Shown: positions 1 to 64,000 of the stretch, piece after piece | Position numbering within the stretch: position 1 is the stretch's first letter | Layout of the letters: every line of letters starts with the position of its first letter | Assembly: GCA_045545095.1 (NCBI GenBank) | Contig: JAZQAG010000049.1 | Location: forward strand, 1,213 to 65,212 | Source of the DNA: Phocaeicola sp. | GTDB taxonomy: Bacteria > Bacteroidota > Bacteroidia > Bacteroidales > Bacteroidaceae | Direction of reading: 5' to 3' | Length of the DNA: 64,000 nucleotides | The notes under the pieces: model-generated | What the model was told of the DNA's origin: nothing | Seen by the model: the letters and a program-made list of their open reading frames with translations, nothing else | Database searches by the model: none | Position numbers and translations under genes: made by a program

Positions 1-876
1 GGCCGAAGCTCCATCCACCAGAACAGCAACAGGAATCTCGGTATCCAACGGCTCACGTTTGGTCTTATAAACATGGCAAGCCTGACGGAGTTTCCCTTTC
101 GTGGAGACAATCTCCAGACCTTTAGGGACAAAGAGATTGACAACCTCCACAGCCTCGTTCAACAAGCCGCCACCATTGCTTCGCAAATCAAGGGCCAGAC
201 GGGTGGCCCCCTGCTCTTTCAGGGTGATGATGGCCCGACGTACATCGCGTGAACAGTTGTCTGTGAAACTTGTCAACTGGATATATCCGGTCTTCCCATC
301 CGGAAGGAGCCCTGAATAAGGAACTGCCGGCATCTGGATATTCCGACGGGTAATCTTGAACTCCAACGGTGCGGGCTCACCCGGACGGTCCACTTTCAAT
401 ACAAAAGTGGTGGCTGCCTCGCCACGCAACATGTCACTGACCTTATCGGTGGCCATCCCCTCTACATCAACACCGTCAATGGAGAGTATGATATCGCCCA
501 CCTTCAAACCGGCCTCTGCCGCAGGGGTTCCTTCGTAAGGTTCGAAGATAGCTACCCGATTACGCCCTTTATGCATACGGATAACGGAACCTATACCGGC
601 ATACTTGCCTGTGGTCATCTGCTTCAGCTCGTCCAGATCGTCCTCCGGATAATAGACCGTATAGGGGTCTATCTCCTGCAACATGGCATCAATGCCTGCC
701 CGTATCACCTTCTCGGGATTCACCGTGTCCACATAAAACATGTCCAACTCCTTGAACAGGGAATTGAGGACATCCAGATTCTTCGAAACCTGGAAATTAT
801 GGCTATCGCGTTTGAATCCGGTCCAACATAGGCACAAAGCTATGACGGCTACGAGGGGGAGAACTTTTTTCTTCAT
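1..876 (-). CDS. S41 family C-terminal processing (tail-specific) peptidase, 5' part; CDS continues past the window start
   Basis: Absent from the ORF track because it is open to position 1. My own translation from the ATG (cat at 874-876) gives an MKKKVLPLVAVIALCLC signal peptide. A PDZ-like segment (TPAAEAGLKVGDIILSIDGVDV) follows, then LDLRSNGGGLL and VAVLVDGASA motifs typical of S41 Ser/Lys peptidases. Confidence 0.85.
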   Translation of the reverse strand, partial: MKKKVLPLVAVIALCLCWTGFKRDSHNFQVSKNLDVLNSLFKELDMFYVDTVNPEKVIRAGIDAMLQEIDPYTVYYPEDDLDELKQMTTGKYAGIGSVIRMHKGRNRVAIFEPYEGTPAAEAGLKVGDIILSIDGVDVEGMATDKVSDMLRGEAATTFVLKVDRPGEPAPLEFKITRRNIQMPAVPYSGLLPDGKTGYIQLTSFTDNCSRDVRRAIITLKEQGATRLALDLRSNGGGLLNEAVEVVNLFVPKGLEIVSTKGKLRQACHVYKTKREPLDTEIPVAVLVDGASA

Positions 877-1083
877 ATATCAATCACACTATATTGTTCA
901 CACTTAACATTATTAAAATGCAAAAGTAATGAAACATCTATCTGCATCCTGCATATAGACCAAACATTTAACTTTATTTCGTGGAAATAGAGCCATTTTG
1001 AGGATAACCAGGCGTTTCGTCAGAACCGTATCTGTCCAAAAAGTGAGGAAATATAGAAAAATATCTATTTTTTTGCCCAACTT

Positions 1084-1115
1084 GTTGCACAATTCAAAAT
1101 AATGCATTACTTTTG
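1084..1115 (+). promoter_or_regulatory. putative Bacteroidota-type promoter for the tRNA-Asn pair (GTTG-N20-TACTTTTG)
   Basis: TACTTTTG at 1108-1115 matches the TAnnTTTG -7 consensus, about 35 nt upstream of the first tRNA. The -33 element is only GTTG (1084-1087). Confidence 0.35.
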
Positions 1116-1150
1116 CACCGCATTTCAGAAAAGAGATTCTGAAATTCACT

Positions 1151-1227
1151 GCTTCAGTAGCTCAGTTGGTTAGAGCACCTGACTGTTAATCAGGGGGTCG
1201 TTGGTTCAAGCCCATCCTGAAGCGCCA
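1151..1227 (+). tRNA. tRNA-Asn (anticodon GTT), copy 1
   Basis: Hand-folded 77-nt cloverleaf. Acceptor gcttcag/ctgaagc, D arm gctc-agttggtta-gagc, anticodon arm cctga-CTGTTAA-tcagg, T arm gttgg-ttcaagc-ccatc, and an encoded CCA. Confidence 0.93.
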
Positions 1228-1260
1228 TTCAAAAAAAACATATATCGCACAGCGTAAATT

Positions 1261-1337
1261 GCTTCAGTAGCTCAGTTGGTTAGAGCACCTGACTGTTAAT
1301 CAGGGGGTCGTTGGCTCAAGCCCATCCTGAAGCGCCA
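1261..1337 (+). tRNA. tRNA-Asn (anticodon GTT), copy 2, with a single substitution in the T loop
   Basis: Identical to copy 1 except that ttggTtcaag becomes ttggCtcaag, at the position I assign as T-loop nucleotide 54. Confidence 0.88.
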
Positions 1338-1341
1338 ACCC

Positions 1342-1374
1342 AAAAGGATGTATCAGATGATGCATCCTTTTTTA
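1342..1374 (+). terminator. rho-independent terminator after the tRNA pair
   Basis: Hairpin aaaaggatg...catcctttttt: a GC-containing stem followed by a T run. Confidence 0.6.
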
Positions 1375-1385
1375 TTACCACAGCT

Positions 1386-1994
1386 ATGCTATTACCTTAT
1401 TTGAATAAAGACCTGACAGAAGCGGGATGCGACGAAGCCGGACGCGGATGTCTGGCTGGAGCGGTATTTGCTGCAGCGGTCATCTTGCCTAAAGACTTCT
1501 ACAACGAACAGTTGAACGACTCGAAACAATTGACAGAACGGCAGCGATATGCCCTCCGGGAGGTTATCGAACGCGAAGCTGTGGCCTGGGCTGTGGGTAC
1601 TGTATCACCTGAGGAGATAGACAAGATAAACATTCTGAATGCTTCGATTCTGGCCATGCACCGGGCTGTGGACGGACTGAAGGTAAGGCCTGAGGCTCTC
1701 ATCATCGACGGCAACCGTTTCAAACCATACCACGACCTGCCCCACACGACAGTGGTGAAGGGCGACGGCAAATATCTCTCTATCGCAGCAGCGTCCATCT
1801 TGGCAAAGACTTACCGTGATGACTACATGAACCGTCTTCATGAAGAATATCCATACTATGACTGGAAAGGGAACAAGGGATATCCTACAAAAAAACACCG
1901 CGAAGGCATCCGCCTGCACGGTACTACACCCTATCACCGCATGAGTTTCAACCTCATGGGCGACGGACAATTAGAACTGTTCCCGAAGGATTAA
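1386..1994 (+). CDS. rnhB: ribonuclease HII
   Basis: [23 protein letters not shown] catalytic motif and the overall RNase HII pattern. I use the ATG at 1386, because the TTG start at 1311 in the track lies inside tRNA copy 2. Confidence 0.9.
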
Positions 1995-2085
1995 AAAGTG
2001 AAAGGGAGGGATTTTATCATGTACAAGGCAGCGGTTACGCCGTACTGCCCTGTTTCAGGATATACAGATAGACTGACAAGCCGGA

Positions 2086-2568
2086 CTATTCCCCTGCAGC
2101 AATCAGGACTGTAGCATAAGCAGAGATGCCCTCTTCCCTGCCGGTAAAGCCCAACTTCTCGGTAGTGGTGGCCTTGACGGAAACATCATCCACATCTATC
2201 CCCATCACTTGGGCAAGTGTTTCACAGATATGGGGTATATGCGCTTTCAACTTGGGACGCTCGGCACATACGGTGGCATCAATATTGCCCACCCGATAAC
2301 CTTTCGTGGCAATAAGTTCTACTGTACGGGCCAACAATATCTTGCTGTCAATATTCTTGTACTCTCCTGCATTGTCTGGGAAATGATAGCCTATATCACG
2401 CATATTGGCAGCCCCCAGCAGGGCATCGCATATGGCATGAATCAGGACATCGGCATCAGAGTGACCAAGCAATCCCTTCTCGTGGTCCAGACGGATACCG
2501 CCCAACCAAAGTTCGCGCCCCTCAACCAACTTGTGGACATCGAAACCAAAGCCTACACGTATCTTCAT
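2086..2568 (-). CDS. ispF: 2-C-methyl-D-erythritol 2,4-cyclodiphosphate synthase
   Basis: MKIRVGFGFDVHKL...GHSDADVLIHAICDALLGA is a canonical IspF motif set; 160 aa. Confidence 0.93.
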   Translation of the reverse strand: MKIRVGFGFDVHKLVEGRELWLGGIRLDHEKGLLGHSDADVLIHAICDALLGAANMRDIGYHFPDNAGEYKNIDSKILLARTVELIATKGYRVGNIDATVCAERPKLKAHIPHICETLAQVMGIDVDDVSVKATTTEKLGFTGREEGISAYATVLIAAGE

Positions 2569-2592
2569 ATCCTTATACCTTAGAGAAATTCT

Positions 2593-3759
2593 TTATCTGC
2601 CAAAAAGGTCACGCAAGCCATCCATATCGAATGCCAACGAGAAACGGAGTGTCTGGTCCAACGGATTGGTCTGTGCCACAGAGATCACATACGAAGCGTC
2701 CAAAGAGAAGACACTCATCTTGAAACCTGCTCCCACGGTATAGTACTTACGGTTTCCCTTGTAAGGGTCCTCGTGATGATAACCGGCACGCACAGCAAAC
2801 TGATTGTTGTACATGTACTCCAATCCGACACTCCACTGTATCTCTTTGAGCTCTTCGCTGAAACCTCCGGGAGCATCGTTGAACGACTTGAATATACCTG
2901 TAATGGGGGACTGGTCATAGTAGTCCTTCTGCAAACGGTCCTGATAATCGTTGTCATCCTCATCCTCTCCCTGCATAGGGCGGGTGGGCACCATCAGCTT
3001 ATTGGCATCGGCACTGATGGAGATGGTGTTATACTCATCTATGGGCACAAGCAGAGAGGCACCTATACGCAAATTGGTAGGAAGGAATTCACTGGTATTA
3101 CCTTCATCATACGAAATCTTACTACCGATATTGGAAGCGTTCAGACCCAAACCGAGCAAGCACTCCCGCTGTCCCAACATAATGTAGTTGTTATAGTAGA
3201 AGGCGATATCTGCCGCAAAAGCTGATCCCGGAGTAATGTCCTCCTCTTCACGCCAAGCAAGGTCCGAATAGATGAAACGCAAGGCTACTGCAGCCGAGAA
3301 GGTCTCTGACAACATGCGCGAATAGGCCACATCCACCGACATCTCATAAGGATTGATAGAAGAAACCGGCTCACCTGATTCGTCGAAATCGGTAGCAACC
3401 TCACCCAAAGAGAAGTAACGGAGCGATCCGCTGAGCGCCGAATAGTCTCCGATACGGTAAAATCCGGAAAGGTAGGCGAGGTCAATATCACTGACCAACT
3501 GGCGCAACCAAGGGGTGTAGGAGAGACCCAAACCTGCACGGGCAATATTAAAAGGATACTTGGCCGGATTCCAAAACTGTGAATAGACATCGGCCTCTGT
3601 GGCAGCACCCACATCACCCATACCACCTCCACGAGAATCGGGAGCAATAGACAAGGAGGTTACACCGGTCTGTACCGGATTGAACTGCTCTTTCTGCGCA
3701 TAGACTGACTGTACTGCACAGAGAAGGATAATGATTGCTATAATTGAAAATCTTTTCAT
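2593..3759 (-). CDS. porV: type IX secretion system outer-membrane protein PorV
   Basis: APDSRGGGMGDVGAATEADVYSQFWNPAKYPF is the conserved PorV N-terminal signature. Signal peptide MKRFSIIAIIILLCAVQSVYA; immediately downstream of porU. Start moved to the internal ATG at 3759. Confidence 0.85.
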   Translation of the reverse strand: MKRFSIIAIIILLCAVQSVYAQKEQFNPVQTGVTSLSIAPDSRGGGMGDVGAATEADVYSQFWNPAKYPFNIARAGLGLSYTPWLRQLVSDIDLAYLSGFYRIGDYSALSGSLRYFSLGEVATDFDESGEPVSSINPYEMSVDVAYSRMLSETFSAAVALRFIYSDLAWREEEDITPGSAFAADIAFYYNNYIMLGQRECLLGLGLNASNIGSKISYDEGNTSEFLPTNLRIGASLLVPIDEYNTISISADANKLMVPTRPMQGEDEDDNDYQDRLQKDYYDQSPITGIFKSFNDAPGGFSEELKEIQWSVGLEYMYNNQFAVRAGYHHEDPYKGNRKYYTVGAGFKMSVFSLDASYVISVAQTNPLDQTLRFSLAFDMDGLRDLFGR

Positions 3760-3826
3760 ATCATATCTTTTATCTGAATACATACTTCTAAAAGGAAGCA
3801 TATATAAAAACTTTCATCTTTCTCTT

Positions 3827-6800
3827 TTATTGTCTAAGGATTACAATTTTTCTGGCCTTGGTACTCGTTGACCCACCACCTGACGAGATAGTGGCCCGAT
3901 ACAGATAGACACCGCTACCTATAGGCTGTCCGCTATTGGTCGTAAGGTCCCAGCCTACCCGATATTCTCCAGAAGAGGAGACACCGGTCTCCACATGTTC
4001 CCAAAGAAGGCGTCCCATGAAATCAAAGACTTCCATCCGGACCTCGACTTCGCTCTGCGGACGATTGTGGGTAAGGACAAATGTAGTTGACGTACGGGCA
4101 GGCGATTCGGTACTCCAAAGAGTGAACATCGAAGGACCAAGACCCTCCACCACTTCGAAAGGCACCTCTATGGTTGATGAATTATTCATCACATCCCAAA
4201 CACGGACCAGAATTGTATGGAAACCAGGAGACAAAGGCGGCAAACTATAACATACTGTCCCACGGGTAAAGTCTCCGGGTTCAGAGACATAGTAACTATT
4301 GAGCACATAGGTCATAGAAGGGTCATTGTCCACAATGGCAATGATATCATGACCGACACCATTTCCTGTAGCATTCACCCCTTCCTTGTCGTGCAGGGAG
4401 AGCATCAACAAGGGGGTTGCATTGACACGGTCACCTGCCACGAAATCGGTAGAATTCAGATACAACTGAATCTCCGGTCCCACAGAATCGGTCACCAGCC
4501 CATCTGCTGTACCATTCATGCTGAAATTATCGTATGAGCCTTGGGCCTCCTGACGACTTTCATCCAGAGCATAGAAATAGATATGACCCTGCTCCTCAGA
4601 ATAGCTGATATCCAAAGGAACCGGGAACGTAAAGGTAAACTCTCCACGACGGATGGAATCGCTACCGGCATAAACCTTCTGTGACAAATCCCAAAATTCG
4701 AATATCTCATCCGGATCGGTAGCATTGCCCTTACATACGACCAATTCCTGACTATCATATATCGAAGGATGGATAAGGCCATTGAATGTTTCAACCAAAG
4801 CCCCACCTTCGTCCACAATCTTCCCTTTCAATGTCACCAACGAACCGGCTTTAAACTGTGACAAGTCCCCACCGTCACGGACAGGCATGCCATTGACTTC
4901 AGAAAGCTGGACTTGGAAGCGGTCAGGAGTGGCCAAACGCAAAGCCGGATCACCAATAAGTACAAAATGCAGGTTATTCTCCTGATTGGCATAGGGATTG
5001 GTCTCATTCTTTGCCAATCTCAAGGCCTCACCCATAGGATAACCCTTGAATACATATTTCGTAAAAGCCCTATCCAACGGCATACTACCGCTTCTGTAAG
5101 TCGAACGGGTAGTTCCCAGTACCGCAATGGCACCGCCATGCTCGTTCAACAGTGCGGCCTCGCCCATGTTCTCCTCTGGCAAATCAATGGGAGAGGTATC
5201 ACAAGCGGCAGTTACCCACAATGGCAAACGAGGAGAATTCAAGGCTTTCATTTCATTGATATCCCAAGCCAACTCATGGGAAAGCTCATCCGCCCTTCCA
5301 TGACCAAAATAATTAATCATAAGCACTCCCTCGGCCGACAACTCCCGAATACGGCGTGTGACATCGGGATACCGCGTACCGGTAGAACCGATTTCTGGCA
5401 CAAATGCGTCCCAATATACCTTCTCTATAATATAGGAAGGATTGACGGCATGTATCTGTTTGGCTATCTGTTCGGCATCACCCATATGGTCGTTACCATC
5501 CCCATCGTCGCCCATCACACACACTTTATTCTTCCATGGACCGGCCTCACGATTGGTCATATAAGCCTCTATCTTATCCACAACATTCTTGGCCTCGGCC
5601 AATGAGTGCACAGTAAGCCGACCTACAGCAGCATCCGCTTTACTGCGGGTCCATGCAGTGCCTTCGCTATCATCCAATAAGCAGAAGTATTCCTCCATGA
5701 CATAAGAGGTTGTCTCACTGACAGAATTTTCGGATTGGAAACAGAGCAGATAATTATCAGGGTCGGACTTGCTCCAAGATGATGAAATCATGCGATTGTC
5801 TGCAGCACAATCTGCAAACAGAAGAAGATATTTGGGCAAATCCTCGGCATGGGCTGCACGGTCATAAAACATCTTCATGAAGCGGCGGATGGCCGTTGCA
5901 TCCGGAGCACCAGAGGAGAACTCATTATAAATCTGATCGGCACGGACTACGGAGACACGCAACGAATCATGTGCCCGGTGCAAATCTGCCAGACGTTCTG
6001 CCTGAGCAAGCCACAAAGCTGAAGAAGGCACTACTATAATCATATCCATAGCGCCTAATGCATGAAGATTCTGATTAGCTACTGCTCCAACGACCTCCAC
6101 AGAGGGGAAAGACGCGGAAGAGACATCCAGAACGACATATTCGTCACTCAATGCCGCGACATCACCCACTTCATACATTCCATCCACCATCGTTCCACCC
6201 AACTCGGTATATCCATACCCTGCGGCTCCCTTATTCGAAATCTTCCAGACTTTCGTATTGGCATTTGTCCCAGCAATATGGAAGGTGCAATACCCTGAAT
6301 AACGGGTACGGAAACGAGTATATGCGCCATCCAGTTTGAGCTGACGCTGATAGTTCAATGTCAGATAATCCAAACGGCTGGAACCCGATAGGGCCCCAGA
6401 GTGGGTCAATACGACAGAAGTATTCTCTGACAATTTGCCTGTACAAGTATATACACCAGAGGCTATCTGGACTTTCGTATAACTTCCAGGATTTGTCAAA
6501 GGGACTTTCAATGTGCCACACTGACTGCCATTTACCGCCACATTAACGGTACTGGCAGTTGGTGCATCCGAACCAAATGAGAGTGTCACCTTAGCCATAC
6601 CTTCCACATCCACATCAGGAAGCCGGAAAGTATATGTCTTGCTTTTCCCGTTCTTAAAATCATAATTCTCAAAAAAGATACGGCCACGCTCTTTCCAATG
6701 GCAGGCATCCTTTTCATAGAGGGCATAATCCGGGAAAGTCGTAACATTCGTCCCCACCCTGTCCATAGTTTTGGCAAGAAACTCTGCAGGTTCTCCCGAA

Positions 6801-7570
6801 GCATTGTCTGTCAAGAAATAATAGCCATACCGCGAATAGGTGTTCTGGGAATGGACAAAGGTATCTCCCGAACGGGTCCACTTCACTGTACCATGGGCAT
6901 AGAACAACACATAGGAATCCCCACGATAAAGAGGAACCTCTTTCAGATCGTCCACACAATCCTGTATGTTCTTCTCGGAAAGCATCTGTCCTCCCTGTCC
7001 GAACAGGCGTACCTTAGCAGGGTCAGCAAACCCCATTGCACGCAATTCATTATGGGTTATCCGATGTACACCTGTTTCCGTAACCCGAATCTTTACCCAC
7101 TTCCCCTGAGCCAACATTGAAGAATCTGCATACCGAGAATCTGATGGGGAGGCAGAAGAGCGCAGTAACATGAGTTCGGGCGCCTTTTCCACAACAAGTT
7201 TCAAGGAAGTGAGCTTAAAGAATTTTCCATCCCGACAAACCAGTGGTATCAGGCTGACATGAAGTGTACCCTTCTTGGCCGATACACCTATATAACTATT
7301 CACGACAGGAACCTCCGGCAAATTCACAAGCGACTTCTTTAACAAAAGTTCTTCTGCCGCCGAAACTGGCTCATATTCGGGATATTCCATGCGTACTGTA
7401 TGCTCATACCCTACATAGTCTTCATCCAATGGTATATTGTGCGTAAAGACAGGGAGTACAGAGTCAATCCGGCATTCTTCCCAATCGACCTCTAAAAAGC
7501 CTTGCGTCCGCCCGCACAATGGCCATAGAGCCAACAATGCTGCAAGTATTACGAACAATCGTTTATGCAT
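3827..7570 (-). CDS. porU: type IX secretion system sortase / C-terminal signal peptidase PorU (C25 gingipain-like)
   Basis: 1247 aa with a signal peptide. His/Cys dyad context (YFGHGRADE ... VTAACDTSP) and a CTD-like beta-sandwich tail. Shows the conserved porU-porV adjacency. Confidence 0.85.
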   Translation of the reverse strand: MHKRLFVILAALLALWPLCGRTQGFLEVDWEECRIDSVLPVFTHNIPLDEDYVGYEHTVRMEYPEYEPVSAAEELLLKKSLVNLPEVPVVNSYIGVSAKKGTLHVSLIPLVCRDGKFFKLTSLKLVVEKAPELMLLRSSASPSDSRYADSSMLAQGKWVKIRVTETGVHRITHNELRAMGFADPAKVRLFGQGGQMLSEKNIQDCVDDLKEVPLYRGDSYVLFYAHGTVKWTRSGDTFVHSQNTYSRYGYYFLTDNASGEPAEFLAKTMDRVGTNVTTFPDYALYEKDACHWKERGRIFFENYDFKNGKSKTYTFRLPDVDVEGMAKVTLSFGSDAPTASTVNVAVNGSQCGTLKVPLTNPGSYTKVQIASGVYTCTGKLSENTSVVLTHSGALSGSSRLDYLTLNYQRQLKLDGAYTRFRTRYSGYCTFHIAGTNANTKVWKISNKGAAGYGYTELGGTMVDGMYEVGDVAALSDEYVVLDVSSASFPSVEVVGAVANQNLHALGAMDMIIVVPSSALWLAQAERLADLHRAHDSLRVSVVRADQIYNEFSSGAPDATAIRRFMKMFYDRAAHAEDLPKYLLLFADCAADNRMISSSWSKSDPDNYLLCFQSENSVSETTSYVMEEYFCLLDDSEGTAWTRSKADAAVGRLTVHSLAEAKNVVDKIEAYMTNREAGPWKNKVCVMGDDGDGNDHMGDAEQIAKQIHAVNPSYIIEKVYWDAFVPEIGSTGTRYPDVTRRIRELSAEGVLMINYFGHGRADELSHELAWDINEMKALNSPRLPLWVTAACDTSPIDLPEENMGEAALLNEHGGAIAVLGTTRSTYRSGSMPLDRAFTKYVFKGYPMGEALRLAKNETNPYANQENNLHFVLIGDPALRLATPDRFQVQLSEVNGMPVRDGGDLSQFKAGSLVTLKGKIVDEGGALVETFNGLIHPSIYDSQELVVCKGNATDPDEIFEFWDLSQKVYAGSDSIRRGEFTFTFPVPLDISYSEEQGHIYFYALDESRQEAQGSYDNFSMNGTADGLVTDSVGPEIQLYLNSTDFVAGDRVNATPLLMLSLHDKEGVNATGNGVGHDIIAIVDNDPSMTYVLNSYYVSEPGDFTRGTVCYSLPPLSPGFHTILVRVWDVMNNSSTIEVPFEVVEGLGPSMFTLWSTESPARTSTTFVLTHNRPQSEVEVRMEVFDFMGRLLWEHVETGVSSSGEYRVGWDLTTNSGQPIGSGVYLYRATISSGGGSTSTKARKIVILRQ

Positions 7571-7594
7571 ACACTTACATTACTTCATTTAACA

Positions 7595-8212
7595 TCATCT
7601 CACATAAAAGTCAAGCAACTTTTCTCCTTCCAAATACCCTTGCAGGTGTTGCCCTATGCTCACCGGACCCACCCCTACCGGAGTACCTGTATAAATCAGA
7701 TCACCAATCTTCAACGTACAGAACTGGCTCACATAGGCTATGATTTCATCCACGGTGAAAAGCATATCTGCCGTATGTCCCTGCTGTACAGTTTGACTGT
7801 CAACATCCAAATGGAAATGCAGGTCCTGTATAGAGGGGAACTTATCTACAGCCACAAAATCGCCCAACACAGCTGAGCCATCAAATCCCTTGCATAGTTC
7901 CCAAGGCAGCCCATTGGCCCTATACTCATTTTGCAAATCACGAGCTGTAAAATCTATCCCAACCGTCACTGCATCATAATACCGATGAGCAAAACGAGGA
8001 GCGATGCATTTACCTAAACGGCATATCCGAACCACCACCTCAGTTTCGTAATCCACCCGATTGGTAAAATCAGGAATAAAGAAAGGTTTACCATCCTTCA
8101 GGATAGCCGAATCTGGCTTCATGAAGATGACAGGTTTCTTCGGTGATAATAACGTATTGTTTAATTCTTTATTGTGTTCGGCATAATTCATGCCAACAGC
8201 TATTATTTTCAT
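7595..8212 (-). CDS. fumarylacetoacetate hydrolase (FAH) family protein
   Basis: 205 aa. MKIIAVGMNY...DYETEVVV...GDLIYTGTPVGVG matches the FAH-fold isomerase/decarboxylase pattern. Confidence 0.85.
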   Translation of the reverse strand: MKIIAVGMNYAEHNKELNNTLLSPKKPVIFMKPDSAILKDGKPFFIPDFTNRVDYETEVVVRICRLGKCIAPRFAHRYYDAVTVGIDFTARDLQNEYRANGLPWELCKGFDGSAVLGDFVAVDKFPSIQDLHFHLDVDSQTVQQGHTADMLFTVDEIIAYVSQFCTLKIGDLIYTGTPVGVGPVSIGQHLQGYLEGEKLLDFYVR

Positions 8213-8403
8213 CTTTTCATCTTTTTATCAATGGAACACGATATCCAATTTGATATGATTGGGACGCACTTGTTCCATTCCGGTTAAACTCACACCGCAA
8301 AAATACACTTTTTTTTCAAAACAAGTCATTAAAAAGAGAATACAACCCATTATTTATTTATATTTGCACCATAAATTAAAATATCCATACACATTTATTA
8401 CCC

Positions 8404-9846
8404 ATGAAATTGAACATTACCACACCGCTTTTGTACTGCTGCATATTGTGTGTCACAACATTCAGCTGTAACCTTGCGAGCACACCATCTGCTGAGAACC
8501 CAAATCTGACAGCAGACTCCATTACCGTTGATAACGCCAATCCATGGAAGACTATGGCTGAAGTGGAAAAAAGAATACAACGGACAGATTTCCCTGATCT
8601 TATATTCCATTTGGGGAACGATTATAAGGCCGTATCCGGAGAAGATATTTCCGAGAAGCTACGCCGTGCCATCAGCGACTGTCACCGTGCCGGCGGCGGA
8701 CGGGTGGTTATACCTGCTGGAGAATATTATACCAAAGCCATACACCTGCTGTCAAATGTAAATCTGCATATAGAAAAAGGAGCAACACTAAAATTCTCAA
8801 CTACTGCTACAGACTATGCGCCACAAGTGCCCACCCGCTGGGAAGGGATTGACTGTATGGGGATGTCTCCCCTTATCTACGCTTATCGGCAAGACAATAT
8901 TGCCGTGACGGGCGAAGGCATATTGGACGGACAAGCTTCATGGGAGAACTGGTGGAAACTGCGTGCACGCACGTCTGCTGAGGACAAGGCTATCGGTAAA
9001 TTTATGGGAAAAGAGAAGTTGCACGACTTTGAAAAGAACATCACATCTATAGCTGACAGAATCTTTACGGAACACGACGAGCTGCGACCACAATTCATGC
9101 AGTTCTACCAATGTGACCGAATTCTGGTAGAGGGGGTAACACTGAACAATGCTCCTTTCTGGCTGCTACATCCATTGATGTCAAAGAATATCATCGTACG
9201 CAATGTCATATTCGACAGTCATGGACCGAATAACGACGGATGCGATCCCGAGTCATGCGAGAATGTGCTTATAGAGAACTGTATTTTCAATACGGGTGAC
9301 GACTGCATAGCCATCAAAAGCGGACGCAACAACGACGGGCGAGCCTGGAACCTGCCCAGCCGAAACATCATTGTACGCAACTGCCAGATGAAAGATGGAC
9401 ATGCAGGAGTAGCCATCGGCAGTGAAATATCAGGCAGCTGTTACAATGTATGGATGGAGGATTGTCAAATAGGAAGTCCTGAAATGGACCGTCCTTTCCG
9501 CATCAAATCAAATGCCATACGCGGTGGAGTGGTCAGCGGTTTCTACATCCGCAACATCAACATCAGCGAATGCAAACAGGCGGTACTGAAACTGGAACTG
9601 AAATATGAGAAAGTGACCGAAGGTCCTTACTATCCATTGTTTGAAAACATCCTATTGGAAAACATCACTTGCCAGAAGAGCCGTTACGGAATTTGGATTG
9701 ACGGATTAGAGGACCACATCTGTGTACGGAACGTGGCTTTGAAGAACTGCAAACTTGATGGTATCACGGACGAGAAGACAAACTCCATTGTCGGAGCCGA
9801 AGGAGTCTTCTTCCAAAATACCCTATTCAACGGGAAGGAACTATAA
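8404..9846 (+). CDS. glycoside hydrolase family 28 (polygalacturonase-like), lipoprotein signal
   Basis: GPNNDGCDPES, NTGDDCIAIKSG, GHAGVAIGSE and RIKSN are the GH28 beta-helix catalytic motifs. Confidence 0.85.
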   Translation: MKLNITTPLLYCCILCVTTFSCNLASTPSAENPNLTADSITVDNANPWKTMAEVEKRIQRTDFPDLIFHLGNDYKAVSGEDISEKLRRAISDCHRAGGGRVVIPAGEYYTKAIHLLSNVNLHIEKGATLKFSTTATDYAPQVPTRWEGIDCMGMSPLIYAYRQDNIAVTGEGILDGQASWENWWKLRARTSAEDKAIGKFMGKEKLHDFEKNITSIADRIFTEHDELRPQFMQFYQCDRILVEGVTLNNAPFWLLHPLMSKNIIVRNVIFDSHGPNNDGCDPESCENVLIENCIFNTGDDCIAIKSGRNNDGRAWNLPSRNIIVRNCQMKDGHAGVAIGSEISGSCYNVWMEDCQIGSPEMDRPFRIKSNAIRGGVVSGFYIRNINISECKQAVLKLELKYEKVTEGPYYPLFENILLENITCQKSRYGIWIDGLEDHICVRNVALKNCKLDGITDEKTNSIVGAEGVFFQNTLFNGKEL

Positions 9847-10533
9847 CAGAAGAGTGCCACGTAGAATTTCACGCTTCCCTCCTACCGGACCTGAAAGGCG
9901 TTCCATTGTCAGACCTAATGAGGCCAACAGGCGGCGGACTTCTCCTTTGGCACAATAGGTGGTAAGGACGGCACCAGCATTCATAACTTCCACCAAACGG
10001 CGGAAAGCTTCGGGAGTCCACATCTCCGGTTGCTTTTCCGGAGCGAAAGCATCAAAATAGACAACATCAACAGAGACAGGAAGCGGGTCGGACAAATAGT
10101 CGGCCCGCTTTTTCTCTAATGTAAAATAAGGGGTAACAGATACGGCCTCATCCCACGGCGCCTCATGAATCGCATGCATCAAACCGTTATCCAACAGATT
10201 ATCATACTGAAGAGCTTTCAATATGCTATTATCTACCGGGTATTTTTCCAATGAGATATAATGAACCGGATGTGATTCGTCAGCAACCATCGCTGTAACA
10301 CAAGCATTCAACCCTGTGCCAAAACCGACTTCCAACAAGCGTAACCGCTCTCCTGCCCCTAATTGACTGCGATGCATAAAAGCACAATCCCGATAGATAT
10401 GCCCGGCCTCTGTCAAGGCTCCCTTCACCGAATGGTAGTGTTCATTCAAAGCGGGAACAAAAAGGGTGGCCGACCCATCGTCGGTCACCTCTATTGTATG
10501 CTGAAATTCACACGACAACTGTCCTTGTTCCAT
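9841..10533 (-). CDS. mnmD: tRNA (mnm5s2U34)-methyltransferase MnmD-type (SAM-dependent)
   Basis: LLEVGFGTGLN SAM motif and the DVVYFDAFAPEKQPEMWT motif characteristic of the MnmC C-terminal/MnmD family. Confidence 0.8.
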   Translation of the reverse strand: MEQGQLSCEFQHTIEVTDDGSATLFVPALNEHYHSVKGALTEAGHIYRDCAFMHRSQLGAGERLRLLEVGFGTGLNACVTAMVADESHPVHYISLEKYPVDNSILKALQYDNLLDNGLMHAIHEAPWDEAVSVTPYFTLEKKRADYLSDPLPVSVDVVYFDAFAPEKQPEMWTPEAFRRLVEVMNAGAVLTTYCAKGEVRRLLASLGLTMERLSGPVGGKREILRGTLLL

Positions 10534-10538
10534 CCTTA

Positions 10539-10877
10539 CTATTTGGTTTGGGTATAACCATCGTTCTTTAGCAGGTCTATGACACGTTGCTTGAAATCAC
10601 CTTGTATCAGCACTTCACCATCCTTGGTACTTCCGCCGACTCCCAAACGGCCTTTCAACCATTTGCCCAACTCTTTCAGGTCGGCCTCACCACCTACAAA
10701 TCCTGCCACAATGGTCACGGTCTTTCCTCCACGGCCGTTCTTCTCCATCCTGACACGCAAACGTTGCTGGTTCTTGGGAAGGGTCTCTGCCTCTTCCTCT
10801 TCTCCTGTATCAAACCGAAAGTCTGGGTTGGTGGAATACACCATACCCAGACGTTCTTTCCAATCGTTATTCTTCAT
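10539..10877 (-). CDS. translation initiation factor SUI1/YciH family
   Basis: 112 aa. RVRMEKNGRGGKTVTIVAGF...GGSTKDGEVLIQGD is the SUI1 fold signature. Confidence 0.85.
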   Translation of the reverse strand: MKNNDWKERLGMVYSTNPDFRFDTGEEEEAETLPKNQQRLRVRMEKNGRGGKTVTIVAGFVGGEADLKELGKWLKGRLGVGGSTKDGEVLIQGDFKQRVIDLLKNDGYTQTK

Positions 10878-10886
10878 TACTCAAAC

Positions 10887-13592
10887 TTATTTCTTCATCA
10901 CCTTCACTGTATGCACCTGCTTACCATTGATGAGTTTCAGGATGTATGTACCTGTGGGCAGATTGTCCGTATCTTTTCCTTCAGACACCAAGATTCCGCC
11001 TACGGTATAGAGCTGATAACGGGTATTCTCGTCATCGGCTTTCAAAGAAGGGATACAGATTCCTAATGCTTCGTCAGCCGTTGTGTAGAAATGAACATTA
11101 CGTGTCATGCTTCCCACATTATCCTTATCGGTAGCGGTAACTTGAATGGTATAGAAGTTTTCGTTAGTTCCCGGGGTAACGGTCATTGCTCCATCTGCAG
11201 CCGTCTCAAAACGTATGTCAGAATACACCGATACAACTTCAAATGAAGGTTCATTGTCAAATCCAGCAAACAAAGTACGCAAATTCAATTCAAAAGGCTT
11301 CGTGTTACTGATTATATAATGAGGTTCGGCTAACCAATTCAAATAATCTTCTAAAGCAGTATAGCCATCACGGTCCTCATCTTTATTGTTATCAGCAGTG
11401 TTGGGGTCTGTTCCTTTTGCCTTTTCCCACCAATCAGGCATACCATCCTGATCGGTATCAAAATTGGCAGGACGATATTCTGCCACAATATTCAAGCCGG
11501 CAAACCCTTCCGAATCACTCTCTTTGTCAATCAACCCAGGATAACCGGTACGACCTCCTTTATAGGTATATGAACCGGCCAATGTCTCTTTCACCATACG
11601 GGTATCATGATTATCAAAAAACGGTTGGTTGCAACCCACGTCAGAAAGAGTTGTCTTGTATGCCAACTTTGCCGGTTCGATGGTAGCATACGACTCAAAG
11701 AAGGGGTGATCAACGAAGACATCCCAATTGTATGTCTGTTCTGCGTTGACCCGATAAGTCACATTTTCCTTGTCCGTAGTGAGTGAACCATCCCTATTCT
11801 CACGGATATTGCCATTCACATAATATGACTGTGAACCGGTACCTGTTCCTTCCAAATCTGCCGTCAACAGATAGGTATGTGTTGTGGCGGGTCCCATCTT
11901 ATAATAGTTATTAACGAACTGACCTTGATGTGTACCTCCATCAGTCGTTCGCCCACGCCAATTATAGCACACATTGTTGAACATGTCATGATGTCCGGCA
12001 TATGAGCCTCCACCATCCAATCCACCCGACATACTCCAATTACGGCCTTCATTATGAGCTAACAGGTTGTGGTGATAGCTTCCATAATCGCCACCAATAG
12101 TGGCTGCATATCCATGTCCTGTACCAGCTCCATAATTGGCATGCCCAGCCACATTCAAAGCTTCACTGATGAGTGTACGCTGTAAAGTCACATTCTTAGC
12201 ATTACGTGAACTGAAGGCCTCATCTATGGTCCATCCCATAGAGCAATGATCCATAATACTATGGTCATTTCCCGCCATACCCATTCCATCACTGGTATTA
12301 GGGTTAGGCGACTTGCCATCCCAACTATCTCCACCCCCCAGGCGTAAACGCAAGAAACGGGTAATACCTTCATTGCCCATACCAAAGGCTTTCCCCTTAA
12401 GCATCACACCTGTACCAGGGGCAGTCTGACCTGCAATCGTCACATAAGGGTCCGAACATACAAGACGTGCCTGCAAAGTGATAACACCTGCAACATCAAA
12501 TACGATAGTGCGTGGTCCACTCACCTTTGTCAATCCATAACGCAGAGTTCCTGGCTGAGGATTGGCAGCATCATCATCCAACGACGTTACATGATAGACG
12601 CTTCCTCCACGGCCACCGGTAGCAAAACGGCCATATCCTTCAGCACCAGGGAAAGCCAAATGCCGCGGACGGAAGGTCCACACTTCGCCTTGATAGACAT
12701 TACCTTCAGCATCCTCTTCATCTACACGCCAAAAATAAGTATTCATCGAATAAACATCTGACAATGTATATCTGCCATCTGTATTGACGGCCACCTTTTC
12801 CATTGCATCAACAGATGTTCCCACATAAATATGATTCTTTACAGCACTGGTAGCCATCACCCATGTCAAATCTATCTTTCCAGCATCGGCATCCACATGC
12901 ATATCATGGTTTGTCGGATAAGGATTCAAAGCTGTCGTTTTAGGATTAGGCTGATCAAAAATCAAAGCATTGACAAATACACCTGTTGTGGTATAGGTCT
13001 GCCCCTCTTCAAGCACTGTAGTGTAATTGATAGTCACCGTCTCTCCTTCCGCAGCTGTAAATTTCACATATGATTGTCCGGCTTCAGAAGGAAGTAATTC
13101 ACGTGACGATTGCACAACACCTGTCAACACCTCTACTCCATTCACGTTTACATTGATCTTTGCCGGATTTGTCTGGTTTCCATCGGTTACATTATGATAA
13201 GCCAATACCGAATGTTCACCTGCTGTAAGTCCGCTCAACACCATTTGCAACGTTGATGACACATTCGTCAATTGGGGTGTATTCCCATCGCTATCCAAAC
13301 CATAAACAGCCACACAATCTCCAATCAATTTAGAGTTCTTGCTGGAAACCGCGTCTTTCCACCAATTGGACTTCATGGTTTGTCCTGTTACTGTAGTTTT
13401 TAATGTTACAGTAACCCCGTTTTCCAAAGTCTTTTGGTTGGTAGTTGCAGTATTTACAGCCCATGCTGTATAACCAGATTCATTAACCTGATTCTCACTT
13501 CGCCCTGCCAAATTGAAATCAATCTTTTGGGCCATAGCGTCTATTCCCCAAAAAGAAAGAAAGACACCCAAACATAGAGTTTTTTTCATCAT
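10887..13592 (-). CDS. PL1-type pectate lyase with N-terminal accessory domains, Ca-binding TSP3-like repeat and T9SS C-terminal sorting domain
   Basis: FPGAEGYGRFATGGRGGSVYHVTSLDDD...GTLRYG is the PL1 N-terminal signature. DTDQDGMPDWWE...DEDRDGY are acidic repeats. The tail YQLYTVGGILV...GTYILKLINGKQVHTVKVMKK resembles a T9SS CTD. Confidence 0.8.
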   Translation of the reverse strand: MMKKTLCLGVFLSFWGIDAMAQKIDFNLAGRSENQVNESGYTAWAVNTATTNQKTLENGVTVTLKTTVTGQTMKSNWWKDAVSSKNSKLIGDCVAVYGLDSDGNTPQLTNVSSTLQMVLSGLTAGEHSVLAYHNVTDGNQTNPAKINVNVNGVEVLTGVVQSSRELLPSEAGQSYVKFTAAEGETVTINYTTVLEEGQTYTTTGVFVNALIFDQPNPKTTALNPYPTNHDMHVDADAGKIDLTWVMATSAVKNHIYVGTSVDAMEKVAVNTDGRYTLSDVYSMNTYFWRVDEEDAEGNVYQGEVWTFRPRHLAFPGAEGYGRFATGGRGGSVYHVTSLDDDAANPQPGTLRYGLTKVSGPRTIVFDVAGVITLQARLVCSDPYVTIAGQTAPGTGVMLKGKAFGMGNEGITRFLRLRLGGGDSWDGKSPNPNTSDGMGMAGNDHSIMDHCSMGWTIDEAFSSRNAKNVTLQRTLISEALNVAGHANYGAGTGHGYAATIGGDYGSYHHNLLAHNEGRNWSMSGGLDGGGSYAGHHDMFNNVCYNWRGRTTDGGTHQGQFVNNYYKMGPATTHTYLLTADLEGTGTGSQSYYVNGNIRENRDGSLTTDKENVTYRVNAEQTYNWDVFVDHPFFESYATIEPAKLAYKTTLSDVGCNQPFFDNHDTRMVKETLAGSYTYKGGRTGYPGLIDKESDSEGFAGLNIVAEYRPANFDTDQDGMPDWWEKAKGTDPNTADNNKDEDRDGYTALEDYLNWLAEPHYIISNTKPFELNLRTLFAGFDNEPSFEVVSVYSDIRFETAADGAMTVTPGTNENFYTIQVTATDKDNVGSMTRNVHFYTTADEALGICIPSLKADDENTRYQLYTVGGILVSEGKDTDNLPTGTYILKLINGKQVHTVKVMKK

Positions 13593-13600
13593 TCCTATTT

Positions 13601-14497
13601 TTATTTCCTTTTACTCACTAAACGAAACTGGACTGGTACAGTCATCTTCACAGGTACCGGCTTCCCTTCAAAATAACCAGGTTTCCATTTCGGCATAGCT
13701 TTCACCACACGCAATGCTTCCTGATCAAGAAGGTGATGTACTTTACGTTCAAGTTTGACGTTAGAAATTGTTCCATCTGCTTTCACCGTAAAGCCAACAC
13801 GAACAGCACCTTGAATTCTTTTTTTTAATGCTGCAGGCGGATATTTTACATTCTGCTGCAAATAGTTCTTATAAGCCTTTTCACCTCCTGGGAATTGGGG
13901 CTTAGGATTTACTTCACTCTCGCGATATAGCACACGGCGAACCACACTCCCACCAGGTACAAAATGAATCAGATCTGCATCTTCTGCCACCACTGGGCCT
14001 CCTCCATGCGGTGTACGCAAACGTTTGGCCAATCCACCAGCTTCCCAATCCGCGACACTAATATCAGCATACTCACTTACAAAATTATCTGCAGCCTTAA
14101 TCAATACTTTTTCAAATTTGGTCCAGTACTTAGCTTTGCGTCCTGTATATTTTTGCTGCAAAGTTGTCCGCACAGAAACCAAAAATGTATCACGCAAAGT
14201 TATATCTCCCAATATCACTTGGCGCAAGGCACTTTTCTGCGTTGATTGATAAGCTGGCAGTTTCTTCACTTTTACATTTTTACCAGAAGAGGCTAACGAA
14301 TCGAGTATTCCCAAATGTCTTTGCAACAATACCTGATAATCTTCATTATCTGTCGCCAAATATGGTTGTACTTCGCGTTTAAACTGCTCTAATTTTAGAG
14401 AATCATTAATGCTCTCTACTGCCAAGATCTCACTGGAAGACAAAAAGAATACGAAAAGAGCTATTACCATTCCCCATTTCATGCTATTCTTATTCAT
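13601..14497 (-). CDS. TonB C-terminal-domain protein with an uncharacterised N-terminal domain
   Basis: C-terminus PQFPGGEKAYKNYLQQNVKYPPAALKKRIQGAVRVGFTVKADGTISNVKL...PVQF is a TonB_C fold. Start set to the ATG at 14497 (MNKNSMKWGMVIALFVFF); the track start is a TTG. Confidence 0.7.
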   Translation of the reverse strand: MNKNSMKWGMVIALFVFFLSSSEILAVESINDSLKLEQFKREVQPYLATDNEDYQVLLQRHLGILDSLASSGKNVKVKKLPAYQSTQKSALRQVILGDITLRDTFLVSVRTTLQQKYTGRKAKYWTKFEKVLIKAADNFVSEYADISVADWEAGGLAKRLRTPHGGGPVVAEDADLIHFVPGGSVVRRVLYRESEVNPKPQFPGGEKAYKNYLQQNVKYPPAALKKRIQGAVRVGFTVKADGTISNVKLERKVHHLLDQEALRVVKAMPKWKPGYFEGKPVPVKMTVPVQFRLVSKRK

Positions 14498-14569
14498 AAT
14501 TACAAGATTATTACAATATATAAAATATACTCCACTCCCTGTATTCCCCAAAAGAATTCAAAACACGAT

Positions 14570-17095
14570 TTATTCTATCGGGAAAAGATAAAACTTACGA
14601 GACACATTGGGGTCTATCATCCATTGATCTACCACAATATGCGGATCCAAAGCTTTAATCTTCAACGTATGGTTGCCACTTTTAAGGTTGACTTTCAACT
14701 CACGTATAGCCTGCCCACGGAGCACATTCTGTTTCCATCCTTCAGAACGGAATTTCTCTTTCAAAGAATATACCATCGGCTCCATGCCATCTATGCTGAC
14801 ACTAAAGCGGAGATCACCACCATTATTAGGTTGGGTAGGAATAAGAGCAACACGTAGCATAAAATCACCTTCCTGTTCAGTCGTAAAACGATAGGCCAAT
14901 TCACCATTTTGAGGCAATGCTACTGCATTCATACTATGTCCCAACATTTGTACGGTTTCTGCACCTTCGCCTGCTTGCTCATAATCACAAGCATTTCGCA
15001 CTATAGCACCATCAAGCTTTATAGGATGTTCAGTCTGCTTAGGTGCCTTCTTCCAATACTCTTCAACTTCCTTATCGGTCAATTGGATGGGCAACACAGG
15101 TGTTCCAAATACCGGCAAATCACGCGGAGTCATATTCATCGAACGATTCCACTTACCACCTGCCATTGTCCGATTATAATATTCTGTCATCAAACGGATA
15201 TCCTGATAAGCCTTTTGACTCTTGGCTACAGCCACATAAATCGGTTCAGGGGAATCAAGCAAACCTGTACGTGGATTTCCATTGGCATACTGACGAGCAC
15301 GCTGAGATTCCAAGATTTTAGTAGCATGAGCTGCAGCTGACAATACCGGATATTTAATTGCCGCAAAATAGGCGTCTTTCAATTCTGGACGAACATTTGC
15401 CTCTTGCTCCTTCACAATTTGACACACTGCTTCATAGCGTTCCAAATAGCGATCCAATTCATTACCAAAAGCCTGAGTACTAAAATCTGTATTGCGCACA
15501 TGACTTAATCCACGATCATATGTAGCTTTATTCAACTCCACCTGTGTCCAACCCATAAATTCGGGACGACGCTGTCCACAAAGACGATAAAATTCATGCA
15601 TGGCAGGAAAAAGTTTCTTACCGGCATCCTCACCAAACTGTCGGCAAAGCCACGCTTTATAATGTTCATTAATGGTCTGTGCAGATACGCAATCTATATT
15701 CCAAGCCATATCAAGGAAAAGTTCCAAATCATAACCTGCGACTTTGGGATCATGAACATTGCATATCCATATCTTCCTAACATTATGATCATAAGCAGCA
15801 CGCATTTCGTTATAGATAAGCCCCGGTTGGGTTGTTGTCAACCACAGGTAATCGTGAGGACGCCCCCAATAACTAAGATGATAATAAACTCCACCGCCAC
15901 CTATTCGCTTTTGTTCATCCGAATTGGAAAGACGAGTCATGTAACCATAGTTGTCATCGCACCACATCAAAGTGACATATTCAGGAACTTTCAAACCACG
16001 TTCGTATATTTCCAGCACTTCCTTATAAGGTACAAATACTTGTGTCTGTTTAGACGGATCACCAATGTACTTTTCGAGCAAATCCTGCTGATCGTCAATA
16101 ACCTGCTGTAAAGCATCAAACTTCTCCTGCATGGTCTTTACCCCCTCCATAGAGCCATCATGAATACCACGCATACCGATAGTAAACATATTGTTCTGTG
16201 ACTTACTCACCTCTTGCAAGCGCTCAATCCAATAATTATGCACCCCATCCTTATTGGTGATATAATTGAAACGACCACGCAATTTCTCATCCCATTCACC
16301 GACATTGTTACGCAACAATGGTTCACAATGGCTTGTACCTATAACTATACCACAACTATCAGCTACAGCTTTGGCGCCTTCAACCTTAAAAAACGCCGTT
16401 GTTCCTTCATGCATTCCCGGCCAAATAGCATTGGCACGCAAGCGCATGAGCAATTGAAAGATTTTCTTATAAGTCTCAGATCCTATATAGCCAAATTTGT
16501 TTGGTTCAAAATTCCCGTAACTCCATGGGCGAGTTGACCAATCCTCATCATTCAGGAATATACCACGATATTCTACCGAAGCCCCTTGAGTAGTTTCGAA
16601 ATCACTATCAATTACCAGTTGTTCCTTTTTCTCTGGAACAAGGTCACCCCACCATATCCACGGGCTAACACCTGCCATACGGGAAAGTTCCAAAACACCG
16701 TAAGCTGCACCTCGACCATTACCACCTACAACAGTTATTTGACCATCAATGACTGCTATATGAAATGCATCTATCTTACGTTTCAATGCATCAACAGGGA
16801 CCCCTGCTCCAACAAGAGACTTCAGCTTAGCACTTGGCATCTTATCCAATTGCAAGACACAAATGGTTGCCTGTTTCTCATTTACTTTTATTGCCCGCTT
16901 ACCCGTAACAGCATCCATATCATCCGCAAACATTTCAAGCGCAACACTTACTACAGGATCACTCTTCTTTGGCACAAAAAATGTCACAGCATTCTGACCA
17001 TCATACCATACAAGATGCTCGGCCATAATATTATTTGCCAACATGAATAAAACTGCTATCGACAATAGTTTGATTGAAAACCTTTCTCTTTTCAT
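14570..17095 (-). CDS. glycoside hydrolase family 115-like (alpha-glucuronidase)
   Basis: 841 aa with a signal peptide. FHIAVIDGQITVVGGNGRGAAYGVLELSRMAGVSPWIWWGD is typical of the GH115 N-terminus. Confidence 0.78.
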   Translation of the reverse strand: MKRERFSIKLLSIAVLFMLANNIMAEHLVWYDGQNAVTFFVPKKSDPVVSVALEMFADDMDAVTGKRAIKVNEKQATICVLQLDKMPSAKLKSLVGAGVPVDALKRKIDAFHIAVIDGQITVVGGNGRGAAYGVLELSRMAGVSPWIWWGDLVPEKKEQLVIDSDFETTQGASVEYRGIFLNDEDWSTRPWSYGNFEPNKFGYIGSETYKKIFQLLMRLRANAIWPGMHEGTTAFFKVEGAKAVADSCGIVIGTSHCEPLLRNNVGEWDEKLRGRFNYITNKDGVHNYWIERLQEVSKSQNNMFTIGMRGIHDGSMEGVKTMQEKFDALQQVIDDQQDLLEKYIGDPSKQTQVFVPYKEVLEIYERGLKVPEYVTLMWCDDNYGYMTRLSNSDEQKRIGGGGVYYHLSYWGRPHDYLWLTTTQPGLIYNEMRAAYDHNVRKIWICNVHDPKVAGYDLELFLDMAWNIDCVSAQTINEHYKAWLCRQFGEDAGKKLFPAMHEFYRLCGQRRPEFMGWTQVELNKATYDRGLSHVRNTDFSTQAFGNELDRYLERYEAVCQIVKEQEANVRPELKDAYFAAIKYPVLSAAAHATKILESQRARQYANGNPRTGLLDSPEPIYVAVAKSQKAYQDIRLMTEYYNRTMAGGKWNRSMNMTPRDLPVFGTPVLPIQLTDKEVEEYWKKAPKQTEHPIKLDGAIVRNACDYEQAGEGAETVQMLGHSMNAVALPQNGELAYRFTTEQEGDFMLRVALIPTQPNNGGDLRFSVSIDGMEPMVYSLKEKFRSEGWKQNVLRGQAIRELKVNLKSGNHTLKIKALDPHIVVDQWMIDPNVSRKFYLFPIE

Positions 17096-17176
17096 GCTTT
17101 ATTCCTAATATTAGTTGTTTCGACAGCAAAGATATATATTAATCTCAAAAATCGTGCATTACTCTGTAATTATTTA

Positions 17177-17212
17177 TAAAAAATGGGCCACGCCGGTAAA
17201 GACGTGACCCAT
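17177..17212 (-). terminator. rho-independent terminator downstream of tsf
   Basis: On the minus strand: atgggtcacg-loop-cgtggcccat followed by tttttt. Confidence 0.6.
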
Positions 17213-17236
17213 CCTTATATACTATTTCATTCTGAA

Positions 17237-18226
17237 TTACTCAGCACGCAGAGTGAAGCGCTTGAAAGCAACCACCTTCAGTTCGGGGTCGGTCTCCTTC
17301 AACACTTCGCGTACAGTCTTCTTGCCATCCATGATATCCTCCTGGTTGAGCAAGCAGACTTCCTTCAAGAACTTGCCGAGACGACCCTTGGCAATGTTCT
17401 GAATCATAGCTTCAGGCAAGTTAGCAGCCTTCTCTGCAGACACTGTAGCGATGATTTCCTTAGCCTTGGCTACATCCTCAGCAGTAATCCATCCCTTAGC
17501 CATGTTGCTTTCCATGTGATCCTCGCTGTCTACATGAGCGGGGTTGATACCTGCTTTCTTAAGAGCGGCCTCAACAGCCTTCTGTACCTGCTCGGCCTTA
17601 GTCTTCTCTACGGCTACGGCGATTTCCTGATTCTTAATTTCTTCAGAAACACCATCTTCGTCAACAGCAATGGGGTTCATTGCGGCAATCTGCATAGCTA
17701 TACCCTTAGCTGCAGCTTCAGCTACCTTATTCATAGCAACAAGTGTACAAAGCTGGTTCTTACCCTGATGGTTGTAAACGGTTGTATATTCACCCTCTAC
17801 AGTCATATAGCCATCGAGTTCCATCTTTTCACCAGTGATACCGCTACGGTCAGTCACTGCATCCTGTACAGTACCATTACCCAAAGTCAAAGCTTTCACT
17901 TCGTCCAAAGTCTGACATTTGTTGGCCACAGCCAAGTCAAGGATATCCTGAGTCAATTTCACAAAATCTGCATTATTAGCAACGAAGTCTGTTTCGCACT
18001 TGAGAGCGATGATAGCAGCGAAATTGCCATCAGCCTTAGCCAATACACAACCCTCAGAAGCTTCACGGTCAGAACGCTTTGCAGCAACTGCCTGTCCCTT
18101 CTTGCGAATAATTTCCATTGCTTTATCGATATCGCCTTCTGCTTCAGTCAAGGCGTTCTTGCAATCCATCATACCAGCACCAGTCATCTTGCGGAGCTTG
18201 GTAATTTCTGCCATTGTTACAGCCAT
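17237..18226 (-). CDS. tsf: translation elongation factor Ts
   Basis: ITKLRKMTGAGMMDCKNAL UBA-like N-terminus and the overall EF-Ts pattern. Confidence 0.95.
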   Translation of the reverse strand: MAVTMAEITKLRKMTGAGMMDCKNALTEAEGDIDKAMEIIRKKGQAVAAKRSDREASEGCVLAKADGNFAAIIALKCETDFVANNADFVKLTQDILDLAVANKCQTLDEVKALTLGNGTVQDAVTDRSGITGEKMELDGYMTVEGEYTTVYNHQGKNQLCTLVAMNKVAEAAAKGIAMQIAAMNPIAVDEDGVSEEIKNQEIAVAVEKTKAEQVQKAVEAALKKAGINPAHVDSEDHMESNMAKGWITAEDVAKAKEIIATVSAEKAANLPEAMIQNIAKGRLGKFLKEVCLLNQEDIMDGKKTVREVLKETDPELKVVAFKRFTLRAE

Positions 18227-18236
18227 AATATTCTAT

Positions 18237-18360
18237 TAATTATGAATTATTAATTATGAATTATGATTTAAAACAAAATATGAATTATGAATTACGAACC
18301 GTGAGACACGCCTTACAGCACAGCCTCATAATTCACAATTCATAATTCATAATTATAAGA
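18237..18360. repeat. heptad tandem repeats (AATTATG-type) in inverted blocks forming a long hairpin in the rpsB-tsf spacer
   Basis: aattatg/aattatt x4 at 18244-18267. tgaattatgaatt (18281-18293) is perfectly complementary to aattcataattca (18337-18349). Right block is cataatt cacaatt cataatt cataatt. Confidence 0.8.
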
Positions 18361-18361
18361 A

Positions 18362-19189
18362 TTAAGCCTCTTCTTCTGTAGCAGCAGGAGCCTCAGCTGT
18401 CTCCTCAGCCTTCTCTACACGAGCCTTAGAAGCACCTCTTTTACGAGAGGGCTTCACGGGAGCTGCAGACTCACCAGCAGCCTCCATATCAACCTTCTCG
18501 GCCTTACGCTCTTCGAGTCCCTCCTGAATAGCAGTACAGCAAGCGTCGAGGATAACCTCGATTGACTTGGTTGCATCATCGTTAGCGGGGATAACGAAGT
18601 CGATGTCATTAGGATCAGAGTTAGTATCTACAATACCGAATACGGGGATACCCAAACGGTTAGCCTCGCGAACAGCAATGTTCTCCTTCAATACGTCGAT
18701 AACGAACAAAGCTGACGGCAGACGGCTCAGGTCGGCGATAGAACCGAGGTTCTTCTCCAACTTGGCACGCTGACGAGAGATTTGGAGAATCTCACGCTTA
18801 GAAAGGTTTGAATAGGTACCGTCGCTGGTCAACTTGTCGATAGTTGCCATCTTCTTCACAGCCTTGCGGATAGTGGGGAAGTTGGTCAACATACCACCGG
18901 GCCAACGCTCGATAACGTAGGGCATATTTACAGATGCAGCTTTCTCAGCTACCACCTGCTTTGCTTGTTTCTTAGTAGCTACAAACAGGATTCTCTTTCC
19001 TGATTTTGCAATCTGCTTCAAAGCCTCAGCGGCTTCATTTACTTTAGCAGCTGTCTTGTGGAGGTCAATGATATGGATACCATTGCGTTCCATGAAAATA
19101 TAAGGAGCCATAGCGGGGTTCCACTTTCTCTTCAAGTGACCGAAGTGGCAACCGGCTTCCAACAGTGTATCAAAATTAATTCTTGACAT
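18362..19189 (-). CDS. rpsB: 30S ribosomal protein S2
   Basis: MSRINFDTLLEAGCHFGHLKRKWNP...; canonical S2 with an acidic/Ala-rich tail. Confidence 0.95.
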   Translation of the reverse strand: MSRINFDTLLEAGCHFGHLKRKWNPAMAPYIFMERNGIHIIDLHKTAAKVNEAAEALKQIAKSGKRILFVATKKQAKQVVAEKAASVNMPYVIERWPGGMLTNFPTIRKAVKKMATIDKLTSDGTYSNLSKREILQISRQRAKLEKNLGSIADLSRLPSALFVIDVLKENIAVREANRLGIPVFGIVDTNSDPNDIDFVIPANDDATKSIEVILDACCTAIQEGLEERKAEKVDMEAAGESAAPVKPSRKRGASKARVEKAEETAEAPAATEEEA

Positions 19190-19321
19190 TTTGTTTTCTT
19201 TTTTTAATCGTTTACTTTCTTTTTAGCTATTCTGCCTTGCGGCATTTTGTTCACCAACCGTCAGGTAGTCTTTTGTCCACGAAGAATCCTGTCGGTTTAG
19301 ATTCTAAACGCTATTCGATTT

Positions 19322-19408
19322 CAGTTCTTAAGTTCTTGAGTCTTTAAGTTTATGAGTTCCTTTAAAGAATTGCACCAACCTAACAACCAACAAACTGACA
19401 AACTCAAA
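19322..19408. repeat. two blocks of degenerate ~7-nt repeats in the rpsI-rpsB spacer
   Basis: agttctt-like units at 19322-19360 and acaacca/acaaact-like units at 19374-19408, directly after the rpsI stop. Confidence 0.5.
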
Positions 19409-19795
19409 TTAACGCTTACTGAACTGGAATCTTCTACGTGCTTTGGGACGACCCGGTTTCTTACGCTCAACAGCACGGGGATCGCGAGTCATGAAGCCTT
19501 CTGAACGAAGAGTCTTCTTGTCCTCAGGATTGATCTTCACCAATGCGCGGGCAATAGCCAAGCGCAAAGCCTGTGACTGTCCGGTGAAACCACCGCCACA
19601 AAGATTCACTTTGATATCATATTTCTCAGCCACTTCCAACTTGTTCAAGGGCTGCTTCACTACATACTGCAGGATTGTTGAGGGGAAGTACTGAGTCAGG
19701 TCTCTCTTGTTGATAGTAATCTTACCAGTACCCTCGGTAACGAATACGCGGGCAATAGCGCGCTTACGTCTTCCTAATGCGTTTATTACTTCCAT
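19409..19795 (-). CDS. rpsI: 30S ribosomal protein S9
   Basis: 128 aa ending ...GRPKARRRFQFSKR; canonical S9. Confidence 0.95.
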   Translation of the reverse strand: MEVINALGRRKRAIARVFVTEGTGKITINKRDLTQYFPSTILQYVVKQPLNKLEVAEKYDIKVNLCGGGFTGQSQALRLAIARALVKINPEDKKTLRSEGFMTRDPRAVERKKPGRPKARRRFQFSKR

Positions 19796-19800
19796 GTTGC

Positions 19801-20262
19801 TTATTTCAGTGTATTAATATCAATAGACTTAGGTGACTGAGCCTGATGCTTGTGTTCGCTACCTACGTAGATATAGAGGTTAGCCAACTGCTGAGCAGCC
19901 AAACGGTTCTTGGGCAACATACCCTTTACCACCTTCTTAAACAATCTCTCATGACCGTTAGGACGGGCAATCAAAGCCGCGGGAGTCATCTCGCGCTGTC
20001 CACCGGGATAACCGGTATGACGCAGATAAACACGGTCTGTCCACTTGTTTCCTGTCAATACAACTTTGTCGGCGTTGATGATGATTACATTATCGCCGCA
20101 ATCAGCGTTGGGAGTGAAGTTAGGTTTGTACTTTCCTCTCAACAGTTTCGCAACTTTCGCACCGAGACGGCCCAAAACCTGATCGGTAGCGTCAACAACG
20201 ACCCATTCTTTGGTCGCAGTTTCCTTGTTTGCAGAAATGGTCTTGTAACTTAAAGTATCCAC
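19801..20262 (-). CDS. rplM: 50S ribosomal protein L13 (apparent GTG start)
   Basis: KEWVVVDATDQVLGRLGAKVAKLLRGK is the canonical L13 N-terminus. Confidence 0.95.
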   Translation of the reverse strand: MDTLSYKTISANKETATKEWVVVDATDQVLGRLGAKVAKLLRGKYKPNFTPNADCGDNVIIINADKVVLTGNKWTDRVYLRHTGYPGGQREMTPAALIARPNGHERLFKKVVKGMLPKNRLAAQQLANLYIYVGSEHKHQAQSPKSIDINTLK

Positions 20263-20595
20263 TCTTTTAAAACTTTTAATTTGTTAACTACTAAAAAACT
20301 TCTTAGCCACACCCCTGCGCCCCATCGGACACAAAAAGACGCAGTAATGCGCTATAAATTAAACTTTTATCACTAATCTGATAATAATCGGCCTGCAAAG
20401 GTACGCATTTTTTCTCAACTAACAAGCGTTTTAATCCTCTTTTTTCAACCTTTTGCCAAAATGGAGAGTTACCCTACTTAAAAGAAATCCAAATCACAAG
20501 CGTACAAAAAGAGCTTTTAAAGACCAATTTTACCGCCCAGTAGATTAAAAGTTCTTTAAAAACAAATCATTTCATTTATACTGGATTCAGCCGGT

Positions 20596-22929
20596 TTATT
20601 TCTTGAACATCACCCCATCCACATGGTTTCCCACAAAAGCCGGGACAAAATCGGCCGTGCTGTACCAACGGGGCTTGCCCGGCATCTCATCATAAATAGC
20701 CTGGCCATTGATTTTCAGCCCCTCAAAGGTGACATTCTTCACCCGCCGTTCTTCATTATAACCATTGATGACAGACATGTAAGGTTGTGCACCATAGTAG
20801 CGGATATTGCGGAAGGTCACGTTCTCCACACCCCGACCAGGGGCAGTACAGTACTTCTGGTTATAGCCGACTTTCACGTGAAAGAGGCAACCTTGATGAA
20901 TCTGCTCAATGCGGATGTTATCGAAAAGCACATCCTTCACATAATTGTTGTCTCCACAATTGATGGCCATGCATCCCTGATAGTCCACCTGAGGTTCGCT
21001 TTGGCAAAGGATGTCGATGTTTTCATAGACAAGCCCCACGATACTGTCCTGCACATCAGAGTTACCATGTATGCCGATGAAGATGGGATGAGCCACATCT
21101 GCCCACAAGGTAGAGTTGGTCATGCGCACATTATAGACAGAGCCGTTGAAGCCTTTGCGTGTGGCATAAGCGGTAGTGCAATCATCGGAGGTGCGACAAA
21201 ACACCCTGTCGTAAAGCACATTACTGGAAGCGAAGACATTCAGGCCGTCTCCCCACGAAGGATGCGAAATACTCCGTACATCATGCAGGGTCACCCCGTT
21301 GCTCTCCCCTACAGGGCAGGTATTCAGGATAAGACCATCAATAAGGACATTGCGGCTACGGTACACATGACATCCTTCATAGCCATGAGGCGGACGAGCC
21401 ACACCACGGCCAAGGATACTCACATTCTTTGCATCCTCGATGGCAAAGGTGCCAGTGAAGTAACTTCCCCCTGCCAGATAAACAGTGGTATTGGAAGGCA
21501 CCCGGATGGTATCTTGGGTATAAAGCCCCGGTTCGTATGCCACAAATCCGCGCCCCTCTTTGCGGGCCTGCTTCTCTGCCACCTCTTGAGCAACAGGCGG
21601 TTTGGAAGTAAACAACAAGAGATTATCTGTAATGCAACCGTCAAACTCCACACTCACATTCTCTGGTTGGAAAAGCAAGAACTGTACTGTTGAATCGTTT
21701 TGCACATTGGCTATCACTCCGCGGTAATCGGGACGGATACGTGCCTCACTGAATTTCTTATTCTTGCACACCACGCGTACATAGACATCACCTGTGAAGT
21801 CGAAGAAAGCGTATGAAATTTCGGAGATCTTATGTCTATTGTCTCCGACAGGTGCATTCACTTTGGCCATATAGGTGTCGATGCGTGTCCATTCATCCAC
21901 CCCGCGCGGACGGATAAACACATCGTAGTCCCCTTTTAAAGGTGCGCCTTCAGGAGCCGGATAAGTGAATACAGAATGTATTTTTGCCCCCTCCTTTACA
22001 CCTGGAGCACGTGTTTCACGACTTTCACCCCGCTTTTCGGCTTTTGCTTGCAGGGCGAGCACTTTCTTGGTATAGGGCATCTTCATGCCTTTCCTCTCTA
22101 CATAGTGCTTGTAAGGAAGTTCGTAGATATCCCACAAACGTCCACGACCCATTTCACCAGGTATTACCCAATCATTGTACAGACCAGTGCAATCTGTCCA
22201 TGCCTTAAAGGGAACATCATATCCAAGATTGTATCGGGCAGTATATTCAAATCCCTTCATCAGACGATTGTCCAATGCACCCCATAAATCATCACCTTGT
22301 CCCCAAGCCATTTCGCAGATGTGTGCGAGGGCTTCAAGACCCAGCTGGGCATGATTCTGGTCGCGACCAGTTTCCTGGCATTGCCCCGTTTCGCTAATAT
22401 AATTAGGTAAAGAACCATTATCATTAGCTGTCAAATAGTAGTCAATCGCTGCACGATAGATGGTAGTATCTTCAAGGAAAATGCCACATGCCATACGCAA
22501 GCGGTTGACGATGGCACCCCAATTCCCATTGGCGTATGGACTGTCTGCCTCAAACTTATTCATCATAGGAAGCAAAGCACGATGCACCATCTCATCCCAT
22601 TGGGAAGTACGGTGTTCCTTCATTAATATCATTGCTTTTACAAGATCATAGCACTGGATGGCACAAAGTGGCGCATCGTGCCCGTCGAGCTGTTGCAACG
22701 TTGTAGCGTATGCATTGATAATTTCCAATGCTTTTTCTCCATATCCCTTTTGAGCACACTCAAATGCCGCTTTCATATCGCGTTCACTTCCACCTTTAGA
22801 GTGGCGGTATTGTCCGTCGCGAGCAATCACTTCGTAAGGACCGGCCATTTGATAATCTATTTGCGCTTGAAGGTCACTTGCAAGAAAAAGCAAACAGAAT
22901 ATTGAAAGAAGAATCACCACCTTTTTCAT
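20596..22929 (-). CDS. two-domain enzyme: alginate-lyase/heparinase-type alpha/alpha-toroid lyase-like domain fused to a GH28/GH49-like right-handed beta-helix domain
   Basis: Signal peptide. The N-terminal half has ETGRDQNHAQLGLEALAHICEMAWGQGDDLW, paralogous to the next gene. The C-terminal half has beta-helix repeats with GDGLNVF...RTSDDC. The family assignment needs an HMM search. Confidence 0.6.
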   Translation of the reverse strand: MKKVVILLSIFCLLFLASDLQAQIDYQMAGPYEVIARDGQYRHSKGGSERDMKAAFECAQKGYGEKALEIINAYATTLQQLDGHDAPLCAIQCYDLVKAMILMKEHRTSQWDEMVHRALLPMMNKFEADSPYANGNWGAIVNRLRMACGIFLEDTTIYRAAIDYYLTANDNGSLPNYISETGQCQETGRDQNHAQLGLEALAHICEMAWGQGDDLWGALDNRLMKGFEYTARYNLGYDVPFKAWTDCTGLYNDWVIPGEMGRGRLWDIYELPYKHYVERKGMKMPYTKKVLALQAKAEKRGESRETRAPGVKEGAKIHSVFTYPAPEGAPLKGDYDVFIRPRGVDEWTRIDTYMAKVNAPVGDNRHKISEISYAFFDFTGDVYVRVVCKNKKFSEARIRPDYRGVIANVQNDSTVQFLLFQPENVSVEFDGCITDNLLLFTSKPPVAQEVAEKQARKEGRGFVAYEPGLYTQDTIRVPSNTTVYLAGGSYFTGTFAIEDAKNVSILGRGVARPPHGYEGCHVYRSRNVLIDGLILNTCPVGESNGVTLHDVRSISHPSWGDGLNVFASSNVLYDRVFCRTSDDCTTAYATRKGFNGSVYNVRMTNSTLWADVAHPIFIGIHGNSDVQDSIVGLVYENIDILCQSEPQVDYQGCMAINCGDNNYVKDVLFDNIRIEQIHQGCLFHVKVGYNQKYCTAPGRGVENVTFRNIRYYGAQPYMSVINGYNEERRVKNVTFEGLKINGQAIYDEMPGKPRWYSTADFVPAFVGNHVDGVMFKK

Positions 22930-25900
22930 TTTCGAATAATTTTTCTACCATTTACAATATAAATACCTCCCTTTGCACGCACAACATCTATACGGCGCCC
23001 TTGCAAATCATAAGCATCATCATTTTCGCTATTTACGATTCCGCCAGCGACCACTTCATCTACACCAAGTGCGGGCTCAATAGGAATAATCAAGAAAGGA
23101 TATCCAGGAAACTCTGTCAACTCTGTATTGATACTACCATCGGAATTCATATCCCAATATTTTTTAGTAGCCTCTGTAAGTCCTGTGCGAATGGCATAAC
23201 GGTTAACCCCAGCTGCCTGTTCAAAATAGAAACTATACAAACTGGCGCTACCCAATTTGCCATTAGCAAAGAGCGGCAAACTATCAGCTACAACGGTCAT
23301 ACTGTGTCGCACAGAGGAATTACTAATTTTCCAAATTTGATGAGCCTCTGGTTGGTTTACATCTCCTTTTTCAAAGGAAACCAATTCGCCTGAAGCATGC
23401 CCCGTGAGAAGACGTCCCGTGCCTGCATGGCAAACAAGATAATATCCGGGAGTAAGAATGGATTGTTCTGCAGATTTTACCAAGACCTTAAACACCACCT
23501 CAACAGTCTCACCTTCCATTGTGAATGAAGCGGTATAATCGCCACTTGTTTCTAACCCACTGATGGTAATCTTACTACCCTGTTCTCCCGTACTCCAAGT
23601 GACACAGCTTGCCGGCACAGAGGGCGACAAGTTTAATCCAAGAGTCACCTCTTCACCTGCATTGACAATACATTCTGATGCTTGTATTGTTTCACCCGCT
23701 TTCTCAATATAAGGTGAGGCAGCTATTACATTCACATGGAAAGTACAGGCGCTGACGGCTGAGCCTTGGTTTATATAATATAAGGTATAGGTACGCGGAG
23801 CTACGACAGGAGTGGTAGTGATGCTTTGCGTAGTCTGTCCCGTTGACCACTGATATGTTCCCCATCCACAAGAAGGAACTGCTGTCAAGGTAACACTTTC
23901 GCCATAAACCACATTGATGGTATCTGTCCCTGTAATAGTCTGGCCATTGTAAGTCACACTGGGAGTGAGCATCGTCAGATTGCAATCATTCTCTGCGGCA
24001 ATAGAGAAACACTGTTGGCTTTTCACCCCCTTTCCGTTAGTATATGTCACACGATAAACATAACTTCGGTCAGTTGTTACAGTAATTTCACGTGTCTGCT
24101 CACCCGTTTCCCATTGCCAAAGTCCTGTATCCTCCTCCCCTTCGGGCAATTGGGGTATCAGTTTCACAGTTTCTCCACGGGGCACACAAGTCTGGTTATT
24201 GACTGCAAATGTATTTACCAATCCTCCTAATTCACTATGTGCAATCTGCTTACCACTGACGTTCCCCAAATTCTGTTCTACACCAATACTGGGAATGATA
24301 TTGGCTGTAAGCGTACCGCTATACTCCATACGAGGCGACAATTCCGTGGGAACTTGATCAGCAGATGCCAACTGCACATCACGCGTATTCATCAATACGC
24401 TATATCCCATGTGGTCATATCCGCCACTGGTCGTACCCATGCCACCTGCATCTATACCCATGCTATTGTAGGAGTTTTCCGAGAAAGGCATTTTCACGCC
24501 CTTCACTCCTTCATAAATGCCAATGACAGTGCCCCAATAAGGACGCATCTGCGCTCCAAGGGCAGGACCAGTCATCACCCATGCACGGCTGTCCGAGTAG
24601 TAATATCCGCTGCTGCCATATATGTAGTTTGTCCAAGGCAGGCTGGCCACACTCTGCGTCTGTGCAGCCACGTATTCAATACCGGCAGCCAAACGGTAAT
24701 CCATATAGGCAAAGAGATCATCACCTTGATTCCATCCGACTTTAGCCACATCAATAGCCAATCCCAATGCCATAGCCGAATGGCCTGTATCGCGTCCGCT
24801 TTCGTTCATCTGCCCCAGTTTGCCATAAGCCCCTGTTTCAAGTTCGCTGTCCACATGGGTGACCACCAGATTACCGAGGTATTCAGTCAACCCGTCATTC
24901 TTAATGGGATTATCCGTACGTGGGTCATGGAAATTGCCCACCTGGTCATACTTGAAGTAAGACATTCCCTGATTGTAGATATAGACATCGTCGCACAAGA
25001 TTCCGATGCTGATGACGCACATGACATTGCAAAGTCCCCAATTCGACCAATAATGTCCTGGTGCTTGCCACCATTTGCCAGCATTTTCCCACGTCCCATT
25101 ACGTCCACGCAGAAAACCTATAGCACTGGGGTACCACACAGAGAGCATCCATTGTTTGAATGTATTGAACTCCTTGCGGTTCCACCCCTCATAATCACGC
25201 ATCAGCTCGGCCGCTTGGGCAAACTGATAGCCGTAAAGACCGGCTGCCAGTGCATAGTTACTGTCTCCGCCAATGGCTTTGGTCGTATTTGCCCATGCCA
25301 TCAGAATACGTACAGCCGCATCGGCACAAGCCTTATTGTCCTCAATCTTCCATCGCAGGGCATTCTGATAAGCCATCGTGGCTCCACGTGCAGCATTGAT
25401 ATAGTTTTCCCCCACTCCACCACCGCGTACGATGGTCTCAACCGGCCAAGTCTGCACACCCGGCTGGGCATATTCCGCCTTTTTCAATATCTCGTAAGCC
25501 GCCTTCACTTTTTCGTTTCCTTCCGCCAACTGTCGACGCACGCGGTCAAAGTCCGCTTGCGTATGCAATCCGCCCGGATGAGTGAACCCACGGTCTGTAT
25601 CGTATGCCTCGATTGCATCGCCCACAGTCGGAAGGACTACATTAGCCGTAGATTTTACCTGAGCAACGACCTGTTTCAGTTGTGCACATATCTTGTCAAC
25701 GTAAGTTTGACTATACTCTCCTGCAGCTACACGCTCAGCCATCGTTATCATTCCGTTCAAATCAGCCAATGCATCGGGCAGATAAGAGACTGTACTCCCT
25801 GCCAACTGTTTTGCCTCGGCAATAGCGGTTTTCAACTGACTGACATCCCCCGTTGTGCCATAGAGATAGGCCTCCTCCAATGCTGATATCTCGGAAGCCA

Positions 25901-26615
25901 AGGTCGTCACCTCGTCAGCCGACAAGGCTCGGTCATAAAAACAGAAATCTGTGATGAGTGTCTGTGCCAAATAATTGTCGCCCGAGAAGGGAGCACGTCC
26001 TATCCAACAGGCGGTAGGATTGGCCGAAGCATAAAGAGCACTGTTCAGCGGCATGTTTGTGATACTTTTCTTCATTGCTCCATTGATATAGAGCTTGCCA
26101 GTTCTTCCCTCTTGTGAATAAGCGACATGTATCCATTCTCCCTTGGCCGATTCACTATTTACGGAATATCCTGTCTCATTACTATATCCGCCCGTACTGG
26201 ACGCTATGCGTTGGGCATTCAGACGATAGGCAGAATAAACACCTCCATTGGAAGTACATGCTTCAGCTGTTGAGAATGCCCAAAGGAAATAACCATTACC
26301 TGAGAGTGACGCCTGTTCGTTCACACGGTAATAGACTGATATGGTATAATTGTCACACTCGGCGAACACCTTTCCCGCCTCGGTCGTCAAGTTCAGATAG
26401 CCCGCACCGCTTCCCAAGTCGAGAATACTGTAATCGCCCATTGTCGTCACTTTGGCCGAACCATTCAATTTAGCAGTGATACCAGACACATTGTCCGTCA
26501 CATCAGTCCCCGACACGTTTTTGAAATCAAAACGCATCTTCACATTCTCTGTTTGTGCCCATGCTGTCCATCCGACCAGCATCAGCATCCATGTCAATAA
26601 AGTTGTCCTATTCAT
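22926..26615 (-). CDS. multidomain secreted lyase-like protein: LamG/ConA-like + alpha/alpha-toroid lyase-like + Ig-like repeats + ricin-B-like + T9SS C-terminal domain
   Basis: The N-terminus resembles LamG (YTISVYYRV...GEWIHVAYSQEGRTGKLYINGAMK). ESGRDTGHSAMALGLAIDVAKVGWNQGDDLF is paralogous to the 20596-22929 protein. The tail DAYDLQGRRIDVVRAKGGIYIVNGRKIIRK resembles a CTD. Start set to the ATG at 26615 (MNRTTLLTWMLMLVGWTAWA). Confidence 0.6.
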   Translation of the reverse strand: MNRTTLLTWMLMLVGWTAWAQTENVKMRFDFKNVSGTDVTDNVSGITAKLNGSAKVTTMGDYSILDLGSGAGYLNLTTEAGKVFAECDNYTISVYYRVNEQASLSGNGYFLWAFSTAEACTSNGGVYSAYRLNAQRIASSTGGYSNETGYSVNSESAKGEWIHVAYSQEGRTGKLYINGAMKKSITNMPLNSALYASANPTACWIGRAPFSGDNYLAQTLITDFCFYDRALSADEVTTLASEISALEEAYLYGTTGDVSQLKTAIAEAKQLAGSTVSYLPDALADLNGMITMAERVAAGEYSQTYVDKICAQLKQVVAQVKSTANVVLPTVGDAIEAYDTDRGFTHPGGLHTQADFDRVRRQLAEGNEKVKAAYEILKKAEYAQPGVQTWPVETIVRGGGVGENYINAARGATMAYQNALRWKIEDNKACADAAVRILMAWANTTKAIGGDSNYALAAGLYGYQFAQAAELMRDYEGWNRKEFNTFKQWMLSVWYPSAIGFLRGRNGTWENAGKWWQAPGHYWSNWGLCNVMCVISIGILCDDVYIYNQGMSYFKYDQVGNFHDPRTDNPIKNDGLTEYLGNLVVTHVDSELETGAYGKLGQMNESGRDTGHSAMALGLAIDVAKVGWNQGDDLFAYMDYRLAAGIEYVAAQTQSVASLPWTNYIYGSSGYYYSDSRAWVMTGPALGAQMRPYWGTVIGIYEGVKGVKMPFSENSYNSMGIDAGGMGTTSGGYDHMGYSVLMNTRDVQLASADQVPTELSPRMEYSGTLTANIIPSIGVEQNLGNVSGKQIAHSELGGLVNTFAVNNQTCVPRGETVKLIPQLPEGEEDTGLWQWETGEQTREITVTTDRSYVYRVTYTNGKGVKSQQCFSIAAENDCNLTMLTPSVTYNGQTITGTDTINVVYGESVTLTAVPSCGWGTYQWSTGQTTQSITTTPVVAPRTYTLYYINQGSAVSACTFHVNVIAASPYIEKAGETIQASECIVNAGEEVTLGLNLSPSVPASCVTWSTGEQGSKITISGLETSGDYTASFTMEGETVEVVFKVLVKSAEQSILTPGYYLVCHAGTGRLLTGHASGELVSFEKGDVNQPEAHQIWKISNSSVRHSMTVVADSLPLFANGKLGSASLYSFYFEQAAGVNRYAIRTGLTEATKKYWDMNSDGSINTELTEFPGYPFLIIPIEPALGVDEVVAGGIVNSENDDAYDLQGRRIDVVRAKGGIYIVNGRKIIRK

Positions 26616-26626
26616 ATTTATTGTTT

Positions 26627-27835
26627 TTAGTTGTCCATCAAAAGTTTTTGCCACCTCAGCAATGCTTCGATGTAGTAATAGTCAGCATAAATGATGCTGG
26701 CATCTATTTCCGAGCCAGCGGGCAAGTTTCCCGTTGAGTGCAACAGGAATGAGGGTTTCGCCTCTCCCGCACGATAAGTATCACTGCCGAGACTTTGCAA
26801 CATTTTCAATGCCATCTCTTTGTAATACGTTCCTTTCTCTGTTGGCAAATAAGTATGAAGTTCTGCCAACGCTGAAGCGACCACACAGGCAGCCGAAGCA
26901 TCACGTGGTGCTTGAGGGATGCGCGGATCATCAAAATCCCAATAGGGAATAGCATCTTCAGGCAAACGGGCCAAGTAAGCATCGGTCACCTTCTGTACAA
27001 AATCGAGGTATGTTTCATCCTTCGTCTCGCGATAAACCACAGTAAATCCATAGATGGCCCATGCCTGTCCGCGTGCCCATAAACTTTCGTCGGCATATCC
27101 TTGATGAGTGAGGGCATTGATGCGTTCGCCCGTCAGTGTGTCGTACACAGCTACGTGATACGATGTATAATCCGGTCGGAAATGGTTCTTCATCGTCTTG
27201 TCTGCATGCGATACTGCTATATCGTACAAGTGCCTGCCACCACCATTTTGGGCTGCCCAAAAGAGCATTTCCAAATTCATCATGTTGTCCATAATAACAT
27301 TGTGCCCACCATAGTCCTTCACATGGCGCGGCCACGAGAGCAGGGCGCCTACCGTAGGGTTGAACAGCGTAGCCAACGTATCAGCCGTGTCCAATATCAC
27401 TTGCTTGTATGCGGGATTGTTTGTCAGACGATAACCATTCCCATAGCTACAGAAAATAAGGAAACCAAGGTCGTGGTCGTATGCAGGTGTGTGGGCAAGG
27501 AACTCCAACGAAGCGGTAAACTCTTCTGCCTCTTCACGAATTGTCAGGTCGCCAGTGTGTTCATCGTCGTACCACAGCACACCTGGCCAAAAGCCAGCGC
27601 ACCACTCCTCCTTCGTAGCTTTCCGAAGGTGCCACACACTGGCGGTATCGGCAATGTTACGCGGCATCAGCGTATAATCAATGCCCGATTCGCGGCTTTT
27701 CAATTCTAACAAAGTGCGCTCTACCTGACCGTGACAATAATCCAAAGATGTTCTTATCTCATCCAAAGGCTGAGTTTGGCAGGCTCCAAGGCTGATGCAG
27801 GCACATAGAATGGTTGCAATGTTTCTCAGTTTCAT
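26627..27835 (-). CDS. glycoside hydrolase family 88 (unsaturated uronyl hydrolase)
   Basis: GFWPGVLWY, AYDHDLGFLIF and WARGQAWAIYGF motifs. Start set to the ATG at 27835 (MKLRNIATILCACISLGAC lipoprotein signal). Confidence 0.8.
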   Translation of the reverse strand: MKLRNIATILCACISLGACQTQPLDEIRTSLDYCHGQVERTLLELKSRESGIDYTLMPRNIADTASVWHLRKATKEEWCAGFWPGVLWYDDEHTGDLTIREEAEEFTASLEFLAHTPAYDHDLGFLIFCSYGNGYRLTNNPAYKQVILDTADTLATLFNPTVGALLSWPRHVKDYGGHNVIMDNMMNLEMLFWAAQNGGGRHLYDIAVSHADKTMKNHFRPDYTSYHVAVYDTLTGERINALTHQGYADESLWARGQAWAIYGFTVVYRETKDETYLDFVQKVTDAYLARLPEDAIPYWDFDDPRIPQAPRDASAACVVASALAELHTYLPTEKGTYYKEMALKMLQSLGSDTYRAGEAKPSFLLHSTGNLPAGSEIDASIIYADYYYIEALLRWQKLLMDN

Positions 27836-28045
27836 TTGATGTTCTTGTTTTTCATGATTTTCTTGCAAATATACATTATTCACGGCAAATACATACCGTT
27901 TCTGCTGTCTAAAAATGCAAAACAATCGTCCAAACAAATATTTGGACAATTGTTACAGCCATTATTATACGATTTTAGCACCTCACGGATAGTTTTCTTA
28001 CAAAATAAATGTTACCTTTGCGGATAATTATCGTAATAATTGTTT

Positions 28046-30253
28046 ATGGGGAAAAGACTAATAGATTGCCTTCTGATATGGATGTTGTCTGCAACAATAT
28101 GGGCAGCACACCGTCATTGGACAGTAGTCGACGGACTACCGACTGGTGAAGTGCAACAAATCATAGAGTTACCCAACAGGCAGATGCTTGTCAATTGCGA
28201 AGGTGTATTTTGTCTATCGAATGGGGAAGGCTTCGATATTATTGCTTGTGATTATAGTCTGACTTACCAAATGGAAACTTATACCCAAGGTTATGGACAT
28301 TTGTGGCAAGGAGATTCGTTGCTTTGGCTTCACGATTTCTACCGTATATTCCTCTTTGATACTCGTATCAAGGCTTTCCGTTATGACATTGAGCCACGCC
28401 TAAACGATGAAACTTTACGGCAGTTTGCCAAGGGTGAGGAGCATCGTGCTATCCCCAATGTCCGACAATGGCAATGCATCGACTCTTTGGGGCAAGCCAA
28501 AAGCTACAGTACAATGGTTCTTGATTATCAAGGCGGTCTTTGGATTGGCACACGCAACGAAGGCATAGTATATCTCTCACCTCATAAAACAAATGTTGAC
28601 GAACTTTTTGCCGACCATCCGCTGATAGGCTTGGCCCGTAGTACAACAGATCAGGATGGACGTATCTGGCGGTGTAAGACAAACGGACTGGAATGTGAAG
28701 AAAAAGGGAAATACACCTTATACAATACAACCAACGTGACAGGCTTGCCTCATAACCGGACAACTTTCATTCAAGAGCTTCAAGATGGACGTTACCTTTT
28801 ATGCGACTCACTCTCCACGATAGGCTACTTCCTGCCCGAAAACCGCGTATTCATTTCATTGAATGCCCAATTGCCTGCATTGCAAAGTTACCGCCATTTT
28901 GTCGGAGCTTGCCCTATTGACGGGCAGTGGGCTGTCGTTTATGCACAGAATGGAATATTCATGCTTGATACAGAAGCTGATACGTTAGCGTTATTCCCTC
29001 CAGCCCGCTACATTGAACAATATGCGACCAAATACAATTGCATGCTGCGCGACAATGAGGAACGGCTATGGATTGGTACACAGAACGGATTGTTCGTAGT
29101 TGACAGCATCAGTCCCATGGAGAAATATTTCGTCCAAAGAATAGAGGGAATGCGCAACAACTGCATCCGCAGCTTGATACTCGACAGGAAAGGGCGAGTA
29201 TGGGCCGGCACTTCATGCGGTATCTCACGCATCACTCCAACCGTGGTCAATTTAGGACCAGAGGATGGGATTCCTGCAACCAGTATGATGGAGCGTGCCA
29301 CATGCTTGGCGGAAGATGGACAATTGGTCTTTGCCTTGGGTGGCAATCATGCCATCAGGTTCAATCCAGATTCCGTGATTAACCAGTCAAAGCCTTTGCC
29401 CGTTGTTATAACGAGTTTTAAAGTCAACGATAAGGAAACTGGCATGAAGGATATACGGCTGAAGCATAACCAGAATCACCTCACATTCCACTTTTCTTCG
29501 CTTGACTATGCAGCATCGTCACATACCCGCTATCGCTACAGGCTCTCTCCGTTGGAACAAGAATGGAGTGTAAGCAACGATGGAGCAGGATTGGGGACCG
29601 CACATTTTATGGCCTTGCAGCCTGGCTCTTATCAGTTTGAAGTCCAATCATCTGCGACAACAGGCCAATGGGGTGAAACAACTGTGACAAAAATAGAAAT
29701 CAATCCTCCGTTATGGTTGACATGGTGGGCCAAGACATGTTATATGCTGTTAATTGCATTTGTTGCAGCATCTCTCTTTCACCTATATATACAGAAACGG
29801 AAGAAACAACTGGAGCGCAAAAACGAGGAGAAGGTGAACCGCTTGTTTGAACTCCGAAGCGAGGCCCGCCACCAGTTCGCCCATTCGGTAAACATCGAGC
29901 CGGACAAGATTACGGCCAACAAAGATGAAGAGGCATTGATGCAACGCATACTTGATGCCATCAACCAAAATATGGACAACACTGAATATACGGTCGATCA
30001 GCTGGCACGTGAGATAGGAATGAGCCGTGCCAATTTCTATAAGAAGATGCAATCCATGTTGGGCATCACTCCCAATGAGTTTCTCCGTAATGTCCGTCTG
30101 AAACATGCGGCACATTTGCTTATTGAAACCGACTATCCTGTCAATCAGATTTCTTTGATGGTCGGTTTCCTTACTCCACGCTATTTCAGCCAATGTTTCA
30201 AAAAGATGTTTGGAGTCTTGCCCAGCGAATATGGCGGACGCACATTAGAATAA
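28046..30253 (+). CDS. membrane-tethered AraC-family regulator with a periplasmic beta-propeller/Y_Y_Y sensor (HTCS-like, but lacking kinase and receiver domains)
   Basis: Propeller-like repeats (GGLWIGTRNEGI, ERLWIGTQNGLF, GRVWAGTSCGI). A Y_Y_Y-like segment (RYRYRL...GSYQFEV). One TM (WWAKTCYMLLIAFVAASLFHLYI). After about 50 aa comes an AraC HTH (QLAREIGMSRANFYKKM...RYFSQCFKKMFG). Confidence 0.75.
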   Translation: MGKRLIDCLLIWMLSATIWAAHRHWTVVDGLPTGEVQQIIELPNRQMLVNCEGVFCLSNGEGFDIIACDYSLTYQMETYTQGYGHLWQGDSLLWLHDFYRIFLFDTRIKAFRYDIEPRLNDETLRQFAKGEEHRAIPNVRQWQCIDSLGQAKSYSTMVLDYQGGLWIGTRNEGIVYLSPHKTNVDELFADHPLIGLARSTTDQDGRIWRCKTNGLECEEKGKYTLYNTTNVTGLPHNRTTFIQELQDGRYLLCDSLSTIGYFLPENRVFISLNAQLPALQSYRHFVGACPIDGQWAVVYAQNGIFMLDTEADTLALFPPARYIEQYATKYNCMLRDNEERLWIGTQNGLFVVDSISPMEKYFVQRIEGMRNNCIRSLILDRKGRVWAGTSCGISRITPTVVNLGPEDGIPATSMMERATCLAEDGQLVFALGGNHAIRFNPDSVINQSKPLPVVITSFKVNDKETGMKDIRLKHNQNHLTFHFSSLDYAASSHTRYRYRLSPLEQEWSVSNDGAGLGTAHFMALQPGSYQFEVQSSATTGQWGETTVTKIEINPPLWLTWWAKTCYMLLIAFVAASLFHLYIQKRKKQLERKNEEKVNRLFELRSEARHQFAHSVNIEPDKITANKDEEALMQRILDAINQNMDNTEYTVDQLAREIGMSRANFYKKMQSMLGITPNEFLRNVRLKHAAHLLIETDYPVNQISLMVGFLTPRYFSQCFKKMFGVLPSEYGGRTLE

Positions 30254-30387
30254 ATCTTGCCATATCCGATTCAAGGGAACAACAATATTAAAAAACGCTC
30301 TTCACCAAGGAACGTTTTGCTTATTTTTGCGTCATCATAGCAGAAAGTGACAAACTACGGGCAAAAAAGTCAGTAAAGAAGAGAGAA

Positions 30388-30879
30388 ATGAATACCAGAG
30401 AGTTTGAGACATGGGTGCGGAGGCTGCGCCCGTCGTTGCAGGCCGTCGCGAGGCGGATGCTGGCCGACGAGGACGATGCCGAAGATGCCGTGCAGGATGC
30501 GCTGCTGAAATTGTGGCTCGTCCGCGACCGTCTGAATCTCTACCGCTCGCCCGACGCGCTGGCTGTGGTGGTCGTGAAGAATCTCTGCATCTCGCGATGG
30601 AGGGAGCGGCAAGCCGAGGCGTTGCCTTTGTCTGAAGATGTGGACATAGGGAGTGGACGGACTCCTGACCAAGAGTTGGAGGAGCGCGAAAACCACACGT
30701 GGCTCTGCCGCACCATCCAGGGACTGCCCTCGGCACAGATGACCATCCTGAAAATGAGTCAGGCCGAGGGGATGAGCAACCGACAGATTGCCGACGTGTT
30801 GGGCATCACTGAGACCTCCGTCCGCACGGCCCTTTGCAAAGCCCGGCACAAGCTGTTGGAGGAATTGAAGAAGAGGTGA
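30388..30879 (+). CDS. ECF-type RNA polymerase sigma factor
   Basis: DAEDAVQDALLKLW (region 2) and EGMSNRQIADVLGITETSVRTALCKAR (region 4 HTH). Confidence 0.85.
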   Translation: MNTREFETWVRRLRPSLQAVARRMLADEDDAEDAVQDALLKLWLVRDRLNLYRSPDALAVVVVKNLCISRWRERQAEALPLSEDVDIGSGRTPDQELEERENHTWLCRTIQGLPSAQMTILKMSQAEGMSNRQIADVLGITETSVRTALCKARHKLLEELKKR

Positions 30880-30934
30880 AAGGTCTAAGGTCAAAAGCCA
30901 TCGCCATTAGCCATCGCCATCGCCTTCAGCCATT
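30880..30934. repeat. hexamer tandem repeat (GCCATC-type) in the sigma/anti-sigma spacer
   Basis: aaggtc taaggtc, then gccatc gccatt a gccatc gccatc gccttc a gccatt. Confidence 0.75.
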
Positions 30935-30954
30935 AAAAATAAAATAGAACATAT

Positions 30955-31440
30955 ATGATAAACCAATTAATTGACCGATACATGAATGGCCTCACCTCGC
31001 CCGAGGAGCAAAAGCGGCTGCACCGCCTGCTGATGGTCGATGATCTGCCCGAGGAGTATCTGCCCTATCGCGAAATGTTCACCCTGTTGGGTGAGCCGAT
31101 GGAGGTTCCCTCTGACAAGGAGTTGAAGGATTTTGCCCAAGCGAACCAATTGGAGGTGGCCGAGACGGAAGAAGGGCACATCATCGCCTTGCGCCCGTGG
31201 TTGCGCTACGCAGGCATTGCAGCTTCGCTCGTGCTTGTCTTCTTGGCCGGGCGATGGTCGGTTGGGGAGAATCCGAAGGTGATTGTACACGAATTGCCCG
31301 AAACGGACTTGGCACAATACAACGACCTTTTCACGACTGAGACAGGCACGACCATCGAAGAGGCGTTCAATGCTTGCGAAGAGGAAATGACAGACTTTGA
31401 ATATAATTATATAAACTCCAATCCACATGAAGAATTATAA
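30955..31440 (+). CDS. putative single-pass anti-sigma factor
   Basis: Directly follows the ECF sigma gene. The N-terminus IDRYMNGLTSPEEQKRL parallels the 56428-56946 protein. One TM (YAGIAASLVLVFLAG). Confidence 0.45.
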   Translation: MINQLIDRYMNGLTSPEEQKRLHRLLMVDDLPEEYLPYREMFTLLGEPMEVPSDKELKDFAQANQLEVAETEEGHIIALRPWLRYAGIAASLVLVFLAGRWSVGENPKVIVHELPETDLAQYNDLFTTETGTTIEEAFNACEEEMTDFEYNYINSNPHEEL

Positions 31441-32422
31441 TGAGTTACGAGTTACGAGCTACGAGCTACGAGTTACGAGCGACAAGCTACGAGTAGGGGT
31501 CATCACTGCGCTGTTGTTCCTATTGGGCTTTGGCACGGCTATGGCTCAAGAGCGGGACTTTAAGAATCGGACATTTTATGAGAATTGGGAACTCTCAAAC
31601 CTCTTCTGGGACTTGAAGCTGAATTTCTCCCAAACGTACCTCATCCGTCAGACGAACGACTGGATAATCTACGACCTGAACTATTGGTTTACAAGCGAGA
31701 AGGACAGGCTGACACGCCAGCAGTGGCCTGACCACATCTTTGCCCAATTGGACAAACTGAAGACTCTACGCAAATTTACCGAATCCATTGAAGAGAAGGG
31801 GAAATACTACAAGAAGTACACCCTCACTACGCAATCGGCTCAAGAGGGGCAAATAGACTTCGTCACGCTGGAAGTGGGAGACAACAAAGTGAGTTTTCAG
31901 TATAAAGCCAATGCTGATGTGAACGGCAAGCGTCTGCCCGTCTCCATGCCAAAGGCGAATGAGATAAAAGGGAAGATGGAGGCCCTTTACCGCCCATACA
32001 TCGCAAGGAAGAATGTCAGGGAGCAACAGGTGACCTACGACTGGAACCTCCGCAAATACCATCGGAGCATTGCGGCCGACAACACCACCAAGGTGACACG
32101 GGCCACCCGATACCGCATTCCTGCCTGCACCCAAAAGGAGTATGAGGCTGTGGTGAGACACTTCCAGCAGATACAGCAACAGTACAACGTGTTCATGGCT
32201 ACGAACGATGTCTTTTGGGAGTACGAAGAGACGGCTATCGCCTTCCGCGACGATGACGGACGCCTCCATACCTATGGCGTGGCGCTGAAGCCCGACGGCA
32301 CCCTCTATCTGATAGAGAGCCATGCAGGCGCTCTTCCCCGTCTGTGGGCCGAAGACAATGCAGTGTGGGAGGACAATGTGCGCAAGCGTCCTCATTACCG
32401 CACACCAGAAAATGAAAAATAA
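31427..32422 (+). CDS. secreted protein of unknown function (ECF operon member) with a heptamer repeat in the signal-peptide coding region
   Basis: ATG overlaps the upstream stop. MKNYNELRVTSYELRVTSDKLRVGVITALLFLLGFGTAMAQ is signal-peptide-like. No family recognised. Confidence 0.55.
   Translation: MKNYNELRVTSYELRVTSDKLRVGVITALLFLLGFGTAMAQERDFKNRTFYENWELSNLFWDLKLNFSQTYLIRQTNDWIIYDLNYWFTSEKDRLTRQQWPDHIFAQLDKLKTLRKFTESIEEKGKYYKKYTLTTQSAQEGQIDFVTLEVGDNKVSFQYKANADVNGKRLPVSMPKANEIKGKMEALYRPYIARKNVREQQVTYDWNLRKYHRSIAADNTTKVTRATRYRIPACTQKEYEAVVRHFQQIQQQYNVFMATNDVFWEYEETAIAFRDDDGRLHTYGVALKPDGTLYLIESHAGALPRLWAEDNAVWEDNVRKRPHYRTPENEK
31442..31497 (+). repeat. imperfect heptanucleotide tandem repeat (GAGYTAC x ~8) inside a CDS
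   Basis: gagttac gagttac gagctac gagctac gagttac gagcgac aagctac gagtagg, read directly from the sequence. Confidence 0.9.
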
Positions 32423-32442
32423 TCAAAAAACTATATCTGAAT

Positions 32443-33366
32443 ATGAAGACAAACATCATCATCGCCACACTGGCAGCCTGTATGTTGCTGCATGGCAATC
32501 CCCTCATGGGACAAGGCTTCTCCTTGTCAAACCTCTTTGGAAACAACGACAAGATAGAGGCTTCGAAGAAAACAGTTACGTATGAATTGGAGAACCCTGA
32601 ACGTTTCAACCGCATCCAATTTGCAGGTAGCGGCACCGTGGAGTATCGCCAAAGCTCGGACGGACAGACACGCGTGACCGTAACCATAGCTGAGAATGTG
32701 CGTGACTACGTAGAGGTGGAAGTGAAGAATGGCACTCTCAGTAACCGATGGAAGGCGATAAACACCACCATCACAGGCGACTCCAAACTGAAAATCGTAT
32801 GCGAAAGTCCGCAGATTGAAGTTGTGGATATGTCTGGTAGTGGAAAAGCTTACCTTATGAATACCATTACCGACCGAAGACTCGCTCTCAGAGTGGCAGG
32901 CTCGGGCATCATCAAGACCTCCACATTGCACCTTGAAGAGAACCTGCAATGCGATGTGGCAGGAAGCGGACACATTGAAGTGGGTGAAGGATATGCAGGA
33001 GAGGTCGCCTCATTCAGCATTGCAGGTAGTGGTAAAATCAATGCCAACCGTTTGAAGGCCAAAGAGGTCGCAGCCCGCATATCCGGCAGTGGAGACATCA
33101 ACCTGCAAGGAACTGTCCAAAAGGCCAACCTACAGACTACAGGTAGTGGTGAAATCCATGCCCATGAATTGAAAGCAGAGAACGTGTATGCCAAAGTCAC
33201 CGGTTCAGGCGACATTGATTGCTACGTCACCAAAGAGTTGACCACCAAAGTCACAGGCAGTGGCGAAATCACCTACAGCGGCAATCCCTCCGTCATCAAC
33301 TCCAACAATGTGAAGAGGTCCAACAGAAAACAAGTCGATACGGAAGAGGTCATGGAAGGGCTATAA
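32443..33366 (+). CDS. DUF2807 / head GIN domain (putative adhesin-like beta-solenoid) protein
   Basis: Signal peptide plus regularly repeated V.GSG.I units (VAGSGII, VAGSGHI, IAGSGKI, ISGSGDI, TTGSGEI, VTGSGDI, VTGSGEI). Confidence 0.75.
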   Translation: MKTNIIIATLAACMLLHGNPLMGQGFSLSNLFGNNDKIEASKKTVTYELENPERFNRIQFAGSGTVEYRQSSDGQTRVTVTIAENVRDYVEVEVKNGTLSNRWKAINTTITGDSKLKIVCESPQIEVVDMSGSGKAYLMNTITDRRLALRVAGSGIIKTSTLHLEENLQCDVAGSGHIEVGEGYAGEVASFSIAGSGKINANRLKAKEVAARISGSGDINLQGTVQKANLQTTGSGEIHAHELKAENVYAKVTGSGDIDCYVTKELTTKVTGSGEITYSGNPSVINSNNVKRSNRKQVDTEEVMEGL

Positions 33367-33398
33367 GCATAAAAGTTTTAATAATAAGACTATTAGCG

Positions 33399-33438
33399 CC
33401 TTGCATCGATGCGACATCGGTGCAAGGTTGTTTTTTTT
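33399..33438 (+). terminator. rho-independent terminator
   Basis: ccttgcatcgatg-cga-catcggtgcaagg followed by ttgtttttttt. Confidence 0.7.
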
Positions 33439-33507
33439 CTATTTGCTTCGTTTCCCTATCTCTTGCGGAAAGAAAACAGTCTCTTTATATCGGCAGAATC
33501 AACATTT

Positions 33508-34401
33508 ATGACTAATTTTGCAGCCGCAAAAAAAAGAGATTGGCTGATGAATACGATTTGGATAGTGATGCCGATCCTTATTGTGCTGATGTTCCTGCTG
33601 GGGACAGAACTCAATAAGGAGGCCTTTGTAAATGTGGCCCGCCACCCCAAGGCAGTCGCGTTGGGTATGACGGGGCAGATAGTCCTGCTGCCCGCCATAG
33701 CTTTCGCCCTTGCGTGGCTGTTGGAGGTCCCCCCTGTATATTTTATGGGACTGGTGCTGGTAGCCTGCTGCCCCGGGGGAAGTTCGTCGAATGTGTTTTC
33801 CATGCTGGCCAAGGGCGATGTGGCCCTGTCGGTGACACTCACGGCCGTGAGCAGCATCGTGACACTCTTCACGCTTCCTGTCATTATGGAACTGACGTCG
33901 CACTTTGTTTCGCACAATGCGGGTATATCCATCGAACTGCCCGTTGGAAAACTGCTGGTACAGAATATCGTCCTGCTGTTTGTCCCGCTGATGGCGGGGT
34001 GGCTGTTCCGACGTTGGAAGCCCATATTGGCAGAGAAGGTGAGCAAGGTGCTCAACAAACTGGCATTTCCCGCACTGATGACGTTGGCGTTGCTGTTTTT
34101 CCTGCAATATACCCAAGAGATTATCGACAATTTCCGATTGATAGGTATGGCATGTGGTTTGCTCATCTTGGCAAGCATGGCCTGCAGTTCCCTGCTTGCA
34201 CGGGTGGGCAGGCTGACAGATGCTGTGCGCCGCACCATCGTCATCGAGGTGGGTATGCAGAATGCGGCACAAGCCATCGCCATTGCCACCTCCCCATTTA
34301 TCTTCAACAGTGGAGAGATGGCCATCCCTGCCATCATCTATGCACTGCTGATGAACGTGATATTGTTGCTTTACATACTGAAATTCAAACATTCAAGTTG
34401 A
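33508..34401 (+). CDS. bile acid:sodium symporter (BASS) family transporter
   Basis: LVACCPGGSSSNVFSMLAKGDVALSVTLTAVSS and multiple TM segments. The start could be the ATG at 33508 or at 33547; the track start at 33409 is upstream of the terminator context. Confidence 0.8.
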   Translation: MTNFAAAKKRDWLMNTIWIVMPILIVLMFLLGTELNKEAFVNVARHPKAVALGMTGQIVLLPAIAFALAWLLEVPPVYFMGLVLVACCPGGSSSNVFSMLAKGDVALSVTLTAVSSIVTLFTLPVIMELTSHFVSHNAGISIELPVGKLLVQNIVLLFVPLMAGWLFRRWKPILAEKVSKVLNKLAFPALMTLALLFFLQYTQEIIDNFRLIGMACGLLILASMACSSLLARVGRLTDAVRRTIVIEVGMQNAAQAIAIATSPFIFNSGEMAIPAIIYALLMNVILLLYILKFKHSS

Positions 34402-34430
34402 CAAGGGTACAAGTCAACTAAAAAAAGCAT

Positions 34431-35126
34431 ATGGCAAAGAAAGAGAAGATAAAGAGCATGTTTGACAACATTGCCCCCGACTATGACAAGCTGAACCACA
34501 TCATGTCGCTGAACATCGACAAAGGGTGGCGCCGGAAGGCAGTGCGCGAGATGGCAGATACTGACAAGCCGCTCGCAGTGCTCGACGTGGCCTGTGGTAC
34601 GGGTGACTTCACCATCGAGATTGCACGCAAAGTGTCCAAAGGGAGCCGCATCATAGGTATCGACCTGTCAGAAGGGATGATGAAGGTGGGCCGTGAGAAG
34701 ATTGCCACCGCCCAAGTGGATGCCACATTGGAATATGGCGATTGCGAAGCCCTGACGTATGCCGATGGCACTTTTGACCGCATATCCGTAGGTTTCGGCG
34801 TGCGCAATTTCGAGCATCTGAGCATCGGACTGGAGGAGATGTGCCGCGTGTTGAAACCAGGCGGAAAACTGGTAATCTTGGAATTGTCCGTCCCCTCCAA
34901 CCCCATTATCCGTTGGTGCTACAAGCTCTACTTCCTGCACATCCTGCCAGCCATTGGTGGCATGGTGTCAGGCAATCGGGGGGCATACGAGTACCTGCCT
35001 GCATCGGTCCTTCATTTCCCTGCACCCGACAAGTTCATCCCAATGATGCGCGAGGCCGGCTTCAGCGAAGTGAAACACCAACCTCTCACTTTCGGCATTT
35101 GCAGAATGTATGTTGGAATAAAATAA
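34431..35126 (+). CDS. ubiE: demethylmenaquinone methyltransferase (UbiE/MenG)
   Basis: MFDNIAPDYDKLNHIMSLNIDKGWRR...VLDVACGTGD...GFGVRNF is a canonical UbiE/MenG pattern. Confidence 0.9.
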   Translation: MAKKEKIKSMFDNIAPDYDKLNHIMSLNIDKGWRRKAVREMADTDKPLAVLDVACGTGDFTIEIARKVSKGSRIIGIDLSEGMMKVGREKIATAQVDATLEYGDCEALTYADGTFDRISVGFGVRNFEHLSIGLEEMCRVLKPGGKLVILELSVPSNPIIRWCYKLYFLHILPAIGGMVSGNRGAYEYLPASVLHFPAPDKFIPMMREAGFSEVKHQPLTFGICRMYVGIK

Positions 35127-35127
35127 T

Positions 35128-35233
35128 GTGTTAATATGCCAATGTGCTAATGTGCCAATGACCATGCGGCACGATAGCATTAAACATTTACACATTGTCA
35201 CATTAACATATTAGCACATTGGCATATTAACAT
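35128..35233. repeat. octamer-repeat inverted repeat forming a long hairpin in the ubiE-menA spacer
   Basis: The 33-nt arms at 35128-35160 and 35201-35233 are complementary with 4 mismatches. A perfect 23-bp core pairs tgttaatatgccaatgtgctaat (35129-35151) with attagcacattggcatattaaca (35209-35231). The arms are built from CAYATTRR units. Confidence 0.85.
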
Positions 35234-35251
35234 ATAGCACATTAGCATATT

Positions 35252-36127
35252 ATGATCAAAAACTGGATAGAGGCCATGCGCCTTCGTACACTACCCGTCA
35301 GCATGGCGGGCGTGCTTGCCGGATGTGGTTGTGCCCTGTGGCAGGACGGATTCTCCATCGTGCCGGCACTGCTTTGCCTGCTGTTTGCCCTGTCGGCACA
35401 GATTGCCTCCAACTTCGGCAATGAATACTATGATTACAAGAATGGTATGGACCGCAAGGGGCGCGAGGGGTTCCGACGCGGAGTGACTGAGGGAGACATC
35501 ACCCCGCAGGCCATGAAGCGTGCCACCTTTGCCATGTTGGGCATAGCGGCTGTCATCGGCTGTTCGTTGCTGCTGTATGGCGGCCTGTGGCTCATCCCTG
35601 TCGGTTGTGCCATCCTGTTGTTTGCCCTTGCTTACAGCGCTGGTCCCTACTCACTTTCTCATCATGGATTGGGCGATGTCACAGTAGTTGTCTTTTTCGG
35701 CATCGTCCCTGTCACCTTCACCTGCTACCTTCAGACAGGGGGATGGGAGGAATTGTCCGTACTGCTTACCACCTCCGTTGCCATCGGACTCTTGGCAGCC
35801 AATGTCCTCGTTGTGAACAATTATCGCGACATGGAAGATGATGAGGCTGTGGGGAAACGAACGACGGTTGTACTCTTCGGGCGTAAGGTCATGGGCTATG
35901 TTTATCTGCTTTCGGGCATCGCAGCTATGGCCATCATGACAGCCTTGTGGATACAGTTACCCCTATGGGCACTCATCGTTCCCATTATCTATCTGTCACT
36001 ACACATCACTACCTGGCGTAAACTTATCCACAGTCGGGGTGCTGCGCTCAACCCCCTGCTTGGGCGGACGGCTATCAACCTGCTCGTCTTCACAGTCCTG
36101 TTGCTGATGGTGTTGGCGGTAGTGTGA
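35252..36127 (+). CDS. menA: 1,4-dihydroxy-2-naphthoate polyprenyltransferase
   Basis: WIEAMRLRTLPVSMAGVLAG, NEYYDYKNG and NNYRDMEDD are UbiA-superfamily MenA motifs. Confidence 0.9.
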   Translation: MIKNWIEAMRLRTLPVSMAGVLAGCGCALWQDGFSIVPALLCLLFALSAQIASNFGNEYYDYKNGMDRKGREGFRRGVTEGDITPQAMKRATFAMLGIAAVIGCSLLLYGGLWLIPVGCAILLFALAYSAGPYSLSHHGLGDVTVVVFFGIVPVTFTCYLQTGGWEELSVLLTTSVAIGLLAANVLVVNNYRDMEDDEAVGKRTTVVLFGRKVMGYVYLLSGIAAMAIMTALWIQLPLWALIVPIIYLSLHITTWRKLIHSRGAALNPLLGRTAINLLVFTVLLLMVLAVV

Positions 36128-36133
36128 TTTTTA

Positions 36134-36823
36134 TTATACCAGCCCCCTCACCAAAAACCACAGCACGGGGACAAGCAGGGCGGGGAGCATGTTCAGCGTC
36201 TTACAATCTTTCAGTTTGAGGAGGGAAAGGCCTGAGGCGACAATCATCAGTCCGCCGACGATGAGCAACTCTGCCATGAGTGCTTCGCTGATGGCGGTAC
36301 TTGACAGCTTTGCCACCAAGTAGAACATCCCCTGCCAACAGAAGAGTACGGGTGCGGCCAGTATCATCCAAATGCCGTAGGTACTGGCAAAGACGGTGGA
36401 TGTCACCAAGTCGAGCGTGGCATTGGTATAGAGGAAGGTGTTGTCGCCCTTCAAGGCACTTATCACAGGGCCGAGCATGGCCAAGGGGCCAATGCAGTAG
36501 AGCAGGATGGCGGTGGAGAGACCGTCGGCCAAGTTGGTGTTCTTATTGCCCTTTGAACGTTTGTTTACCAAAGCGGCAAACCGCCCGTCGAGATCCAGCG
36601 CCGTGCCTACCACACTTCCGATGGCTATCGACACGATGAAGAGCACTGGGTATTCGCTCTTACCGAAGTTGCTTATCACCGCATTGAGACCGATACCCAA
36701 GCAGGCCAGCCCCAATCCAGTGTATAGCGTGTCCTTATACTTTTCCTTAATCCCTCTGTTCATTACAGCACCCACAATGCTGCCCACGATTATCGTGCAA
36801 GTGTTTACGATTGTTCCTATCAT
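36134..36823 (-). CDS. DUF554 family membrane protein
   Basis: MIGTIVNTCTIIVGSIVGAVMNRGI... and multiple TM segments. Start set to the ATG at 36823, because the longer track ORF overlaps the upstream gene. Confidence 0.7.
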   Translation of the reverse strand: MIGTIVNTCTIIVGSIVGAVMNRGIKEKYKDTLYTGLGLACLGIGLNAVISNFGKSEYPVLFIVSIAIGSVVGTALDLDGRFAALVNKRSKGNKNTNLADGLSTAILLYCIGPLAMLGPVISALKGDNTFLYTNATLDLVTSTVFASTYGIWMILAAPVLFCWQGMFYLVAKLSSTAISEALMAELLIVGGLMIVASGLSLLKLKDCKTLNMLPALLVPVLWFLVRGLV

Positions 36824-36834
36824 TTCCGGTTCAT

Positions 36835-37431
36835 TTATTGATTCTTCTTCAACCACTCCTGACGACGCAAGTCTGGCAGGTGTTTGATGTTGAAATGTTC
36901 GAATTTGGCTTTGAAACCGTTTCCATCGGGAGATGCAGCCATCAGACCAACCATAACGGGCGTATTGTCTTGAATCCAACAATTGCGCATCATGATGTAT
37001 TTCTTATCATCGAAGGAATAGAAGATTTCCACGGCATCCAATCGACGGACTGCTTTAATCCAGACAAAGGGGACAGGATGCTCAAGTTGGATGACACTCC
37101 AGTCACTCGTGTGATGAGTGACAACCGTACTGAGATTGTACTTTCCGTCCACATACTCAATACCCGTCTTGACATAGTTCTCCTTGTCCACCCGAATCAT
37201 CAGGCCAGCCTGATCAAAACGTTCTTTATATTCGCCGGAGACCTTCACCTTCACTTCGAACTCACCACCCCGCAAAGTGTAGAGGAAGGGAGCATCATCG
37301 ACAGTAAATCCGTAATGCGATATGCGCCAATAATCACTTTGGGGAGTTGCGTCTATATAAAGTGTTCCTTCCTTAATTTCCCAACTCTCAGGTTCATTGA
37401 ACCACTGCATTTTATCTAAAGAGTGTGCCAT
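36835..37431 (-). CDS. DUF1349 (concanavalin-A-like) domain protein
   Basis: MQWFNEPESWEIKEGTLYIDATPQSDYWR is the typical DUF1349 N-terminus. Confidence 0.7.
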   Translation of the reverse strand: MAHSLDKMQWFNEPESWEIKEGTLYIDATPQSDYWRISHYGFTVDDAPFLYTLRGGEFEVKVKVSGEYKERFDQAGLMIRVDKENYVKTGIEYVDGKYNLSTVVTHHTSDWSVIQLEHPVPFVWIKAVRRLDAVEIFYSFDDKKYIMMRNCWIQDNTPVMVGLMAASPDGNGFKAKFEHFNIKHLPDLRRQEWLKKNQ

Positions 37432-37495
37432 AGTTGTAGCTGCCAACAGTTTGTAACAATTAATCTACGTATCTTTTTACAGTAATTTCTGTCTG

Positions 37496-37527
37496 CAAAA
37501 ATAGCACAAGGCCATGACTTATCCAAA
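37496..37527 (-). promoter_or_regulatory. Bacteroidota-type promoter TTTG-N20-TATTTTTG for the DUF1349-DUF554 pair
   Basis: The minus strand reads tatTTTGgataagtcatggccttgtgcTATTTTTGcag, which matches the -33 TTTG / -7 TAnnTTTG consensus and spacing. Confidence 0.55.
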
Positions 37528-37544
37528 TATAAGTACTACATTCC

Positions 37545-38306
37545 TTATTTTCTTACAATCAGGATGCTGACCTCATAGAGCAGCCACATGGGGAGTGCGA
37601 CAAGCATCAGCGTAAAGACATCAGAGGTGGGAGTAATTATGGCTGCAATGATGAGCAGCACTACAATGACGTGGCGACGATAATGACTCATCAACGCGGC
37701 ATTGATGAAGCCCATACGGCCAAGCACCCAACAGATTACAGGTATCTCGAAAACTATCCCCATAGAGAGGCTTACGGTCATCAGAGTCTCCATATATGAA
37801 TCAATGGTGACGGTGTTGGCTACTACGTCACTCACCTGATAGGTTCCCAGGAAACGGAATATCAACGGGAATATCAGGTAATAGCTGAGCAGCACACCAA
37901 GCATGAACATGATGTATCCACTAACCACCAGCCGGATGGCATATTTGCGCTCATGGGTATAGAGTGCAGGGGAAATGAAATGAAAAAGCAGGTATATAAG
38001 ATAAGGAGACGTGAGCAAGATACCGGCACAGACTGAAGCCTTCACATGGAGCAGGAACTGACGCGCCAACCCGATGTTGATAAGTTGCACATCCCATGCG
38101 CCCACGTCTGACAATCCATCAGGAAACAGAGAGGCTGCAATCTGTTCCAACAAACGATAGGTGATGAAGCCGCTATCCTGTGGAGCCAGAATAATATCGA
38201 ACAACTCGTCCTTGAAGAAAAAGGAGATGACAGCGCACACCACCACTGCAACAACCATCTTTATCAGGCTGCCACGCAATTCATCAAGATGTTCCCAAAA
38301 GGTCAT
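37545..38306 (-). CDS. tatC: twin-arginine translocase subunit TatC
   Basis: MTFWEHLDELRGSLIK... and a six-TM pattern; canonical TatC. Confidence 0.9.
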   Translation of the reverse strand: MTFWEHLDELRGSLIKMVVAVVVCAVISFFFKDELFDIILAPQDSGFITYRLLEQIAASLFPDGLSDVGAWDVQLINIGLARQFLLHVKASVCAGILLTSPYLIYLLFHFISPALYTHERKYAIRLVVSGYIMFMLGVLLSYYLIFPLIFRFLGTYQVSDVVANTVTIDSYMETLMTVSLSMGIVFEIPVICWVLGRMGFINAALMSHYRRHVIVVLLIIAAIITPTSDVFTLMLVALPMWLLYEVSILIVRK

Positions 38307-38310
38307 GAGT

Positions 38311-38466
38311 TTATTTCTCTTCCTTTTCTGTCCCGTTCATTCCGTCTTTGAAGCTACGCACTCCTTTACCCAAACCTTTCATCAGTTCAGGTATCTTTTT
38401 ACCTCCAAAGAAAAGAAGAACAATCAGGGCAATAATGATAATTTCTTGAAATCCTATTCCAAACAT
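38311..38466 (-). CDS. tatA: twin-arginine translocase subunit TatA/E (51 aa, below the ORF-track cutoff)
   Basis: My own translation is MFGIGFQEIIIIALIVLLFFGGKKIPELMKGLGKGVRSFKDGMNGTEKEEK. This has a TM segment, an FGG hinge and an amphipathic helix. The stop lies 4 nt before the tatC ATG. Confidence 0.85.
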   Translation of the reverse strand: MFGIGFQEIIIIALIVLLFFGGKKIPELMKGLGKGVRSFKDGMNGTEKEEK

Positions 38467-38470
38467 GGTT

Positions 38471-38512
38471 TGATTTATGATTTGTGATTTATGATTTGTG
38501 ATTTATGATTTT
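38471..38512. repeat. heptamer tandem repeat (TGATTTR x6) immediately 5' of the tatA start codon
   Basis: tgattta tgatttg tgattta tgatttg tgattta tgatttt. The sense (minus) strand reads as G-free AAATCAY units ending 4 nt before the ATG. Confidence 0.9.
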
Positions 38513-38534
38513 ATGTTCTGACTCTGAACAACCT

Positions 38535-39884
38535 TTACAGGGTATCCTGTTTGAGGCTTTCCACGAAGCGGTCAATGCGATGCAACTGACGTGGTATATT
38601 GATGCGCTGCGGACAGTGTTTACTACACTGGTTGCACCCTATACAGTGGCTGGCCTGACGCAACTTGGGAACACTGCGGTCATAGCCCACAAGGAAAGCA
38701 CGCCTTGCTTCGCGATATTTGGGGTCCTGACTGCTTTCTGGCACATTACCTTCGTTCACACACTTGTTATAATGCAGCAGAATTGCCGGAATATCAATTC
38801 CGTAAGGACAAGGCATACAGTATTTGCAATCGTTGCACGGGATGGTGGGATACTGTTTGATCAACCGACCCGTTTCGAAAAGAAATTCTTTCTCCTCTTC
38901 CGTCAACGGCACAAGGGGCGAGTAGGTGCGTATGTTGTCCTGCAGATGCTCCATATAGGTCATGCCACTGAGCACCGTCAGTATCAGTTCCGGCGTACCG
39001 GCAAAGCGGAAGGCCCACGAGGCGACACTGCTTTCAGGACGTTGCTGTTTCAACCGCTTCACTATGTGGTCGGGCAATTTGGAGAGACGGCCTCCCAACA
39101 GCGGTTCCATGATGATACCGGGAATCTGGTACTTTTCCAATGACTCGTAAAGACCTTTGGCATTGGAGCCATGCCAATCCACGTAGTTAAGCTGTATCTG
39201 CACAAAATCCCAATGATACTGGTCGTGCAGGGCCAACAACTCATCAAACACCTCCTGCGATCCATGGAACGAAAAGCCCAAACGGCGGATGCGTCCGGCC
39301 TTGCGCTCCTCCATCAGGAAGTCCATCATGCCATTATCCACAAACCGTTTGCGGAAATTGTCCATTCCACCACCGCCCAAAGAGTGCAACAGGTAATAGT
39401 CAATATACTCCACCTGCAGTTCTTCAAAAGAACGCCGGTACATGGCCAACGAATTCTCTCGCGAAGAATTGGAGAAGTTGGACAACTTGGTGGCAATGTA
39501 GTACGACTCACGCGGATGTCTTTTAAGGGCGATGCCCGTAGCCTTTTCCGACTTGCCTTGTACATAGACCGGTGCTGTATCGAAATAGTTGACCCCATGT
39601 GCAAGGGCATAGTCCACCAGATCGTTCACCGCATCCTGGTCGATGATATCCCCCTTCCCTTCCGGATTGGGCATTGTAGGCCAACGCATACAGCCGTATC
39701 CCAATATCGAGACATTATCGTCTCCCAATCCCGGAAAACGGCGACAAGTCATCTTGTCTGTCGGGACAGGCCCCAACTCACTGCCGGTCACATCAGTTTC
39801 CGCCTTCCGTTTGCACCCGCACAACGCGGCTGCCCCAGCGGCTGTGCCCAGTCCCATTATCTTTAAGAAATCGCGTCTGTTCAT
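38535..39884 (-). CDS. aldo/keto reductase with C-terminal 4Fe-4S domain, carrying a twin-arginine signal and lipobox
   Basis: MNRRDFLKIMGLGTAAGAAALCGC (Tat motif plus Cys). AKR core (LGYGCMRWP, GVNYFDTAPVY, IATK, HSLGG). The C-terminus has CNDCKYCMPCP and CIGCNQCSKHCP. Start set to the ATG at 39884. Confidence 0.8.
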   Translation of the reverse strand: MNRRDFLKIMGLGTAAGAAALCGCKRKAETDVTGSELGPVPTDKMTCRRFPGLGDDNVSILGYGCMRWPTMPNPEGKGDIIDQDAVNDLVDYALAHGVNYFDTAPVYVQGKSEKATGIALKRHPRESYYIATKLSNFSNSSRENSLAMYRRSFEELQVEYIDYYLLHSLGGGGMDNFRKRFVDNGMMDFLMEERKAGRIRRLGFSFHGSQEVFDELLALHDQYHWDFVQIQLNYVDWHGSNAKGLYESLEKYQIPGIIMEPLLGGRLSKLPDHIVKRLKQQRPESSVASWAFRFAGTPELILTVLSGMTYMEHLQDNIRTYSPLVPLTEEEKEFLFETGRLIKQYPTIPCNDCKYCMPCPYGIDIPAILLHYNKCVNEGNVPESSQDPKYREARRAFLVGYDRSVPKLRQASHCIGCNQCSKHCPQRINIPRQLHRIDRFVESLKQDTL

Positions 39885-39935
39885 ATCTCTATGTTCCATA
39901 CTTTGTTCTTCATTCCATTTCCACAGTTCCATCTC

Positions 39936-41444
39936 CTAAATCTCCCGATGTCTCTCGTGTCCCTCCACATATATGGCACTGAAGGGACGGGCCGGACAGA
40001 GATGCTCACAAGCCCCACAACCGATACACCGCTCTGTATTGATGGCCGGTATCTTGGGCGAACGCTTGTCACCCTCCACCGAGGGAATCATCTGTATGGC
40101 TCCCGTGGGACAATGGCGGGCACAGTTGCCACAAGGCTGTCCGTCAGTCAGAGGAATACAGTTCTTCTTCACCCATACGGCATGCCCTATTTGGGTAGAG
40201 GACTTGTCTTCACGGGTGATCGGACGGATGGCACCGGTGGGACACACATCCGAGCATTTGGTACATTCCGGCCTGCAATAGCCACGCTCATACCTCATCT
40301 CGGGCTGCATCAGCCTTGTCAAATCTGTAGAGGGAACAAGCACCCCGTTGGGGCACACCGACACACAAAGCTGGCAGGCAGTACAGTGTTGGGCAAAATG
40401 GCGGGCGCTCCATGCTCCGGGAGGCACCAGATGGGTTTGTCTGTCAGGCACCACCTTGTCCACGATGGTTGCCAGTCCGCCATCCACCTTCATTTCCTGC
40501 GCCTTAATGGCTGCCGTGGCCGTCGCCACGGCAGTTGTCGCCAGGAAGGTGCGTCGGGACGTATCTCCCACGTGCAACGAGTCTTGGGTTGCAGCCCCAT
40601 CCCCTACAGGCTGTTGGTGATTCTTCACGACAGCTCTTCTATAGCTGATGGCCCCGCGTTTGCATTTGTCCAAACAGTCCATGCAAGCCACGCAGCGACT
40701 GTAGTCTATCCGGTGTTCCTTACTATTGATGCAAGCCGCCTTGCAATTGCGGGCACACAGTCCACATCCATTACATTTGTTGGTGTCAATCACAGGCTTC
40801 AGCCACGAAAAGCGTGCGATGAAGCCCAATACCGTACCGACCGGACAAATGGTGTTGCAATATGTACGTCCACCACGCCAAGCCAATATACCTATTATTA
40901 ATAATGTAGCCACAGCGACTCCGAATGTCGTTGCGCTCCTTATCCATACCTCTGTTCCGTAAAAAGCATAACTGTCTGCCCGCTCAGCCAAATAGGCCAA
41001 TCCATTGTTGCCCCACTGCCAAAGCGGAGCCAACAGGCTATGGGCAATACGCCCGTAGGCACTGTAGGGGGCCAGCAATTTGGCCAATATGCCTCCACCT
41101 GCGAGCAACGACACAATAAAAAGAAGCAGCATGATGTAGCGCAACCACCTCTTCTCGGCCGAGTAGGCATACCGGTTCTTCTTGGCCTTCTTTCCCAGCC
41201 AGGCAAAGATATCCTGCATCACGCCCAATGGACAGATGACCGAACAATAGACTCTTCCAAACAATGCAGTCAGCAAGACCAACATGACCACCACTCCTAC
41301 ATTCAGGGCAAGCAGGGCCGGCAAGAACTGGATTTTGGCCATCCAACCGAACCAAGCATGCAACGTTCCCGTAAAATCCAGAAACAGCATCGTTATGGCT
41401 ACATAGAAAATGATGGCAAGGGCTACTCTAATTTTTCGCAACAT
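39936..41444 (-). CDS. membrane polyferredoxin: NapH-like module (TMs, 2x CX3CP, 2x 4Fe-4S) fused to a NapG-like 4x[4Fe-4S] module through an internal twin-arginine segment
   Basis: CSVICPLG and CNTICPVG. CNGCGLCARNC and CVACMDCLDKC. An internal TSRRTFLATTAVATATAAIKAQE segment. Then CTACQLCVSVCP, CRPECTKCSDVCP, CGNCARHCP and CIGCGACEHLCP. Start set to the ATG at 41444 (MLRKIRVALAIIFYV). Confidence 0.72.
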   Translation of the reverse strand: MLRKIRVALAIIFYVAITMLFLDFTGTLHAWFGWMAKIQFLPALLALNVGVVVMLVLLTALFGRVYCSVICPLGVMQDIFAWLGKKAKKNRYAYSAEKRWLRYIMLLLFIVSLLAGGGILAKLLAPYSAYGRIAHSLLAPLWQWGNNGLAYLAERADSYAFYGTEVWIRSATTFGVAVATLLIIGILAWRGGRTYCNTICPVGTVLGFIARFSWLKPVIDTNKCNGCGLCARNCKAACINSKEHRIDYSRCVACMDCLDKCKRGAISYRRAVVKNHQQPVGDGAATQDSLHVGDTSRRTFLATTAVATATAAIKAQEMKVDGGLATIVDKVVPDRQTHLVPPGAWSARHFAQHCTACQLCVSVCPNGVLVPSTDLTRLMQPEMRYERGYCRPECTKCSDVCPTGAIRPITREDKSSTQIGHAVWVKKNCIPLTDGQPCGNCARHCPTGAIQMIPSVEGDKRSPKIPAINTERCIGCGACEHLCPARPFSAIYVEGHERHREI

Positions 41445-41696
41445 GGTATTTGTGTTTATTTTTTCAATACAAGTTTTCCACATGGTGATACCAACAAAGT
41501 GGGTATCATTTCGCAAAAGTATATTCTTTTTCTCAAAAAAACGATTTTTTCAAGATAAATGTACAGCCTTTTGTCCAATTTATTTAATTTTCTCTCCTCC
41601 ACAATACAAATAGGAAAAAATCCAAACTGCATTTTTGACGTTCAAGAAACGGAGAAGGGCTCTTTTGCCAATATTTTCGGATTAAATCCGACAAGC

Positions 41697-41715
41697 GTGT
41701 CCAATTTTTGGACAC
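41697..41715. promoter_or_regulatory. perfect palindrome GTGTCCAA-TTT-TTGGACAC upstream of the first TlpA-like gene
   Basis: 8-bp arms read directly from the sequence. A second palindrome, tcggatt-a-aatccga, lies at 41677-41691. Confidence 0.4.
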
Positions 41716-41813
41716 TTTTAAGTCGAAAAAGACGATTTAACAAATTTTTAGTCCCTTCTTCTTGCATAATCCTATAACTTTGAAACCAAAAATAACAACA
41801 GCATAAAAAGACT

Positions 41814-43754
41814 ATGAGAAAGAAAAGTATTATTTTGTTGGCCGCAGTGCTGCTCGTGGCCGGTGGTCAGGCATCAGCCTTCAAGAAGCAGTTCAAGGAT
41901 GTAGAATGGCTGAACAGCAATGTCGGCAATGCAGAAATCACCCACGTGATGCTGACCGACACGGCCACCATCGTCACCTTCCACAAGCACGACACAAACA
42001 ATGGCATCCGCTTTGACCGGGCCACCTGCCTCGTGGACGACAAAGGCAAGGAGTACCGCATCATGCGCAGCCAAGGAATCCCCGACGAGAAGTTCGACCA
42101 ATTCTTCCCAAAGACAGCCAACGAGGCGAACGACTTCAAACTGCTGTTCGAACCTCTGCCCAAGAAGACTCCTTTCTTTGATCTGATAGAGGGGAGAAAA
42201 TCCGGTGACTTCCGAATCTTAGGCATACACGATGCCAAGAAGCCTATCGGGATTCCTACCTTCGTGGATACAGTGAGTGTGCCACAGGACTTCATCCGCA
42301 CGGACACCGTCTGCCTGTGCGGACAGATTGAGGGATACTCGCGCGACATGGGGTTCAATACCATGCAACTCTATCTGGGGAACGAACTGACAGGCGAGGA
42401 CACGCCCAAAGCCATCGATGTGCAGGAAGACGGGACATTCGAAATCAAGTTTGTCGATTTTTATCCCAAGGAGCTCTATTTCTCTATCCGCACGGAAAAC
42501 CTCTATCAGCCAATCAGTGCCTATCTGGTGCCAGGATGCACCACCGTGATCAACATCCACAAGGACTGGACGATAGACTATAAAGGCTCTGACGAGGAGG
42601 TGCTGCGTTGCGAAAGGCTGATAATGAGTGGAACGGACTACATGAACAGCTATCAGTACAGGGACTATGAAAAAGATAAGGAGGCGCTGTCGTTTGCAGA
42701 GATGCAGGAAAAACTGATGGGACTGGCCAAGACCAACGAAAAGGCTGTGGATTACATAGCCTGGCGCAACGGTTTCAATCCATGGGAGCGGCACTTGGCA
42801 CACGTGTGGAACAAGTTACGCCATGCCCGGTGGATTATGGAGTACATCATGGATGCCCGGTTTGCAACCTACCGAAAAGTGACGGGTGAAGACAGCATCC
42901 GGGCCTATAAGAGGTTGGCCGATGTGACCGATGCGGCCAATTGGGGATTCTTCAGGGAATTGCCCTACAACGATGTCTCTTCACTGACCAGCAATGACAT
43001 AAGCATTATGCTGAACCGCTATGAATTTGCGCCGGTGCTGGACGAAGCCTTCAGGCTCCTCATAGTGAAAGCCGACTATGAAGCAAGCAAAGACAGTACC
43101 ATACTGGCCAACGACATGAAGGTGACAGGAGCAGACAGCCCCTCGCTATGGGGAAAGATTGTCGTACTGAGAAAGACGGAGAACAATCTCAAAAACTTCC
43201 GGAAGGAAAAGGAGGAACAGAAGAGGTTGGTGGAACTCCGCCGCGAGACATTGGAGCATCCCGGCCTGCAGGCCAATCTCGACCGCCTCTACGCCAAGGA
43301 GCTGGAGCGGCAGACACTCATCTACAGCCTGCCCGATACAGAAGCAACCCGTATCCTGCGCCGCATGACGGACAAATACAGGGGGAAATACCTGCTCATT
43401 GACTTCTGGGGAATGGGATGCGGCCCCTGCCGGAGCGCCATCGAACACTCCAAGGAGTTGCGCAAGACCTTCAGACTCCATCCCGAGGTGGATTTCCTCT
43501 TCATCGCGGCACCTGAGTCAACCGAAGAGGCATACAACAACTACGTGAAGGAGAACCTCGATGGGGAGGACTGCCACCTCATCACCCGCGACGAATACAA
43601 CAAACTGATGGAACTCTTCCAGTTCAATGGCATTCCCCACTACGAAACGCTGGACAAGAACGGTAACGTGGTGCGCGAAGGACTGGAGTACTGCCTCTAC
43701 GATACCAACACATTTACCGAGAAACTGAAAGAACTGAAAAATAGATTAGAATAA
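41814..43754 (+). CDS. TlpA/ResA-like thioredoxin-fold thiol:disulfide oxidoreductase, paralog A (large N-terminal extension)
   Basis: Signal peptide MRKKSIILLAAVLLVAGGQASA. The C-terminal thioredoxin domain has LIDFWGMGCGPCRS and FQFNGIPHY. Confidence 0.75.
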   Translation: MRKKSIILLAAVLLVAGGQASAFKKQFKDVEWLNSNVGNAEITHVMLTDTATIVTFHKHDTNNGIRFDRATCLVDDKGKEYRIMRSQGIPDEKFDQFFPKTANEANDFKLLFEPLPKKTPFFDLIEGRKSGDFRILGIHDAKKPIGIPTFVDTVSVPQDFIRTDTVCLCGQIEGYSRDMGFNTMQLYLGNELTGEDTPKAIDVQEDGTFEIKFVDFYPKELYFSIRTENLYQPISAYLVPGCTTVINIHKDWTIDYKGSDEEVLRCERLIMSGTDYMNSYQYRDYEKDKEALSFAEMQEKLMGLAKTNEKAVDYIAWRNGFNPWERHLAHVWNKLRHARWIMEYIMDARFATYRKVTGEDSIRAYKRLADVTDAANWGFFRELPYNDVSSLTSNDISIMLNRYEFAPVLDEAFRLLIVKADYEASKDSTILANDMKVTGADSPSLWGKIVVLRKTENNLKNFRKEKEEQKRLVELRRETLEHPGLQANLDRLYAKELERQTLIYSLPDTEATRILRRMTDKYRGKYLLIDFWGMGCGPCRSAIEHSKELRKTFRLHPEVDFLFIAAPESTEEAYNNYVKENLDGEDCHLITRDEYNKLMELFQFNGIPHYETLDKNGNVVREGLEYCLYDTNTFTEKLKELKNRLE

Positions 43755-43779
43755 TCGGTTGCGGCAAAATGCCATTCAA

Positions 43780-43972
43780 AAAAAGCAGAATTTAAACTTT
43801 ACTTTTGCCGCAAAGATACGCTTATATAATATATAGGTGTCTAAAAATTAGACATTCTGGCATCGGAAACAGACGTTTTTTGACTTTACCCTTGGAGGAG
43901 AGATGGGAAACGACTATTTTTGCCACAAAGAAGAGTACCAGGAAAAGTAAGACAAACAAAGATATAGAAATT
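43780..43972 (+). repeat. 193-bp leader cassette, copy 1 (partner at 52648-52840)
   Basis: Aligns without gaps to 52648-52840, with about ten mismatches by eye. Homology continues about 45 nt into the CDS. Confidence 0.9.
43838..43854. promoter_or_regulatory. palindrome TGTCTAA-AAA-TTAGACA in leader copy 1
   Basis: 7-bp arms, with the same half-site architecture as 41697-41715. Confidence 0.4.
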
Positions 43973-46141
43973 ATGAGAAAGAAAAGCATCCTGATGGCGG
44001 TGCTGGCGATGGCCGCCATTGTATGGGCACAGCCCACCGTTGCACAGAAACGAACCGAAAGTACGGTGATTGAGAATCCACAGTTCAGTGTAAGCAATAC
44101 GGGCACACTCACCATCGACCGGGTGGAACTGTTACCGGACTCTACCCGCCTGCACATGACGGCCTATCACAGTCCGCGCAGTTGGGTGCACATTGCCCGC
44201 GAGACTTACATACGGGTAAAAGGCGAGAAGCTGACAATGACCTCGGCCGAGGGCATCACGCCCGATAAGGAGTTTTACTCGGACGAGACGAACCAGACGC
44301 ACTTCGTGCTGAACTTTCCCGCTGTGGCCGCTGATGCACAGACACTGGACTTCTATGAAAGCGATTGCGAGGATTGCTTCAAGTTTTGGGATGTGGCACT
44401 GACCCCTGAGGCACAACAGATAGCGGTTTCTACTCCGGCAGACATTCAGGCTTGGGCAAATATCCCTGATGACGGCAAACCATTGGTGACACCCACTTGG
44501 AAATCGGGAAAGGCTACGGTGAAGGGCTTCATCCGAGGGTACAAGCCTGAGATGGGAAAGGAAATAATTGTCTATTACGATAATCCTGTGACTGGCATAC
44601 AGGAGATGCACGGGATAGGAATAAAACCTGACGGCACATTCAATGCCAGTATCCCTATTGCCACAACAGATGCCAGTGTTTTCGCCAGAATGCCGAATTC
44701 CACCATTTCTTTCCTCATCGCCGAAGGCCAAGAGGTGGAAATGTACATAGACAGGGTAGCGGAGGTTCACCAGAGAATACCAAACAAGGCTTTGCAAACC
44801 CAGCAGCAACAGACCATTTTCTTCCGTGGAGTACATGCCGACATCAACAACTGTTTGCAGACAGAAGAGGCAAAGTCATTCGACACCCACATCCCGACCA
44901 AGAAGTATCTGAAGGATATTGCAGACATGAGTCTTGAAGAATACAAAAGCTATTACATGGATTTTTACCAGAAACAGTTGGCGGTTATGGAGGAGCTACC
45001 TTTCTCCAGTAAGATGAAGGAATTCCTTGGATTGGAGTTGAAGCAATATATCAGCCATTTTCTGTTCTTCGGAGACATGCACTTGGAGAGTGCTTTCCGC
45101 CAAAAGCACAATTTGGGCAGGAGGGACACACTCAAAGGCTATAACACCCCCGTCTTTACTGAAAAGTACTATTCGTTCCTGAAGGAACTGGACATGAATA
45201 ATCCCAAAAACCTGCTTCATTCGGAATTTTCAAACAATGTGAACAGCTGCAAGTTCATCAACTATAATCTGTACGATTACAACGCACTCATGCACTCCAC
45301 AACAGCCAAAGAGTTTCTGAAGGAGAAGACGCTGAACCGTGAGGAAAAGAAACTGATGAAGAAGATAAGCGGTGTAAAGACCATGCAGGAGTTCCGAGAA
45401 CTTCTAAATAGAGATGAAGCATCGGCATCGACATGGAAGAATATGCAAGAGAGGTTCTATGATCTGATGAAAGGGCAACGTATCCCATTACAGATACAGA
45501 CGGCAGCCAAACTGATGGGTACGAAGAAGAGCATTGTGTTCGACCTGATGGCAGCACAAACCCTATGCGCCCCGTTGGAAGAGAAAATGCCTATCCCCGA
45601 AGAGGACTTCCATAAAGCCGAACAGTTGGAGAATCCTTTCTTTGCCGAATACATGAGAGAAAAGAATGCCGAACTGGCCGCCGAACTTGAAGCGCAGAAG
45701 CAGAAGGGAGGCTACACCATACACCAGGCAGGAGAGAGTCTGGGCGAAGCCCTATTGGTAGATATCGTGCAACAGTTCAAGGGGAAAGTAATCTTCATCG
45801 ATCTATGGGCCACCTGGTGCGGTCCTTGCCGTTCGGCCATGACACGGTTTGAACCGATAAAAGAGAAGTTGCAAGAGTTGAAGGGTAAGGACTTGGCTTT
45901 CGTCTATCTGACCGACGAGAGCTCTCCCGAAAAGGCATGGAAAAACATGATTCCCAACATCAAAGGCGAGCACTACCGCCTCAGCAACTCCCAACTGGGC
46001 AGTCTGAAACTGATGTTCAACTTCACCGGCATCCCCTCGTACCTCATTGTAAGCAAAGAGGGAAAAGTTGTCTATTCACATGTCGGTTTCGAAGGTAACG
46101 AGAAGATTGCACGACTCCTGATAGAAGAGTTGAAGAAATAA
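43973..46141 (+). CDS. TlpA-like thioredoxin-fold oxidoreductase, paralog B
   Basis: Signal peptide MRKKSILMAVLAMAAIVWAQP. C-terminal FIDLWATWCGPCRS and FNFTGIPSY. Start set to the ATG at 43973; the track TTG start at 43805 lies in the leader. Confidence 0.75.
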   Translation: MRKKSILMAVLAMAAIVWAQPTVAQKRTESTVIENPQFSVSNTGTLTIDRVELLPDSTRLHMTAYHSPRSWVHIARETYIRVKGEKLTMTSAEGITPDKEFYSDETNQTHFVLNFPAVAADAQTLDFYESDCEDCFKFWDVALTPEAQQIAVSTPADIQAWANIPDDGKPLVTPTWKSGKATVKGFIRGYKPEMGKEIIVYYDNPVTGIQEMHGIGIKPDGTFNASIPIATTDASVFARMPNSTISFLIAEGQEVEMYIDRVAEVHQRIPNKALQTQQQQTIFFRGVHADINNCLQTEEAKSFDTHIPTKKYLKDIADMSLEEYKSYYMDFYQKQLAVMEELPFSSKMKEFLGLELKQYISHFLFFGDMHLESAFRQKHNLGRRDTLKGYNTPVFTEKYYSFLKELDMNNPKNLLHSEFSNNVNSCKFINYNLYDYNALMHSTTAKEFLKEKTLNREEKKLMKKISGVKTMQEFRELLNRDEASASTWKNMQERFYDLMKGQRIPLQIQTAAKLMGTKKSIVFDLMAAQTLCAPLEEKMPIPEEDFHKAEQLENPFFAEYMREKNAELAAELEAQKQKGGYTIHQAGESLGEALLVDIVQQFKGKVIFIDLWATWCGPCRSAMTRFEPIKEKLQELKGKDLAFVYLTDESSPEKAWKNMIPNIKGEHYRLSNSQLGSLKLMFNFTGIPSYLIVSKEGKVVYSHVGFEGNEKIARLLIEELKK

Positions 46142-46151
46142 ACTAAAAACT

Positions 46152-47360
46152 ATGAAAAGAAAGAAAAGTATGCTGATGGCGGCACTGGTGATGGCCGCCG
46201 CAAGCCTGATGTCATTTGTAAGTGCATCGGAGGAAGAAACAATCGTAATTGAGGGAAAGCTGACCAATGTGCCAGACAGCATAGTATTGAGCCTGACCGA
46301 ATGGGACGGGAATGTGGGAGATTGTGTGGCCACCGATACAGTGATAAATGGTAAGTTCCTGTTCGAGATAAAGACCGATATCAAAGAAGTACATCCAACC
46401 AGCATCAATTGCGATGCTTTCGGATTTTCGACTTCTGATTTCTTATGGATAGAACCGGGTGCCAAGGTGAAGATTACAGGCGATGGTCTGGACTACTCGG
46501 CATGGAAAATCAAAAGCAACGTGGCGGTGCAGAAGACTGAGAACCGTTTCCGCAAAGCTTCGGAAGAGGCATATAGCCAATTGTATCAAATAGAGACCGA
46601 ACTCTATACCATGACGGAAGCCAACGACAAAGGGAAGCGTTCCGACGAAGAAATCCAAAAGGTACGCGCCCGCATGAATGAATTGAACAAGTTACAAAGA
46701 AATGTCCGTTCGGAAATACACAACAAGGAAAATGCCCTGCTCCCCGACATTACCCCCGACGAAGCATGGCTTACCCGACTATATCAACTTTCACGCGCAG
46801 GCAGTTTCACCAATGACACGCTGAAACTTGCCCAAGCCAAAGAGCAATACGCACGTATGGACGAGCGGCTGAAGGCCACTTTCCACGGACAAGGCATCAC
46901 GACTTACCTCTTCCCCTTCAAAGTGGTGAAGGTGGGCGATATGATTCCCAATCTTGAATTGAAAGACACATCAGGTAATACCCACCGTCTGCAGGAACTG
47001 AAGGGGAAATATATCCTGCTCGACTTTTGGAGCAGCGGTTGTGCCCCTTGCATCGCAAGTTTTCCTGAACTGAAGACCCTCTCAGAACAGATGAAGGAGA
47101 AGATAGCGGTGGTAAGCGTCAGCGAAGATGGCGAAGAGATGTGGCGCAAAACCTCTGCCAAACACAGCATCACATGGAACAATTGGAACGACCTGAAGCA
47201 CAACAACGGCATCTTTGCCCACTTCGGAATACGCACCATCCCGCACTACTTCCTTATTTCGCCTGAAGGAAAGATTATTGCGACAGATATAGGTTACAGC
47301 AAAGGCAGCCTCTTCAAGTTTGTGAAAAAGACTATTGCAGAACATAACAAACAAGAATAA
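46152..47360 (+). CDS. TlpA-like oxidoreductase, paralog C (DUF4369-like N-domain + helical linker + thioredoxin)
   Basis: IVIEGKLTNVPDS..., LLDFWSSGCAPC, FGIRTIPHY. 10 nt after paralog B. Confidence 0.75.
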   Translation: MKRKKSMLMAALVMAAASLMSFVSASEEETIVIEGKLTNVPDSIVLSLTEWDGNVGDCVATDTVINGKFLFEIKTDIKEVHPTSINCDAFGFSTSDFLWIEPGAKVKITGDGLDYSAWKIKSNVAVQKTENRFRKASEEAYSQLYQIETELYTMTEANDKGKRSDEEIQKVRARMNELNKLQRNVRSEIHNKENALLPDITPDEAWLTRLYQLSRAGSFTNDTLKLAQAKEQYARMDERLKATFHGQGITTYLFPFKVVKVGDMIPNLELKDTSGNTHRLQELKGKYILLDFWSSGCAPCIASFPELKTLSEQMKEKIAVVSVSEDGEEMWRKTSAKHSITWNNWNDLKHNNGIFAHFGIRTIPHYFLISPEGKIIATDIGYSKGSLFKFVKKTIAEHNKQE

Positions 47361-47362
47361 CC

Positions 47363-48556
47363 ATGATGAAAAGAAAGAAAAGCATTCTGATGGCGGTGCT
47401 GATGATGACCATCGCAAGCATGATACCCTGCAAGGCACAAGAGGCAAACGTATCCATTAAAGGGAAACTGACCAATGTGCCTGACAGCCTGTATCTCTAC
47501 ATCGTAGAGTTCGATAATCAAAGAGGAAGTACTACGGCACGTGGGGTCATGGCAAAGGGAGAACTTTCATTTGAATTCAAAACGAGAATAAACACTCCCC
47601 ATTTAGCGACTATCCGTAATCACGAAATAGGATTCAAGCCATTGCACCTCATGTGGATAGAGCCTGGTGCACAGGTAAGAATTACGGGCGATGGATTGGA
47701 TTATTCCACATGGAAAATCGAAAGTAATGTCAAAGCACAACAAAATGAAAACCGATTTCGGGAAGCAACCCAAAAGGAAGAAAGCAAACGGCACCAATTG
47801 AATATGGAAATCTGTCGTTTAGAGGAACTATATGGGAAAGCACAAGACCAACGGGAAATAAAGCAGAAATTGATAGAACTCAGCAAACAATCGGATAGTA
47901 TCTTCTATACAACCAAGGAGCGAGTATTGCCTTTGCTTGAAGAGCTTCCTGTAGATGAAGCATGGATGTTACGTCTGTTTGATAACAGTCAGACAAAAGA
48001 AATGAGTCCCCATCGCCGCAAGAATCTTATCGCATTAAGCCAACGCATGAATGAAGAACAAAAAAGTTCCTATTTTGGTAGAGCCATAATAACAAATCTC
48101 AATCCACCTCAATCTGTGACTATTGGACAGGAAATTCCAAATATTGTTTTGAAAGATACGTTAGGCAATCCCCACCGTCTACAGGAGTTACAAGGAAAAT
48201 ACCTGCTATTGGATTTCTGGAGTAGTGCTTGTGCCCCTTGCATCAAAAGTTTGCCCGAACTGAAGGAGATAGCCGAGGCTTTCAAAGATAATCTGACTAT
48301 AGTCAGTATTAGTAGCGACCCTGAAACAGCATGGAAACGAGCTTCTCGGAAATACTCCCTTACAGGCCACAACTGGAACGACCTACAGGGAAGCAACGGT
48401 ATCTTTGCCCAATTTGGAATAGAAGGAACCCCTACATATCTCCTACTTTCCCCAGACGGGAAATTGATAGGTAAAGAAACGGGATATAAATATGGATTCC
48501 TCTTCAAGTTCGTGAAAGAGACTATTGCGGGACTTAAAAAAGTGAGAAAAGAATAA
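47363..48556 (+). CDS. TlpA-like oxidoreductase, paralog D
   Basis: SIKGKLTNVPDS..., LLDFWSSACAPC, FGIEGTPTY. 2 nt after paralog C. Lipobox-like MIPC. Confidence 0.75.
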   Translation: MMKRKKSILMAVLMMTIASMIPCKAQEANVSIKGKLTNVPDSLYLYIVEFDNQRGSTTARGVMAKGELSFEFKTRINTPHLATIRNHEIGFKPLHLMWIEPGAQVRITGDGLDYSTWKIESNVKAQQNENRFREATQKEESKRHQLNMEICRLEELYGKAQDQREIKQKLIELSKQSDSIFYTTKERVLPLLEELPVDEAWMLRLFDNSQTKEMSPHRRKNLIALSQRMNEEQKSSYFGRAIITNLNPPQSVTIGQEIPNIVLKDTLGNPHRLQELQGKYLLLDFWSSACAPCIKSLPELKEIAEAFKDNLTIVSISSDPETAWKRASRKYSLTGHNWNDLQGSNGIFAQFGIEGTPTYLLLSPDGKLIGKETGYKYGFLFKFVKETIAGLKKVRKE

Positions 48557-48640
48557 CTCCCCATGCGAATAGGAGTCAAAACACCAAACCACTAAATTTA
48601 CACCTAATTTGGTGGTTGCAACCACTAATTTTACTATAAA

Positions 48641-48672
48641 TTTGGCGGTTTGAGAGAAATGTCCTACTTTTG
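48641..48672 (+). promoter_or_regulatory. Bacteroidota-type promoter TTTG-N20-TACTTTTG for the ATPase gene, overlapped by tandem hairpins
   Basis: TTTG at 48641-48644 and TACTTTTG at 48665-48672. Two related hairpins (ccactaaattt..aatttggtgg and ccactaatttt..aaatttggcgg) span 48590-48648. Confidence 0.55.
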
Positions 48673-48689
48673 CGGAAAAGAAAAAGGAT

Positions 48690-49814
48690 ATGATAGGAAG
48701 AAGCATTGAACGTACTATTTTGCGAGATTTTACACGGAAGAAGGTCATCGTCCTGCTGGGAGCCAGACAGGTGGGAAAGACTACTTTGTTGGAGGGGCTG
48801 CACAACAAGAAAGAAAAAGTGCTCTCCATCAATTGCGATGACTTGGATGACACCCTATTGATAGAGGAGAAAACTTCTACTGAGCTGAGAGCTTTGCTTG
48901 CTCCCTACGATATGGTGTTTATTGATGAGGCGCAACGGGTGAAGAATATCGGACTGACGCTGAAAAAGATAGGCGATCTGAAGCTCGACACAAAAGTAAT
49001 AGTCACAGGCTCGTCGTCATTGGAATTGGCAGGAGAAGTAAACGAACCTGCCACTGGACGGTTAATAGAGTATCACCTGTTCCCCTTTTCGTTGGCCGAA
49101 CTGGCAGCCGAGACATCGGAGCGGGAGGAACAGCGCATGCTGGAACAACGCCTGATTTATGGTCTATACCCCGAAGTGGTGACATTTCCCGGTGATGCCA
49201 AGCGCACGCTGATGACGCTGGCCAACAATTATCTGTACAAGGACTTGTTGGCGTACAAAGGCTTGAAGAAACCCGACATCTTGCAGAAACTCGTCCGTGC
49301 ACTGGCCCTTCAATTGGGCAGTGAAGTGTCGTACAACGAACTGAGTAATCTGCTTGGGGTCGATAAAGAGACGGTAGAGAACTACATCAACCTGTTAGAA
49401 AAGTGCTTCGTAATCTTTCGTCTGGACTCTTTCAGCCGCAATTTACGCAACGAAATCAAAAAGGGGAAGAAAATCTATTTCTACGACAATGGGATTCGAA
49501 ATGCCGTGCTCTCCAACTTCGCTCCGGCAGAACTGCGCAACGACATGGGAGCTTTGTGGGAAAACCTAATGGTGAGTGAACGGGTAAAGCGAAATGCCTA
49601 TACCGGCAGCTATGCCCAGCTTTACTTTTGGCGTACCCATGACCAGAAAGAGATTGACCTGATAGAAGAAGAAGACGGAATACTCCACACTTATGAATTC
49701 AAGTGGAGCGGAAAGGCAAAGGCCAAGCAACCGGCATCGTTCGCCACAGCTTATCCCGATTCTCCATTCTGTGTGGTTTCTCCTGAAAACTTTTGGGAGT
49801 TTGTAAGGATGTAA
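48690..49814 (+). CDS. AAA+ ATPase (AAA_14-like) with C-terminal DUF4143 / PD-(D/E)xK nuclease-like module
   Basis: Walker A LLGARQVGKTTL and Walker B VFIDEAQ. The C-terminus has YFWRTHDQKEIDLIEE...YEFKW, a D..EIDL..E.K pattern. Confidence 0.8.
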   Translation: MIGRSIERTILRDFTRKKVIVLLGARQVGKTTLLEGLHNKKEKVLSINCDDLDDTLLIEEKTSTELRALLAPYDMVFIDEAQRVKNIGLTLKKIGDLKLDTKVIVTGSSSLELAGEVNEPATGRLIEYHLFPFSLAELAAETSEREEQRMLEQRLIYGLYPEVVTFPGDAKRTLMTLANNYLYKDLLAYKGLKKPDILQKLVRALALQLGSEVSYNELSNLLGVDKETVENYINLLEKCFVIFRLDSFSRNLRNEIKKGKKIYFYDNGIRNAVLSNFAPAELRNDMGALWENLMVSERVKRNAYTGSYAQLYFWRTHDQKEIDLIEEEDGILHTYEFKWSGKAKAKQPASFATAYPDSPFCVVSPENFWEFVRM

Positions 49815-49827
49815 AAAACTAGAAACT

Positions 49828-50889
49828 ATGATGATGAAAAGAAAGAAAAGTATGCAGATGGTAGCACTGATGATGGCCGTCGTGAGCATGACACCCTGCA
49901 AGGCACAAGAGGAGAACATCAGCAAACAGCCAACGTCGTACATCGTTGAAGGGACATTAGCCGGATCGGCTGCAGATGACATGGAAATAGTCCTCTATGA
50001 TACAGAAAAAAGGCAAAATCTGAACAAGTCGGTCGTTACAGATGGCAAGTTCTATTTTACAGGGGTGGCCGACAGTGCCATTGAATGTCAGGTAATCGTT
50101 CCCAAATACCAAGCTGAAGGTTACTCTGGAATCTTCATTCTGGAAAACGGACACATCCGCATGAATCTAAAAGAATCGGCCCATGCCCCACAAGGAACAT
50201 TGCTCAATGATGAGTTCCGCAGAATCTTTGCATTGGAGGACAGCCTGAAACAGGCCAATGCTTCCGAGGAGGTTTACAAGACCTATTCATACCAAGTATT
50301 CCAAGGTCATGAAGATGATGCTATCGGATATGCTCTATTGAGAAGCCGTTTCTTCACGCATGCAGGAACAGATAGCGAAAAACGGGTTTTACTGGAGAGT
50401 CTGGGACCTAATTTGAAGCGTACTGGACACTACAATTTCCGCCTGAGCACTTGTGCTCCCAACCCACTCATCGGTCAGCATCACAAAGAAATAAAAGGAA
50501 CAGATGCCAACGGAGAAACCCTTGCTTTGTCAGCATTCATAGGCAAAGGGAATTATGTACTTATTGACATGTGGGCCAGTTGGTGTGCTCCCTGCAAAGG
50601 AGAGGTGCCTTATCTGAAGTACCTACATAATCAGTACAAAGACCGAGGATTGACCATTGTCGGCATATTCACATGGGACAAGCCTGAAAATATGGCCAAA
50701 GCCATTGAAGAGGAAGGAATGACGTGGCCACAAATCATAGACACGGAGAAGATTGCCATGGAACAATACCAAGTAACAGGCATTCCTACCCTGGTACTTC
50801 TCTCTCCTGAAGGCAGAATCCTTGAAATGGATCTTAAATTCCGTGGCGAAAACATGGTGAAGACAGTCGAAAAGTATCTGACCAAATAG
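49828..50889 (+). CDS. TlpA/AhpC-TSA-like oxidoreductase, paralog E
   Basis: Signal/lipobox MMMKRKKSMQMVALMMAVVSMTPC. LIDMWASWCAPCKGE and YQVTGIPTLV. Starts 13 nt after the ATPase stop. Confidence 0.75.
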   Translation: MMMKRKKSMQMVALMMAVVSMTPCKAQEENISKQPTSYIVEGTLAGSAADDMEIVLYDTEKRQNLNKSVVTDGKFYFTGVADSAIECQVIVPKYQAEGYSGIFILENGHIRMNLKESAHAPQGTLLNDEFRRIFALEDSLKQANASEEVYKTYSYQVFQGHEDDAIGYALLRSRFFTHAGTDSEKRVLLESLGPNLKRTGHYNFRLSTCAPNPLIGQHHKEIKGTDANGETLALSAFIGKGNYVLIDMWASWCAPCKGEVPYLKYLHNQYKDRGLTIVGIFTWDKPENMAKAIEEEGMTWPQIIDTEKIAMEQYQVTGIPTLVLLSPEGRILEMDLKFRGENMVKTVEKYLTK

Positions 50890-50936
50890 CTCATTCATCA
50901 CCTCGTCAACAGAAACCTTGTCAACTATTCAGGTCA

Positions 50937-51884
50937 TCATCGTAGCATTGCAAGTTTATCTGCTATAATCACCCGATATTGTTCCTGCATATCATCAGGA
51001 AGGAAAGAACTGTTGATAAACTCAAACCATTTGTCTTGGGCTTTCAGAAATTTGTTGAATACGTTATCCACCACCTTCTTATCTAAGCCCGAAGCCTGCA
51101 TGGCAACCTCGAAATCGGACTTCTTTATTTTCCGTTTTCTCCCATTCAAGGTCAAAGCCAATTCTTCGGTATCTTCAGGCATTACTAAAGCCGTGGATAA
51201 CATATCGTAGGCTGGTGAGAGTGTGTAAATCCCCGATTGTCTGCTATAAAGAGAAAAGTTTTTCAGGTGCATATCTGCGTTTCCCGTTATCCATGAGAAA
51301 ACCACCAATTCCCAATAATTGACCAAATCCAATTTGGGAGCAGAGGAATGCTTCTGTATAACCTTCGCTATTTGTTCATAAGAGCCTTTATATTTATGTT
51401 CGGTCAACCGTTCTGCCAATTGGCACATATCTTCCATAGGAAGTTTCTCCCCTTTGGAAGTACGGTCTACACGACGTGTGATATAGCACAGCTCACCATC
51501 AGCAAAGCGCACCAAACAATGAGGGACCGTTCGGATTTTGGCCAACTCGGCCAAATGCATCGTCAAGTCTTCAACCTCAGGCAAATAGGGGAATCGTTCT
51601 GTTTGTGGTTTCAGAATATATCGCCCCCATAACCCTACGATGGTAAAACGGTCTGTTTCGTTTTTACTTCCTTTATTTATGTCTAACGACAACTTGGCCT
51701 GTACTCCTGTGAGCGTTGTCTGACTCCGTATCACTTGTCGGGCAAGATCTGTCAGGTTTTCACGTGTATAAGGCAATTCGGGTACAACCGGTGTTCCGAA
51801 CATTTTCTTTGAACAGGCTTTATGAAAATCTTTTTCTCCTGTCGCAAGTTCTTTGTAACAATAAAGACATTTTTCCATAGTCAT
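50937..51884 (-). CDS. HipA-family Ser/Thr kinase toxin lacking the N-terminal subdomain (HipT-like), with an N-terminal CxxC...HxxC motif
   Basis: LTGVQAKLSL Gly-rich loop, GNADMHLKNFS catalytic loop, AYDMLST. N-terminus CLYCYKEL...FHKACSKK. The ATG overlaps the upstream stop (TGATG). Confidence 0.8.
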   Translation of the reverse strand: MTMEKCLYCYKELATGEKDFHKACSKKMFGTPVVPELPYTRENLTDLARQVIRSQTTLTGVQAKLSLDINKGSKNETDRFTIVGLWGRYILKPQTERFPYLPEVEDLTMHLAELAKIRTVPHCLVRFADGELCYITRRVDRTSKGEKLPMEDMCQLAERLTEHKYKGSYEQIAKVIQKHSSAPKLDLVNYWELVVFSWITGNADMHLKNFSLYSRQSGIYTLSPAYDMLSTALVMPEDTEELALTLNGRKRKIKKSDFEVAMQASGLDKKVVDNVFNKFLKAQDKWFEFINSSFLPDDMQEQYRVIIADKLAMLR

Positions 51885-52213
51885 CACTCCATTTCATCTG
51901 TTATGGGTTCAACACCTACTGCACCAATACAGTCTTTGCAACAAGCCATGAGCAAGGACATGCGGTCGCGAGCATCAATTTTCCAATTCTTTTCTGCGAT
52001 ATCAAGCAGCCATCCTTCCGGAATAAGTCCGTCAAAAAAGGGGAAAAGAATTTTGTCCCTATACGGATCTTCTGTCAAAGGAAGGGTAAGGCTTATGGCC
52101 TCAGCTTCATCTGAAGCGAGAAAACCTGCATCATATTGGAAGGTGTATCCGTTTTCATCTTCCGTAAGAACACCTGCCCTGATGCCACGCAATAATATTG
52201 TAGCCTGCTTCAT
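51884..52213 (-). CDS. HipA N-terminal-subdomain protein (HipS-like)
   Basis: 109 aa. GIRAGVLTEDENGYTFQYD...LPLTEDPY...LFPFFDGLIPEGW is the HipA N-terminal coupling-domain pattern. The start overlaps the upstream stop (TAATG). Confidence 0.75.
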   Translation of the reverse strand: MKQATILLRGIRAGVLTEDENGYTFQYDAGFLASDEAEAISLTLPLTEDPYRDKILFPFFDGLIPEGWLLDIAEKNWKIDARDRMSLLMACCKDCIGAVGVEPITDEME

Positions 52214-52428
52214 TATTCCTCACTTTTAATCATTCGAACTACCCCTATTTCACTACCAAAGAGGTTCAATATCTGGTTTACCTTATCCATGCGAAGTGTC
52301 TGTTTACCTTGTTCCAATTCACGAACAAGGCGAAGTCCCACACCCGATTTTTCAGACAGCTCCACTTGCGTAAGGTTATACTGCCTGCGCATTGCTTTTA
52401 CATACTTGGCTAATGTCATCTGTTCCAT
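52213..52428 (-). CDS. XRE-family HTH protein (HipB-like)
   Basis: 71 aa. RRQYNLTQVELSEKSGVGLRLVRELEQGK helix-turn-helix. First gene of the tricistronic unit. Confidence 0.8.
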   Translation of the reverse strand: MEQMTLAKYVKAMRRQYNLTQVELSEKSGVGLRLVRELEQGKQTLRMDKVNQILNLFGSEIGVVRMIKSEE

Positions 52429-52432
52429 AAAT

Positions 52433-52531
52433 TATACCCTTTCGGGTGCAAAGTTAGCAACAATAATTCAAATTACACCCTTTCGGGTATAAAAATATTG
52501 TTCACGTTGCAAAATATACCTTTTCGGGTAT
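52433..52531. promoter_or_regulatory. three TATACCC-TTTC-GGGTATA-type palindromes spaced exactly 41 bp apart upstream of the hipB-like gene (putative operators); -7 box TAACTTTG on the minus strand at 52449-52456
   Basis: Cores are ACCCTTTCGGGT at 52436-52447 and 52477-52488, and ACCTTTTCGGGT at 52518-52529. Confidence 0.55.
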
Positions 52532-52647
52532 AATCCGACAATCAAAAGCACCTCAAATCTCCTCACTTTTGGACAAAAAGAAAATCTAAATGGAAGTTTT
52601 TAAATTTTCTGCCACTTCCAAACGGGAACTTTTAGATTTTTTCTCTG

Positions 52648-52840
52648 AAAAAGCAAAGTTTAGACTTTACTTTTGCCACAAAGATACGCTTATATAATAT
52701 GTAGGTGTCTAAAAATTAGACATTCTGGCATCAGAAACAGACGTTTTTTGACTTTACCCTTGGAGGGGAGATGGGAAACGACTATTTTTGCCACAAAGAA
52801 GAGTACCAGAAAAAGTAAGACAAACAAAATTATAGAAATT
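52648..52840 (+). repeat. 193-bp leader cassette, copy 2 (partner at 43780-43972)
   Basis: See copy 1. Includes the palindrome TGTCTAA-AAA-TTAGACA at 52706-52722 and two TAnnTTTG boxes. Confidence 0.9.
52706..52722. promoter_or_regulatory. palindrome TGTCTAA-AAA-TTAGACA in leader copy 2
   Basis: Identical to 43838-43854. Confidence 0.4.
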
Positions 52841-54454
52841 ATGAGAAAGAAAAGCATCCAGATGGCAGCACTGATGATGGCCGCCGTGAGCCTGACAACG
52901 TCGTGCAATGCAACGGGGGAAGAGGCAGGAACAATCGTGATTGAAGGCGAACTGGCCAATGTGCCGGACAGTTTGGTCATTGACCTTTATGAACAAGATG
53001 GGAACTTGGGAAGCCGCATCGATACAGACACGATAATAGGCGGGAAGTTCCGTTTTGAGGTGGATACAGAAATTGAGGAAGTCCACTCGGCAAGTATCAG
53101 CAATTACGACATCGGACTCCAGACTTCTGATTTCCTCTGGATTGAACCTGGTGCCAAAATTCGGATTATGGGCAACGGACTGGACCACTCTGCTTGGCAG
53201 ATAAAGAGCAATGTGGCTGTGCAGAAAACAGAAAACCAGTTCCGTAAGGCTGCACAAGCTGAACGGAGTCTGCTACACCAAATCTATATGGAATACTATC
53301 CGCTGACGATGAGACTTCAAGGCGGACGTGACGGGAAACAACGTCCATCAAGCGAAGAGCGAAAGCAGATACAAGTTCGACGCAGAGAATTGGCGAACCA
53401 GTTGGACAGCACCTACAAACTTTTGAGTGCCAAAGAAGAAGCATTGCTTGAAACAATGACTCCCGACGAGGCGTGGATGGAACGTCTGTATGGACTATCG
53501 TTGGAATCCAAACTCAAAGGCGACACTGTGGTACGCGCCCGTGGCATACAGTTCTATGAACGTGTGGACAATCGGTTAAGAGCGACCTATCGTGGTCAGA
53601 GCATCGCCAACAACCTCTTCCCTCCCCAGGTGGTTAAGGTTGAGGACATGGTTCCCGAAGACATCGAACTGAAAGATACATTAGGAAATGTTCACCGATT
53701 GCAGGAACTGCGAGGAAAGTTTCTCCTCCTCGACTTCTGGAGCTGCGGGTGCGGCCCTTGCATTATGAGCTTTCCAGAACTGAAGGAACTTTCCGAACAG
53801 ATGGCAGACTCATTGGAGGTGGTCAGCATCAGTCAGGATGGCGAAAAGCATTGGAAGAAAGCGTCAGCCAAGTACAACATCACGTGGCACAACTGGAACG
53901 ACCTACAGAAGGACAACGGCATCTTTGCCCGCTTCGGTGTGCAGGGCATTCCCGACTACTTCCTTGTTTCACCCGAAGGAAAGGTGATAGCAAACAAAGG
54001 TGGCTACGGAAAGGGGGTCTTAAAACCGTTCGTTCTGCTGAATATGGAAAAGGCTGGCAAGCAACCCACTTACCGCACCGAAGGAGACAAGCACATCATC
54101 GACTATCCCACAGTGGCCGAAGAGCATATCAGCACGATGTACATCCGCCGTGTGGAACTGACAGACAAGGAGACGGCCGTCACCTTCCGTGTGTTCTATC
54201 CCTCCAGCCAATGGTTCCGCATCAGTGACGAGTCGCACCTCATCACCGACGGCAATGAGAAACTGCCCATCCGCTCGGCATCCAACATCACACTCAACAA
54301 AAGATGCTACACACCCGAAAGCAATGTCATGGAATTTACCCTTCACTTCCCTGCCCTACCAGCCAATGCAGCCTCGTTCAGCTACTACGAAGAGGAGAAC
54401 AAACCGGACGATTGCTGGCGCATGATTGGGGTGAAGGTAAAGTCTGCTGAGTAA
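52841..54454 (+). CDS. TlpA-like oxidoreductase, paralog F (DUF4369-like + thioredoxin + extra C-terminal beta-sandwich-like domain)
   Basis: Lipoprotein signal MRKKSIQMAALMMAAVSLTTSC. LLDFWSCGCGPC and FGVQGIPDY. The C-terminal roughly 130 aa (MYIRRVELTDKETAVTF...FTLHFPALPANA) resemble the N-terminal domains of paralogs A and B. Confidence 0.75.
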   Translation: MRKKSIQMAALMMAAVSLTTSCNATGEEAGTIVIEGELANVPDSLVIDLYEQDGNLGSRIDTDTIIGGKFRFEVDTEIEEVHSASISNYDIGLQTSDFLWIEPGAKIRIMGNGLDHSAWQIKSNVAVQKTENQFRKAAQAERSLLHQIYMEYYPLTMRLQGGRDGKQRPSSEERKQIQVRRRELANQLDSTYKLLSAKEEALLETMTPDEAWMERLYGLSLESKLKGDTVVRARGIQFYERVDNRLRATYRGQSIANNLFPPQVVKVEDMVPEDIELKDTLGNVHRLQELRGKFLLLDFWSCGCGPCIMSFPELKELSEQMADSLEVVSISQDGEKHWKKASAKYNITWHNWNDLQKDNGIFARFGVQGIPDYFLVSPEGKVIANKGGYGKGVLKPFVLLNMEKAGKQPTYRTEGDKHIIDYPTVAEEHISTMYIRRVELTDKETAVTFRVFYPSSQWFRISDESHLITDGNEKLPIRSASNITLNKRCYTPESNVMEFTLHFPALPANAASFSYYEEENKPDDCWRMIGVKVKSAE

Positions 54455-54480
54455 TCAGGTGAACCGTTTCCCATAACAGT

Positions 54481-54537
54481 CAAGAGATAAATCCGATTTG
54501 CCGCACTCTAAAATCGGTTTGTCTCTTGCTTTTTTTT
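54481..54537 (+). terminator. rho-independent terminator after paralog F
   Basis: caagagataaatccgattt...aaatcggtttgtctcttg is a long stem, followed by cttttttttt. Confidence 0.75.
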
Positions 54538-54563
54538 ATCTGACTAAAGAGAAAAGTTTAATC

Positions 54564-54636
54564 ATCGACGATAACTATATAAACATCGTCGATAATCACA
54601 TAGTCATCGTCGATGATTATATAAACATCGACGATG
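54564..54636. promoter_or_regulatory. four CATCGWCGAT palindromic boxes phased at exactly 21 bp upstream of the HU-like gene
   Basis: Boxes at 54564-54573, 54585-54594, 54606-54615 and 54627-54636. The last two extend to the 11-bp perfect palindrome CATCGWCGATG. Confidence 0.5.
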
Positions 54637-54659
54637 ATTAAAGTTTCATGCAAAGCGAT

Positions 54660-54690
54660 TTTGATTTTTCAGCAAGTTTTATTAACTTTG
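54660..54690 (+). promoter_or_regulatory. Bacteroidota-type promoter TTTG-N19-TAACTTTG for the HU-like gene
   Basis: TTTG at 54660-54663 and TAACTTTG at 54683-54690, about 37 nt upstream of the ATG at 54727. Confidence 0.5.
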
Positions 54691-54726
54691 CATACAAGCA
54701 AATCAACTTTTAATCTTAATATCTAT

Positions 54727-55350
54727 ATGGCAGAGTATATCAAACAGGAAATTGTGGACTTGAATGACACAGGCGAGAAGCAAGTCTATTACCGCATGAA
54801 GCGCAATCTGCACTTCACGCACGAGCAGTTTCTGGAATGGTTGGAGAGTGCCGACCCGTTCATCACAAAACACGTCGAAAGTGTGTTGAAACATATCACG
54901 CACCAAATGGCGATAGCTATGGCACTGGGGCACAGCGTGACGATCGACGGACTGGGAACCTTCCGTGCCGGCATCGGCCTCAAACGCGGAAAGGAGATGG
55001 ACGGACTGGACGATGGAAAACCAAGCCTCAATGCACAGAGCCTGCAGGTGACGGACGTATATTTCCGCCCGGACAAGGGACTTATCCGCGACACGAACTA
55101 CAACTGTACCCTGACACGCGGTGACACCCGACGCATCCGCAAGCAGAAATATACCCGTGAAGAGCGTTTGGCCCTCGCCCTGGACTATCTGGACAAGCAC
55201 GCGACCATGAACATTGCGCAATACGTATCGCTGACCGGCCTGTCGCGCACAGCTGCCACCCTGGAACTGCAAGCCTTCCGCAACGACCCCGAAAGCGGTA
55301 TCACCTACGAGGGACACGGCACGCATAAGGTGTATGTAAGGAGGAAGTAA
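54727..55350 (+). CDS. HU-fold DNA-binding protein with C-terminal extension (Bacteroidales HU-like family)
   Basis: VESVLKHITHQMAIAMALGHSVTIDGLGTFRAGIGLKRGKE resembles the HU/IHF beta-arm region. 207 aa from the ATG at 54727. Confidence 0.65.
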   Translation: MAEYIKQEIVDLNDTGEKQVYYRMKRNLHFTHEQFLEWLESADPFITKHVESVLKHITHQMAIAMALGHSVTIDGLGTFRAGIGLKRGKEMDGLDDGKPSLNAQSLQVTDVYFRPDKGLIRDTNYNCTLTRGDTRRIRKQKYTREERLALALDYLDKHATMNIAQYVSLTGLSRTAATLELQAFRNDPESGITYEGHGTHKVYVRRK

Positions 55351-55464
55351 AAAAAGTGGCCGTCCCGTGTAACAAAACGGCGAGAAGTTACGTCTGTCCT
55401 TATGTAAGCGCTTGCAACGATAACGCAAAAAACAGTTTTATCAGAGAAAGAGAGAGAGAAGAAA

Positions 55465-55926
55465 ATGAAAAAGACGATTTGCATACTGGCAGCCTTGCTG
55501 ATGATGGCAACGGACGGGATGGCACAGACGGTGAACGGACTGTTCAACAAGTTTGAAGACAAACCGGGCGCCGAATGTACCAACATGGCTCCGCTGCTGA
55601 TGGGTATCATCAAGACGTTTGCAGCGAAGAAATCAGAGAAAGGAGAGATGATAAAAAGCATCAAGTCCATCAAAGTGCTGGACTTGGAGGACTGTACGCC
55701 CGAGGTGAAACAGGAATTTGCCCAAGAAGCCAAAAGACTGAAACCACAGGGTATGGAACTGCTGATGCAAGTGAAGGACGAAGGCAAGAACGTCTGCATC
55801 TGGGGAAAAACCAAGAAGGAGACAATACGCCAACTGGTGGTAGTAACGGACGAAGAACTGGTGAAGATTAAAGGCAAGTTCAACCTGAGCGAGATTGCCC
55901 AGATAATAAGCATCAAGCGGAAGTAA
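55465..55926 (+). CDS. DUF4252-like secreted protein
   Basis: Signal peptide MKKTICILAALLMMATDGMA. The size and its position flanking an ECF sigma gene are typical of DUF4252. Paralogous pattern to 56953-57426. Confidence 0.6.
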   Translation: MKKTICILAALLMMATDGMAQTVNGLFNKFEDKPGAECTNMAPLLMGIIKTFAAKKSEKGEMIKSIKSIKVLDLEDCTPEVKQEFAQEAKRLKPQGMELLMQVKDEGKNVCIWGKTKKETIRQLVVVTDEELVKIKGKFNLSEIAQIISIKRK

Positions 55927-56441
55927 TGGATACGAGGGAGTTCAAACAGAGATTCCTGCCGCTGCACACACGGCTCTACCGGGCGGCCTTCCGCCTGATG
56001 GGGAATGCGATGGATGCAGAGGACATGGTGCAGGAGGCTTACCTGAAACTGTGGGAACGGCGCAACGACCTCGGCCATGTGGCGAACATGGAGACCTACT
56101 GCACAAGCCTGATCCGCCATCTCTGTCTGGACGCACTGCGACGCACACACCCCGAAGAGGAGGATAGTCCGCCACCCGAGGAACTGCCCCTGACGGATGG
56201 GGGCAATGCCGCTACAGCCCTGGAACGACAGGACGAAGCGGAGCAACTGACCCGCCTCATCGGCCGACTGCCCGAGGGACAACGCACGGTGATGACGCTG
56301 CACGATGTGGAGGGATGCTCATACGAAGAGATTGAAAAGGCCACCGGCTTTACGGCCGTCAACATACGGGTGATGCTGAGCCGGGCCAGAAAGAAAGTAC
56401 GCGAACAATTTCAGATAATAATGAACTATGGACAGAGATAG
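55926..56441 (+). CDS. ECF-type RNA polymerase sigma factor (paralog of 30388-30879)
   Basis: DAEDMVQEAYLKLW and EGCSYEEIEKATGFTAVNIRVMLSRARKK. The start overlaps the upstream stop (TAATG). Confidence 0.85.
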   Translation: MDTREFKQRFLPLHTRLYRAAFRLMGNAMDAEDMVQEAYLKLWERRNDLGHVANMETYCTSLIRHLCLDALRRTHPEEEDSPPPEELPLTDGGNAATALERQDEAEQLTRLIGRLPEGQRTVMTLHDVEGCSYEEIEKATGFTAVNIRVMLSRARKKVREQFQIIMNYGQR

Positions 56442-56946
56442 AATCCAAACACTGCTCGACCGCTTCTTTGACGGAACAACCACACGGGAGGAGGAGACCC
56501 TGCTGATGCAATACTTCACACAGGAGGAGAATGTGCCCGGGGAATGGGAGGCAGAGCAACGGATGTTCCGCCAGCTGGCCGAAACACGCCACACACTCCC
56601 CCCCGTGCCGCAAGGGATGGAAGAACGGCTAATGACGCATATCGGCGAATGGGCAAAAAAAGAGTCGCACACACCACGCCTACAGTCGCGGAAAGCAAAC
56701 CGATGGTGGATAATCGGGACGGCGGCCTGTCTGCTGCTGGCCGGAGGCATCGGACTGAAGATGATGCAGCAACCGGCAGAACAGGAATCCCTCACCCCCG
56801 AAGCGGCATACGCAGAAACGGAACGGGCGCTGCATATGTTTGCCCACACTCTGAACAAAGGTGTGGAGCAGATGGCCAACGCCCAGCAAACCACCCTACG
56901 GATGCAAGAGAAAATAAACAGAACGTTGAACCAGATAAACCAATAA
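56428..56946 (+). CDS. putative single-pass anti-sigma factor
   Basis: Overlaps the sigma gene 3' end. The N-terminus LLDRFFDGTTTREEETLL parallels the 30955-31440 protein. One TM (WWIIGTAACLLLAGGIGL). Confidence 0.5.
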   Translation: MDRDRIQTLLDRFFDGTTTREEETLLMQYFTQEENVPGEWEAEQRMFRQLAETRHTLPPVPQGMEERLMTHIGEWAKKESHTPRLQSRKANRWWIIGTAACLLLAGGIGLKMMQQPAEQESLTPEAAYAETERALHMFAHTLNKGVEQMANAQQTTLRMQEKINRTLNQINQ

Positions 56947-56952
56947 AGAGTT

Positions 56953-57426
56953 ATGAAACGACTGATAATCCTTATTGTAACAGTATTCACATTGGGCCTT
57001 CCCGCCACGGTGCAGGCCAAGACTTTCGACTTCGACAAAATGGCAGAAATAGAGGGGGTCACTTCGGTGCACATCTCCAAGGCGATGTTCAAACTGCTGT
57101 CCGGCATGGGCCTCAAGGCTAACGGCATCGACTTGCAAAGCGTCATGCCCAAACTGGAGAGCCTCCAAATCATCACTTGCGAGAAACCTGGAATTATACC
57201 TTTATTAAAAAAGGAGGCCGAAGCCTTCTCCACCAAAGAGGGATACGAGGAACTGATGCGGGTGAAGGAGGACAACTCGCACACCGTCATCCTGCAAAAA
57301 CAGCATGAGAACAAGCCCAATGAATATGTATTGGTAAACATCGAAGGGAACGAGGACTTCAACCTCATCCTTATGAAGGGGACGCTGACGCTGGAGGAGT
57401 TACAGCAGTTGGCCGGAAAGAAATAA
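56953..57426 (+). CDS. DUF4252-like secreted protein
   Basis: Signal peptide MKRLIILIVTVFTLGLPATVQA. FDFDKMAEIEGVTSVHISKAMFKLL is typical of DUF4252. Confidence 0.6.
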   Translation: MKRLIILIVTVFTLGLPATVQAKTFDFDKMAEIEGVTSVHISKAMFKLLSGMGLKANGIDLQSVMPKLESLQIITCEKPGIIPLLKKEAEAFSTKEGYEELMRVKEDNSHTVILQKQHENKPNEYVLVNIEGNEDFNLILMKGTLTLEELQQLAGKK

Positions 57427-57443
57427 AAAGGAACAACGAAAAA

Positions 57444-57500
57444 TCAGGCGCGGACTACGCGGATGAAGGAACAATTCCAATCCGTGTAGTCCGCGCCTGA
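57444..57500. terminator. 20-bp-stem hairpin between convergent genes (REP-like, related to 58087-58137)
   Basis: tcaggcgcggactacgcgga pairs with tccgtgtagtccgcgcctga, with one G-T pair. The loop is 17 nt. Confidence 0.6.
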
Positions 57501-57505
57501 CTCAT

Positions 57506-58060
57506 TTACTCAGCACCGGAGAAAGCTGATTTCTCCAACCGGAAATCTATCAGAGTGGCGCTGGTGTGCATGACAAGCCACTCTGCCCAAGCCGCCGGGG
57601 ACGCCTGCCATGACCAGGACGTCATGGGTCCCGCATCGAATGTGCGGACCTCACTGCCATCGTCGTTGGAAAGAGTCACCGAAATATCTTGTCCGTAACT
57701 GAGCGCATAGGCATACTTTGTCAGTTCGGGAACATCATCCTTGCGCTCCATGCGCACGATGCACACAAATTCGTCAGGGGCTTCAGCCAACGGGAGGGGG
57801 ACTGCGGAATAGGTCCATTCACTACCCCTCAGCGTATCAATGTGCAACTGGCCGGCAATATCCTTATAAGCAATCACAAAGTGATAGAAATCTCTGACGT
57901 CTTCACCTGCCGAGAATGCGTAATTGACTTGGAAGGTTGTGAACTCTACAACCTCTTCCTTGTCGGCAGGAGGTTCTTCGCCGATAACGATGCGCTCGCC
58001 ATCGTTGTCGCAAGCGACGAGAGAGAGTGTAGCCAAGGCAGCAAGAATGAATTTCCTCAT
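57506..58060 (-). CDS. lipoprotein of unknown function
   Basis: MRKFILAALATLSLVAC lipobox from the ATG at 58060. No family recognised. Confidence 0.55.
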   Translation of the reverse strand: MRKFILAALATLSLVACDNDGERIVIGEEPPADKEEVVEFTTFQVNYAFSAGEDVRDFYHFVIAYKDIAGQLHIDTLRGSEWTYSAVPLPLAEAPDEFVCIVRMERKDDVPELTKYAYALSYGQDISVTLSNDDGSEVRTFDAGPMTSWSWQASPAAWAEWLVMHTSATLIDFRLEKSAFSGAE

Positions 58061-58086
58061 GATGTGTTTCTGATGTGATAAATGTT

Positions 58087-58137
58087 TTGGCACGGATTAA
58101 CGCGGAGTCTTATCATAACCCGTGTAATCCGCGCCAA
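58087..58137. repeat. REP-like imperfect hairpin sharing the GCGCGGAYTA core with 57444-57500
   Basis: ttggcacggattaacgcgg ... ccgtgtaatccgcgccaa. Confidence 0.5.
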
Positions 58138-58166
58138 ATTTTATTACGTTGTATCGCGTCTGATTA

Positions 58167-60572
58167 TTACTTCGTCTGCAACTTCGTCTTCACAGTCTTG
58201 AAGTCGTCGCACTCGGTAATGAGGGTAATCTCACCGGGAGTCTGACCGGCACGGAGGATGACAAGAGCCGAACCGTGGAAGAGGTCGCGCTCGGGCACAG
58301 CATGGAGTTCGTGAGAAACGATGTTGCCATTATCTACAGCTACAATAGCGGCATCACCCTCGACCCGGAAACGGAGATGGCTGTTCACATCGGGCACACG
58401 GCGTCCCTTGCTGTCAACGGCATACACGCGCAAGTGCTGGAGGTCCATACCGTCGGCCTTCCAATTGCTGTTGTCAGGCTCTACGACGAGTTTCTTCACC
58501 TTACCGGTTGTCTCGATACGATGGCGGGCAATGACCTTGCCGTCTTTGTAAGCACGTGCTTCCAAGTAACCGGGAGCGTACTTCACATTGTTCCAACGGA
58601 TGCGGTTGCGGTCGCGACCGTTCGTGTTCGGCTTCTTGCCAAGGCTCTTGCCGTTCAGTATCAGTTCCACTTCGTCGCCATTGGTATAGGTCTGGAGTGA
58701 AAGTTCCTCACCGTCCTTGTGGTTCCAGTGGTCGTTCATGCGGGCTACGCCTGTCTGCACACCGTTCCACATGCGGTCTTCCTCGCTTTCCACGATACCG
58801 ATGTGTACCAACGGCTCGTCGCTGAAGAAGCTCTTCAGGAAGTAGGCAATGGGTTTGGGTTGGAGGGAAATGTCGAACACACCCTGTGCCCATCCCTTGG
58901 CAGGCCATCCGCCGCTCTCGCCCAAGTAGTCGATCTGTCCCCAGTAGGCCAATCCGATAACCTTGTCGAGATCCATCTCAAAGAAGTTGGGGCCCATGTT
59001 GCTGGTGTTGGCTTCGCTCTGATAGAACTTCATGTGCGGGAAGTTTTTGCTGTCGCCGGGGAAGTACATGTAGCGGTAGTTGTAGGAGGCAATGTCAGTC
59101 TCGTGTACAAGGGGAGCGGGCAATGAATCGGTGTCCATGTGACGGCCACGGGGATGCATGGCTACGGTGATGAGGCGTGTATTATCGTAACGCTTCAACA
59201 GTTCGCGCTGCATGCGGTAGGGAGTCACACCCCAGTCGGCATGAGGCAGGTGCCAATAGGTCTGCAACTCATTACCAAGGCTCCAGAACACTACAGAGGG
59301 GTGGTTGCGGTCGCGCTTGATCCACTCGGGAATATCCTTCTGCCACAACAATGCCCAAGGAGCACGGCCACCGCAATACTGGTCGAGCCACTTGTCATAA
59401 AGTTCATCCACAACAAGGATACCGTACTCATCGCACAGGTCCATGAAGTCTTCACTATAGGGGTTATGGGAAGTACGGATGTGGTTCACACCAAATTCCT
59501 TGAGGAGCTGGATGCGCTTTTCGATGGCACGCGGATAGGCTGCTGCACCAAGAGCACCCAATGAATGGTGGTTGGCAATACCCTTCAAAAGGACTTTCTT
59601 ACCATTGAGTTTCATACCGTATTCGGGAGAGAACTCTACGGAGCGTACTCCGAAACGCTCTGACACCTGGTCGGCCACTTTGCCATCGGCATGGAAGACT
59701 GTCACTTGAGCGGTATAAAGGTGGGGTGTTTCGCAATCCCACAATTTGGGATTCTGCAACTTGATGTCATCGAACTTGTATTCATAAGTGCTCTGACGGC
59801 GCTTGAACTCCTGCATCTTGCGGGCCACCTCATTACCCTCGGCATCGGTGATGACAACCTCGGCCTTGACAGCTTGTCTGTTGTAGCAAGCCACCTCGGC
59901 CTGTATGGAAACTGTAGCTTCGGCTGCAGACACCTGAGGAGTCGTAATATAGAGAGGATGACGCATCAGATAGACCTTAGGATCAGTGATGACTACATCC
60001 ACATCGCGGAAGAGTCCGCCACCGGTGTACCAACGTGAGTTGTTGGGCTCGCGTGTATCGGCTTTCACGGCCAAAACATTTGGTTCACCATACTTCAACA
60101 GTTTGGTGACATCAATCTCAAAACCTACGTAACCATAATCGGTTCCACCGACGAGGCGGCCATTCAGATAGACATCGCCTACATACATGATACCTTCGAA
60201 GTCCAATACGACACGATTGCCTTTCCAACTCTCATCGGGAGTAAAGGTCTTACGGTACCAACCAATACCCATTTCTTTAAATCCACGGCTACTGAGACGG
60301 CTGCGGATGTTGGCACCCGGGTCACTGTTGTCAGCCCGTTCGCTGGCATCAGGAGCCACCCACGGCTGTTCAATCTGAAAGTCGTGAGGCACATTCACCG
60401 TACGCCACTGGCTGTCATCAAACTGAGGTTGCTCAGCACCGGCAACATCGTCCAGCACAAAGCGCCAGCCATAATTAAAACTCTCGATTTTCCTTCCTTC
60501 AGCGGAAGCCTGTACGGCAAATCCCAAGAAGAGAATTGCCAAAGAGAAAAATAGTTTTTTCATGTTTGTCAT
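58167..60572 (-). CDS. glycoside hydrolase family 2 (beta-galactosidase/beta-glucuronidase-like)
   Basis: GVNHIRTSHNPYSEDFMDLCDEYGILVVDE and HPSVVFWSLGNE (acid/base region). Signal peptide. An alternative ATG at 60563 gives MKKLFF. Confidence 0.85.
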   Translation of the reverse strand: MTNMKKLFFSLAILFLGFAVQASAEGRKIESFNYGWRFVLDDVAGAEQPQFDDSQWRTVNVPHDFQIEQPWVAPDASERADNSDPGANIRSRLSSRGFKEMGIGWYRKTFTPDESWKGNRVVLDFEGIMYVGDVYLNGRLVGGTDYGYVGFEIDVTKLLKYGEPNVLAVKADTREPNNSRWYTGGGLFRDVDVVITDPKVYLMRHPLYITTPQVSAAEATVSIQAEVACYNRQAVKAEVVITDAEGNEVARKMQEFKRRQSTYEYKFDDIKLQNPKLWDCETPHLYTAQVTVFHADGKVADQVSERFGVRSVEFSPEYGMKLNGKKVLLKGIANHHSLGALGAAAYPRAIEKRIQLLKEFGVNHIRTSHNPYSEDFMDLCDEYGILVVDELYDKWLDQYCGGRAPWALLWQKDIPEWIKRDRNHPSVVFWSLGNELQTYWHLPHADWGVTPYRMQRELLKRYDNTRLITVAMHPRGRHMDTDSLPAPLVHETDIASYNYRYMYFPGDSKNFPHMKFYQSEANTSNMGPNFFEMDLDKVIGLAYWGQIDYLGESGGWPAKGWAQGVFDISLQPKPIAYFLKSFFSDEPLVHIGIVESEEDRMWNGVQTGVARMNDHWNHKDGEELSLQTYTNGDEVELILNGKSLGKKPNTNGRDRNRIRWNNVKYAPGYLEARAYKDGKVIARHRIETTGKVKKLVVEPDNSNWKADGMDLQHLRVYAVDSKGRRVPDVNSHLRFRVEGDAAIVAVDNGNIVSHELHAVPERDLFHGSALVILRAGQTPGEITLITECDDFKTVKTKLQTK

Positions 60573-60712
60573 TAAATAGTTATATATTATTTTGTTCTGT
60601 TTGCCATTAAATCCTATATTCTAAAAGGCTGTGAATAAAATATCCTTGCAAAGATAATGGATAATTCCTATTCCATTTGTGTGAATAAACACATTTTATG
60701 GTTTTATGACAG

Positions 60713-60750
60713 AAAAAGGGAGTCCCATAACTCCAAGTCATGGAATTCCC
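60713..60750 (-). terminator. rho-independent terminator downstream of 60777-61262
   Basis: Minus strand: gggaattccat...atgggactccc followed by ttttt. Confidence 0.6.
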
Positions 60751-60776
60751 TCTTTCATGTTAGGTCTATTTACCTG

Positions 60777-61262
60777 TCATCTCACTAAATCCTGAGGATA
60801 TTCAGCCGGCATTTCTACCCTTCGCCAAGTTTCATAATGCCACGCATCTATCACATTTCCCTGCGGATCCTCTTTCACAAAGAACTTCACAGACATTACA
60901 TTTTCATCTTCGCTGAGGGTAAAGTGCAAATCATTATCCAAACCTTCCAACATTGGGAGATGAATGTTTTTCTTCACACTCTCACGAAGGATATTGTTCT
61001 TGACCTTGTAAGTCCCTTCACCTGTTATGATGGCACCACGACCAGGTATCACTGTAAAGTTCGTAATGTGTCCGTCTTTAGAAAGAATCTTGAATGTATT
61101 ACCGGCACGCAATGAAGTGGGACCATCCTGGGCGCCAGAAATATAAAAACACAATTGCCAGATACCTTCCAAATCTGCTTTACCTTTTTTTTGTCCCCAA
61201 GATACAGTTGGCATCAGACTAAGCAATGCAACAACCAATGCTACCAAATTCAATCGTTTCAT
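60777..61262 (-). CDS. small secreted lipocalin-like protein (DUF4488-like)
   Basis: Signal peptide, then the LEGIWQLCFY motif common in lipocalin-like Bacteroidota proteins. The family call is tentative. Confidence 0.45.
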   Translation of the reverse strand: MKRLNLVALVVALLSLMPTVSWGQKKGKADLEGIWQLCFYISGAQDGPTSLRAGNTFKILSKDGHITNFTVIPGRGAIITGEGTYKVKNNILRESVKKNIHLPMLEGLDNDLHFTLSEDENVMSVKFFVKEDPQGNVIDAWHYETWRRVEMPAEYPQDLVR

Positions 61263-61357
61263 AATGGTATAGTTTAAAGTTTATTAATCTCCAATACAAA
61301 TGTATCGAATTAAGATGAAATGACAAATATTTTTGGCTGTTTATTAAAAGTCAAACA

Positions 61358-61404
61358 TAAAAAAAGGCTCATTTATACCTTTTTTAGGATAAATGAGCCT
61401 TTTA
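61358..61404 (-). terminator. rho-independent (bidirectional-looking) terminator downstream of asnS
   Basis: Perfect 13-bp stem aaggctcatttat/ataaatgagcctt, flanked by an A run and a T run. Confidence 0.75.
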
Positions 61405-61446
61405 TATTCACAACTTTGGCATGTAGACAAAGCAATCTATCGATTA

Positions 61447-62850
61447 TTAGAATTCTGCATTACGCGGTGTACGTGGGAAAGGAATGACATCGCGAATATT
61501 AGTCATACCCGTAACAAACAGCAACAGACGTTCAAACCCAAGACCGAAACCTGCATGGGGACAAGTTCCATACTTGCGGGTATCAAGATACCACCACATA
61601 TCCTTCATAGGGATATTCAGTTCATTGATACGGGTCATCAGTTTATCGTAGCTCTCTTCACGAACACTACCACCGATAATTTCACCGATCTGCGGGAAGA
61701 GGACATCCGTACCCTGAACCGTCTTTCCATCCTCGTTCTGCTTCATATAGAATGCCTTGATTTCCTTCGGATAGTCTATCATGATGACCGGTTTCTGGAA
61801 ATATTCCTCCACCAAATAACGTTCATGCTCGCTGGCAAGATCGCATCCCCAATATACGGGGAACTCAAACTTACGTCCCTTGGCGATAGCATCCTCCAAG
61901 ATCTTAATACCCTCAGTATAAGGCAAACGCACAAAATCGGCCTTCACTACGCTCTGCAAACGTTCAAGAAGTCCCTTATCCACCATTTTATTAAGGAATT
62001 CCAAATCATCCTTACAATTCTCCAATGCCCAATTGACACAATACTTAATGAACTCTTCTTCCAAATTCATCAATTCGTCAAGATCAGCAAAGGCAACTTC
62101 AGGTTCTACCATCCAGAACTCTGCCAAGTGACGGGGAGTATTGGAATTCTCAGCACGGAACGTCGGACCAAATGTATAAATGGCACCCATTGCCGTAGCA
62201 GCCAACTCACCTTCCAATTGGCCTGAAACTGTAAGGCTTGCTTGTTTACCGAAGAAATCATCATCGTATATGATGGAACCATTCTCATCCTTCTTCAGGT
62301 CATAGAGATTCATTGTAGTCACCTGGAACATCTGTCCGGCACCCTCACAGTCTGAAGCTGTAATGATAGGTGCATTGAAATAGAAGAATCCCTTTTGGTG
62401 GAAGAAGTTATGGATGGCCATAGCCATGTTGTGGCGGATACGATAAACAGCACCAAACGTATTGGTACGTGGACGAAGGTGAGCTATCTCACGCAGGAAT
62501 TCCATGGAATGTCCTTTCTTCTGGAGCGGATAGGTGTTGTCGCAAGTACCCAACACCTCAATCTCACGCGCCTGAATCTCTGCAGCCTGTCCGGAACCTA
62601 CAGATTCTACCAATTCACCATTCACACTCAAGCAGGCACCTGTAGTAATCAGCTTCAACATCTCTTCATCGAAGTTGGCCACATCCACCACAATCTGTAC
62701 ATTGTTAATGGTCGAACCATCATTCAAAGCAATGAAGTTCACTTGCTTACTTCCACGGCGGGTACGCACCCAACCTTTCACATTGACCATAGCACCGAAG
62801 TCCGTACGCTTCAACAGGTCAACTATCTTTGTTCTGCAAATCTTTTCCAT
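61447..62850 (-). CDS. asnS: asparagine--tRNA ligase
   Basis: 467 aa. Class II aaRS motifs ([29 protein letters not shown]) and the AsnRS N-terminal OB pattern. Confidence 0.93.
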
Positions 62851-62881
62851 ATAATATTCTCTCTTTATGGTATTTGTTCAT

Positions 62882-64000
62882 TTATGCAAATGCTCCCATA
62901 CGTAACATATTCACTTCCTGCTCTGTAAGGAAGCGCCAGTCGCCACGGCGCAGATTCTTCTTAGTCAAGCCTGCAAAAAATACACGGTCAAGTTTCGTTA
63001 CACGATAACCTAATGATTCGAAAATGCGGCGTACAATACGATTCTTGCCGGAATGGATTTCTATACCAACCTGTTTCTTATCCGTTTCATGAGCATAACT
63101 GATAGCATCGGCATGTATTTCTCCATCTTCCAATGTAATACCTGCAGCAATCTGATCAAGATCTGCCTTGGTCACATTTTTGTCACAATAGACATGATAG
63201 ATTTTCTTCTTTAAATATTTTGGATGGGTCAACTTAGAAGCCAAATCACCATCATTAGTAAGCAACAAGACGCCTGTTGTATTACGGTCCAAGCGGCCTA
63301 CCGGATAAATACGTTCAGCACAAGCTCCCTTTACCAAATCCATTACGGTCTTACGCTCCTGAGGATCATCAGAAGTTGTCACACAATCTTTAGGCTTATT
63401 CAGCAAAATATAGACTTTACGCTCTGCGCTCACCAATTGATCATGGAATTTAATCACATCTGTGCGCAAAACCTTGGTTCCCAACTCTGTAACTACCTCT
63501 CCATTGACAGAAACCACACCAGCTGCAATAAATTCATCCGCTTCACGACGTGAGCAGATTCCAGCATTGGCCAAATATTTATTCAAACGAACTGGAGCAT
63601 TGGGGTCTGCCAAAATCTCTTTATACTCAATCTGCTTTTTGCGACTGTACTTGGCATTGGGATTATAATCTGATGTACGACGACGCTGACCACCTTGCTG
63701 ACCTGAATAAGGATGATTTCCACTATTTCCATTGAAATTTGGACGACGTTTAGGCCTTTCTGCACCATACGAACCATTCAAATTGTCACTTTGCCAAGAA
63801 CGCTCATCACCATTGTTATTGTTATAACGAGGACGAGTATAACCTTGAGACTTTTTGTCGTATGTCGGACGATATGGACGGCTATCACCATTTCCGCTAT
63901 TATCATACGAACGTTGAGGACGCGCAAACTTAGGGGTATAAGAACCCTCTCCCCTACCATTTACACGAGTAAAACGTGAACGTTGTTGAGAATCTCCACC
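62882..64000 (-). CDS. rluB: pseudouridine synthase RluB/RsuA family with a long low-complexity N-terminal extension; 5' end beyond the window
   Basis: S4 domain (VRLNKYLANAGICSRREAD) and catalytic RIYPVGRLDRNTTGVLLLTNDG. The frame stays open, without an ATG, from 63781 to 64000 (my own translation), so the TTG at 63781 is probably not the start. Confidence 0.85.
   Translation of the reverse strand, partial: GGDSQQRSRFTRVNGRGEGSYTPKFARPQRSYDNSGNGDSRPYRPTYDKKSQGYTRPRYNNNNGDERSWQSDNLNGSYGAERPKRRPNFNGNSGNHPYSGQQGGQRRRTSDYNPNAKYSRKKQIEYKEILADPNAPVRLNKYLANAGICSRREADEFIAAGVVSVNGEVVTELGTKVLRTDVIKFHDQLVSAERKVYILLNKPKDCVTTSDDPQERKTVMDLVKGACAERIYPVGRLDRNTTGVLLLTNDGDLASKLTHPKYLKKKIYHVYCDKNVTKADLDQIAAGITLEDGEIHADAISYAHETDKKQVGIEIHSGKNRIVRRIFESLGYRVTKLDRVFFAGLTKKNLRRGDWRFLTEQEVNMLRMGAFA

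What the first reader, a model, noticed from the sequence alone, without database searches (positions are those of the whole stretch)
18237..38512. Recurrent theme: locus-specific 6-8 nt degenerate tandem repeats at junctions between co-directional genes
At least six gene junctions in this window carry short-period tandem repeats, each with its own unit:
- rpsI/rpsB (19322-19408);
- rpsB/tsf (18237-18360, AATTATG-type);
- sigma/anti-sigma (30880-30934, GCCATC-type);
- anti-sigma/next ORF (31442-31497, GAGYTAC);
- ubiE/menA (35128-35233, CAYATTRR);
- AKR/tatA (38471-38512, AAATCAY on the sense strand).

Several are C/A/U-rich and nearly G-free on the mRNA strand and end within a few nt of the downstream start codon. 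Two are arranged as inverted blocks that form long hairpins. Bacteroidota lack Shine-Dalgarno-dependent initiation. Unstructured CA/AU-rich repeat leaders, or hairpin-plus-leader units, could therefore tune re-initiation, mRNA processing or stability inside operons. Their repeat nature also makes them potentially length-variable.
Basis: partly seen in the sequence, partly recalled or inferred. Interest (0 to 1): 0.6.

Follow-up and report, generated by a model that had tools for sequence, protein, structure and literature searches.

The report
Empty repeat-armed cassettes at operon junctions
The short repeats between genes are the arms of small hairpin-shaped DNA inserts. Most are gene-less versions of cassettes that elsewhere carry a tiny gene, and they come and go between related species, so they look like selfish passengers of operons rather than purpose-built translation tuners.

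Summary
All six arrays are real. They are not locus-specific: the genome holds about 234 intergenic arrays, mostly 7-9 nt (about 1 expected), in recurring unit families, enriched at co-directional junctions. A G/T-rich arm follows the stop codon and its complement precedes the next start. All 5 four-helix-bundle (23S-IVS-protein family) genes sit between such arms. In sister species GxxExxY and DUF559 genes sit between their own arm types. Orthologous junctions are bare, empty-armed, gene-filled or hold another arm family, even when the flanks are 98-100% identical. Protein clade tracks arm family across junctions (18/18). Same-family empty hairpins lie at the junction next to 3 of 5 cassettes. 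Best reading: empty or decayed forms of small palindromic selfish cassettes, mostly neutral and sometimes co-opted (terminator-like slot at rpsB/tsf; signal-peptide codons). No mobilising enzyme was found, and no RNA data were available. Similar repeat patterns are published, and this scan reported the armed four-helix cassette before on other DNA. The turnover, arm-cargo matching and local spread add to that.

The parts
18326..18358 (-). rpsB/tsf left arm (AATTATG x~5 on mRNA), starting 7 nt after the rpsB stop
18234..18298 (-). rpsB/tsf right arm (CATAATT type, two blocks); ends 7 nt before the tsf ATG
18270..18279 (-). U-tract between the two right-arm blocks; follows an alternative 35 kcal/mol hairpin (terminator-like)
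19322..19405 (-). rpsI/rpsB degenerate 8-mer two-armed hairpin directly after the rpsI stop
19190..19315 (-). conserved rpsB (S2) leader motif, separate from the repeats; present in relatives that lack the repeats
30881..30934 (+). sigma/anti-sigma: short AAGGTC-type left remnant plus (A)GCCATC-type right arm; longer in G008, replaced by a CCCTCC hairpin element in G012
31442..31494 (+). GAGYTAC left-arm array starting at the anti-sigma stop but translated in frame in the signal-peptide n-region of ORF 31427-32422; 21 nt shorter in two relatives
35124..35160 (+). ubiE/menA left arm, octamer AATGTGCY, overlapping the ubiE stop
35162..35169 (+). CCATGCGG inner-arm module, shared by several arm families
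35178..35252 (+). ubiE/menA right arm, RCAYATTR type, running to the menA ATG
38471..38511 (-). AKR/tatA lone right arm AAATCAY x5.9, ending 4 nt before the tatA ATG; 7-14 nt shorter junction in relatives
57444..57500 (.). further empty hairpin of the 9-mer CGCGGAT type (the arm type of GxxExxY cassettes in relatives)
58087..58137 (.). second 9-mer-type empty hairpin

Best explanation
The arrays are the arms of small palindromic insertion cassettes that colonise stop-to-start junctions of core operons. The full form is: G/T-rich tandem arm, small promoterless gene (four-helix-bundle/23S-IVS family for most units in this window; GxxExxY or DUF559 nuclease-fold genes for other arm types), complementary arm. 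Most copies, including all six here, are gene-less hairpins or single-arm remnants. Shown: the anatomy, presence/absence and replacement among sister species, gene-arm co-inheritance across junctions, deletion remnants, and local clustering of like arms. Inferred: (1) the cassette rides on operon transcription; when folded, its arms bring the upstream stop and downstream start back together and leave a short A-rich initiation region, so it is nearly neutral; (2) arm length changes by slippage, and the two arms are kept matched by arm-to-arm copying; (3) empties are spread, preferentially in cis, by the resident cassette protein acting on its own arm family on single-stranded nucleic acid, with host repair, as REP/RAYT and SRM/Ssn pairs are thought to work. 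Step 3 is the weakest (about 0.3 on its own). A few copies are co-opted: a terminator-like hairpin at rpsB/tsf and signal-peptide codons at 31442.
For: All 5 TIGR02436 genes in G000 lie between complementary arms. Arms are visible by eye at nearly all ~38 such loci in the genus. 15/15 GxxExxY loci have inverted arms, 14 of one 8/9-mer type, and the 10 DUF559 loci shown have C-run/G-run hairpins. Five of the six window units match arms of four-helix cassettes in G000 or the genus. Left and right units are complementary in 13/26 two-array spacers versus 2.7 expected. One junction is bare in G000, four-helix-filled in G007 and GxxExxY-filled in G009/G012/G035. G000 C42:57230 keeps only the end of the right arm of a GxxExxY cassette present in G009, with flanks 99% identical. 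C52:34643 has a 166-nt empty element where G012 has an overlapping stop/start, flanks 99-100% identical. Non-homologous elements co-occupy the same junctions (OR 3.8, p 6e-4). The nearest four-helix protein at another junction has the same arm family in 18/18 possible cases (63% vs 26% median identity). The octamer pattern has 36-128 matches in the 5 genomes with the octamer-armed cassette and 0-4 in the other 26; five of those checked are bare at that junction. Same-family empties lie at the next junction downstream of 3/5 cassettes (background 0.4-4%).
Against: No RAYT, reverse transcriptase or small GIY-YIG gene was found in G000 (91% complete). No catalytic activity is known to me for the four-helix protein. 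No clear target-site duplication was seen. No gene-filled version was found at any of the six window junctions. Only 3 of 14 junctions filled in relatives carry a called array in G000, plus 2-3 short remnants. The five octamer-rich genomes are close kin by rpsB, so that co-occurrence is largely one lineage, with G031 as the informative exception. Arm families were labelled by eye after I had seen the BLAST hits. The hot-spot test is confounded by core-gene bias. No movement was observed directly.
Confidence: 0.65

Rival explanations
1. The hairpins arise in place by slippage and template switching and persist where tolerated. Small genes insert afterwards into existing hairpins, so the arms are landing pads and not parts of a mobile unit.
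For: The heptamer units form a continuum of one-mismatch variants (174 arrays in one network). Copy number changes in whole units. Empties outnumber filled copies about 30 to 1. No mobilising enzyme was found.
Against: The ~125-nt ubiE/menA element, loop included, matches at 72-83% at several junctions in G000 and at many places in G004/G008/G009. A non-repetitive CCATGCGG module is shared (53 intergenic copies vs 2.2 expected). Protein clades keep their arm family at different junctions. Whole elements appear at junctions whose flanks are nearly identical and bare in a sister species.
Confidence: 0.2
2. The repeats are selected cis-regulatory leaders or processing and stability elements that tune re-initiation and mRNA turnover in SD-independent Bacteroidota operons.
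For: Enrichment at co-directional junctions and at codon-biased core genes (16/384 in the lowest vs 55/384 in the highest quartile). Right arms end a median 12.5 nt before the start. Bacteroidetes lack SD use and initiation depends on structure (PMC6847099). A hairpin plus U-tract is present at rpsB/tsf in 29 of 39 long junctions.
Against: Not conserved in position or sequence among close relatives. None in 72 short divergent spacers. No mRNA-strand G-U bias. Only 10/86 armed spacers have a hairpin plus U-tract, versus 34/150 unarmed. The same polarity occurs in Xanthomonas and Nostoc (PMC4692102), so it is not specific to Bacteroidota. It does not explain why cassette genes sit between the same arms.
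Confidence: 0.15

Closest known systems
ORF-bearing 23S rRNA intervening sequence (Coxiella S23p IVS; Warrier 2016, PMC4990558)
   Same: Same protein family (TIGR02436; PDB 2GSC hit at E 2e-23) inside a terminal stem with tandem heptamers of variable copy number
   Different: Here the elements sit between mRNA cistrons, are mostly gene-less and come in many arm families; RNase III excision is untested
GGGAATC / GGGGAYT heptamer repeats of Xanthomonas and Nostoc (Rehm 2015, PMC4692102)
   Same: Same placement rule: between aligned ORFs, G-rich after a stop, C-rich before a start, rare at divergent spacers
   Different: One G4-type unit per genome and no cassette gene named there; here more than ten non-G4 unit families tied to cassette genes
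TAACTGA repeats of Beggiatoaceae, Cyanobacteria and some Bacteroidetes (MacGregor 2015, PMC4679880)
   Same: G-poor heptamer arrays just upstream of start codons, inside ribosomal-protein operons; translational role proposed
   Different: Treated as single direct arrays of one unit; no inverted partner arm or cargo gene described
SRM/NTS repeats with Ssn nucleases (Chenal 2025, PMC11893778) and REP/REPIN with RAYT
   Same: A small gene flanked by its own palindromic repeat type, many gene-less copies elsewhere, protein-repeat matching
   Different: Cargo here is four-helix-bundle, GxxExxY or DUF559; no Ssn-sized GIY-YIG or RAYT was found in G000; the arms are tandem arrays

Membership tests
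23S rRNA IVS with S23p ORF | TIGR02436/PF05635 gene in the loop of a terminal stem | tested here: met
   Met for the 5 filled copies elsewhere in G000; the six window copies have no gene
23S rRNA IVS with S23p ORF | Located in a 23S rRNA helix | tested here: not met
   All lie between protein-coding genes
23S rRNA IVS with S23p ORF | Excised from RNA by RNase III | not testable with these tools
REP/REPIN-RAYT | Cognate Y1 HUH transposase (PF01797) in the genome | tested here: not met
   No match in G000, 91% complete
REP/REPIN-RAYT | Many extragenic palindromic doublets that are present or absent among relatives | tested here: met
SRM-Ssn | Small single-domain GIY-YIG gene flanked by the repeats | tested here: not met
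   The only PF01541 match is in a 625-aa frame
SRM-Ssn | Protein cuts or binds its cognate repeat as ssDNA | not testable with these tools
   Needs biochemistry; the arm-cargo matching is indirect
Intergenic heptamer long SSRs (Rehm 2015; MacGregor 2015) | 7-nt-dominated tandem arrays enriched between co-directional ORFs, with stop/start polarity | tested here: met
   153 of 234 intergenic arrays are 7-mers; polarity 48:12 vs 16:60
Phase-variable SSR | ON/OFF frameshifting length variation in a population | tested here: inconclusive
   Only 31442-31494 is coding; two relatives differ by 21 nt, which keeps the frame; no reads were available
Intrinsic terminator | Hairpin followed by a U-tract | tested here: inconclusive
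   Present at rpsB/tsf but not called by the consensus scan; absent at ubiE/menA and at 76/86 armed spacers
Known structured RNA (Rfam) | Covariance-model match | tested here: not met
   0 matches in 17000-40000

The most novel reading that the evidence does not exclude
Several unrelated small proteins (four-helix-bundle/IVP, GxxExxY, DUF559) each recognise their own arm type and actively seed gene-less copies into neighbouring stop-start junctions, competing for the same sites. This would be a transposase-free class of selfish element that accounts for the long-unexplained bacterial heptamer repeats and gives the IVS protein a function.
Probability: 0.3. Interest if true: 0.85.

Novelty: new variant of a known kind. 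Interest (0 to 1): 0.55.

Why it matters
Intergenic heptamer arrays have been reported in several phyla without an origin, and the 23S-IVS four-helix protein has no known function. This genus links the two and makes the link testable: each protein clade has a predicted cognate arm, sister species give bare, empty and filled versions of the same junction, and a Bacteroides octamer hairpin at rpsB/tsf (B. faecis, B. hominis) offers a laboratory-tractable case. It also warns against reading such repeats as evolved regulatory leaders.

Tried and rejected
No RAYT, reverse transcriptase, GxxExxY, DUF559 or small GIY-YIG was found in G000. Rfam gave nothing. The G-U vs A-C test gave no mRNA-strand bias. 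The G/T-left, C/A-right polarity reads the same on both strands for two-armed elements, so I did not use it as evidence of RNA function. CCATGCGG orientation shows no tie to GC skew (15 vs 21) and occurs in both directions on mRNA (22 vs 8). Flank identity is only weakly higher at armed junctions (p 0.09 and 0.02), so co-conversion is not claimed. An Avd relationship is from memory only; no Avd structure matched at E 0.1. No filled version of the six window junctions was found. Gene calls are my own dicodon model; some starts are off and two four-helix genes were missed by it.
Full report
Observation. The window is from a Bacteroidales genome (2.9 Mb, 91% complete; the nearest named rpsB relatives are Bacteroides and Phocaeicola at up to 89-91%). 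TRF recovers all six arrays. The hairpins at rpsB/tsf and ubiE/menA fold far better than shuffles (z -6.25, -7.15). rpsI/rpsB is a weak third hairpin (z -2.1) and the other three are single arms. The GAGYTAC array lies in frame inside ORF 31427-32422, ahead of the signal-peptide core, and two relatives have exactly 21 nt less. The rpsI/rpsB array ends 132 nt before the rpsB ATG, upstream of a conserved S2 leader that relatives keep without repeats. The units are not locus-specific.

Genome-wide pattern. A periodicity scan finds 234 intergenic arrays against 0-3 in shuffles, 153 of them 7-mers. Among spacers of 50-200 nt they occupy 86/638 co-directional, 4/126 convergent and 0/72 divergent ones (p 3e-7). 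Arrays near the stop are G-rich (48:12, median 7 nt away) and arrays near the start are C-rich (60:16, median 12.5 nt). Where two arrays share a spacer, the units are complementary in 13/26 cases against 2.7 expected. Armed junctions favour codon-biased core genes (16/384 to 55/384 across quartiles). A non-repetitive module, CCATGCGG, sits at the inner end of arms of several families (53 intergenic copies vs 2.2 expected; 34 of the CC-N4-GG words near arrays). It also separates sub-modules in compound clusters. Mismatches between arms are G-U and A-C equally often (97 vs 105).

Link to cassette genes. All five four-helix-bundle (TIGR02436) genes of the genome lie between complementary arms, wedged into operons. 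In an unbiased scan of 1,487 small ORFs for flanking inverted repeats, 10 passed: these five, four ordinary genes lying between two separate armed junctions, and one doubtful ORF. The same layout holds by eye at nearly all such loci in the genus. GxxExxY genes have 8/9-mer arms of their own type (15/15 armed), and DUF559 genes have C-run/G-run hairpins. Five of the six window units match four-helix cassette arms: AATTATG (G004), the octamer (G000 C16), GAGCTAC (G000 C31), GCCATC (G008) and AAATCAT (G033). Among 28 four-helix proteins, the nearest protein at a different junction has the same arm family in all 18 cases where that is possible (median identity 63% vs 26%; five families). I labelled the arms by eye after seeing BLAST hits, so this needs an automated repeat.

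Turnover. rpsB/tsf carries the heptamer in G000, G008, G009 and G012, the octamer in G004 and a third unit in G007, with tsf 96-99% identical. ubiE/menA is 125 nt in G000, 257 nt in G009 and 5 nt in G012 and G035, and short in 13/13 metagenome loci. sigma/anti-sigma has longer arrays in G008 and an unrelated hairpin element in G012. Comparing 332 junctions with G012 gives many clean swaps and gains, some with 98-100% identical flanks. Unrelated elements share junctions more than expected (OR 3.8, p 6e-4), although core-gene bias may contribute. One junction is bare, four-helix-filled or GxxExxY-filled in different species. Another keeps only the tip of a GxxExxY right arm in G000, which reads as a deletion remnant. 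The octamer is abundant (36-128 matches) only in the five genomes with the octamer-armed cassette; 26 others have 0-4, and the five of them checked are bare at that junction. These five are close kin, so G031 is the main independent contrast. In G000 a same-family empty hairpin sits at the next junction downstream of 3 of 5 cassettes (background 0.4-4%), and armed neighbours under 3 kb share a family 9/30 times against 3.0 expected.

How it most likely works. The full cassette has no evident promoter and is co-oriented with the host operon in nearly all loci. Folding of its arms would rejoin the stop and start regions and leave an A-rich initiation region, making insertion nearly neutral (inference). 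Empties arise by deletion (supported at two junctions) and perhaps by direct insertion; insertion of an empty and insertion of a filled copy followed by deletion cannot be told apart here. Local clustering and arm-cargo matching suggest that the resident protein acts on its own arms, preferentially in cis (inference, about 0.3). No RAYT, reverse transcriptase or Ssn-sized nuclease was found. Co-option occurs: across 80 Bacteroidales, 29 of 39 long rpsB/tsf spacers hold a hairpin plus U-tract of free sequence and only 9 of 80 use repeats. The G000 element offers such a fold, so it probably fills a terminator-like slot.

Relation to what is known. The placement rule is published for Xanthomonas and Nostoc (PMC4692102). 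Start-proximal heptamers with a proposed translational role are published for Beggiatoaceae and some Bacteroidetes (PMC4679880), and multicopy heptamer elements for Geobacter (PMC2700814). The gene-in-stem with heptamers is published for the Coxiella 23S IVS (PMC4990558), and gene-with-cognate-repeat systems for Ssn (PMC11893778). It works like these but fails membership of IVS (location), REP/RAYT and Ssn (enzyme). I found no paper joining the intergenic arrays to these cassette genes; the library searched is incomplete. I reached the cassette reading before consulting the scan's notes, which report it many times on other DNA; those notes are not counted as support, but they supplied four of the papers.

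Verdict. A real, genome-wide feature, best read as empty and decayed forms of repeat-armed selfish cassettes (0.65). In-place slippage with later gene capture gets 0.2, and a selected regulatory leader 0.15. New variant of a known kind; interest 0.55.

Noticed in passing
L307 and L358, rpsI-rpsB spacer: Heptamer arms appear inserted into the variable stem of the conserved S2 leader RNA, as a 23S IVS inserts into a helix tip.
   Followed up: partly
L294 and L297 (Bacteroides hominis, B. faecis), rpsB/tsf: The same AATGTGCC octamer hairpin, followed by a U-tract, sits at rpsB/tsf in cultured Bacteroides; a tractable test case.
   Followed up: partly
G000 C4:59666, C27:10262, C33:86733, C40:9491, C10:29757, C19:36243: Compound clusters in which a ~55-nt 9-mer module is bracketed by direct copies of CCATGCGG and left and right arms come from different families; the octamer may be a crossover point.
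   Followed up: partly
window 19190-19315: Conserved rpsB leader motif across Bacteroidales with no Rfam match at gathering score.
   Followed up: partly
window 38467-38534: G008 and G035 carry about 1 kb with two further ORFs between the AKR gene and tatA; G000, G009 and G012 lack them.
   Followed up: no
window 34402-34430 and 50890-50936: Short GTCAAC/ACAAG-type stretches that look like remnants of another 8-mer arm family.
   Followed up: no
window 54559-54640: Four palindromic boxes at a 21-bp period; unrelated to the arm families.
   Followed up: no
window 48587-48650: Two 33-bp direct repeats with internal palindromes in the spacer before ORF 48690.
   Followed up: no
G000 C7:39584-39767: A junction filled by four-helix cassettes in four relatives holds an unrelated short AT-rich hydrophobic ORF without arms in G000.
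   Followed up: no

Follow-up and report, generated by a model that had tools for sequence, protein, structure and literature searches.

A polyferredoxin fusion and a Tat-exported iron-sulfur aldo-keto reductase as a conserved gene pair of Bacteroidales

Genes and features of the locus

The window analysed here is a stretch of 64,000 nucleotides of Phocaeicola sp. DNA. Four ORFs on its minus strand were present where the initial annotation had placed them, and two menaquinone genes lie nearby. The features are as follows.

39936..41444, minus strand: PFD, a polytopic polyferredoxin of 502 aa, NapH-like/NapG-like fusion (ORF, Pfam, NCBIfam)
41516, minus strand: alternative TTG start of PFD
40620..41444, minus strand: NapH-like half of PFD, aa 1-275 (TIGR02163, NF007013, Fer4_5, hydropathy)
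40500..40556, minus strand: internal twin-arginine motif S-R297-R298-T-F-L and fifth transmembrane domain (Pfam TAT_signal, under cut-off)
39939..40457, minus strand: NapG-like periplasmic domain of PFD, aa 330-502 (four four-Cys [4Fe-4S] motifs)
38535..39884, minus strand: AKR, a Tat-exported iron-sulfur aldo-keto reductase lipoprotein of 449 aa (ORF, Pfam, model)
39899 and 39932, minus strand: alternative in-frame ATG starts of AKR
39813..39884, minus strand: Tat signal peptide M-N-R3-R4-D-F-L-K of AKR, to lipobox L21-C22-G23-C24
38865..39752, minus strand: (alpha/beta)8 barrel of AKR, aa 45-340
38538..38852, minus strand: C-terminal helical two-cluster domain of AKR (Fer4_9, Fer4_17, Fer4_8)
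38311..38466, minus strand: tatA (TIGR01411, 63.6 bits, over the 53.9 cut-off)
37545..38306, minus strand: tatC (TIGR00945, 181.8 bits, over the 132.7 cut-off)
35252-36127, opposite strand: menA
34431-35126, opposite strand: ubiE

The ATG of PFD at 41444 is supported because the orthologs begin with MLRKIR. The start of AKR is ambiguous, a database protein 99% identical to it carrying a 465 aa call, and therefore the gap between the PFD stop and AKR is 3-51 nt. The tatA and tatC genes, which follow AKR as had been claimed, both pass the NCBIfam cut-offs. A Pfam scan of the 38 window ORFs, together with the conserved neighbours of related loci, likewise revealed neither nap nor nos genes, nor a classical reductase of another kind. 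The identities of menA and ubiE were also borne out. Their proximity, also pointed out initially, is coincidental, since at the AKR loci of 80 Bacteroidales species the MenA gene occurs once and the UbiE gene never.

Architecture of the two iron-sulfur proteins

The gene identities and the NapH-then-NapG layout of PFD were confirmed using Pfam, NCBIfam and a direct reading of the motifs. Pfam detected Fer4_5 (PF12801) twice along with many Fer4 families. The best NCBIfam matches were NapH/MauN over aa 46-269 and NapG/NapF/MauM over aa 294-485, placing the two halves nearest to NapH and NapG and not in an unrelated family. All of these matches were under cut-off (TIGR02163, 6.3e-24, and NF007013, 3.6e-22, on the NapH-like half; NF007012 NapG, 7.2e-19, TIGR00397, 1.1e-16, and TIGR00402 NapF, 6.6e-21, on the NapG-like domain). 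Since the scores fall far short of the curated values (84.9 versus 213 for the NapH model, 67.9 versus 269 for the NapG model), the proposed NapH/NapG type holds as homology at the superfamily level and not as membership.

The NapH-like half has four strongly hydrophobic transmembrane domains (TMDs; aa 7-25, 44-62, 103-121 and 170-188, with Kyte-Doolittle peaks of 2.1-2.7), a type of helix that is inserted by Sec. The two CX3CP motifs (C67/C71 and C196/C200 by direct reading) and the two [4Fe-4S] sites come after helices 2 and 4; the four-Cys motifs of these sites (C224-C234 and C251-C261) are predicted to face the cytoplasm. Two of the six four-Cys motifs precede R297-R298. The other four (C354-C364, C390-C401, C429-C445 and C473-C483) follow it in the NapG-like domain, where the cysteines are invariant in set A3. 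The two CX3CP and six four-Cys motifs contain 28 cysteines, every one of which is conserved among 65 orthologs; the RR is kept in 91-97%. Following the RR motif is a weakly hydrophobic TMD5 (TFLATTAVATATAAI), with a 19-residue hydropathy window below 1.0 throughout, and then Lys residues. TAT_signal at aa 295-312 scored 19.5 bits, under its 22.7 cut-off.

The initial annotation knew of no characterised system of this composition. The fused polyferredoxin, however, belongs to a known family with dual Sec/Tat insertion: the part of Tooke et al. 2017 (PMC5449189) considered here describes such a NapH-NapG fusion from the delta-proteobacterium MLMS-1 and reports experimentally that the architecture needs both Sec and Tat. 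By that description, the MLMS-1 protein and the window PFD share the fusion, five TMDs, a C-terminal polyferredoxin domain and an RR directly before a weakly hydrophobic TMD5 with positive charges after it. Judged from these residues, the RR, TMD5 and Lys features of the window PFD appear to match the Sec-to-Tat hand-over set out there. The same part of the paper addresses membrane insertion alone and assigns no physiological partner or function. It names Chloroflexi, Nitrospirae, Euryarchaeota, a delta-proteobacterium and Latescibacteria for this family, and 'Bacteroidetes' only for a different one.

The RRDFLK Tat signal and the lipobox of AKR were confirmed. TAT_signal over aa 1-20 scored 22.0 bits against a 22.7 cut-off, R3 and R4 are invariant among 23 diverse Tat-type forms, and 74 of 79 orthologs carry the RR and at least 70 the lipobox. 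In an AlphaFold2 model (mean pLDDT 89), residues 9-36 are disordered. PF00248 matched aa 62-331 at 3.8e-34, and the top Foldseek PDB matches of the model were AKRs, with a target-normalised TM-score of ~0.75. By profile, the closest solved relative is AKR11C1 (PDB 1ynp, deposited only as 'oxidoreductase'), aligned over the whole barrel at E = 1e-30; several L-galactose dehydrogenases and other AKRs come after it, and Kv-beta subunits, themselves AKRs, are also among the matches. The iron-sulfur cysteines are C350, C353, C356 and C359 plus C414, C417, C420 and C424, with Fer4_9 over aa 350-427.

From the absence of NAD(P)H in the periplasm, it had been argued that AKR is a scaffold driven by quinol-derived electrons. 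This was not established. The Asp-Tyr-Lys-His tetrad (D102, Y107, K133, H167) is 90-100% conserved, and the motifs of the dinucleotide pocket (S205, Q231, N233, E260-P261, G264-G265 and L305-S-G-M...N317) are also conserved on sequence comparison. Consequently, loss of the nicotinamide cofactor does not follow.

Tat-type AKRs form a clade separate from signal-less forms of ~375 aa. Cytoplasmic COG1453-type iron-sulfur AKRs, 36-43% identical to the window AKR, have the same barrel, the same eight-Cys C-terminal domain and the same conserved residues. The eight cysteines are invariant in set A1, and in the cytoplasmic clade too their conservation is 100%. What sets the window clade apart from those proteins is its Tat signal, its lipobox, a ~45-residue linker and the pairing with a transmembrane polyferredoxin. 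The Cys-rich tail was read as a zinc ribbon by Iyer et al. 2011 (PMC3239186), who mention neither export nor PFD.

Gene linkage and accessory genes

We compared the locus across 80 Bacteroidales species, each represented by one genome; two loci were cut by a contig edge, leaving 78 informative. PFD directly adjoins AKR in 73 of these (upstream in 72, downstream in 1) and lies within ~1.5 kb in 3 more, so that 76 of 78 have it next to or near AKR. The linkage proposed initially is thereby upheld by neighbourhood conservation, and the pairing is not chance. A tatA or tatC gene lies within 8 kb in 32 of the 80 loci, compared with the roughly 0.4% that chance would give if the locus were single-copy and the genome 4 Mb. 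The neighbourhoods in these 80 species showed no further conserved gene family. Among distant lineages the order is AKR then PFD in three (L085, L094 and L103) and PFD then AKR in two (L088 and L118), and in one AKR lies beside tatC-tatA. Three distant Tat-type AKRs (L087, L089 and L096) have no PFD within 6 kb, which indicates that AKR can function on its own or with a different partner.

A self-contained enzyme would resemble the glucose-fructose oxidoreductase (GFOR) of Zymomonas mobilis, a periplasmic sugar oxidoreductase that is exported by Tat after binding its nicotinamide cofactor (NADP) in the cytoplasm. A periplasmic enzyme with an NAD(P) site is thus feasible, and Tat can export a protein with its cofactor already bound. 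By analogy, AKR might leave the cytoplasm with tightly bound NAD(P) and shuttle hydride between two periplasmic substrates, the clusters and PFD being structural, sensing or unrelated. The conserved tetrad and dinucleotide motifs and the Tat-type AKRs that lack PFD would fit. GFOR itself is a Rossmann protein of the GFO/IDH/MocA family with no iron-sulfur clusters, lipid anchor or membrane electron conduit. We consider the self-contained reading of AKR improbable: its eight cysteines are invariant across both the Tat-type and cytoplasmic clades, and the linkage to PFD, which extends to distant lineages, argues for electron exchange.

Two recurrent accessory genes had been missed in the initial annotation. 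TM1506 (DUF1893) lies beside AKR in 24 of the 80 loci and genes for a 5-TM protein in 23; both are absent from the window, and over half of the species loci have neither of them near the pair. Operons of cytoplasmic COG1453-type AKRs carry them too, and they recur in many relatives. AKR-TM1506 fusions exist. In L129, TM1506 forms a fusion with a TonB-dependent receptor; in L078 and L082 it has lipoprotein signals. The 5-TM protein weakly matches an ECF substrate-specific component. The AKR-TM1506-5TM operon of Firmicutes and Bacteroidetes was noted by Iyer et al. 2011 (PMC3239186), who argued for binding of NAD or ADP-ribose by TM1506 and proposed that it has a regulatory role in membrane transport. 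The accessory genes suggest a nucleotide-like cofactor or a small molecule as substrate. AKR could then redox-modify an imported nucleotide-like or vitamin-like molecule, the TM1506 ligand, in the periplasm before uptake through the ECF-S-like protein, with PFD merely supplying or removing electrons. We regard this as rather unlikely in view of the many loci that lack both genes, a putative ligand, an ECF match under the Pfam cut-off and the missing signal peptide of most TM1506 genes. It is highly improbable that AKR and TM1506 instead regulate the 5-TM protein as a channel or transporter by redox state, with no metabolic catalysis. The Kv-beta matches and the regulatory role proposed for TM1506 are in line with such a Kv-beta-like sensor, but the catalytic tetrad is fully retained, most loci lack the 5-TM gene, and a six-cluster transmembrane polyferredoxin would be an unlikely sensor accessory.

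Possible coupling to the menaquinone pool

Characterised NapGH and NosGH are quinol dehydrogenases. NapGH of E. coli and Wolinella succinogenes, with their NosGH and MauMN relatives, share with PFD a membrane part of four TMDs and two CX3CP motifs, two cytoplasmic [4Fe-4S] sites (predicted in PFD) and a Tat-targeted periplasmic portion with four [4Fe-4S] sites. PFD differs in that both parts lie in one polypeptide, in its scores far under the family cut-offs despite the best NCBIfam matches, and in its partner, an iron-sulfur AKR, with no NapA/B/C, NosZ or methylamine dehydrogenase present. Meheust et al. 2021 (PMC8238504) described NapH-like proteins as modular, conducting electrons to reductases or away from oxidases. 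In the flavinylated systems treated there (NosR, PceC and others), a PF12801 membrane iron-sulfur protein links the membrane electron pool to varied extracytosolic reductases or oxidases, as PFD would do for AKR. The extracytosolic relay of PFD is the four-cluster NapG-like domain and not an ApbE-flavinylated FMN-binding domain, and the module showed neither an ApbE gene nor a domain that binds FMN. The PFD-AKR module is a variant of these modular systems.

Our preferred reading, to which we give a probability of about 55%, is that PFD and AKR together make up a periplasmic redox module of two proteins, assembled through Tat, in which an iron-sulfur AKR-type enzyme is coupled to the menaquinone pool. 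The iron-sulfur domains of both proteins would fold and gain their clusters in the cytoplasm, and Tat, whose genes often lie in the same operon, would then carry them across the membrane. The lipid anchor and a ~20-30-residue linker, disordered in the model, would keep AKR attached to a membrane. A substrate in the barrel would be connected to quinol or quinone at the NapH-like part by way of the two AKR clusters and the four NapG-like clusters, along which electrons could pass in either direction. No quinol site was recognisable in PFD, so the quinone link rests on analogy. Because of the NapGH analogy we lean towards flow from menaquinol to substrate, the reverse being nearly as likely; AKR might then reduce a periplasmic compound of the carbonyl or quinone type, either as a terminal reductase or for detoxification. 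Against this model, [4Fe-4S] clusters transfer one electron at a time whereas AKRs transfer hydride from nicotinamide, a mismatch that any communication between the clusters and the retained dinucleotide pocket would have to bridge; neither a flavin-binding domain nor another kind of two-electron/one-electron converter was detected. The distant Tat-type AKRs lacking a nearby PFD also count against it.

The same hydride problem faces the opposite direction, in which AKR would be a periplasmic dehydrogenase passing electrons through PFD into menaquinone and then to fumarate reductase. Its substrate could be an aldose, alcohol or aldehyde freed by periplasmic glycoside hydrolases. Oxidation of an aldose by menaquinone is thermodynamically downhill by standard potentials, while menaquinol-driven reduction of simple carbonyls is uphill, which favours this direction, as do the kinship to AKR11C1 and the L-galactose dehydrogenases and the genomic context of some relatives. 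One distant Tat-type AKR lies between a GH31 enzyme and a glycosidase-aldose-1-epimerase fusion, another beside alpha-L-fucosidase and SusC/D genes, and a cytoplasmic member adjoins uxuA and mannitol-dehydrogenase-family genes. However, these contexts are weak evidence, as genes for glycoside hydrolases are ubiquitous in Bacteroidales; none of the conserved neighbours is a glycoside hydrolase or sugar-metabolism gene, and the characterised NapGH and NosGH run the other way. NapH-like conduits do also occur with extracytosolic oxidases such as ExaA (PMC8238504), and we regard the dehydrogenase reading as a tentative possibility.

The PFD-AKR pair is conserved across gut and rumen Bacteroidales, and electron exchange between the respiratory quinone pool and these two proteins, the membrane polyferredoxin and the exported, lipid-anchored AKR, is probable.

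Organization of the gene cluster and sequence features of its products

The window contains four co-directional minus-strand genes, as the initial annotation had stated; all four were present in the ORF list, from which the lengths of the products are taken, and their identities were confirmed.

41444-39936, minus strand: PFD, fused NapH-like/NapG-like polytopic polyferredoxin, 502 aa from the ATG
39884-38535, minus strand: AKR, Fe-S aldo-keto reductase lipoprotein, 449 aa
38466-38311, minus strand: tatA, 51 aa; passes TIGR01411 (63.6 bits, cut-off 53.9)
38306-37545, minus strand: tatC, 253 aa; passes TIGR00945 (181.8 bits, cut-off 132.7)

The first gene had been described as a NapH layout followed by a NapG layout. 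Pfam matched it to Fer4_5 (PF12801) in two stretches and to many 4Fe-4S families, and also gave an internal TAT_signal at aa 295-312 that, at 19.5 bits, lies under the cut-off of 22.7. The top NCBIfam matches of the first half were NapH/MauN models (TIGR02163, 6.3e-24; NF007013, 3.6e-22), and those of the second half were NapF (6.6e-21), NapG (7.2e-19) and MauM (1.1e-16). Together with the motif order read from the sequence (two CX3CP, two four-Cys motifs, S-R-R-T-F-L and then four four-Cys motifs), these matches uphold the layout, but the scores fall well below the curated cut-offs, both for NapH/MauN (TIGR02163, 84.9 against 213.05 bits; NF007013, 78.8 against 234 bits) and for NapG/MauM (NF007012, 67.9 against 269 bits; TIGR00397, 61.1 against 178.85 bits). 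PFD nevertheless has the NapH/MauN feature set of four transmembrane domains, two CX3CP motifs and two four-Cys motifs predicted to be cytoplasmic, and the NapG/MauM set of R297-R298 followed by four [4Fe-4S] motifs, all conserved. In an alignment of 65 orthologs from related loci, conservation is 98% or higher at each of the 28 cysteines in the two CX3CP and six four-Cys motifs, and 91-97% at the twin arginines. Four helices are strongly hydrophobic (Kyte-Doolittle 2.1-2.7), with the CX3CP motifs after helices 2 and 4; in the segment past the twin arginines, TFLATTAVATATAAI followed by Lys residues, hydropathy stays below 1.0.

Tooke et al. (2017; PMC5449189) describe a polytopic polyferredoxin that is a fusion of NapH and NapG. 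Reporter fusions there showed that the first helices need Sec and the last helix Tat, the hand-over being driven by the weak hydrophobicity of that helix and by positively charged residues behind it; the protein is given neither a partner nor a function. PFD likewise has twin arginines directly before a weakly hydrophobic last transmembrane domain that is followed by positive charges. Since it shares this architecture, it belongs to an already known kind, and its C-terminal domain is predicted to be translocated by Tat.

AKR matches PF00248 at 3.8e-34 (118.5 bits, cut-off 24), with additional Fer4_9, Fer4_17 and Fer4_8 matches. Its TAT_signal match (aa 1-20, 22.0 bits) is just under the cut-off of 22.7. 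The N-terminus MNRRDFLK, a hydrophobic region and the lipobox L-C-G-C24 provide the features of a Tat lipoprotein, and among 79 AKR ORFs the twin arginines are present in 74 and the lipobox in at least 70, in agreement with the signal first proposed. Further in-frame ATGs (39932, 39899) make the start ambiguous, and a database protein with 99% identity is annotated at 465 aa. A look-up of the exact AKR sequence gave no match, and relatives were used instead. In an AlphaFold2 model (mean pLDDT 89), residues 9-36, comprising signal peptide and linker, are disordered. Foldseek matched the model to AKRs only (target-normalised TM-score of ∼0.75), so that family model and fold comparison agree on the assignment. 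The PDB contains no Fe-S AKR, NapG or NapH structure, and the Fe-S tail is absent from all solved structures.

When cluster representatives were searched exhaustively, 877 clusters matched at E <1e-30. One class, of ∼440-490 aa, aligns from residue 1-2 and carries xRRxFLK, usually followed by a lipobox; the other, of ∼370-380 aa, begins at about query residue 55 and has no signal peptide. Some metagenome matches flagged as Tat-type were stop-to-stop ORF artefacts and were discounted (for example the L137 group, which are 383-aa signal-less forms). Across 23 diverse Tat-type AKRs there is no variation at R3, R4 or any of the eight C-terminal cysteines.

Rfam gave two chance-level matches only in 37000-42200, and no riboswitch or cofactor-sensing leader was found there. 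A scan for sigma-70 promoters and terminators showed no excess over the shuffled expectation; Bacteroidetes promoters lie outside the coverage of the tool. A 14-nt perfect tandem repeat, TGATTTATGATTTG (2.9 copies, 38471-38511), occupies the 68-nt gap that separates the stop codon of AKR from the start codon of tatA. In many relatives this gap is the site of two accessory genes, TM1506 (DUF1893) and a gene for a 5-TM protein, both of which are absent from the window.

Linkage across Bacteroidales

From one genome per species, 80 Bacteroidales loci were collected at 51-81% identity and their ORFs were searched with the window proteins. The loci include Bacteroides cellulosilyticus DSM 14838, Parabacteroides hominis, Alistipes, Muribaculaceae, Prevotellaceae, Paludibacteraceae and Rikenellaceae. 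PFD and AKR are direct neighbours in 73 of the 80, which bears out the proposed linkage.

Gene content around AKR in 80 Bacteroidales loci
PFD directly upstream of AKR: 72
PFD directly downstream of AKR: 1
PFD within ∼1.5 kb of AKR: 3
Contig edge, uninformative for PFD: 2
No PFD by AKR: 2
tatA or tatC within 8 kb: 32 (∼0.4% expected for a single-copy locus)
TM1506 present: 24
5-TM protein present: 23

An 85%-identical relative encodes PFD, AKR, TM1506, the 5-TM protein, tatA and tatC among unrelated flanking genes. All-against-all clustering of the flanking ORFs of the 80 loci revealed no other family in more than seven of them; terminal reductases, cytochromes and PUL genes are not among the conserved neighbours. 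NapA, NosZ and a cytochrome partner were absent both from the 38 window ORFs (Pfam), as had been noted for nap and nos, and from the conserved neighbour families of the 80 loci. The menaquinone genes ubiE and menA do lie in the window, on the strand opposite to the PFD-AKR-tat genes; the link drawn to them was rejected, as a MenA gene occurs in one and a UbiE gene in none of the 80 related loci.

Tat-type AKRs that are more distant (35-45% identity) have the pair in the order AKR then PFD in loci L085, L094 and L103, and PFD then AKR in L088 and L118. One adjoins tatC-tatA without PFD, and others stand alone, by a fucosidase and SusC/D, or between a GH31 gene and a glycosidase-aldose-1-epimerase fusion. 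Since the pair recurs in distant lineages and some AKRs lack PFD, the pairing is strongly conserved but not obligatory across the clade.

Several other genes of the window were also recorded. Six plus-strand genes (41814-48556, 49828-50889 and 52673-54454) encode large proteins with a C-terminal TlpA/AhpC-type thioredoxin fold and a CGPC-type motif. The first is divergent from the PFD operon, and this neighbourhood was found in 1 of 80 loci and is not conserved; a DsbH-like thioredoxin gene unrelated to the cluster follows tatC in L001-L004. The thioredoxin-fold cluster is split by an AAA_14/DUF4143 ATPase gene (48690-49814). L085:924-2216, another gene of this family, is located immediately upstream of the distant Tat-type AKR of its locus, probably by coincidence. 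Beyond a ∼100-nt gap after tatC, genes for DUF1349 (36835-37446) and DUF554 (36134-36982) lie on the same strand; neither belongs to the conserved neighbourhood of related loci. Elsewhere are type IX secretion genes (2593-7570), namely PorV (2593-3801) and a 1247-aa C25 peptidase family protein that is probably PorU-like (3827-7570), and a gene (50937-51887) whose product, a toxin-type kinase, has a HipA-like C-terminal domain. Four long ORFs had no Pfam match at E ≤1e-5: 10887-13592 (901 aa), 17183-18253 (356 aa), 31427-32422 (331 aa) and 56319-57368 (349 aa). The reality of the 356-aa ORF is uncertain because a 329-aa ORF overlaps it on the opposite strand.

Accessory genes and AKR paralogs

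Iyer et al. (2011; PMC3239186) had earlier noted operons in which TM1506/DUF1893 genes accompany those for an aldo/keto reductase and a 5-TM protein, and took the Cys-rich AKR tail for a zinc ribbon. For TM1506, which is ADP-ribosylated and deaminase-like in its fold, they suggested NAD or ADP-ribose as the ligand. New here are fusions of TM1506 to the C-terminus of Tat-exported AKRs, found in three proteins.

Fusions and paralogs in related loci
L042:7959-9794, L043:7971-9824 and protein P0122: AKR-TM1506 fusions of ∼610 aa (Tat signal, barrel, two-cluster domain, C-terminal TM1506/DUF1893)
L129:7100-9574: TM1506 fused to a TonB-dependent receptor, adjoining the PFD-AKR pair
L078:5073-6476: TM1506-DUF362 fusion behind a lipoprotein signal, adjoining the pair
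L082:508-1386: TM1506 tandem-domain lipoprotein, adjoining the pair
L011:3383-4546, L026:9393-10544 and L121:3303-4457: divergent signal-less Fe-S AKR paralog, ∼385 aa, directly downstream of the Tat-type AKR

Stand-alone TM1506 proteins mostly have no signal peptide; because the AKR-TM1506 fusions exist, these may be Tat hitchhikers, co-exported with AKR. The 5-TM protein matches an ECF S-component model weakly and has no solved relative in the PDB. One locus (L033) carries two Tat-type AKRs in tandem instead of a signal-less paralog. Besides TM1506 itself (1vk9), a second DUF1893 structure has been solved (PDB 9e9a, titled only ‘DUF1893 domain-containing protein’); its ligand, if any, could bear on the cofactor question.

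The cofactor site and the electron path

Because NAD(P)H is absent from the periplasm, the initial annotation suggested that the exported AKR is driven by quinol-derived electrons instead. The catalytic tetrad D102, Y107, K133 and H167 is present in the window AKR and is 90-100% conserved in both clades when 30 Tat-type and 58 signal-less (cytoplasmic) forms are compared. Conserved residues of the dinucleotide site are S205, Q231, N233, E260-P261, G264-G265 and L-S-G-M...N317, and S205, Q231 and the motifs E260-P261-L-x-G-G and L-S-G-M-T...N317 are those of the cofactor site in AKR11C1 and Kv-beta-type AKRs. A Tyr stands at the site of the 2′-phosphate-binding Arg of many AKRs. The family profile covers the whole barrel of AKR11C1 (PDB 1ynp, E = 1e-30) and also matches L-galactose dehydrogenases. 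With these motifs retained, the barrel may bind NAD(P)(H). At the sequence level there is no sign that the nicotinamide pocket is lost, and with its motifs kept the enzyme may or may not run without such a cofactor. Tat moves folded, cofactor-loaded proteins, and the glucose-fructose oxidoreductase of Zymomonas is exported with NADP bound.

Beyond the observed domain content, signals and conserved linkage, a path for electrons can be proposed. Both Fe-S proteins would mature in the cytoplasm and then be carried across the membrane by Tat, AKR would be tethered in the periplasm, and the four NapG-like clusters and two AKR clusters would connect the quinone pool with the AKR barrel. Oxidation of quinol is favoured by the NapGH precedent. 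The opposite reading, in which AKR is a dehydrogenase, is kept alive by thermodynamics, by the presence of dehydrogenases among the nearest relatives of known structure and by the NapH-like conduits of Meheust (2021; PMC8238504), which serve ‘to reductases or from oxidases’. The main puzzle is the chemical mismatch between the single electrons delivered by [4Fe-4S] clusters and an AKR site that transfers hydride; neither a flavin-binding domain nor any other two-electron/one-electron converter was found.

We consider it possible, at a probability of roughly 0.3, that the AKR barrel is a true respiratory enzyme that serves as a terminal reductase or as a primary dehydrogenase of the periplasm. 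In this reading eight [4Fe-4S] clusters would carry the electrons exchanged with menaquinone, independently of the soluble NAD(P)H pool. The enzyme would use a non-exchangeable dinucleotide-type cofactor loaded before Tat export, and TM1506 would be either a partner exported together with it or a subunit that handles the cofactor.

No Tat-exported AKR, Fe-S AKR or PFD-AKR gene pair turned up in searches of the literature. The initial annotation, too, knew of no characterised system of this composition. The fused polyferredoxin, as a model for membrane insertion, and the AKR-TM1506-5-TM association, as gene context, were each known separately. We would place PFD-AKR among the modular NapH-like extracytosolic electron-transfer systems, as a variant with an unprecedented catalytic partner. 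That the module is often encoded with the only tatAC genes of the cell suggests that it is a principal Tat client in bacteria that carry it.

For the Bacteroidales, the dominant bacteria of gut and rumen communities, few periplasmic redox enzymes are known. At least 80 species carry the module, and some of the strains are in culture, for example Bacteroides cellulosilyticus DSM 14838 and Parabacteroides hominis. AKR would be a physiological partner for the fused NapH-NapG polyferredoxins, which have so far been studied only for membrane insertion. The module would also offer a first way into the function of the large Fe-S AKR family and of DUF1893/TM1506, for neither of which a characterised member was found, and it raises the chemical question of how a hydride-transfer scaffold communicates with one-electron clusters. 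If the respiratory role is correct, AKR would be the first enzyme of its superfamily to be connected to a respiratory chain, and gut and rumen Bacteroidales would possess a widespread, unrecognised energy or detoxification pathway.

Follow-up and report, generated by a model that had tools for sequence, protein, structure and literature searches.

The 64,000 nucleotides of Phocaeicola sp. DNA analysed here (the window; contig JAZQAG010000049.1, positions 1,213 to 65,212) encode a polytopic iron-sulfur protein with a twin-arginine signal in the middle of the chain, and the question is what such a signal does there. An earlier note on this DNA had left two readings side by side: an internal Tat-dependent signal anchor, by which the C-terminal four-cluster domain is exported after Sec insertion of the upstream helices, or internal initiation at a GTG codon, so that a NapG-like Tat substrate of its own is translated in the same frame. 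Our analysis leads to a modified form of the first reading. We consider it rather likely that the product is a dual Sec/Tat-targeted NapH-NapG protein whose internal Tat signal is cut after export.

The open reading frame with the twin-arginine segment spans 39936-41516 on the minus strand and includes an upstream TTG. The coordinates 40497-40571 of the earlier note cover V292-Q316; the peptide quoted with them extends one codon further at each end. The in-frame GTG reported at 40569-40571 is present and codes for V292. A location about 320 residues into the protein holds only on counting from TTG 41516; from ATG 41444 the arginines are residues 297 and 298. The ATG is the likelier start, because its context is typical of the gene starts of this genome (score 7.3 versus 5.9 for the TTG) and the closest homologues have 493-519 aa. 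On these sequence grounds, translation likely begins at ATG 41444 and yields 502 aa (Table 1).

Table 1. Features of the fusion gene and the genes downstream of it, with window coordinates
Feature	Coordinates	Strand	Basis or remark
NapH-NapG fusion polyferredoxin (PFD family)	39936..41444	-	502 aa from ATG 41444
NapH-like part, aa 1-272	40629..41444	-	hydropathy, Cys motifs, charge counts; model pLDDT >88 per block
Hypervariable cytoplasmic linker, aa 273-296, contains the GTG codon	40557..40628	-	unconserved; low pLDDT
In-frame GTG (V292), unlikely start	40569..40571	-	start-context score
Twin arginines R297-R298 of S-R-R-T-F-L	40551..40556	-	conservation; Pfam TAT_signal E 9e-4, under its cut-off
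h-region F300-I313, short, weakly hydrophobic, Thr/Ala-rich	40506..40547	-	hydropathy; model helix 296-315
Predicted signal peptidase I site I-K-A315/Q316 (Q-rule)	40497..40508	-	AQ conservation, shuffles, genome controls
NapG-like four-cluster domain, Q316-I502, 16 Cys	39936..40499	-	profile match, Cys count; predicted periplasmic mature subunit
Aldo/keto reductase with C-terminal Fe-S motifs, N-terminal Tat signal and lipobox	38535..39884	-	Pfam; start 39884 or 39899
tatA	38311..38466	-	only copy found in genome
tatC	37545..38306	-	only copy found in genome

Hydropathy peaks located four transmembrane helices in the NapH-like part (residues 7-25, 44-62, 103-121 and 171-189). Two CX3CP motifs and two ferredoxin (4Fe-4S) motifs precede the twin arginines, with the 4Fe-4S motifs on the inner side, and the 16 cysteines after them fit four clusters; on either side the iron-sulfur motifs are invariant in the alignment of homologues. 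Among the NCBIfam profiles, the N-terminal half matched NapH and the C-terminal half NapG/MauM, both under the family cut-offs; the C-terminal half also matched NapF. An MLMS-1-type polyferredoxin (PFD) of the Desulfobacterota (L161) aligned over 452 columns with 29 % identity (E 3e-53), arginine pair on arginine pair; its motifs, compared by eye, are those of the MLMS-1 sequence in the supplement of PMC5449189. By its sequence the fusion belongs to the dual Sec/Tat polyferredoxin family: it shares with PFD Q1NSB0 of the delta proteobacterium MLMS-1 (PMC5449189) full-length homology, four Sec helices before a conserved arginine pair, a weakly hydrophobic fifth segment and iron-sulfur motifs on two sides. 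Tooke et al. 2017 (PMC5449189) termed PFD a NapH-NapG fusion and did not list Bacteroidetes for the family. Reporters fused after the fifth segment of the MLMS-1 protein were exported in E. coli in dependence on Tat and the arginine pair, export being lost with RR to KK, whereas membrane insertion was independent of Tat. The fifth segment (TMD5) was treated there as retained, and an artificial AxA was added for the reporter. Dual Sec/Tat targeting of PFD is thus already published biology.

The same targeting is indicated for the Phocaeicola protein by the conservation of the signal. RRxF is shared by all 121 close homologues, in which the preceding 25 residues vary freely, and R298 was the sole linker column conserved to at least 90 % in a 102-sequence alignment down to 34 % identity. 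Of the 242 homologues left after dereplication at 70 % identity, 235 had a twin basic pair followed by a hydrophobic run (RR 170, KR 57, RK 8). Invariance in a hypervariable linker and persistence in the wide set place the motif beyond chance; the alignment of orthologs proposed in the earlier note as a check came out in favour of a conserved pair. Genome-wide, a canonical RRxFL with a hydrophobic h-region was found in two proteins only, the fusion and, at its N-terminus, the product of the next gene.

Lysine and arginine were counted nine times in the 40 residues of the inner loop between TM2 and TM3, and once in 18 and four times in 49 residues of the outer loops. According to the positive-inside rule, the N-terminus is inside and the arginine pair consequently cytoplasmic. 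For a prediction of the complex, residues 1-272 and 318-502 were folded as separate chains, together with three controls. The score of 0.63 versus 0.00 for the best control (partner pLDDT at least 76) has to be read with the caveat that halves of one gene tend to pass and that both chains shared one alignment; the mark applied separates solved complexes, of which 58 of 80 pass, from mismatched pairs, of which 2 of 110 pass. Repeat runs agreed in at least 97 % of contacts. All named contacts fell on residues 20-46, 116-139 and 169-176, that is, on outer helix ends and the loops TM1-2 and TM3-4. The hits in the PDB, by sequence and by fold, were small ferredoxin domains only; a solved NapGH-like structure, which the model might have learnt, was not among them, though its absence is not thereby proven. 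The model supports binding of the C-terminal domain to the outer loops of the NapH-like part, opposite the inner clusters, so that the linker would have to cross the membrane. Topology prediction, a check named in the earlier note, thus places the domain outside rather than in the cytoplasm. Altogether, Sec insertion of the four helices and Tat export of the folded four-cluster domain are very probable. Homology, the kept arginine pair and topology uphold the export part of the first reading; the term signal anchor probably does not fit, for the c-region resembles a working cleavage site.

In Bacteroidetes, cleavage by signal peptidase I usually exposes a glutamine that is converted to pyroglutamate; the papers on this Q-rule deal with Sec substrates and leave Tat unmentioned (PMC5837995). 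A-Q ends the internal segment in all 121 close homologues (codons 40497-40502 in the fusion), and close relatives usually read K-A-Q-E-K-K. A hand-made pattern, not SignalP, was used for counting (x-x-[AGS]-Q, 16-24 residues after the arginine pair). Of the 89 dereplicated Bacteroidota homologues, 43 carry it; in 500 shuffles the count averaged 6.2 and never exceeded 14. The counts are not independent, since homologues share ancestry. Non-Bacteroidota members of the same clade had it in 3 of 17 cases (shuffles 1.8) and MLMS-1-type proteins in 0 of 14. Within the 43 sites, position -1 was alanine in 36 and position -3 was L, A, I or V in 36. Applied to this genome, the pattern was found after 51 % of N-terminal signal-like h-regions and after 5.7 % of internal hydrophobic stretches; the internal segment hence carries the glutamine at the rate of real signal peptides. 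The position of the glutamine follows the arginine pair (sd 2.3 residues) rather than the folded domain (sd 6.0 residues), and in a tree of 81 sequences built without the linker the glutamine label changed 46 times. A lipobox cysteine replaces the glutamine in seven homologues, which fall into two separate clades (shuffles about 1; eight were called and P0169 was dropped as false). This swap is explained most easily if the internal signal is processed. The lipobox variants comprise loci L106, L123 and L077 and proteins P0210, P0232, P0255 and P0258, one of them from Candidatus Kapabacteria.

The genome encodes signal peptidase I as well as an orthologue of glutaminyl cyclase. A glutamine follows the predicted peptidase site, yet the signal is internal and of the Tat type instead of N-terminal and of the Sec type; judged by its residues, it behaves like a Q-rule substrate outside the described members. 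A generic AxA without the glutamine was, for most groups, at best slightly commoner than in shuffles, and its frequency in MLMS-1-type proteins (5 of 14 versus 2.5 in shuffles) neither supports nor excludes cleavage there. In E. coli, an AxA engineered after an internal Tat helix improved the function of an AmiA fusion (PMC3471235), so the geometry appears to allow internal cleavage. Given export, a cut by signal peptidase I between A315 and Q316 is predicted with fair confidence. The fusion would then probably be a polyprotein maturing into a NapH-like and a NapG-like subunit. For the wider claim, that dual Sec/Tat PFD of Bacteroidota and several other lineages are natural polyproteins, mostly cut by signal peptidase I with formation of pyroglutamate and in at least two lineages lipidated at a cysteine in mid-chain and cut by signal peptidase II to a lipoprotein, we see an even chance.

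The main competitor of cleavage is an ordinary PFD in which Sec and Tat act as described, the fifth segment stays as an uncleaved anchor, and AQ is left over from the signal peptide of an ancestral NapG or has a structural role. This would agree with the published model (Tooke et al., PMC5449189) and with the MLMS-1-type proteins that lack the glutamine site. About half of the Bacteroidota homologues also lack it by pattern, a share similar to that among ordinary signals of this genome. Furthermore, the residues after the glutamine are likewise invariant in close relatives, so AQ could persist for a reason other than cleavage. The c-region also pairs two lysines, K314 and K319, with two acidic residues, E317 and D321, for a net charge of 0 over residues 313-330, at the place where the PFD family has positive charges. 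A relic, however, would decay in a variable linker, yet the site is kept to 36-40 % identity, and the exchange for a lipobox is sensible mainly if the signal is processed. Residues 316-324 have no defined structure in the model. As a permanent anchor the h-region would be poor: it has 14 residues and is less hydrophobic than its MLMS-1-type counterparts, with no hydropathy peak and a best 12-residue Kyte-Doolittle mean of 1.42 versus a median of 2.17. In comparison with the MLMS-1 PFD, the fifth segment is shorter, less hydrophobic and ends in a Q-rule signature, and the spacer from the arginine pair to the domain start is longer and variable (median 42-43 residues versus 33 in the MLMS-1 type). 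We regard a retained anchor as possible but unlikely and keep cleavage after export as the preferred reading.

The fusion gene heads a block on the same strand, followed by the aldo/keto reductase, tatA and tatC. Reductase homologues (n = 120) carried RRxF in 118 and a lipobox in 117 cases, and the reductase is the likely redox partner of the fusion. In 20 of 24 genus members the fusion gene occurs together with tatC, as a rule no more than 4 kb apart; the other four lack both, a co-absence confounded by linkage and incomplete genomes. At 110 further PFD loci the neighbour was DUF362 or a related reductase in 102, and 60 of 74 such neighbours had a Tat motif at the N-terminus. DUF362 itself, a Tat-signal protein of the LarA clan, adjoins PFD in 97 of these loci (L064-L173); in Bacteroidaceae a Tat reductase seems to replace the DUF362 protein of most other taxa. 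Menaquinone genes are present in the genome. A molybdopterin oxidoreductase (NapA) was looked for and not found in the genome, which is 91 % complete, so the partner of the fusion is probably not a nitrate reductase. A Bacteroidales genome with a canonical run of napA, napG and napH as separate genes was encountered (L063:98-5276). As to a nickel-pincer cofactor in the reductase, the match to NphT (9YEB) was weak (E 9e-8) and ranked below several ordinary aldo/keto reductases, and LarC was not found in the genome. Promoter and terminator scans gave results at about chance level. At 34431-36127 on the plus strand, a ubiE/menG-like methyltransferase gene and menA converge on the Tat block, 1.4 kb from tatC.

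The arginine segment might also be a dead remnant, with the C-terminal domain staying in the cytoplasm as a NapF-like protein. The NapF match of the C-terminal half would suit this, as would KR instead of RR in about a quarter of homologues; the motif, however, is strongly conserved and linked to tatAC, the neighbouring partners bear N-terminal Tat signals, the predicted complex places the domain opposite the inner clusters, and export was demonstrated for a homologue. Such a remnant is most improbable.

Least credible of all is initiation at the GTG, five codons before the arginines and in frame: its context, scored with a matrix built from 1164 genes of this genome, falls in the 1st percentile of gene starts and the 41st percentile of internal codons, and at 135 homologous loci start codons within 12 codons before the pair are rarer than background (30 % versus 46 %; ATG alone 5 % versus 18 %), on which grounds the codon was rejected as a start. 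That a stand-alone form is viable follows from L060, the one clean natural case obtained when genomes splitting the gene exactly at the segment were sought, as the earlier note had suggested. There, an ATG three codons before the arginine pair overlaps the upstream stop. This locus (L060:3149-7692) encodes a NapH-like protein of 299 aa and a NapG-like protein of 223 aa; DUF362 lies upstream of them, and larC/larE-like genes follow downstream. Four other apparent splits in close relatives were discarded, three as frameshift or nonsense lesions and one for want of an upstream half. A search for shorter homologues gave mostly fragments, and the called starts in the lesion cases were scattered. 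Loci L178-L180, from three separate samples, share an identical frameshift near 2480-2516, apparently in an A run, where the NapH-like half ends; a real lesion and a slippage site are both possible. In P0217 and P0425, an unrelated N-terminus is joined to the C-terminal domain just before K-A-Q, possibly by an assembly artefact.

In the maturation with cleavage that we propose, Sec would insert TM1-4 with the N-terminus inside, as hydropathy, charge and the result for the family in E. coli suggest. The weakly hydrophobic fifth segment would evade Sec, and the C-terminal domain would load its four 4Fe-4S clusters in the cytoplasm, as in the family mechanism. The TatAC encoded nearby may then read S-R-R-T-F-L and export the folded domain, a step demonstrated for the MLMS-1 homologue. 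Signal peptidase I would cut between A315 and Q316 and glutaminyl cyclase cap the new N-terminus as pyroglutamate, and the freed NapG-like subunit is predicted to stay bound to the periplasmic loops of its NapH-like counterpart. Judging by NapGH and by gene order, the two would most likely shuttle electrons, in one direction or the other, between menaquinone and the Tat-exported reductase.

The quinol dehydrogenase NapG/NapH (MauM/MauN) has the same two modules, but encoded by two genes: NapG, with four clusters, is exported by Tat, and NapH is a four-helix Sec protein (PMC5449189). Actinobacterial Rieske proteins, Sco3746 and polytopic YkuE are dual Sec/Tat proteins that likewise have an internal arginine pair after Sec-inserted helices, but differ in their cofactors; in the literature examined, the Tat helix of dual-targeted proteins is described as kept. 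One gene gives rise to two respiratory subunits in the cytochrome b-c1 precursor FbcH of Bradyrhizobium japonicum, which is cut at an internal signal. Unlike the fusion, FbcH contains heme proteins and a Sec-type internal signal without twin arginines. A literature search of incomplete coverage gave no report of a cleaved internal Tat signal in PFD or of lipobox variants, and a search on Bacteroides Tat substrates, also incomplete, gave nothing relevant. The predicted cut in the internal Tat signal thus seems to be new, and so do the lipobox variants, both being read from sequence. If cleavage holds, signal peptidases act in the middle of a protein after a handover from Sec to Tat, the Q-rule extends to Tat cargo, and NapGH has a third state between fused and split, namely one in which the gene is fused and the protein split. 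From the lipobox variants one would expect lipoproteins that escape N-terminal predictors. The block of fusion and Tat genes may carry most of the Tat traffic of this genome and would then indicate a so far uncharacterised branch of periplasmic electron transfer in gut anaerobes.

Beyond the block, the window holds on its plus strand five genes (41814-48556 and 49828-50889) for exported proteins with C-terminal thioredoxin/redoxin (CxxC) domains, and the signal peptides of two of them end in K-A-Q-E, as does the internal site. On the minus strand at 50937-52213 follow an N-terminal and a C-terminal gene of what we take, from the sequence, to be a split HipA-like kinase.
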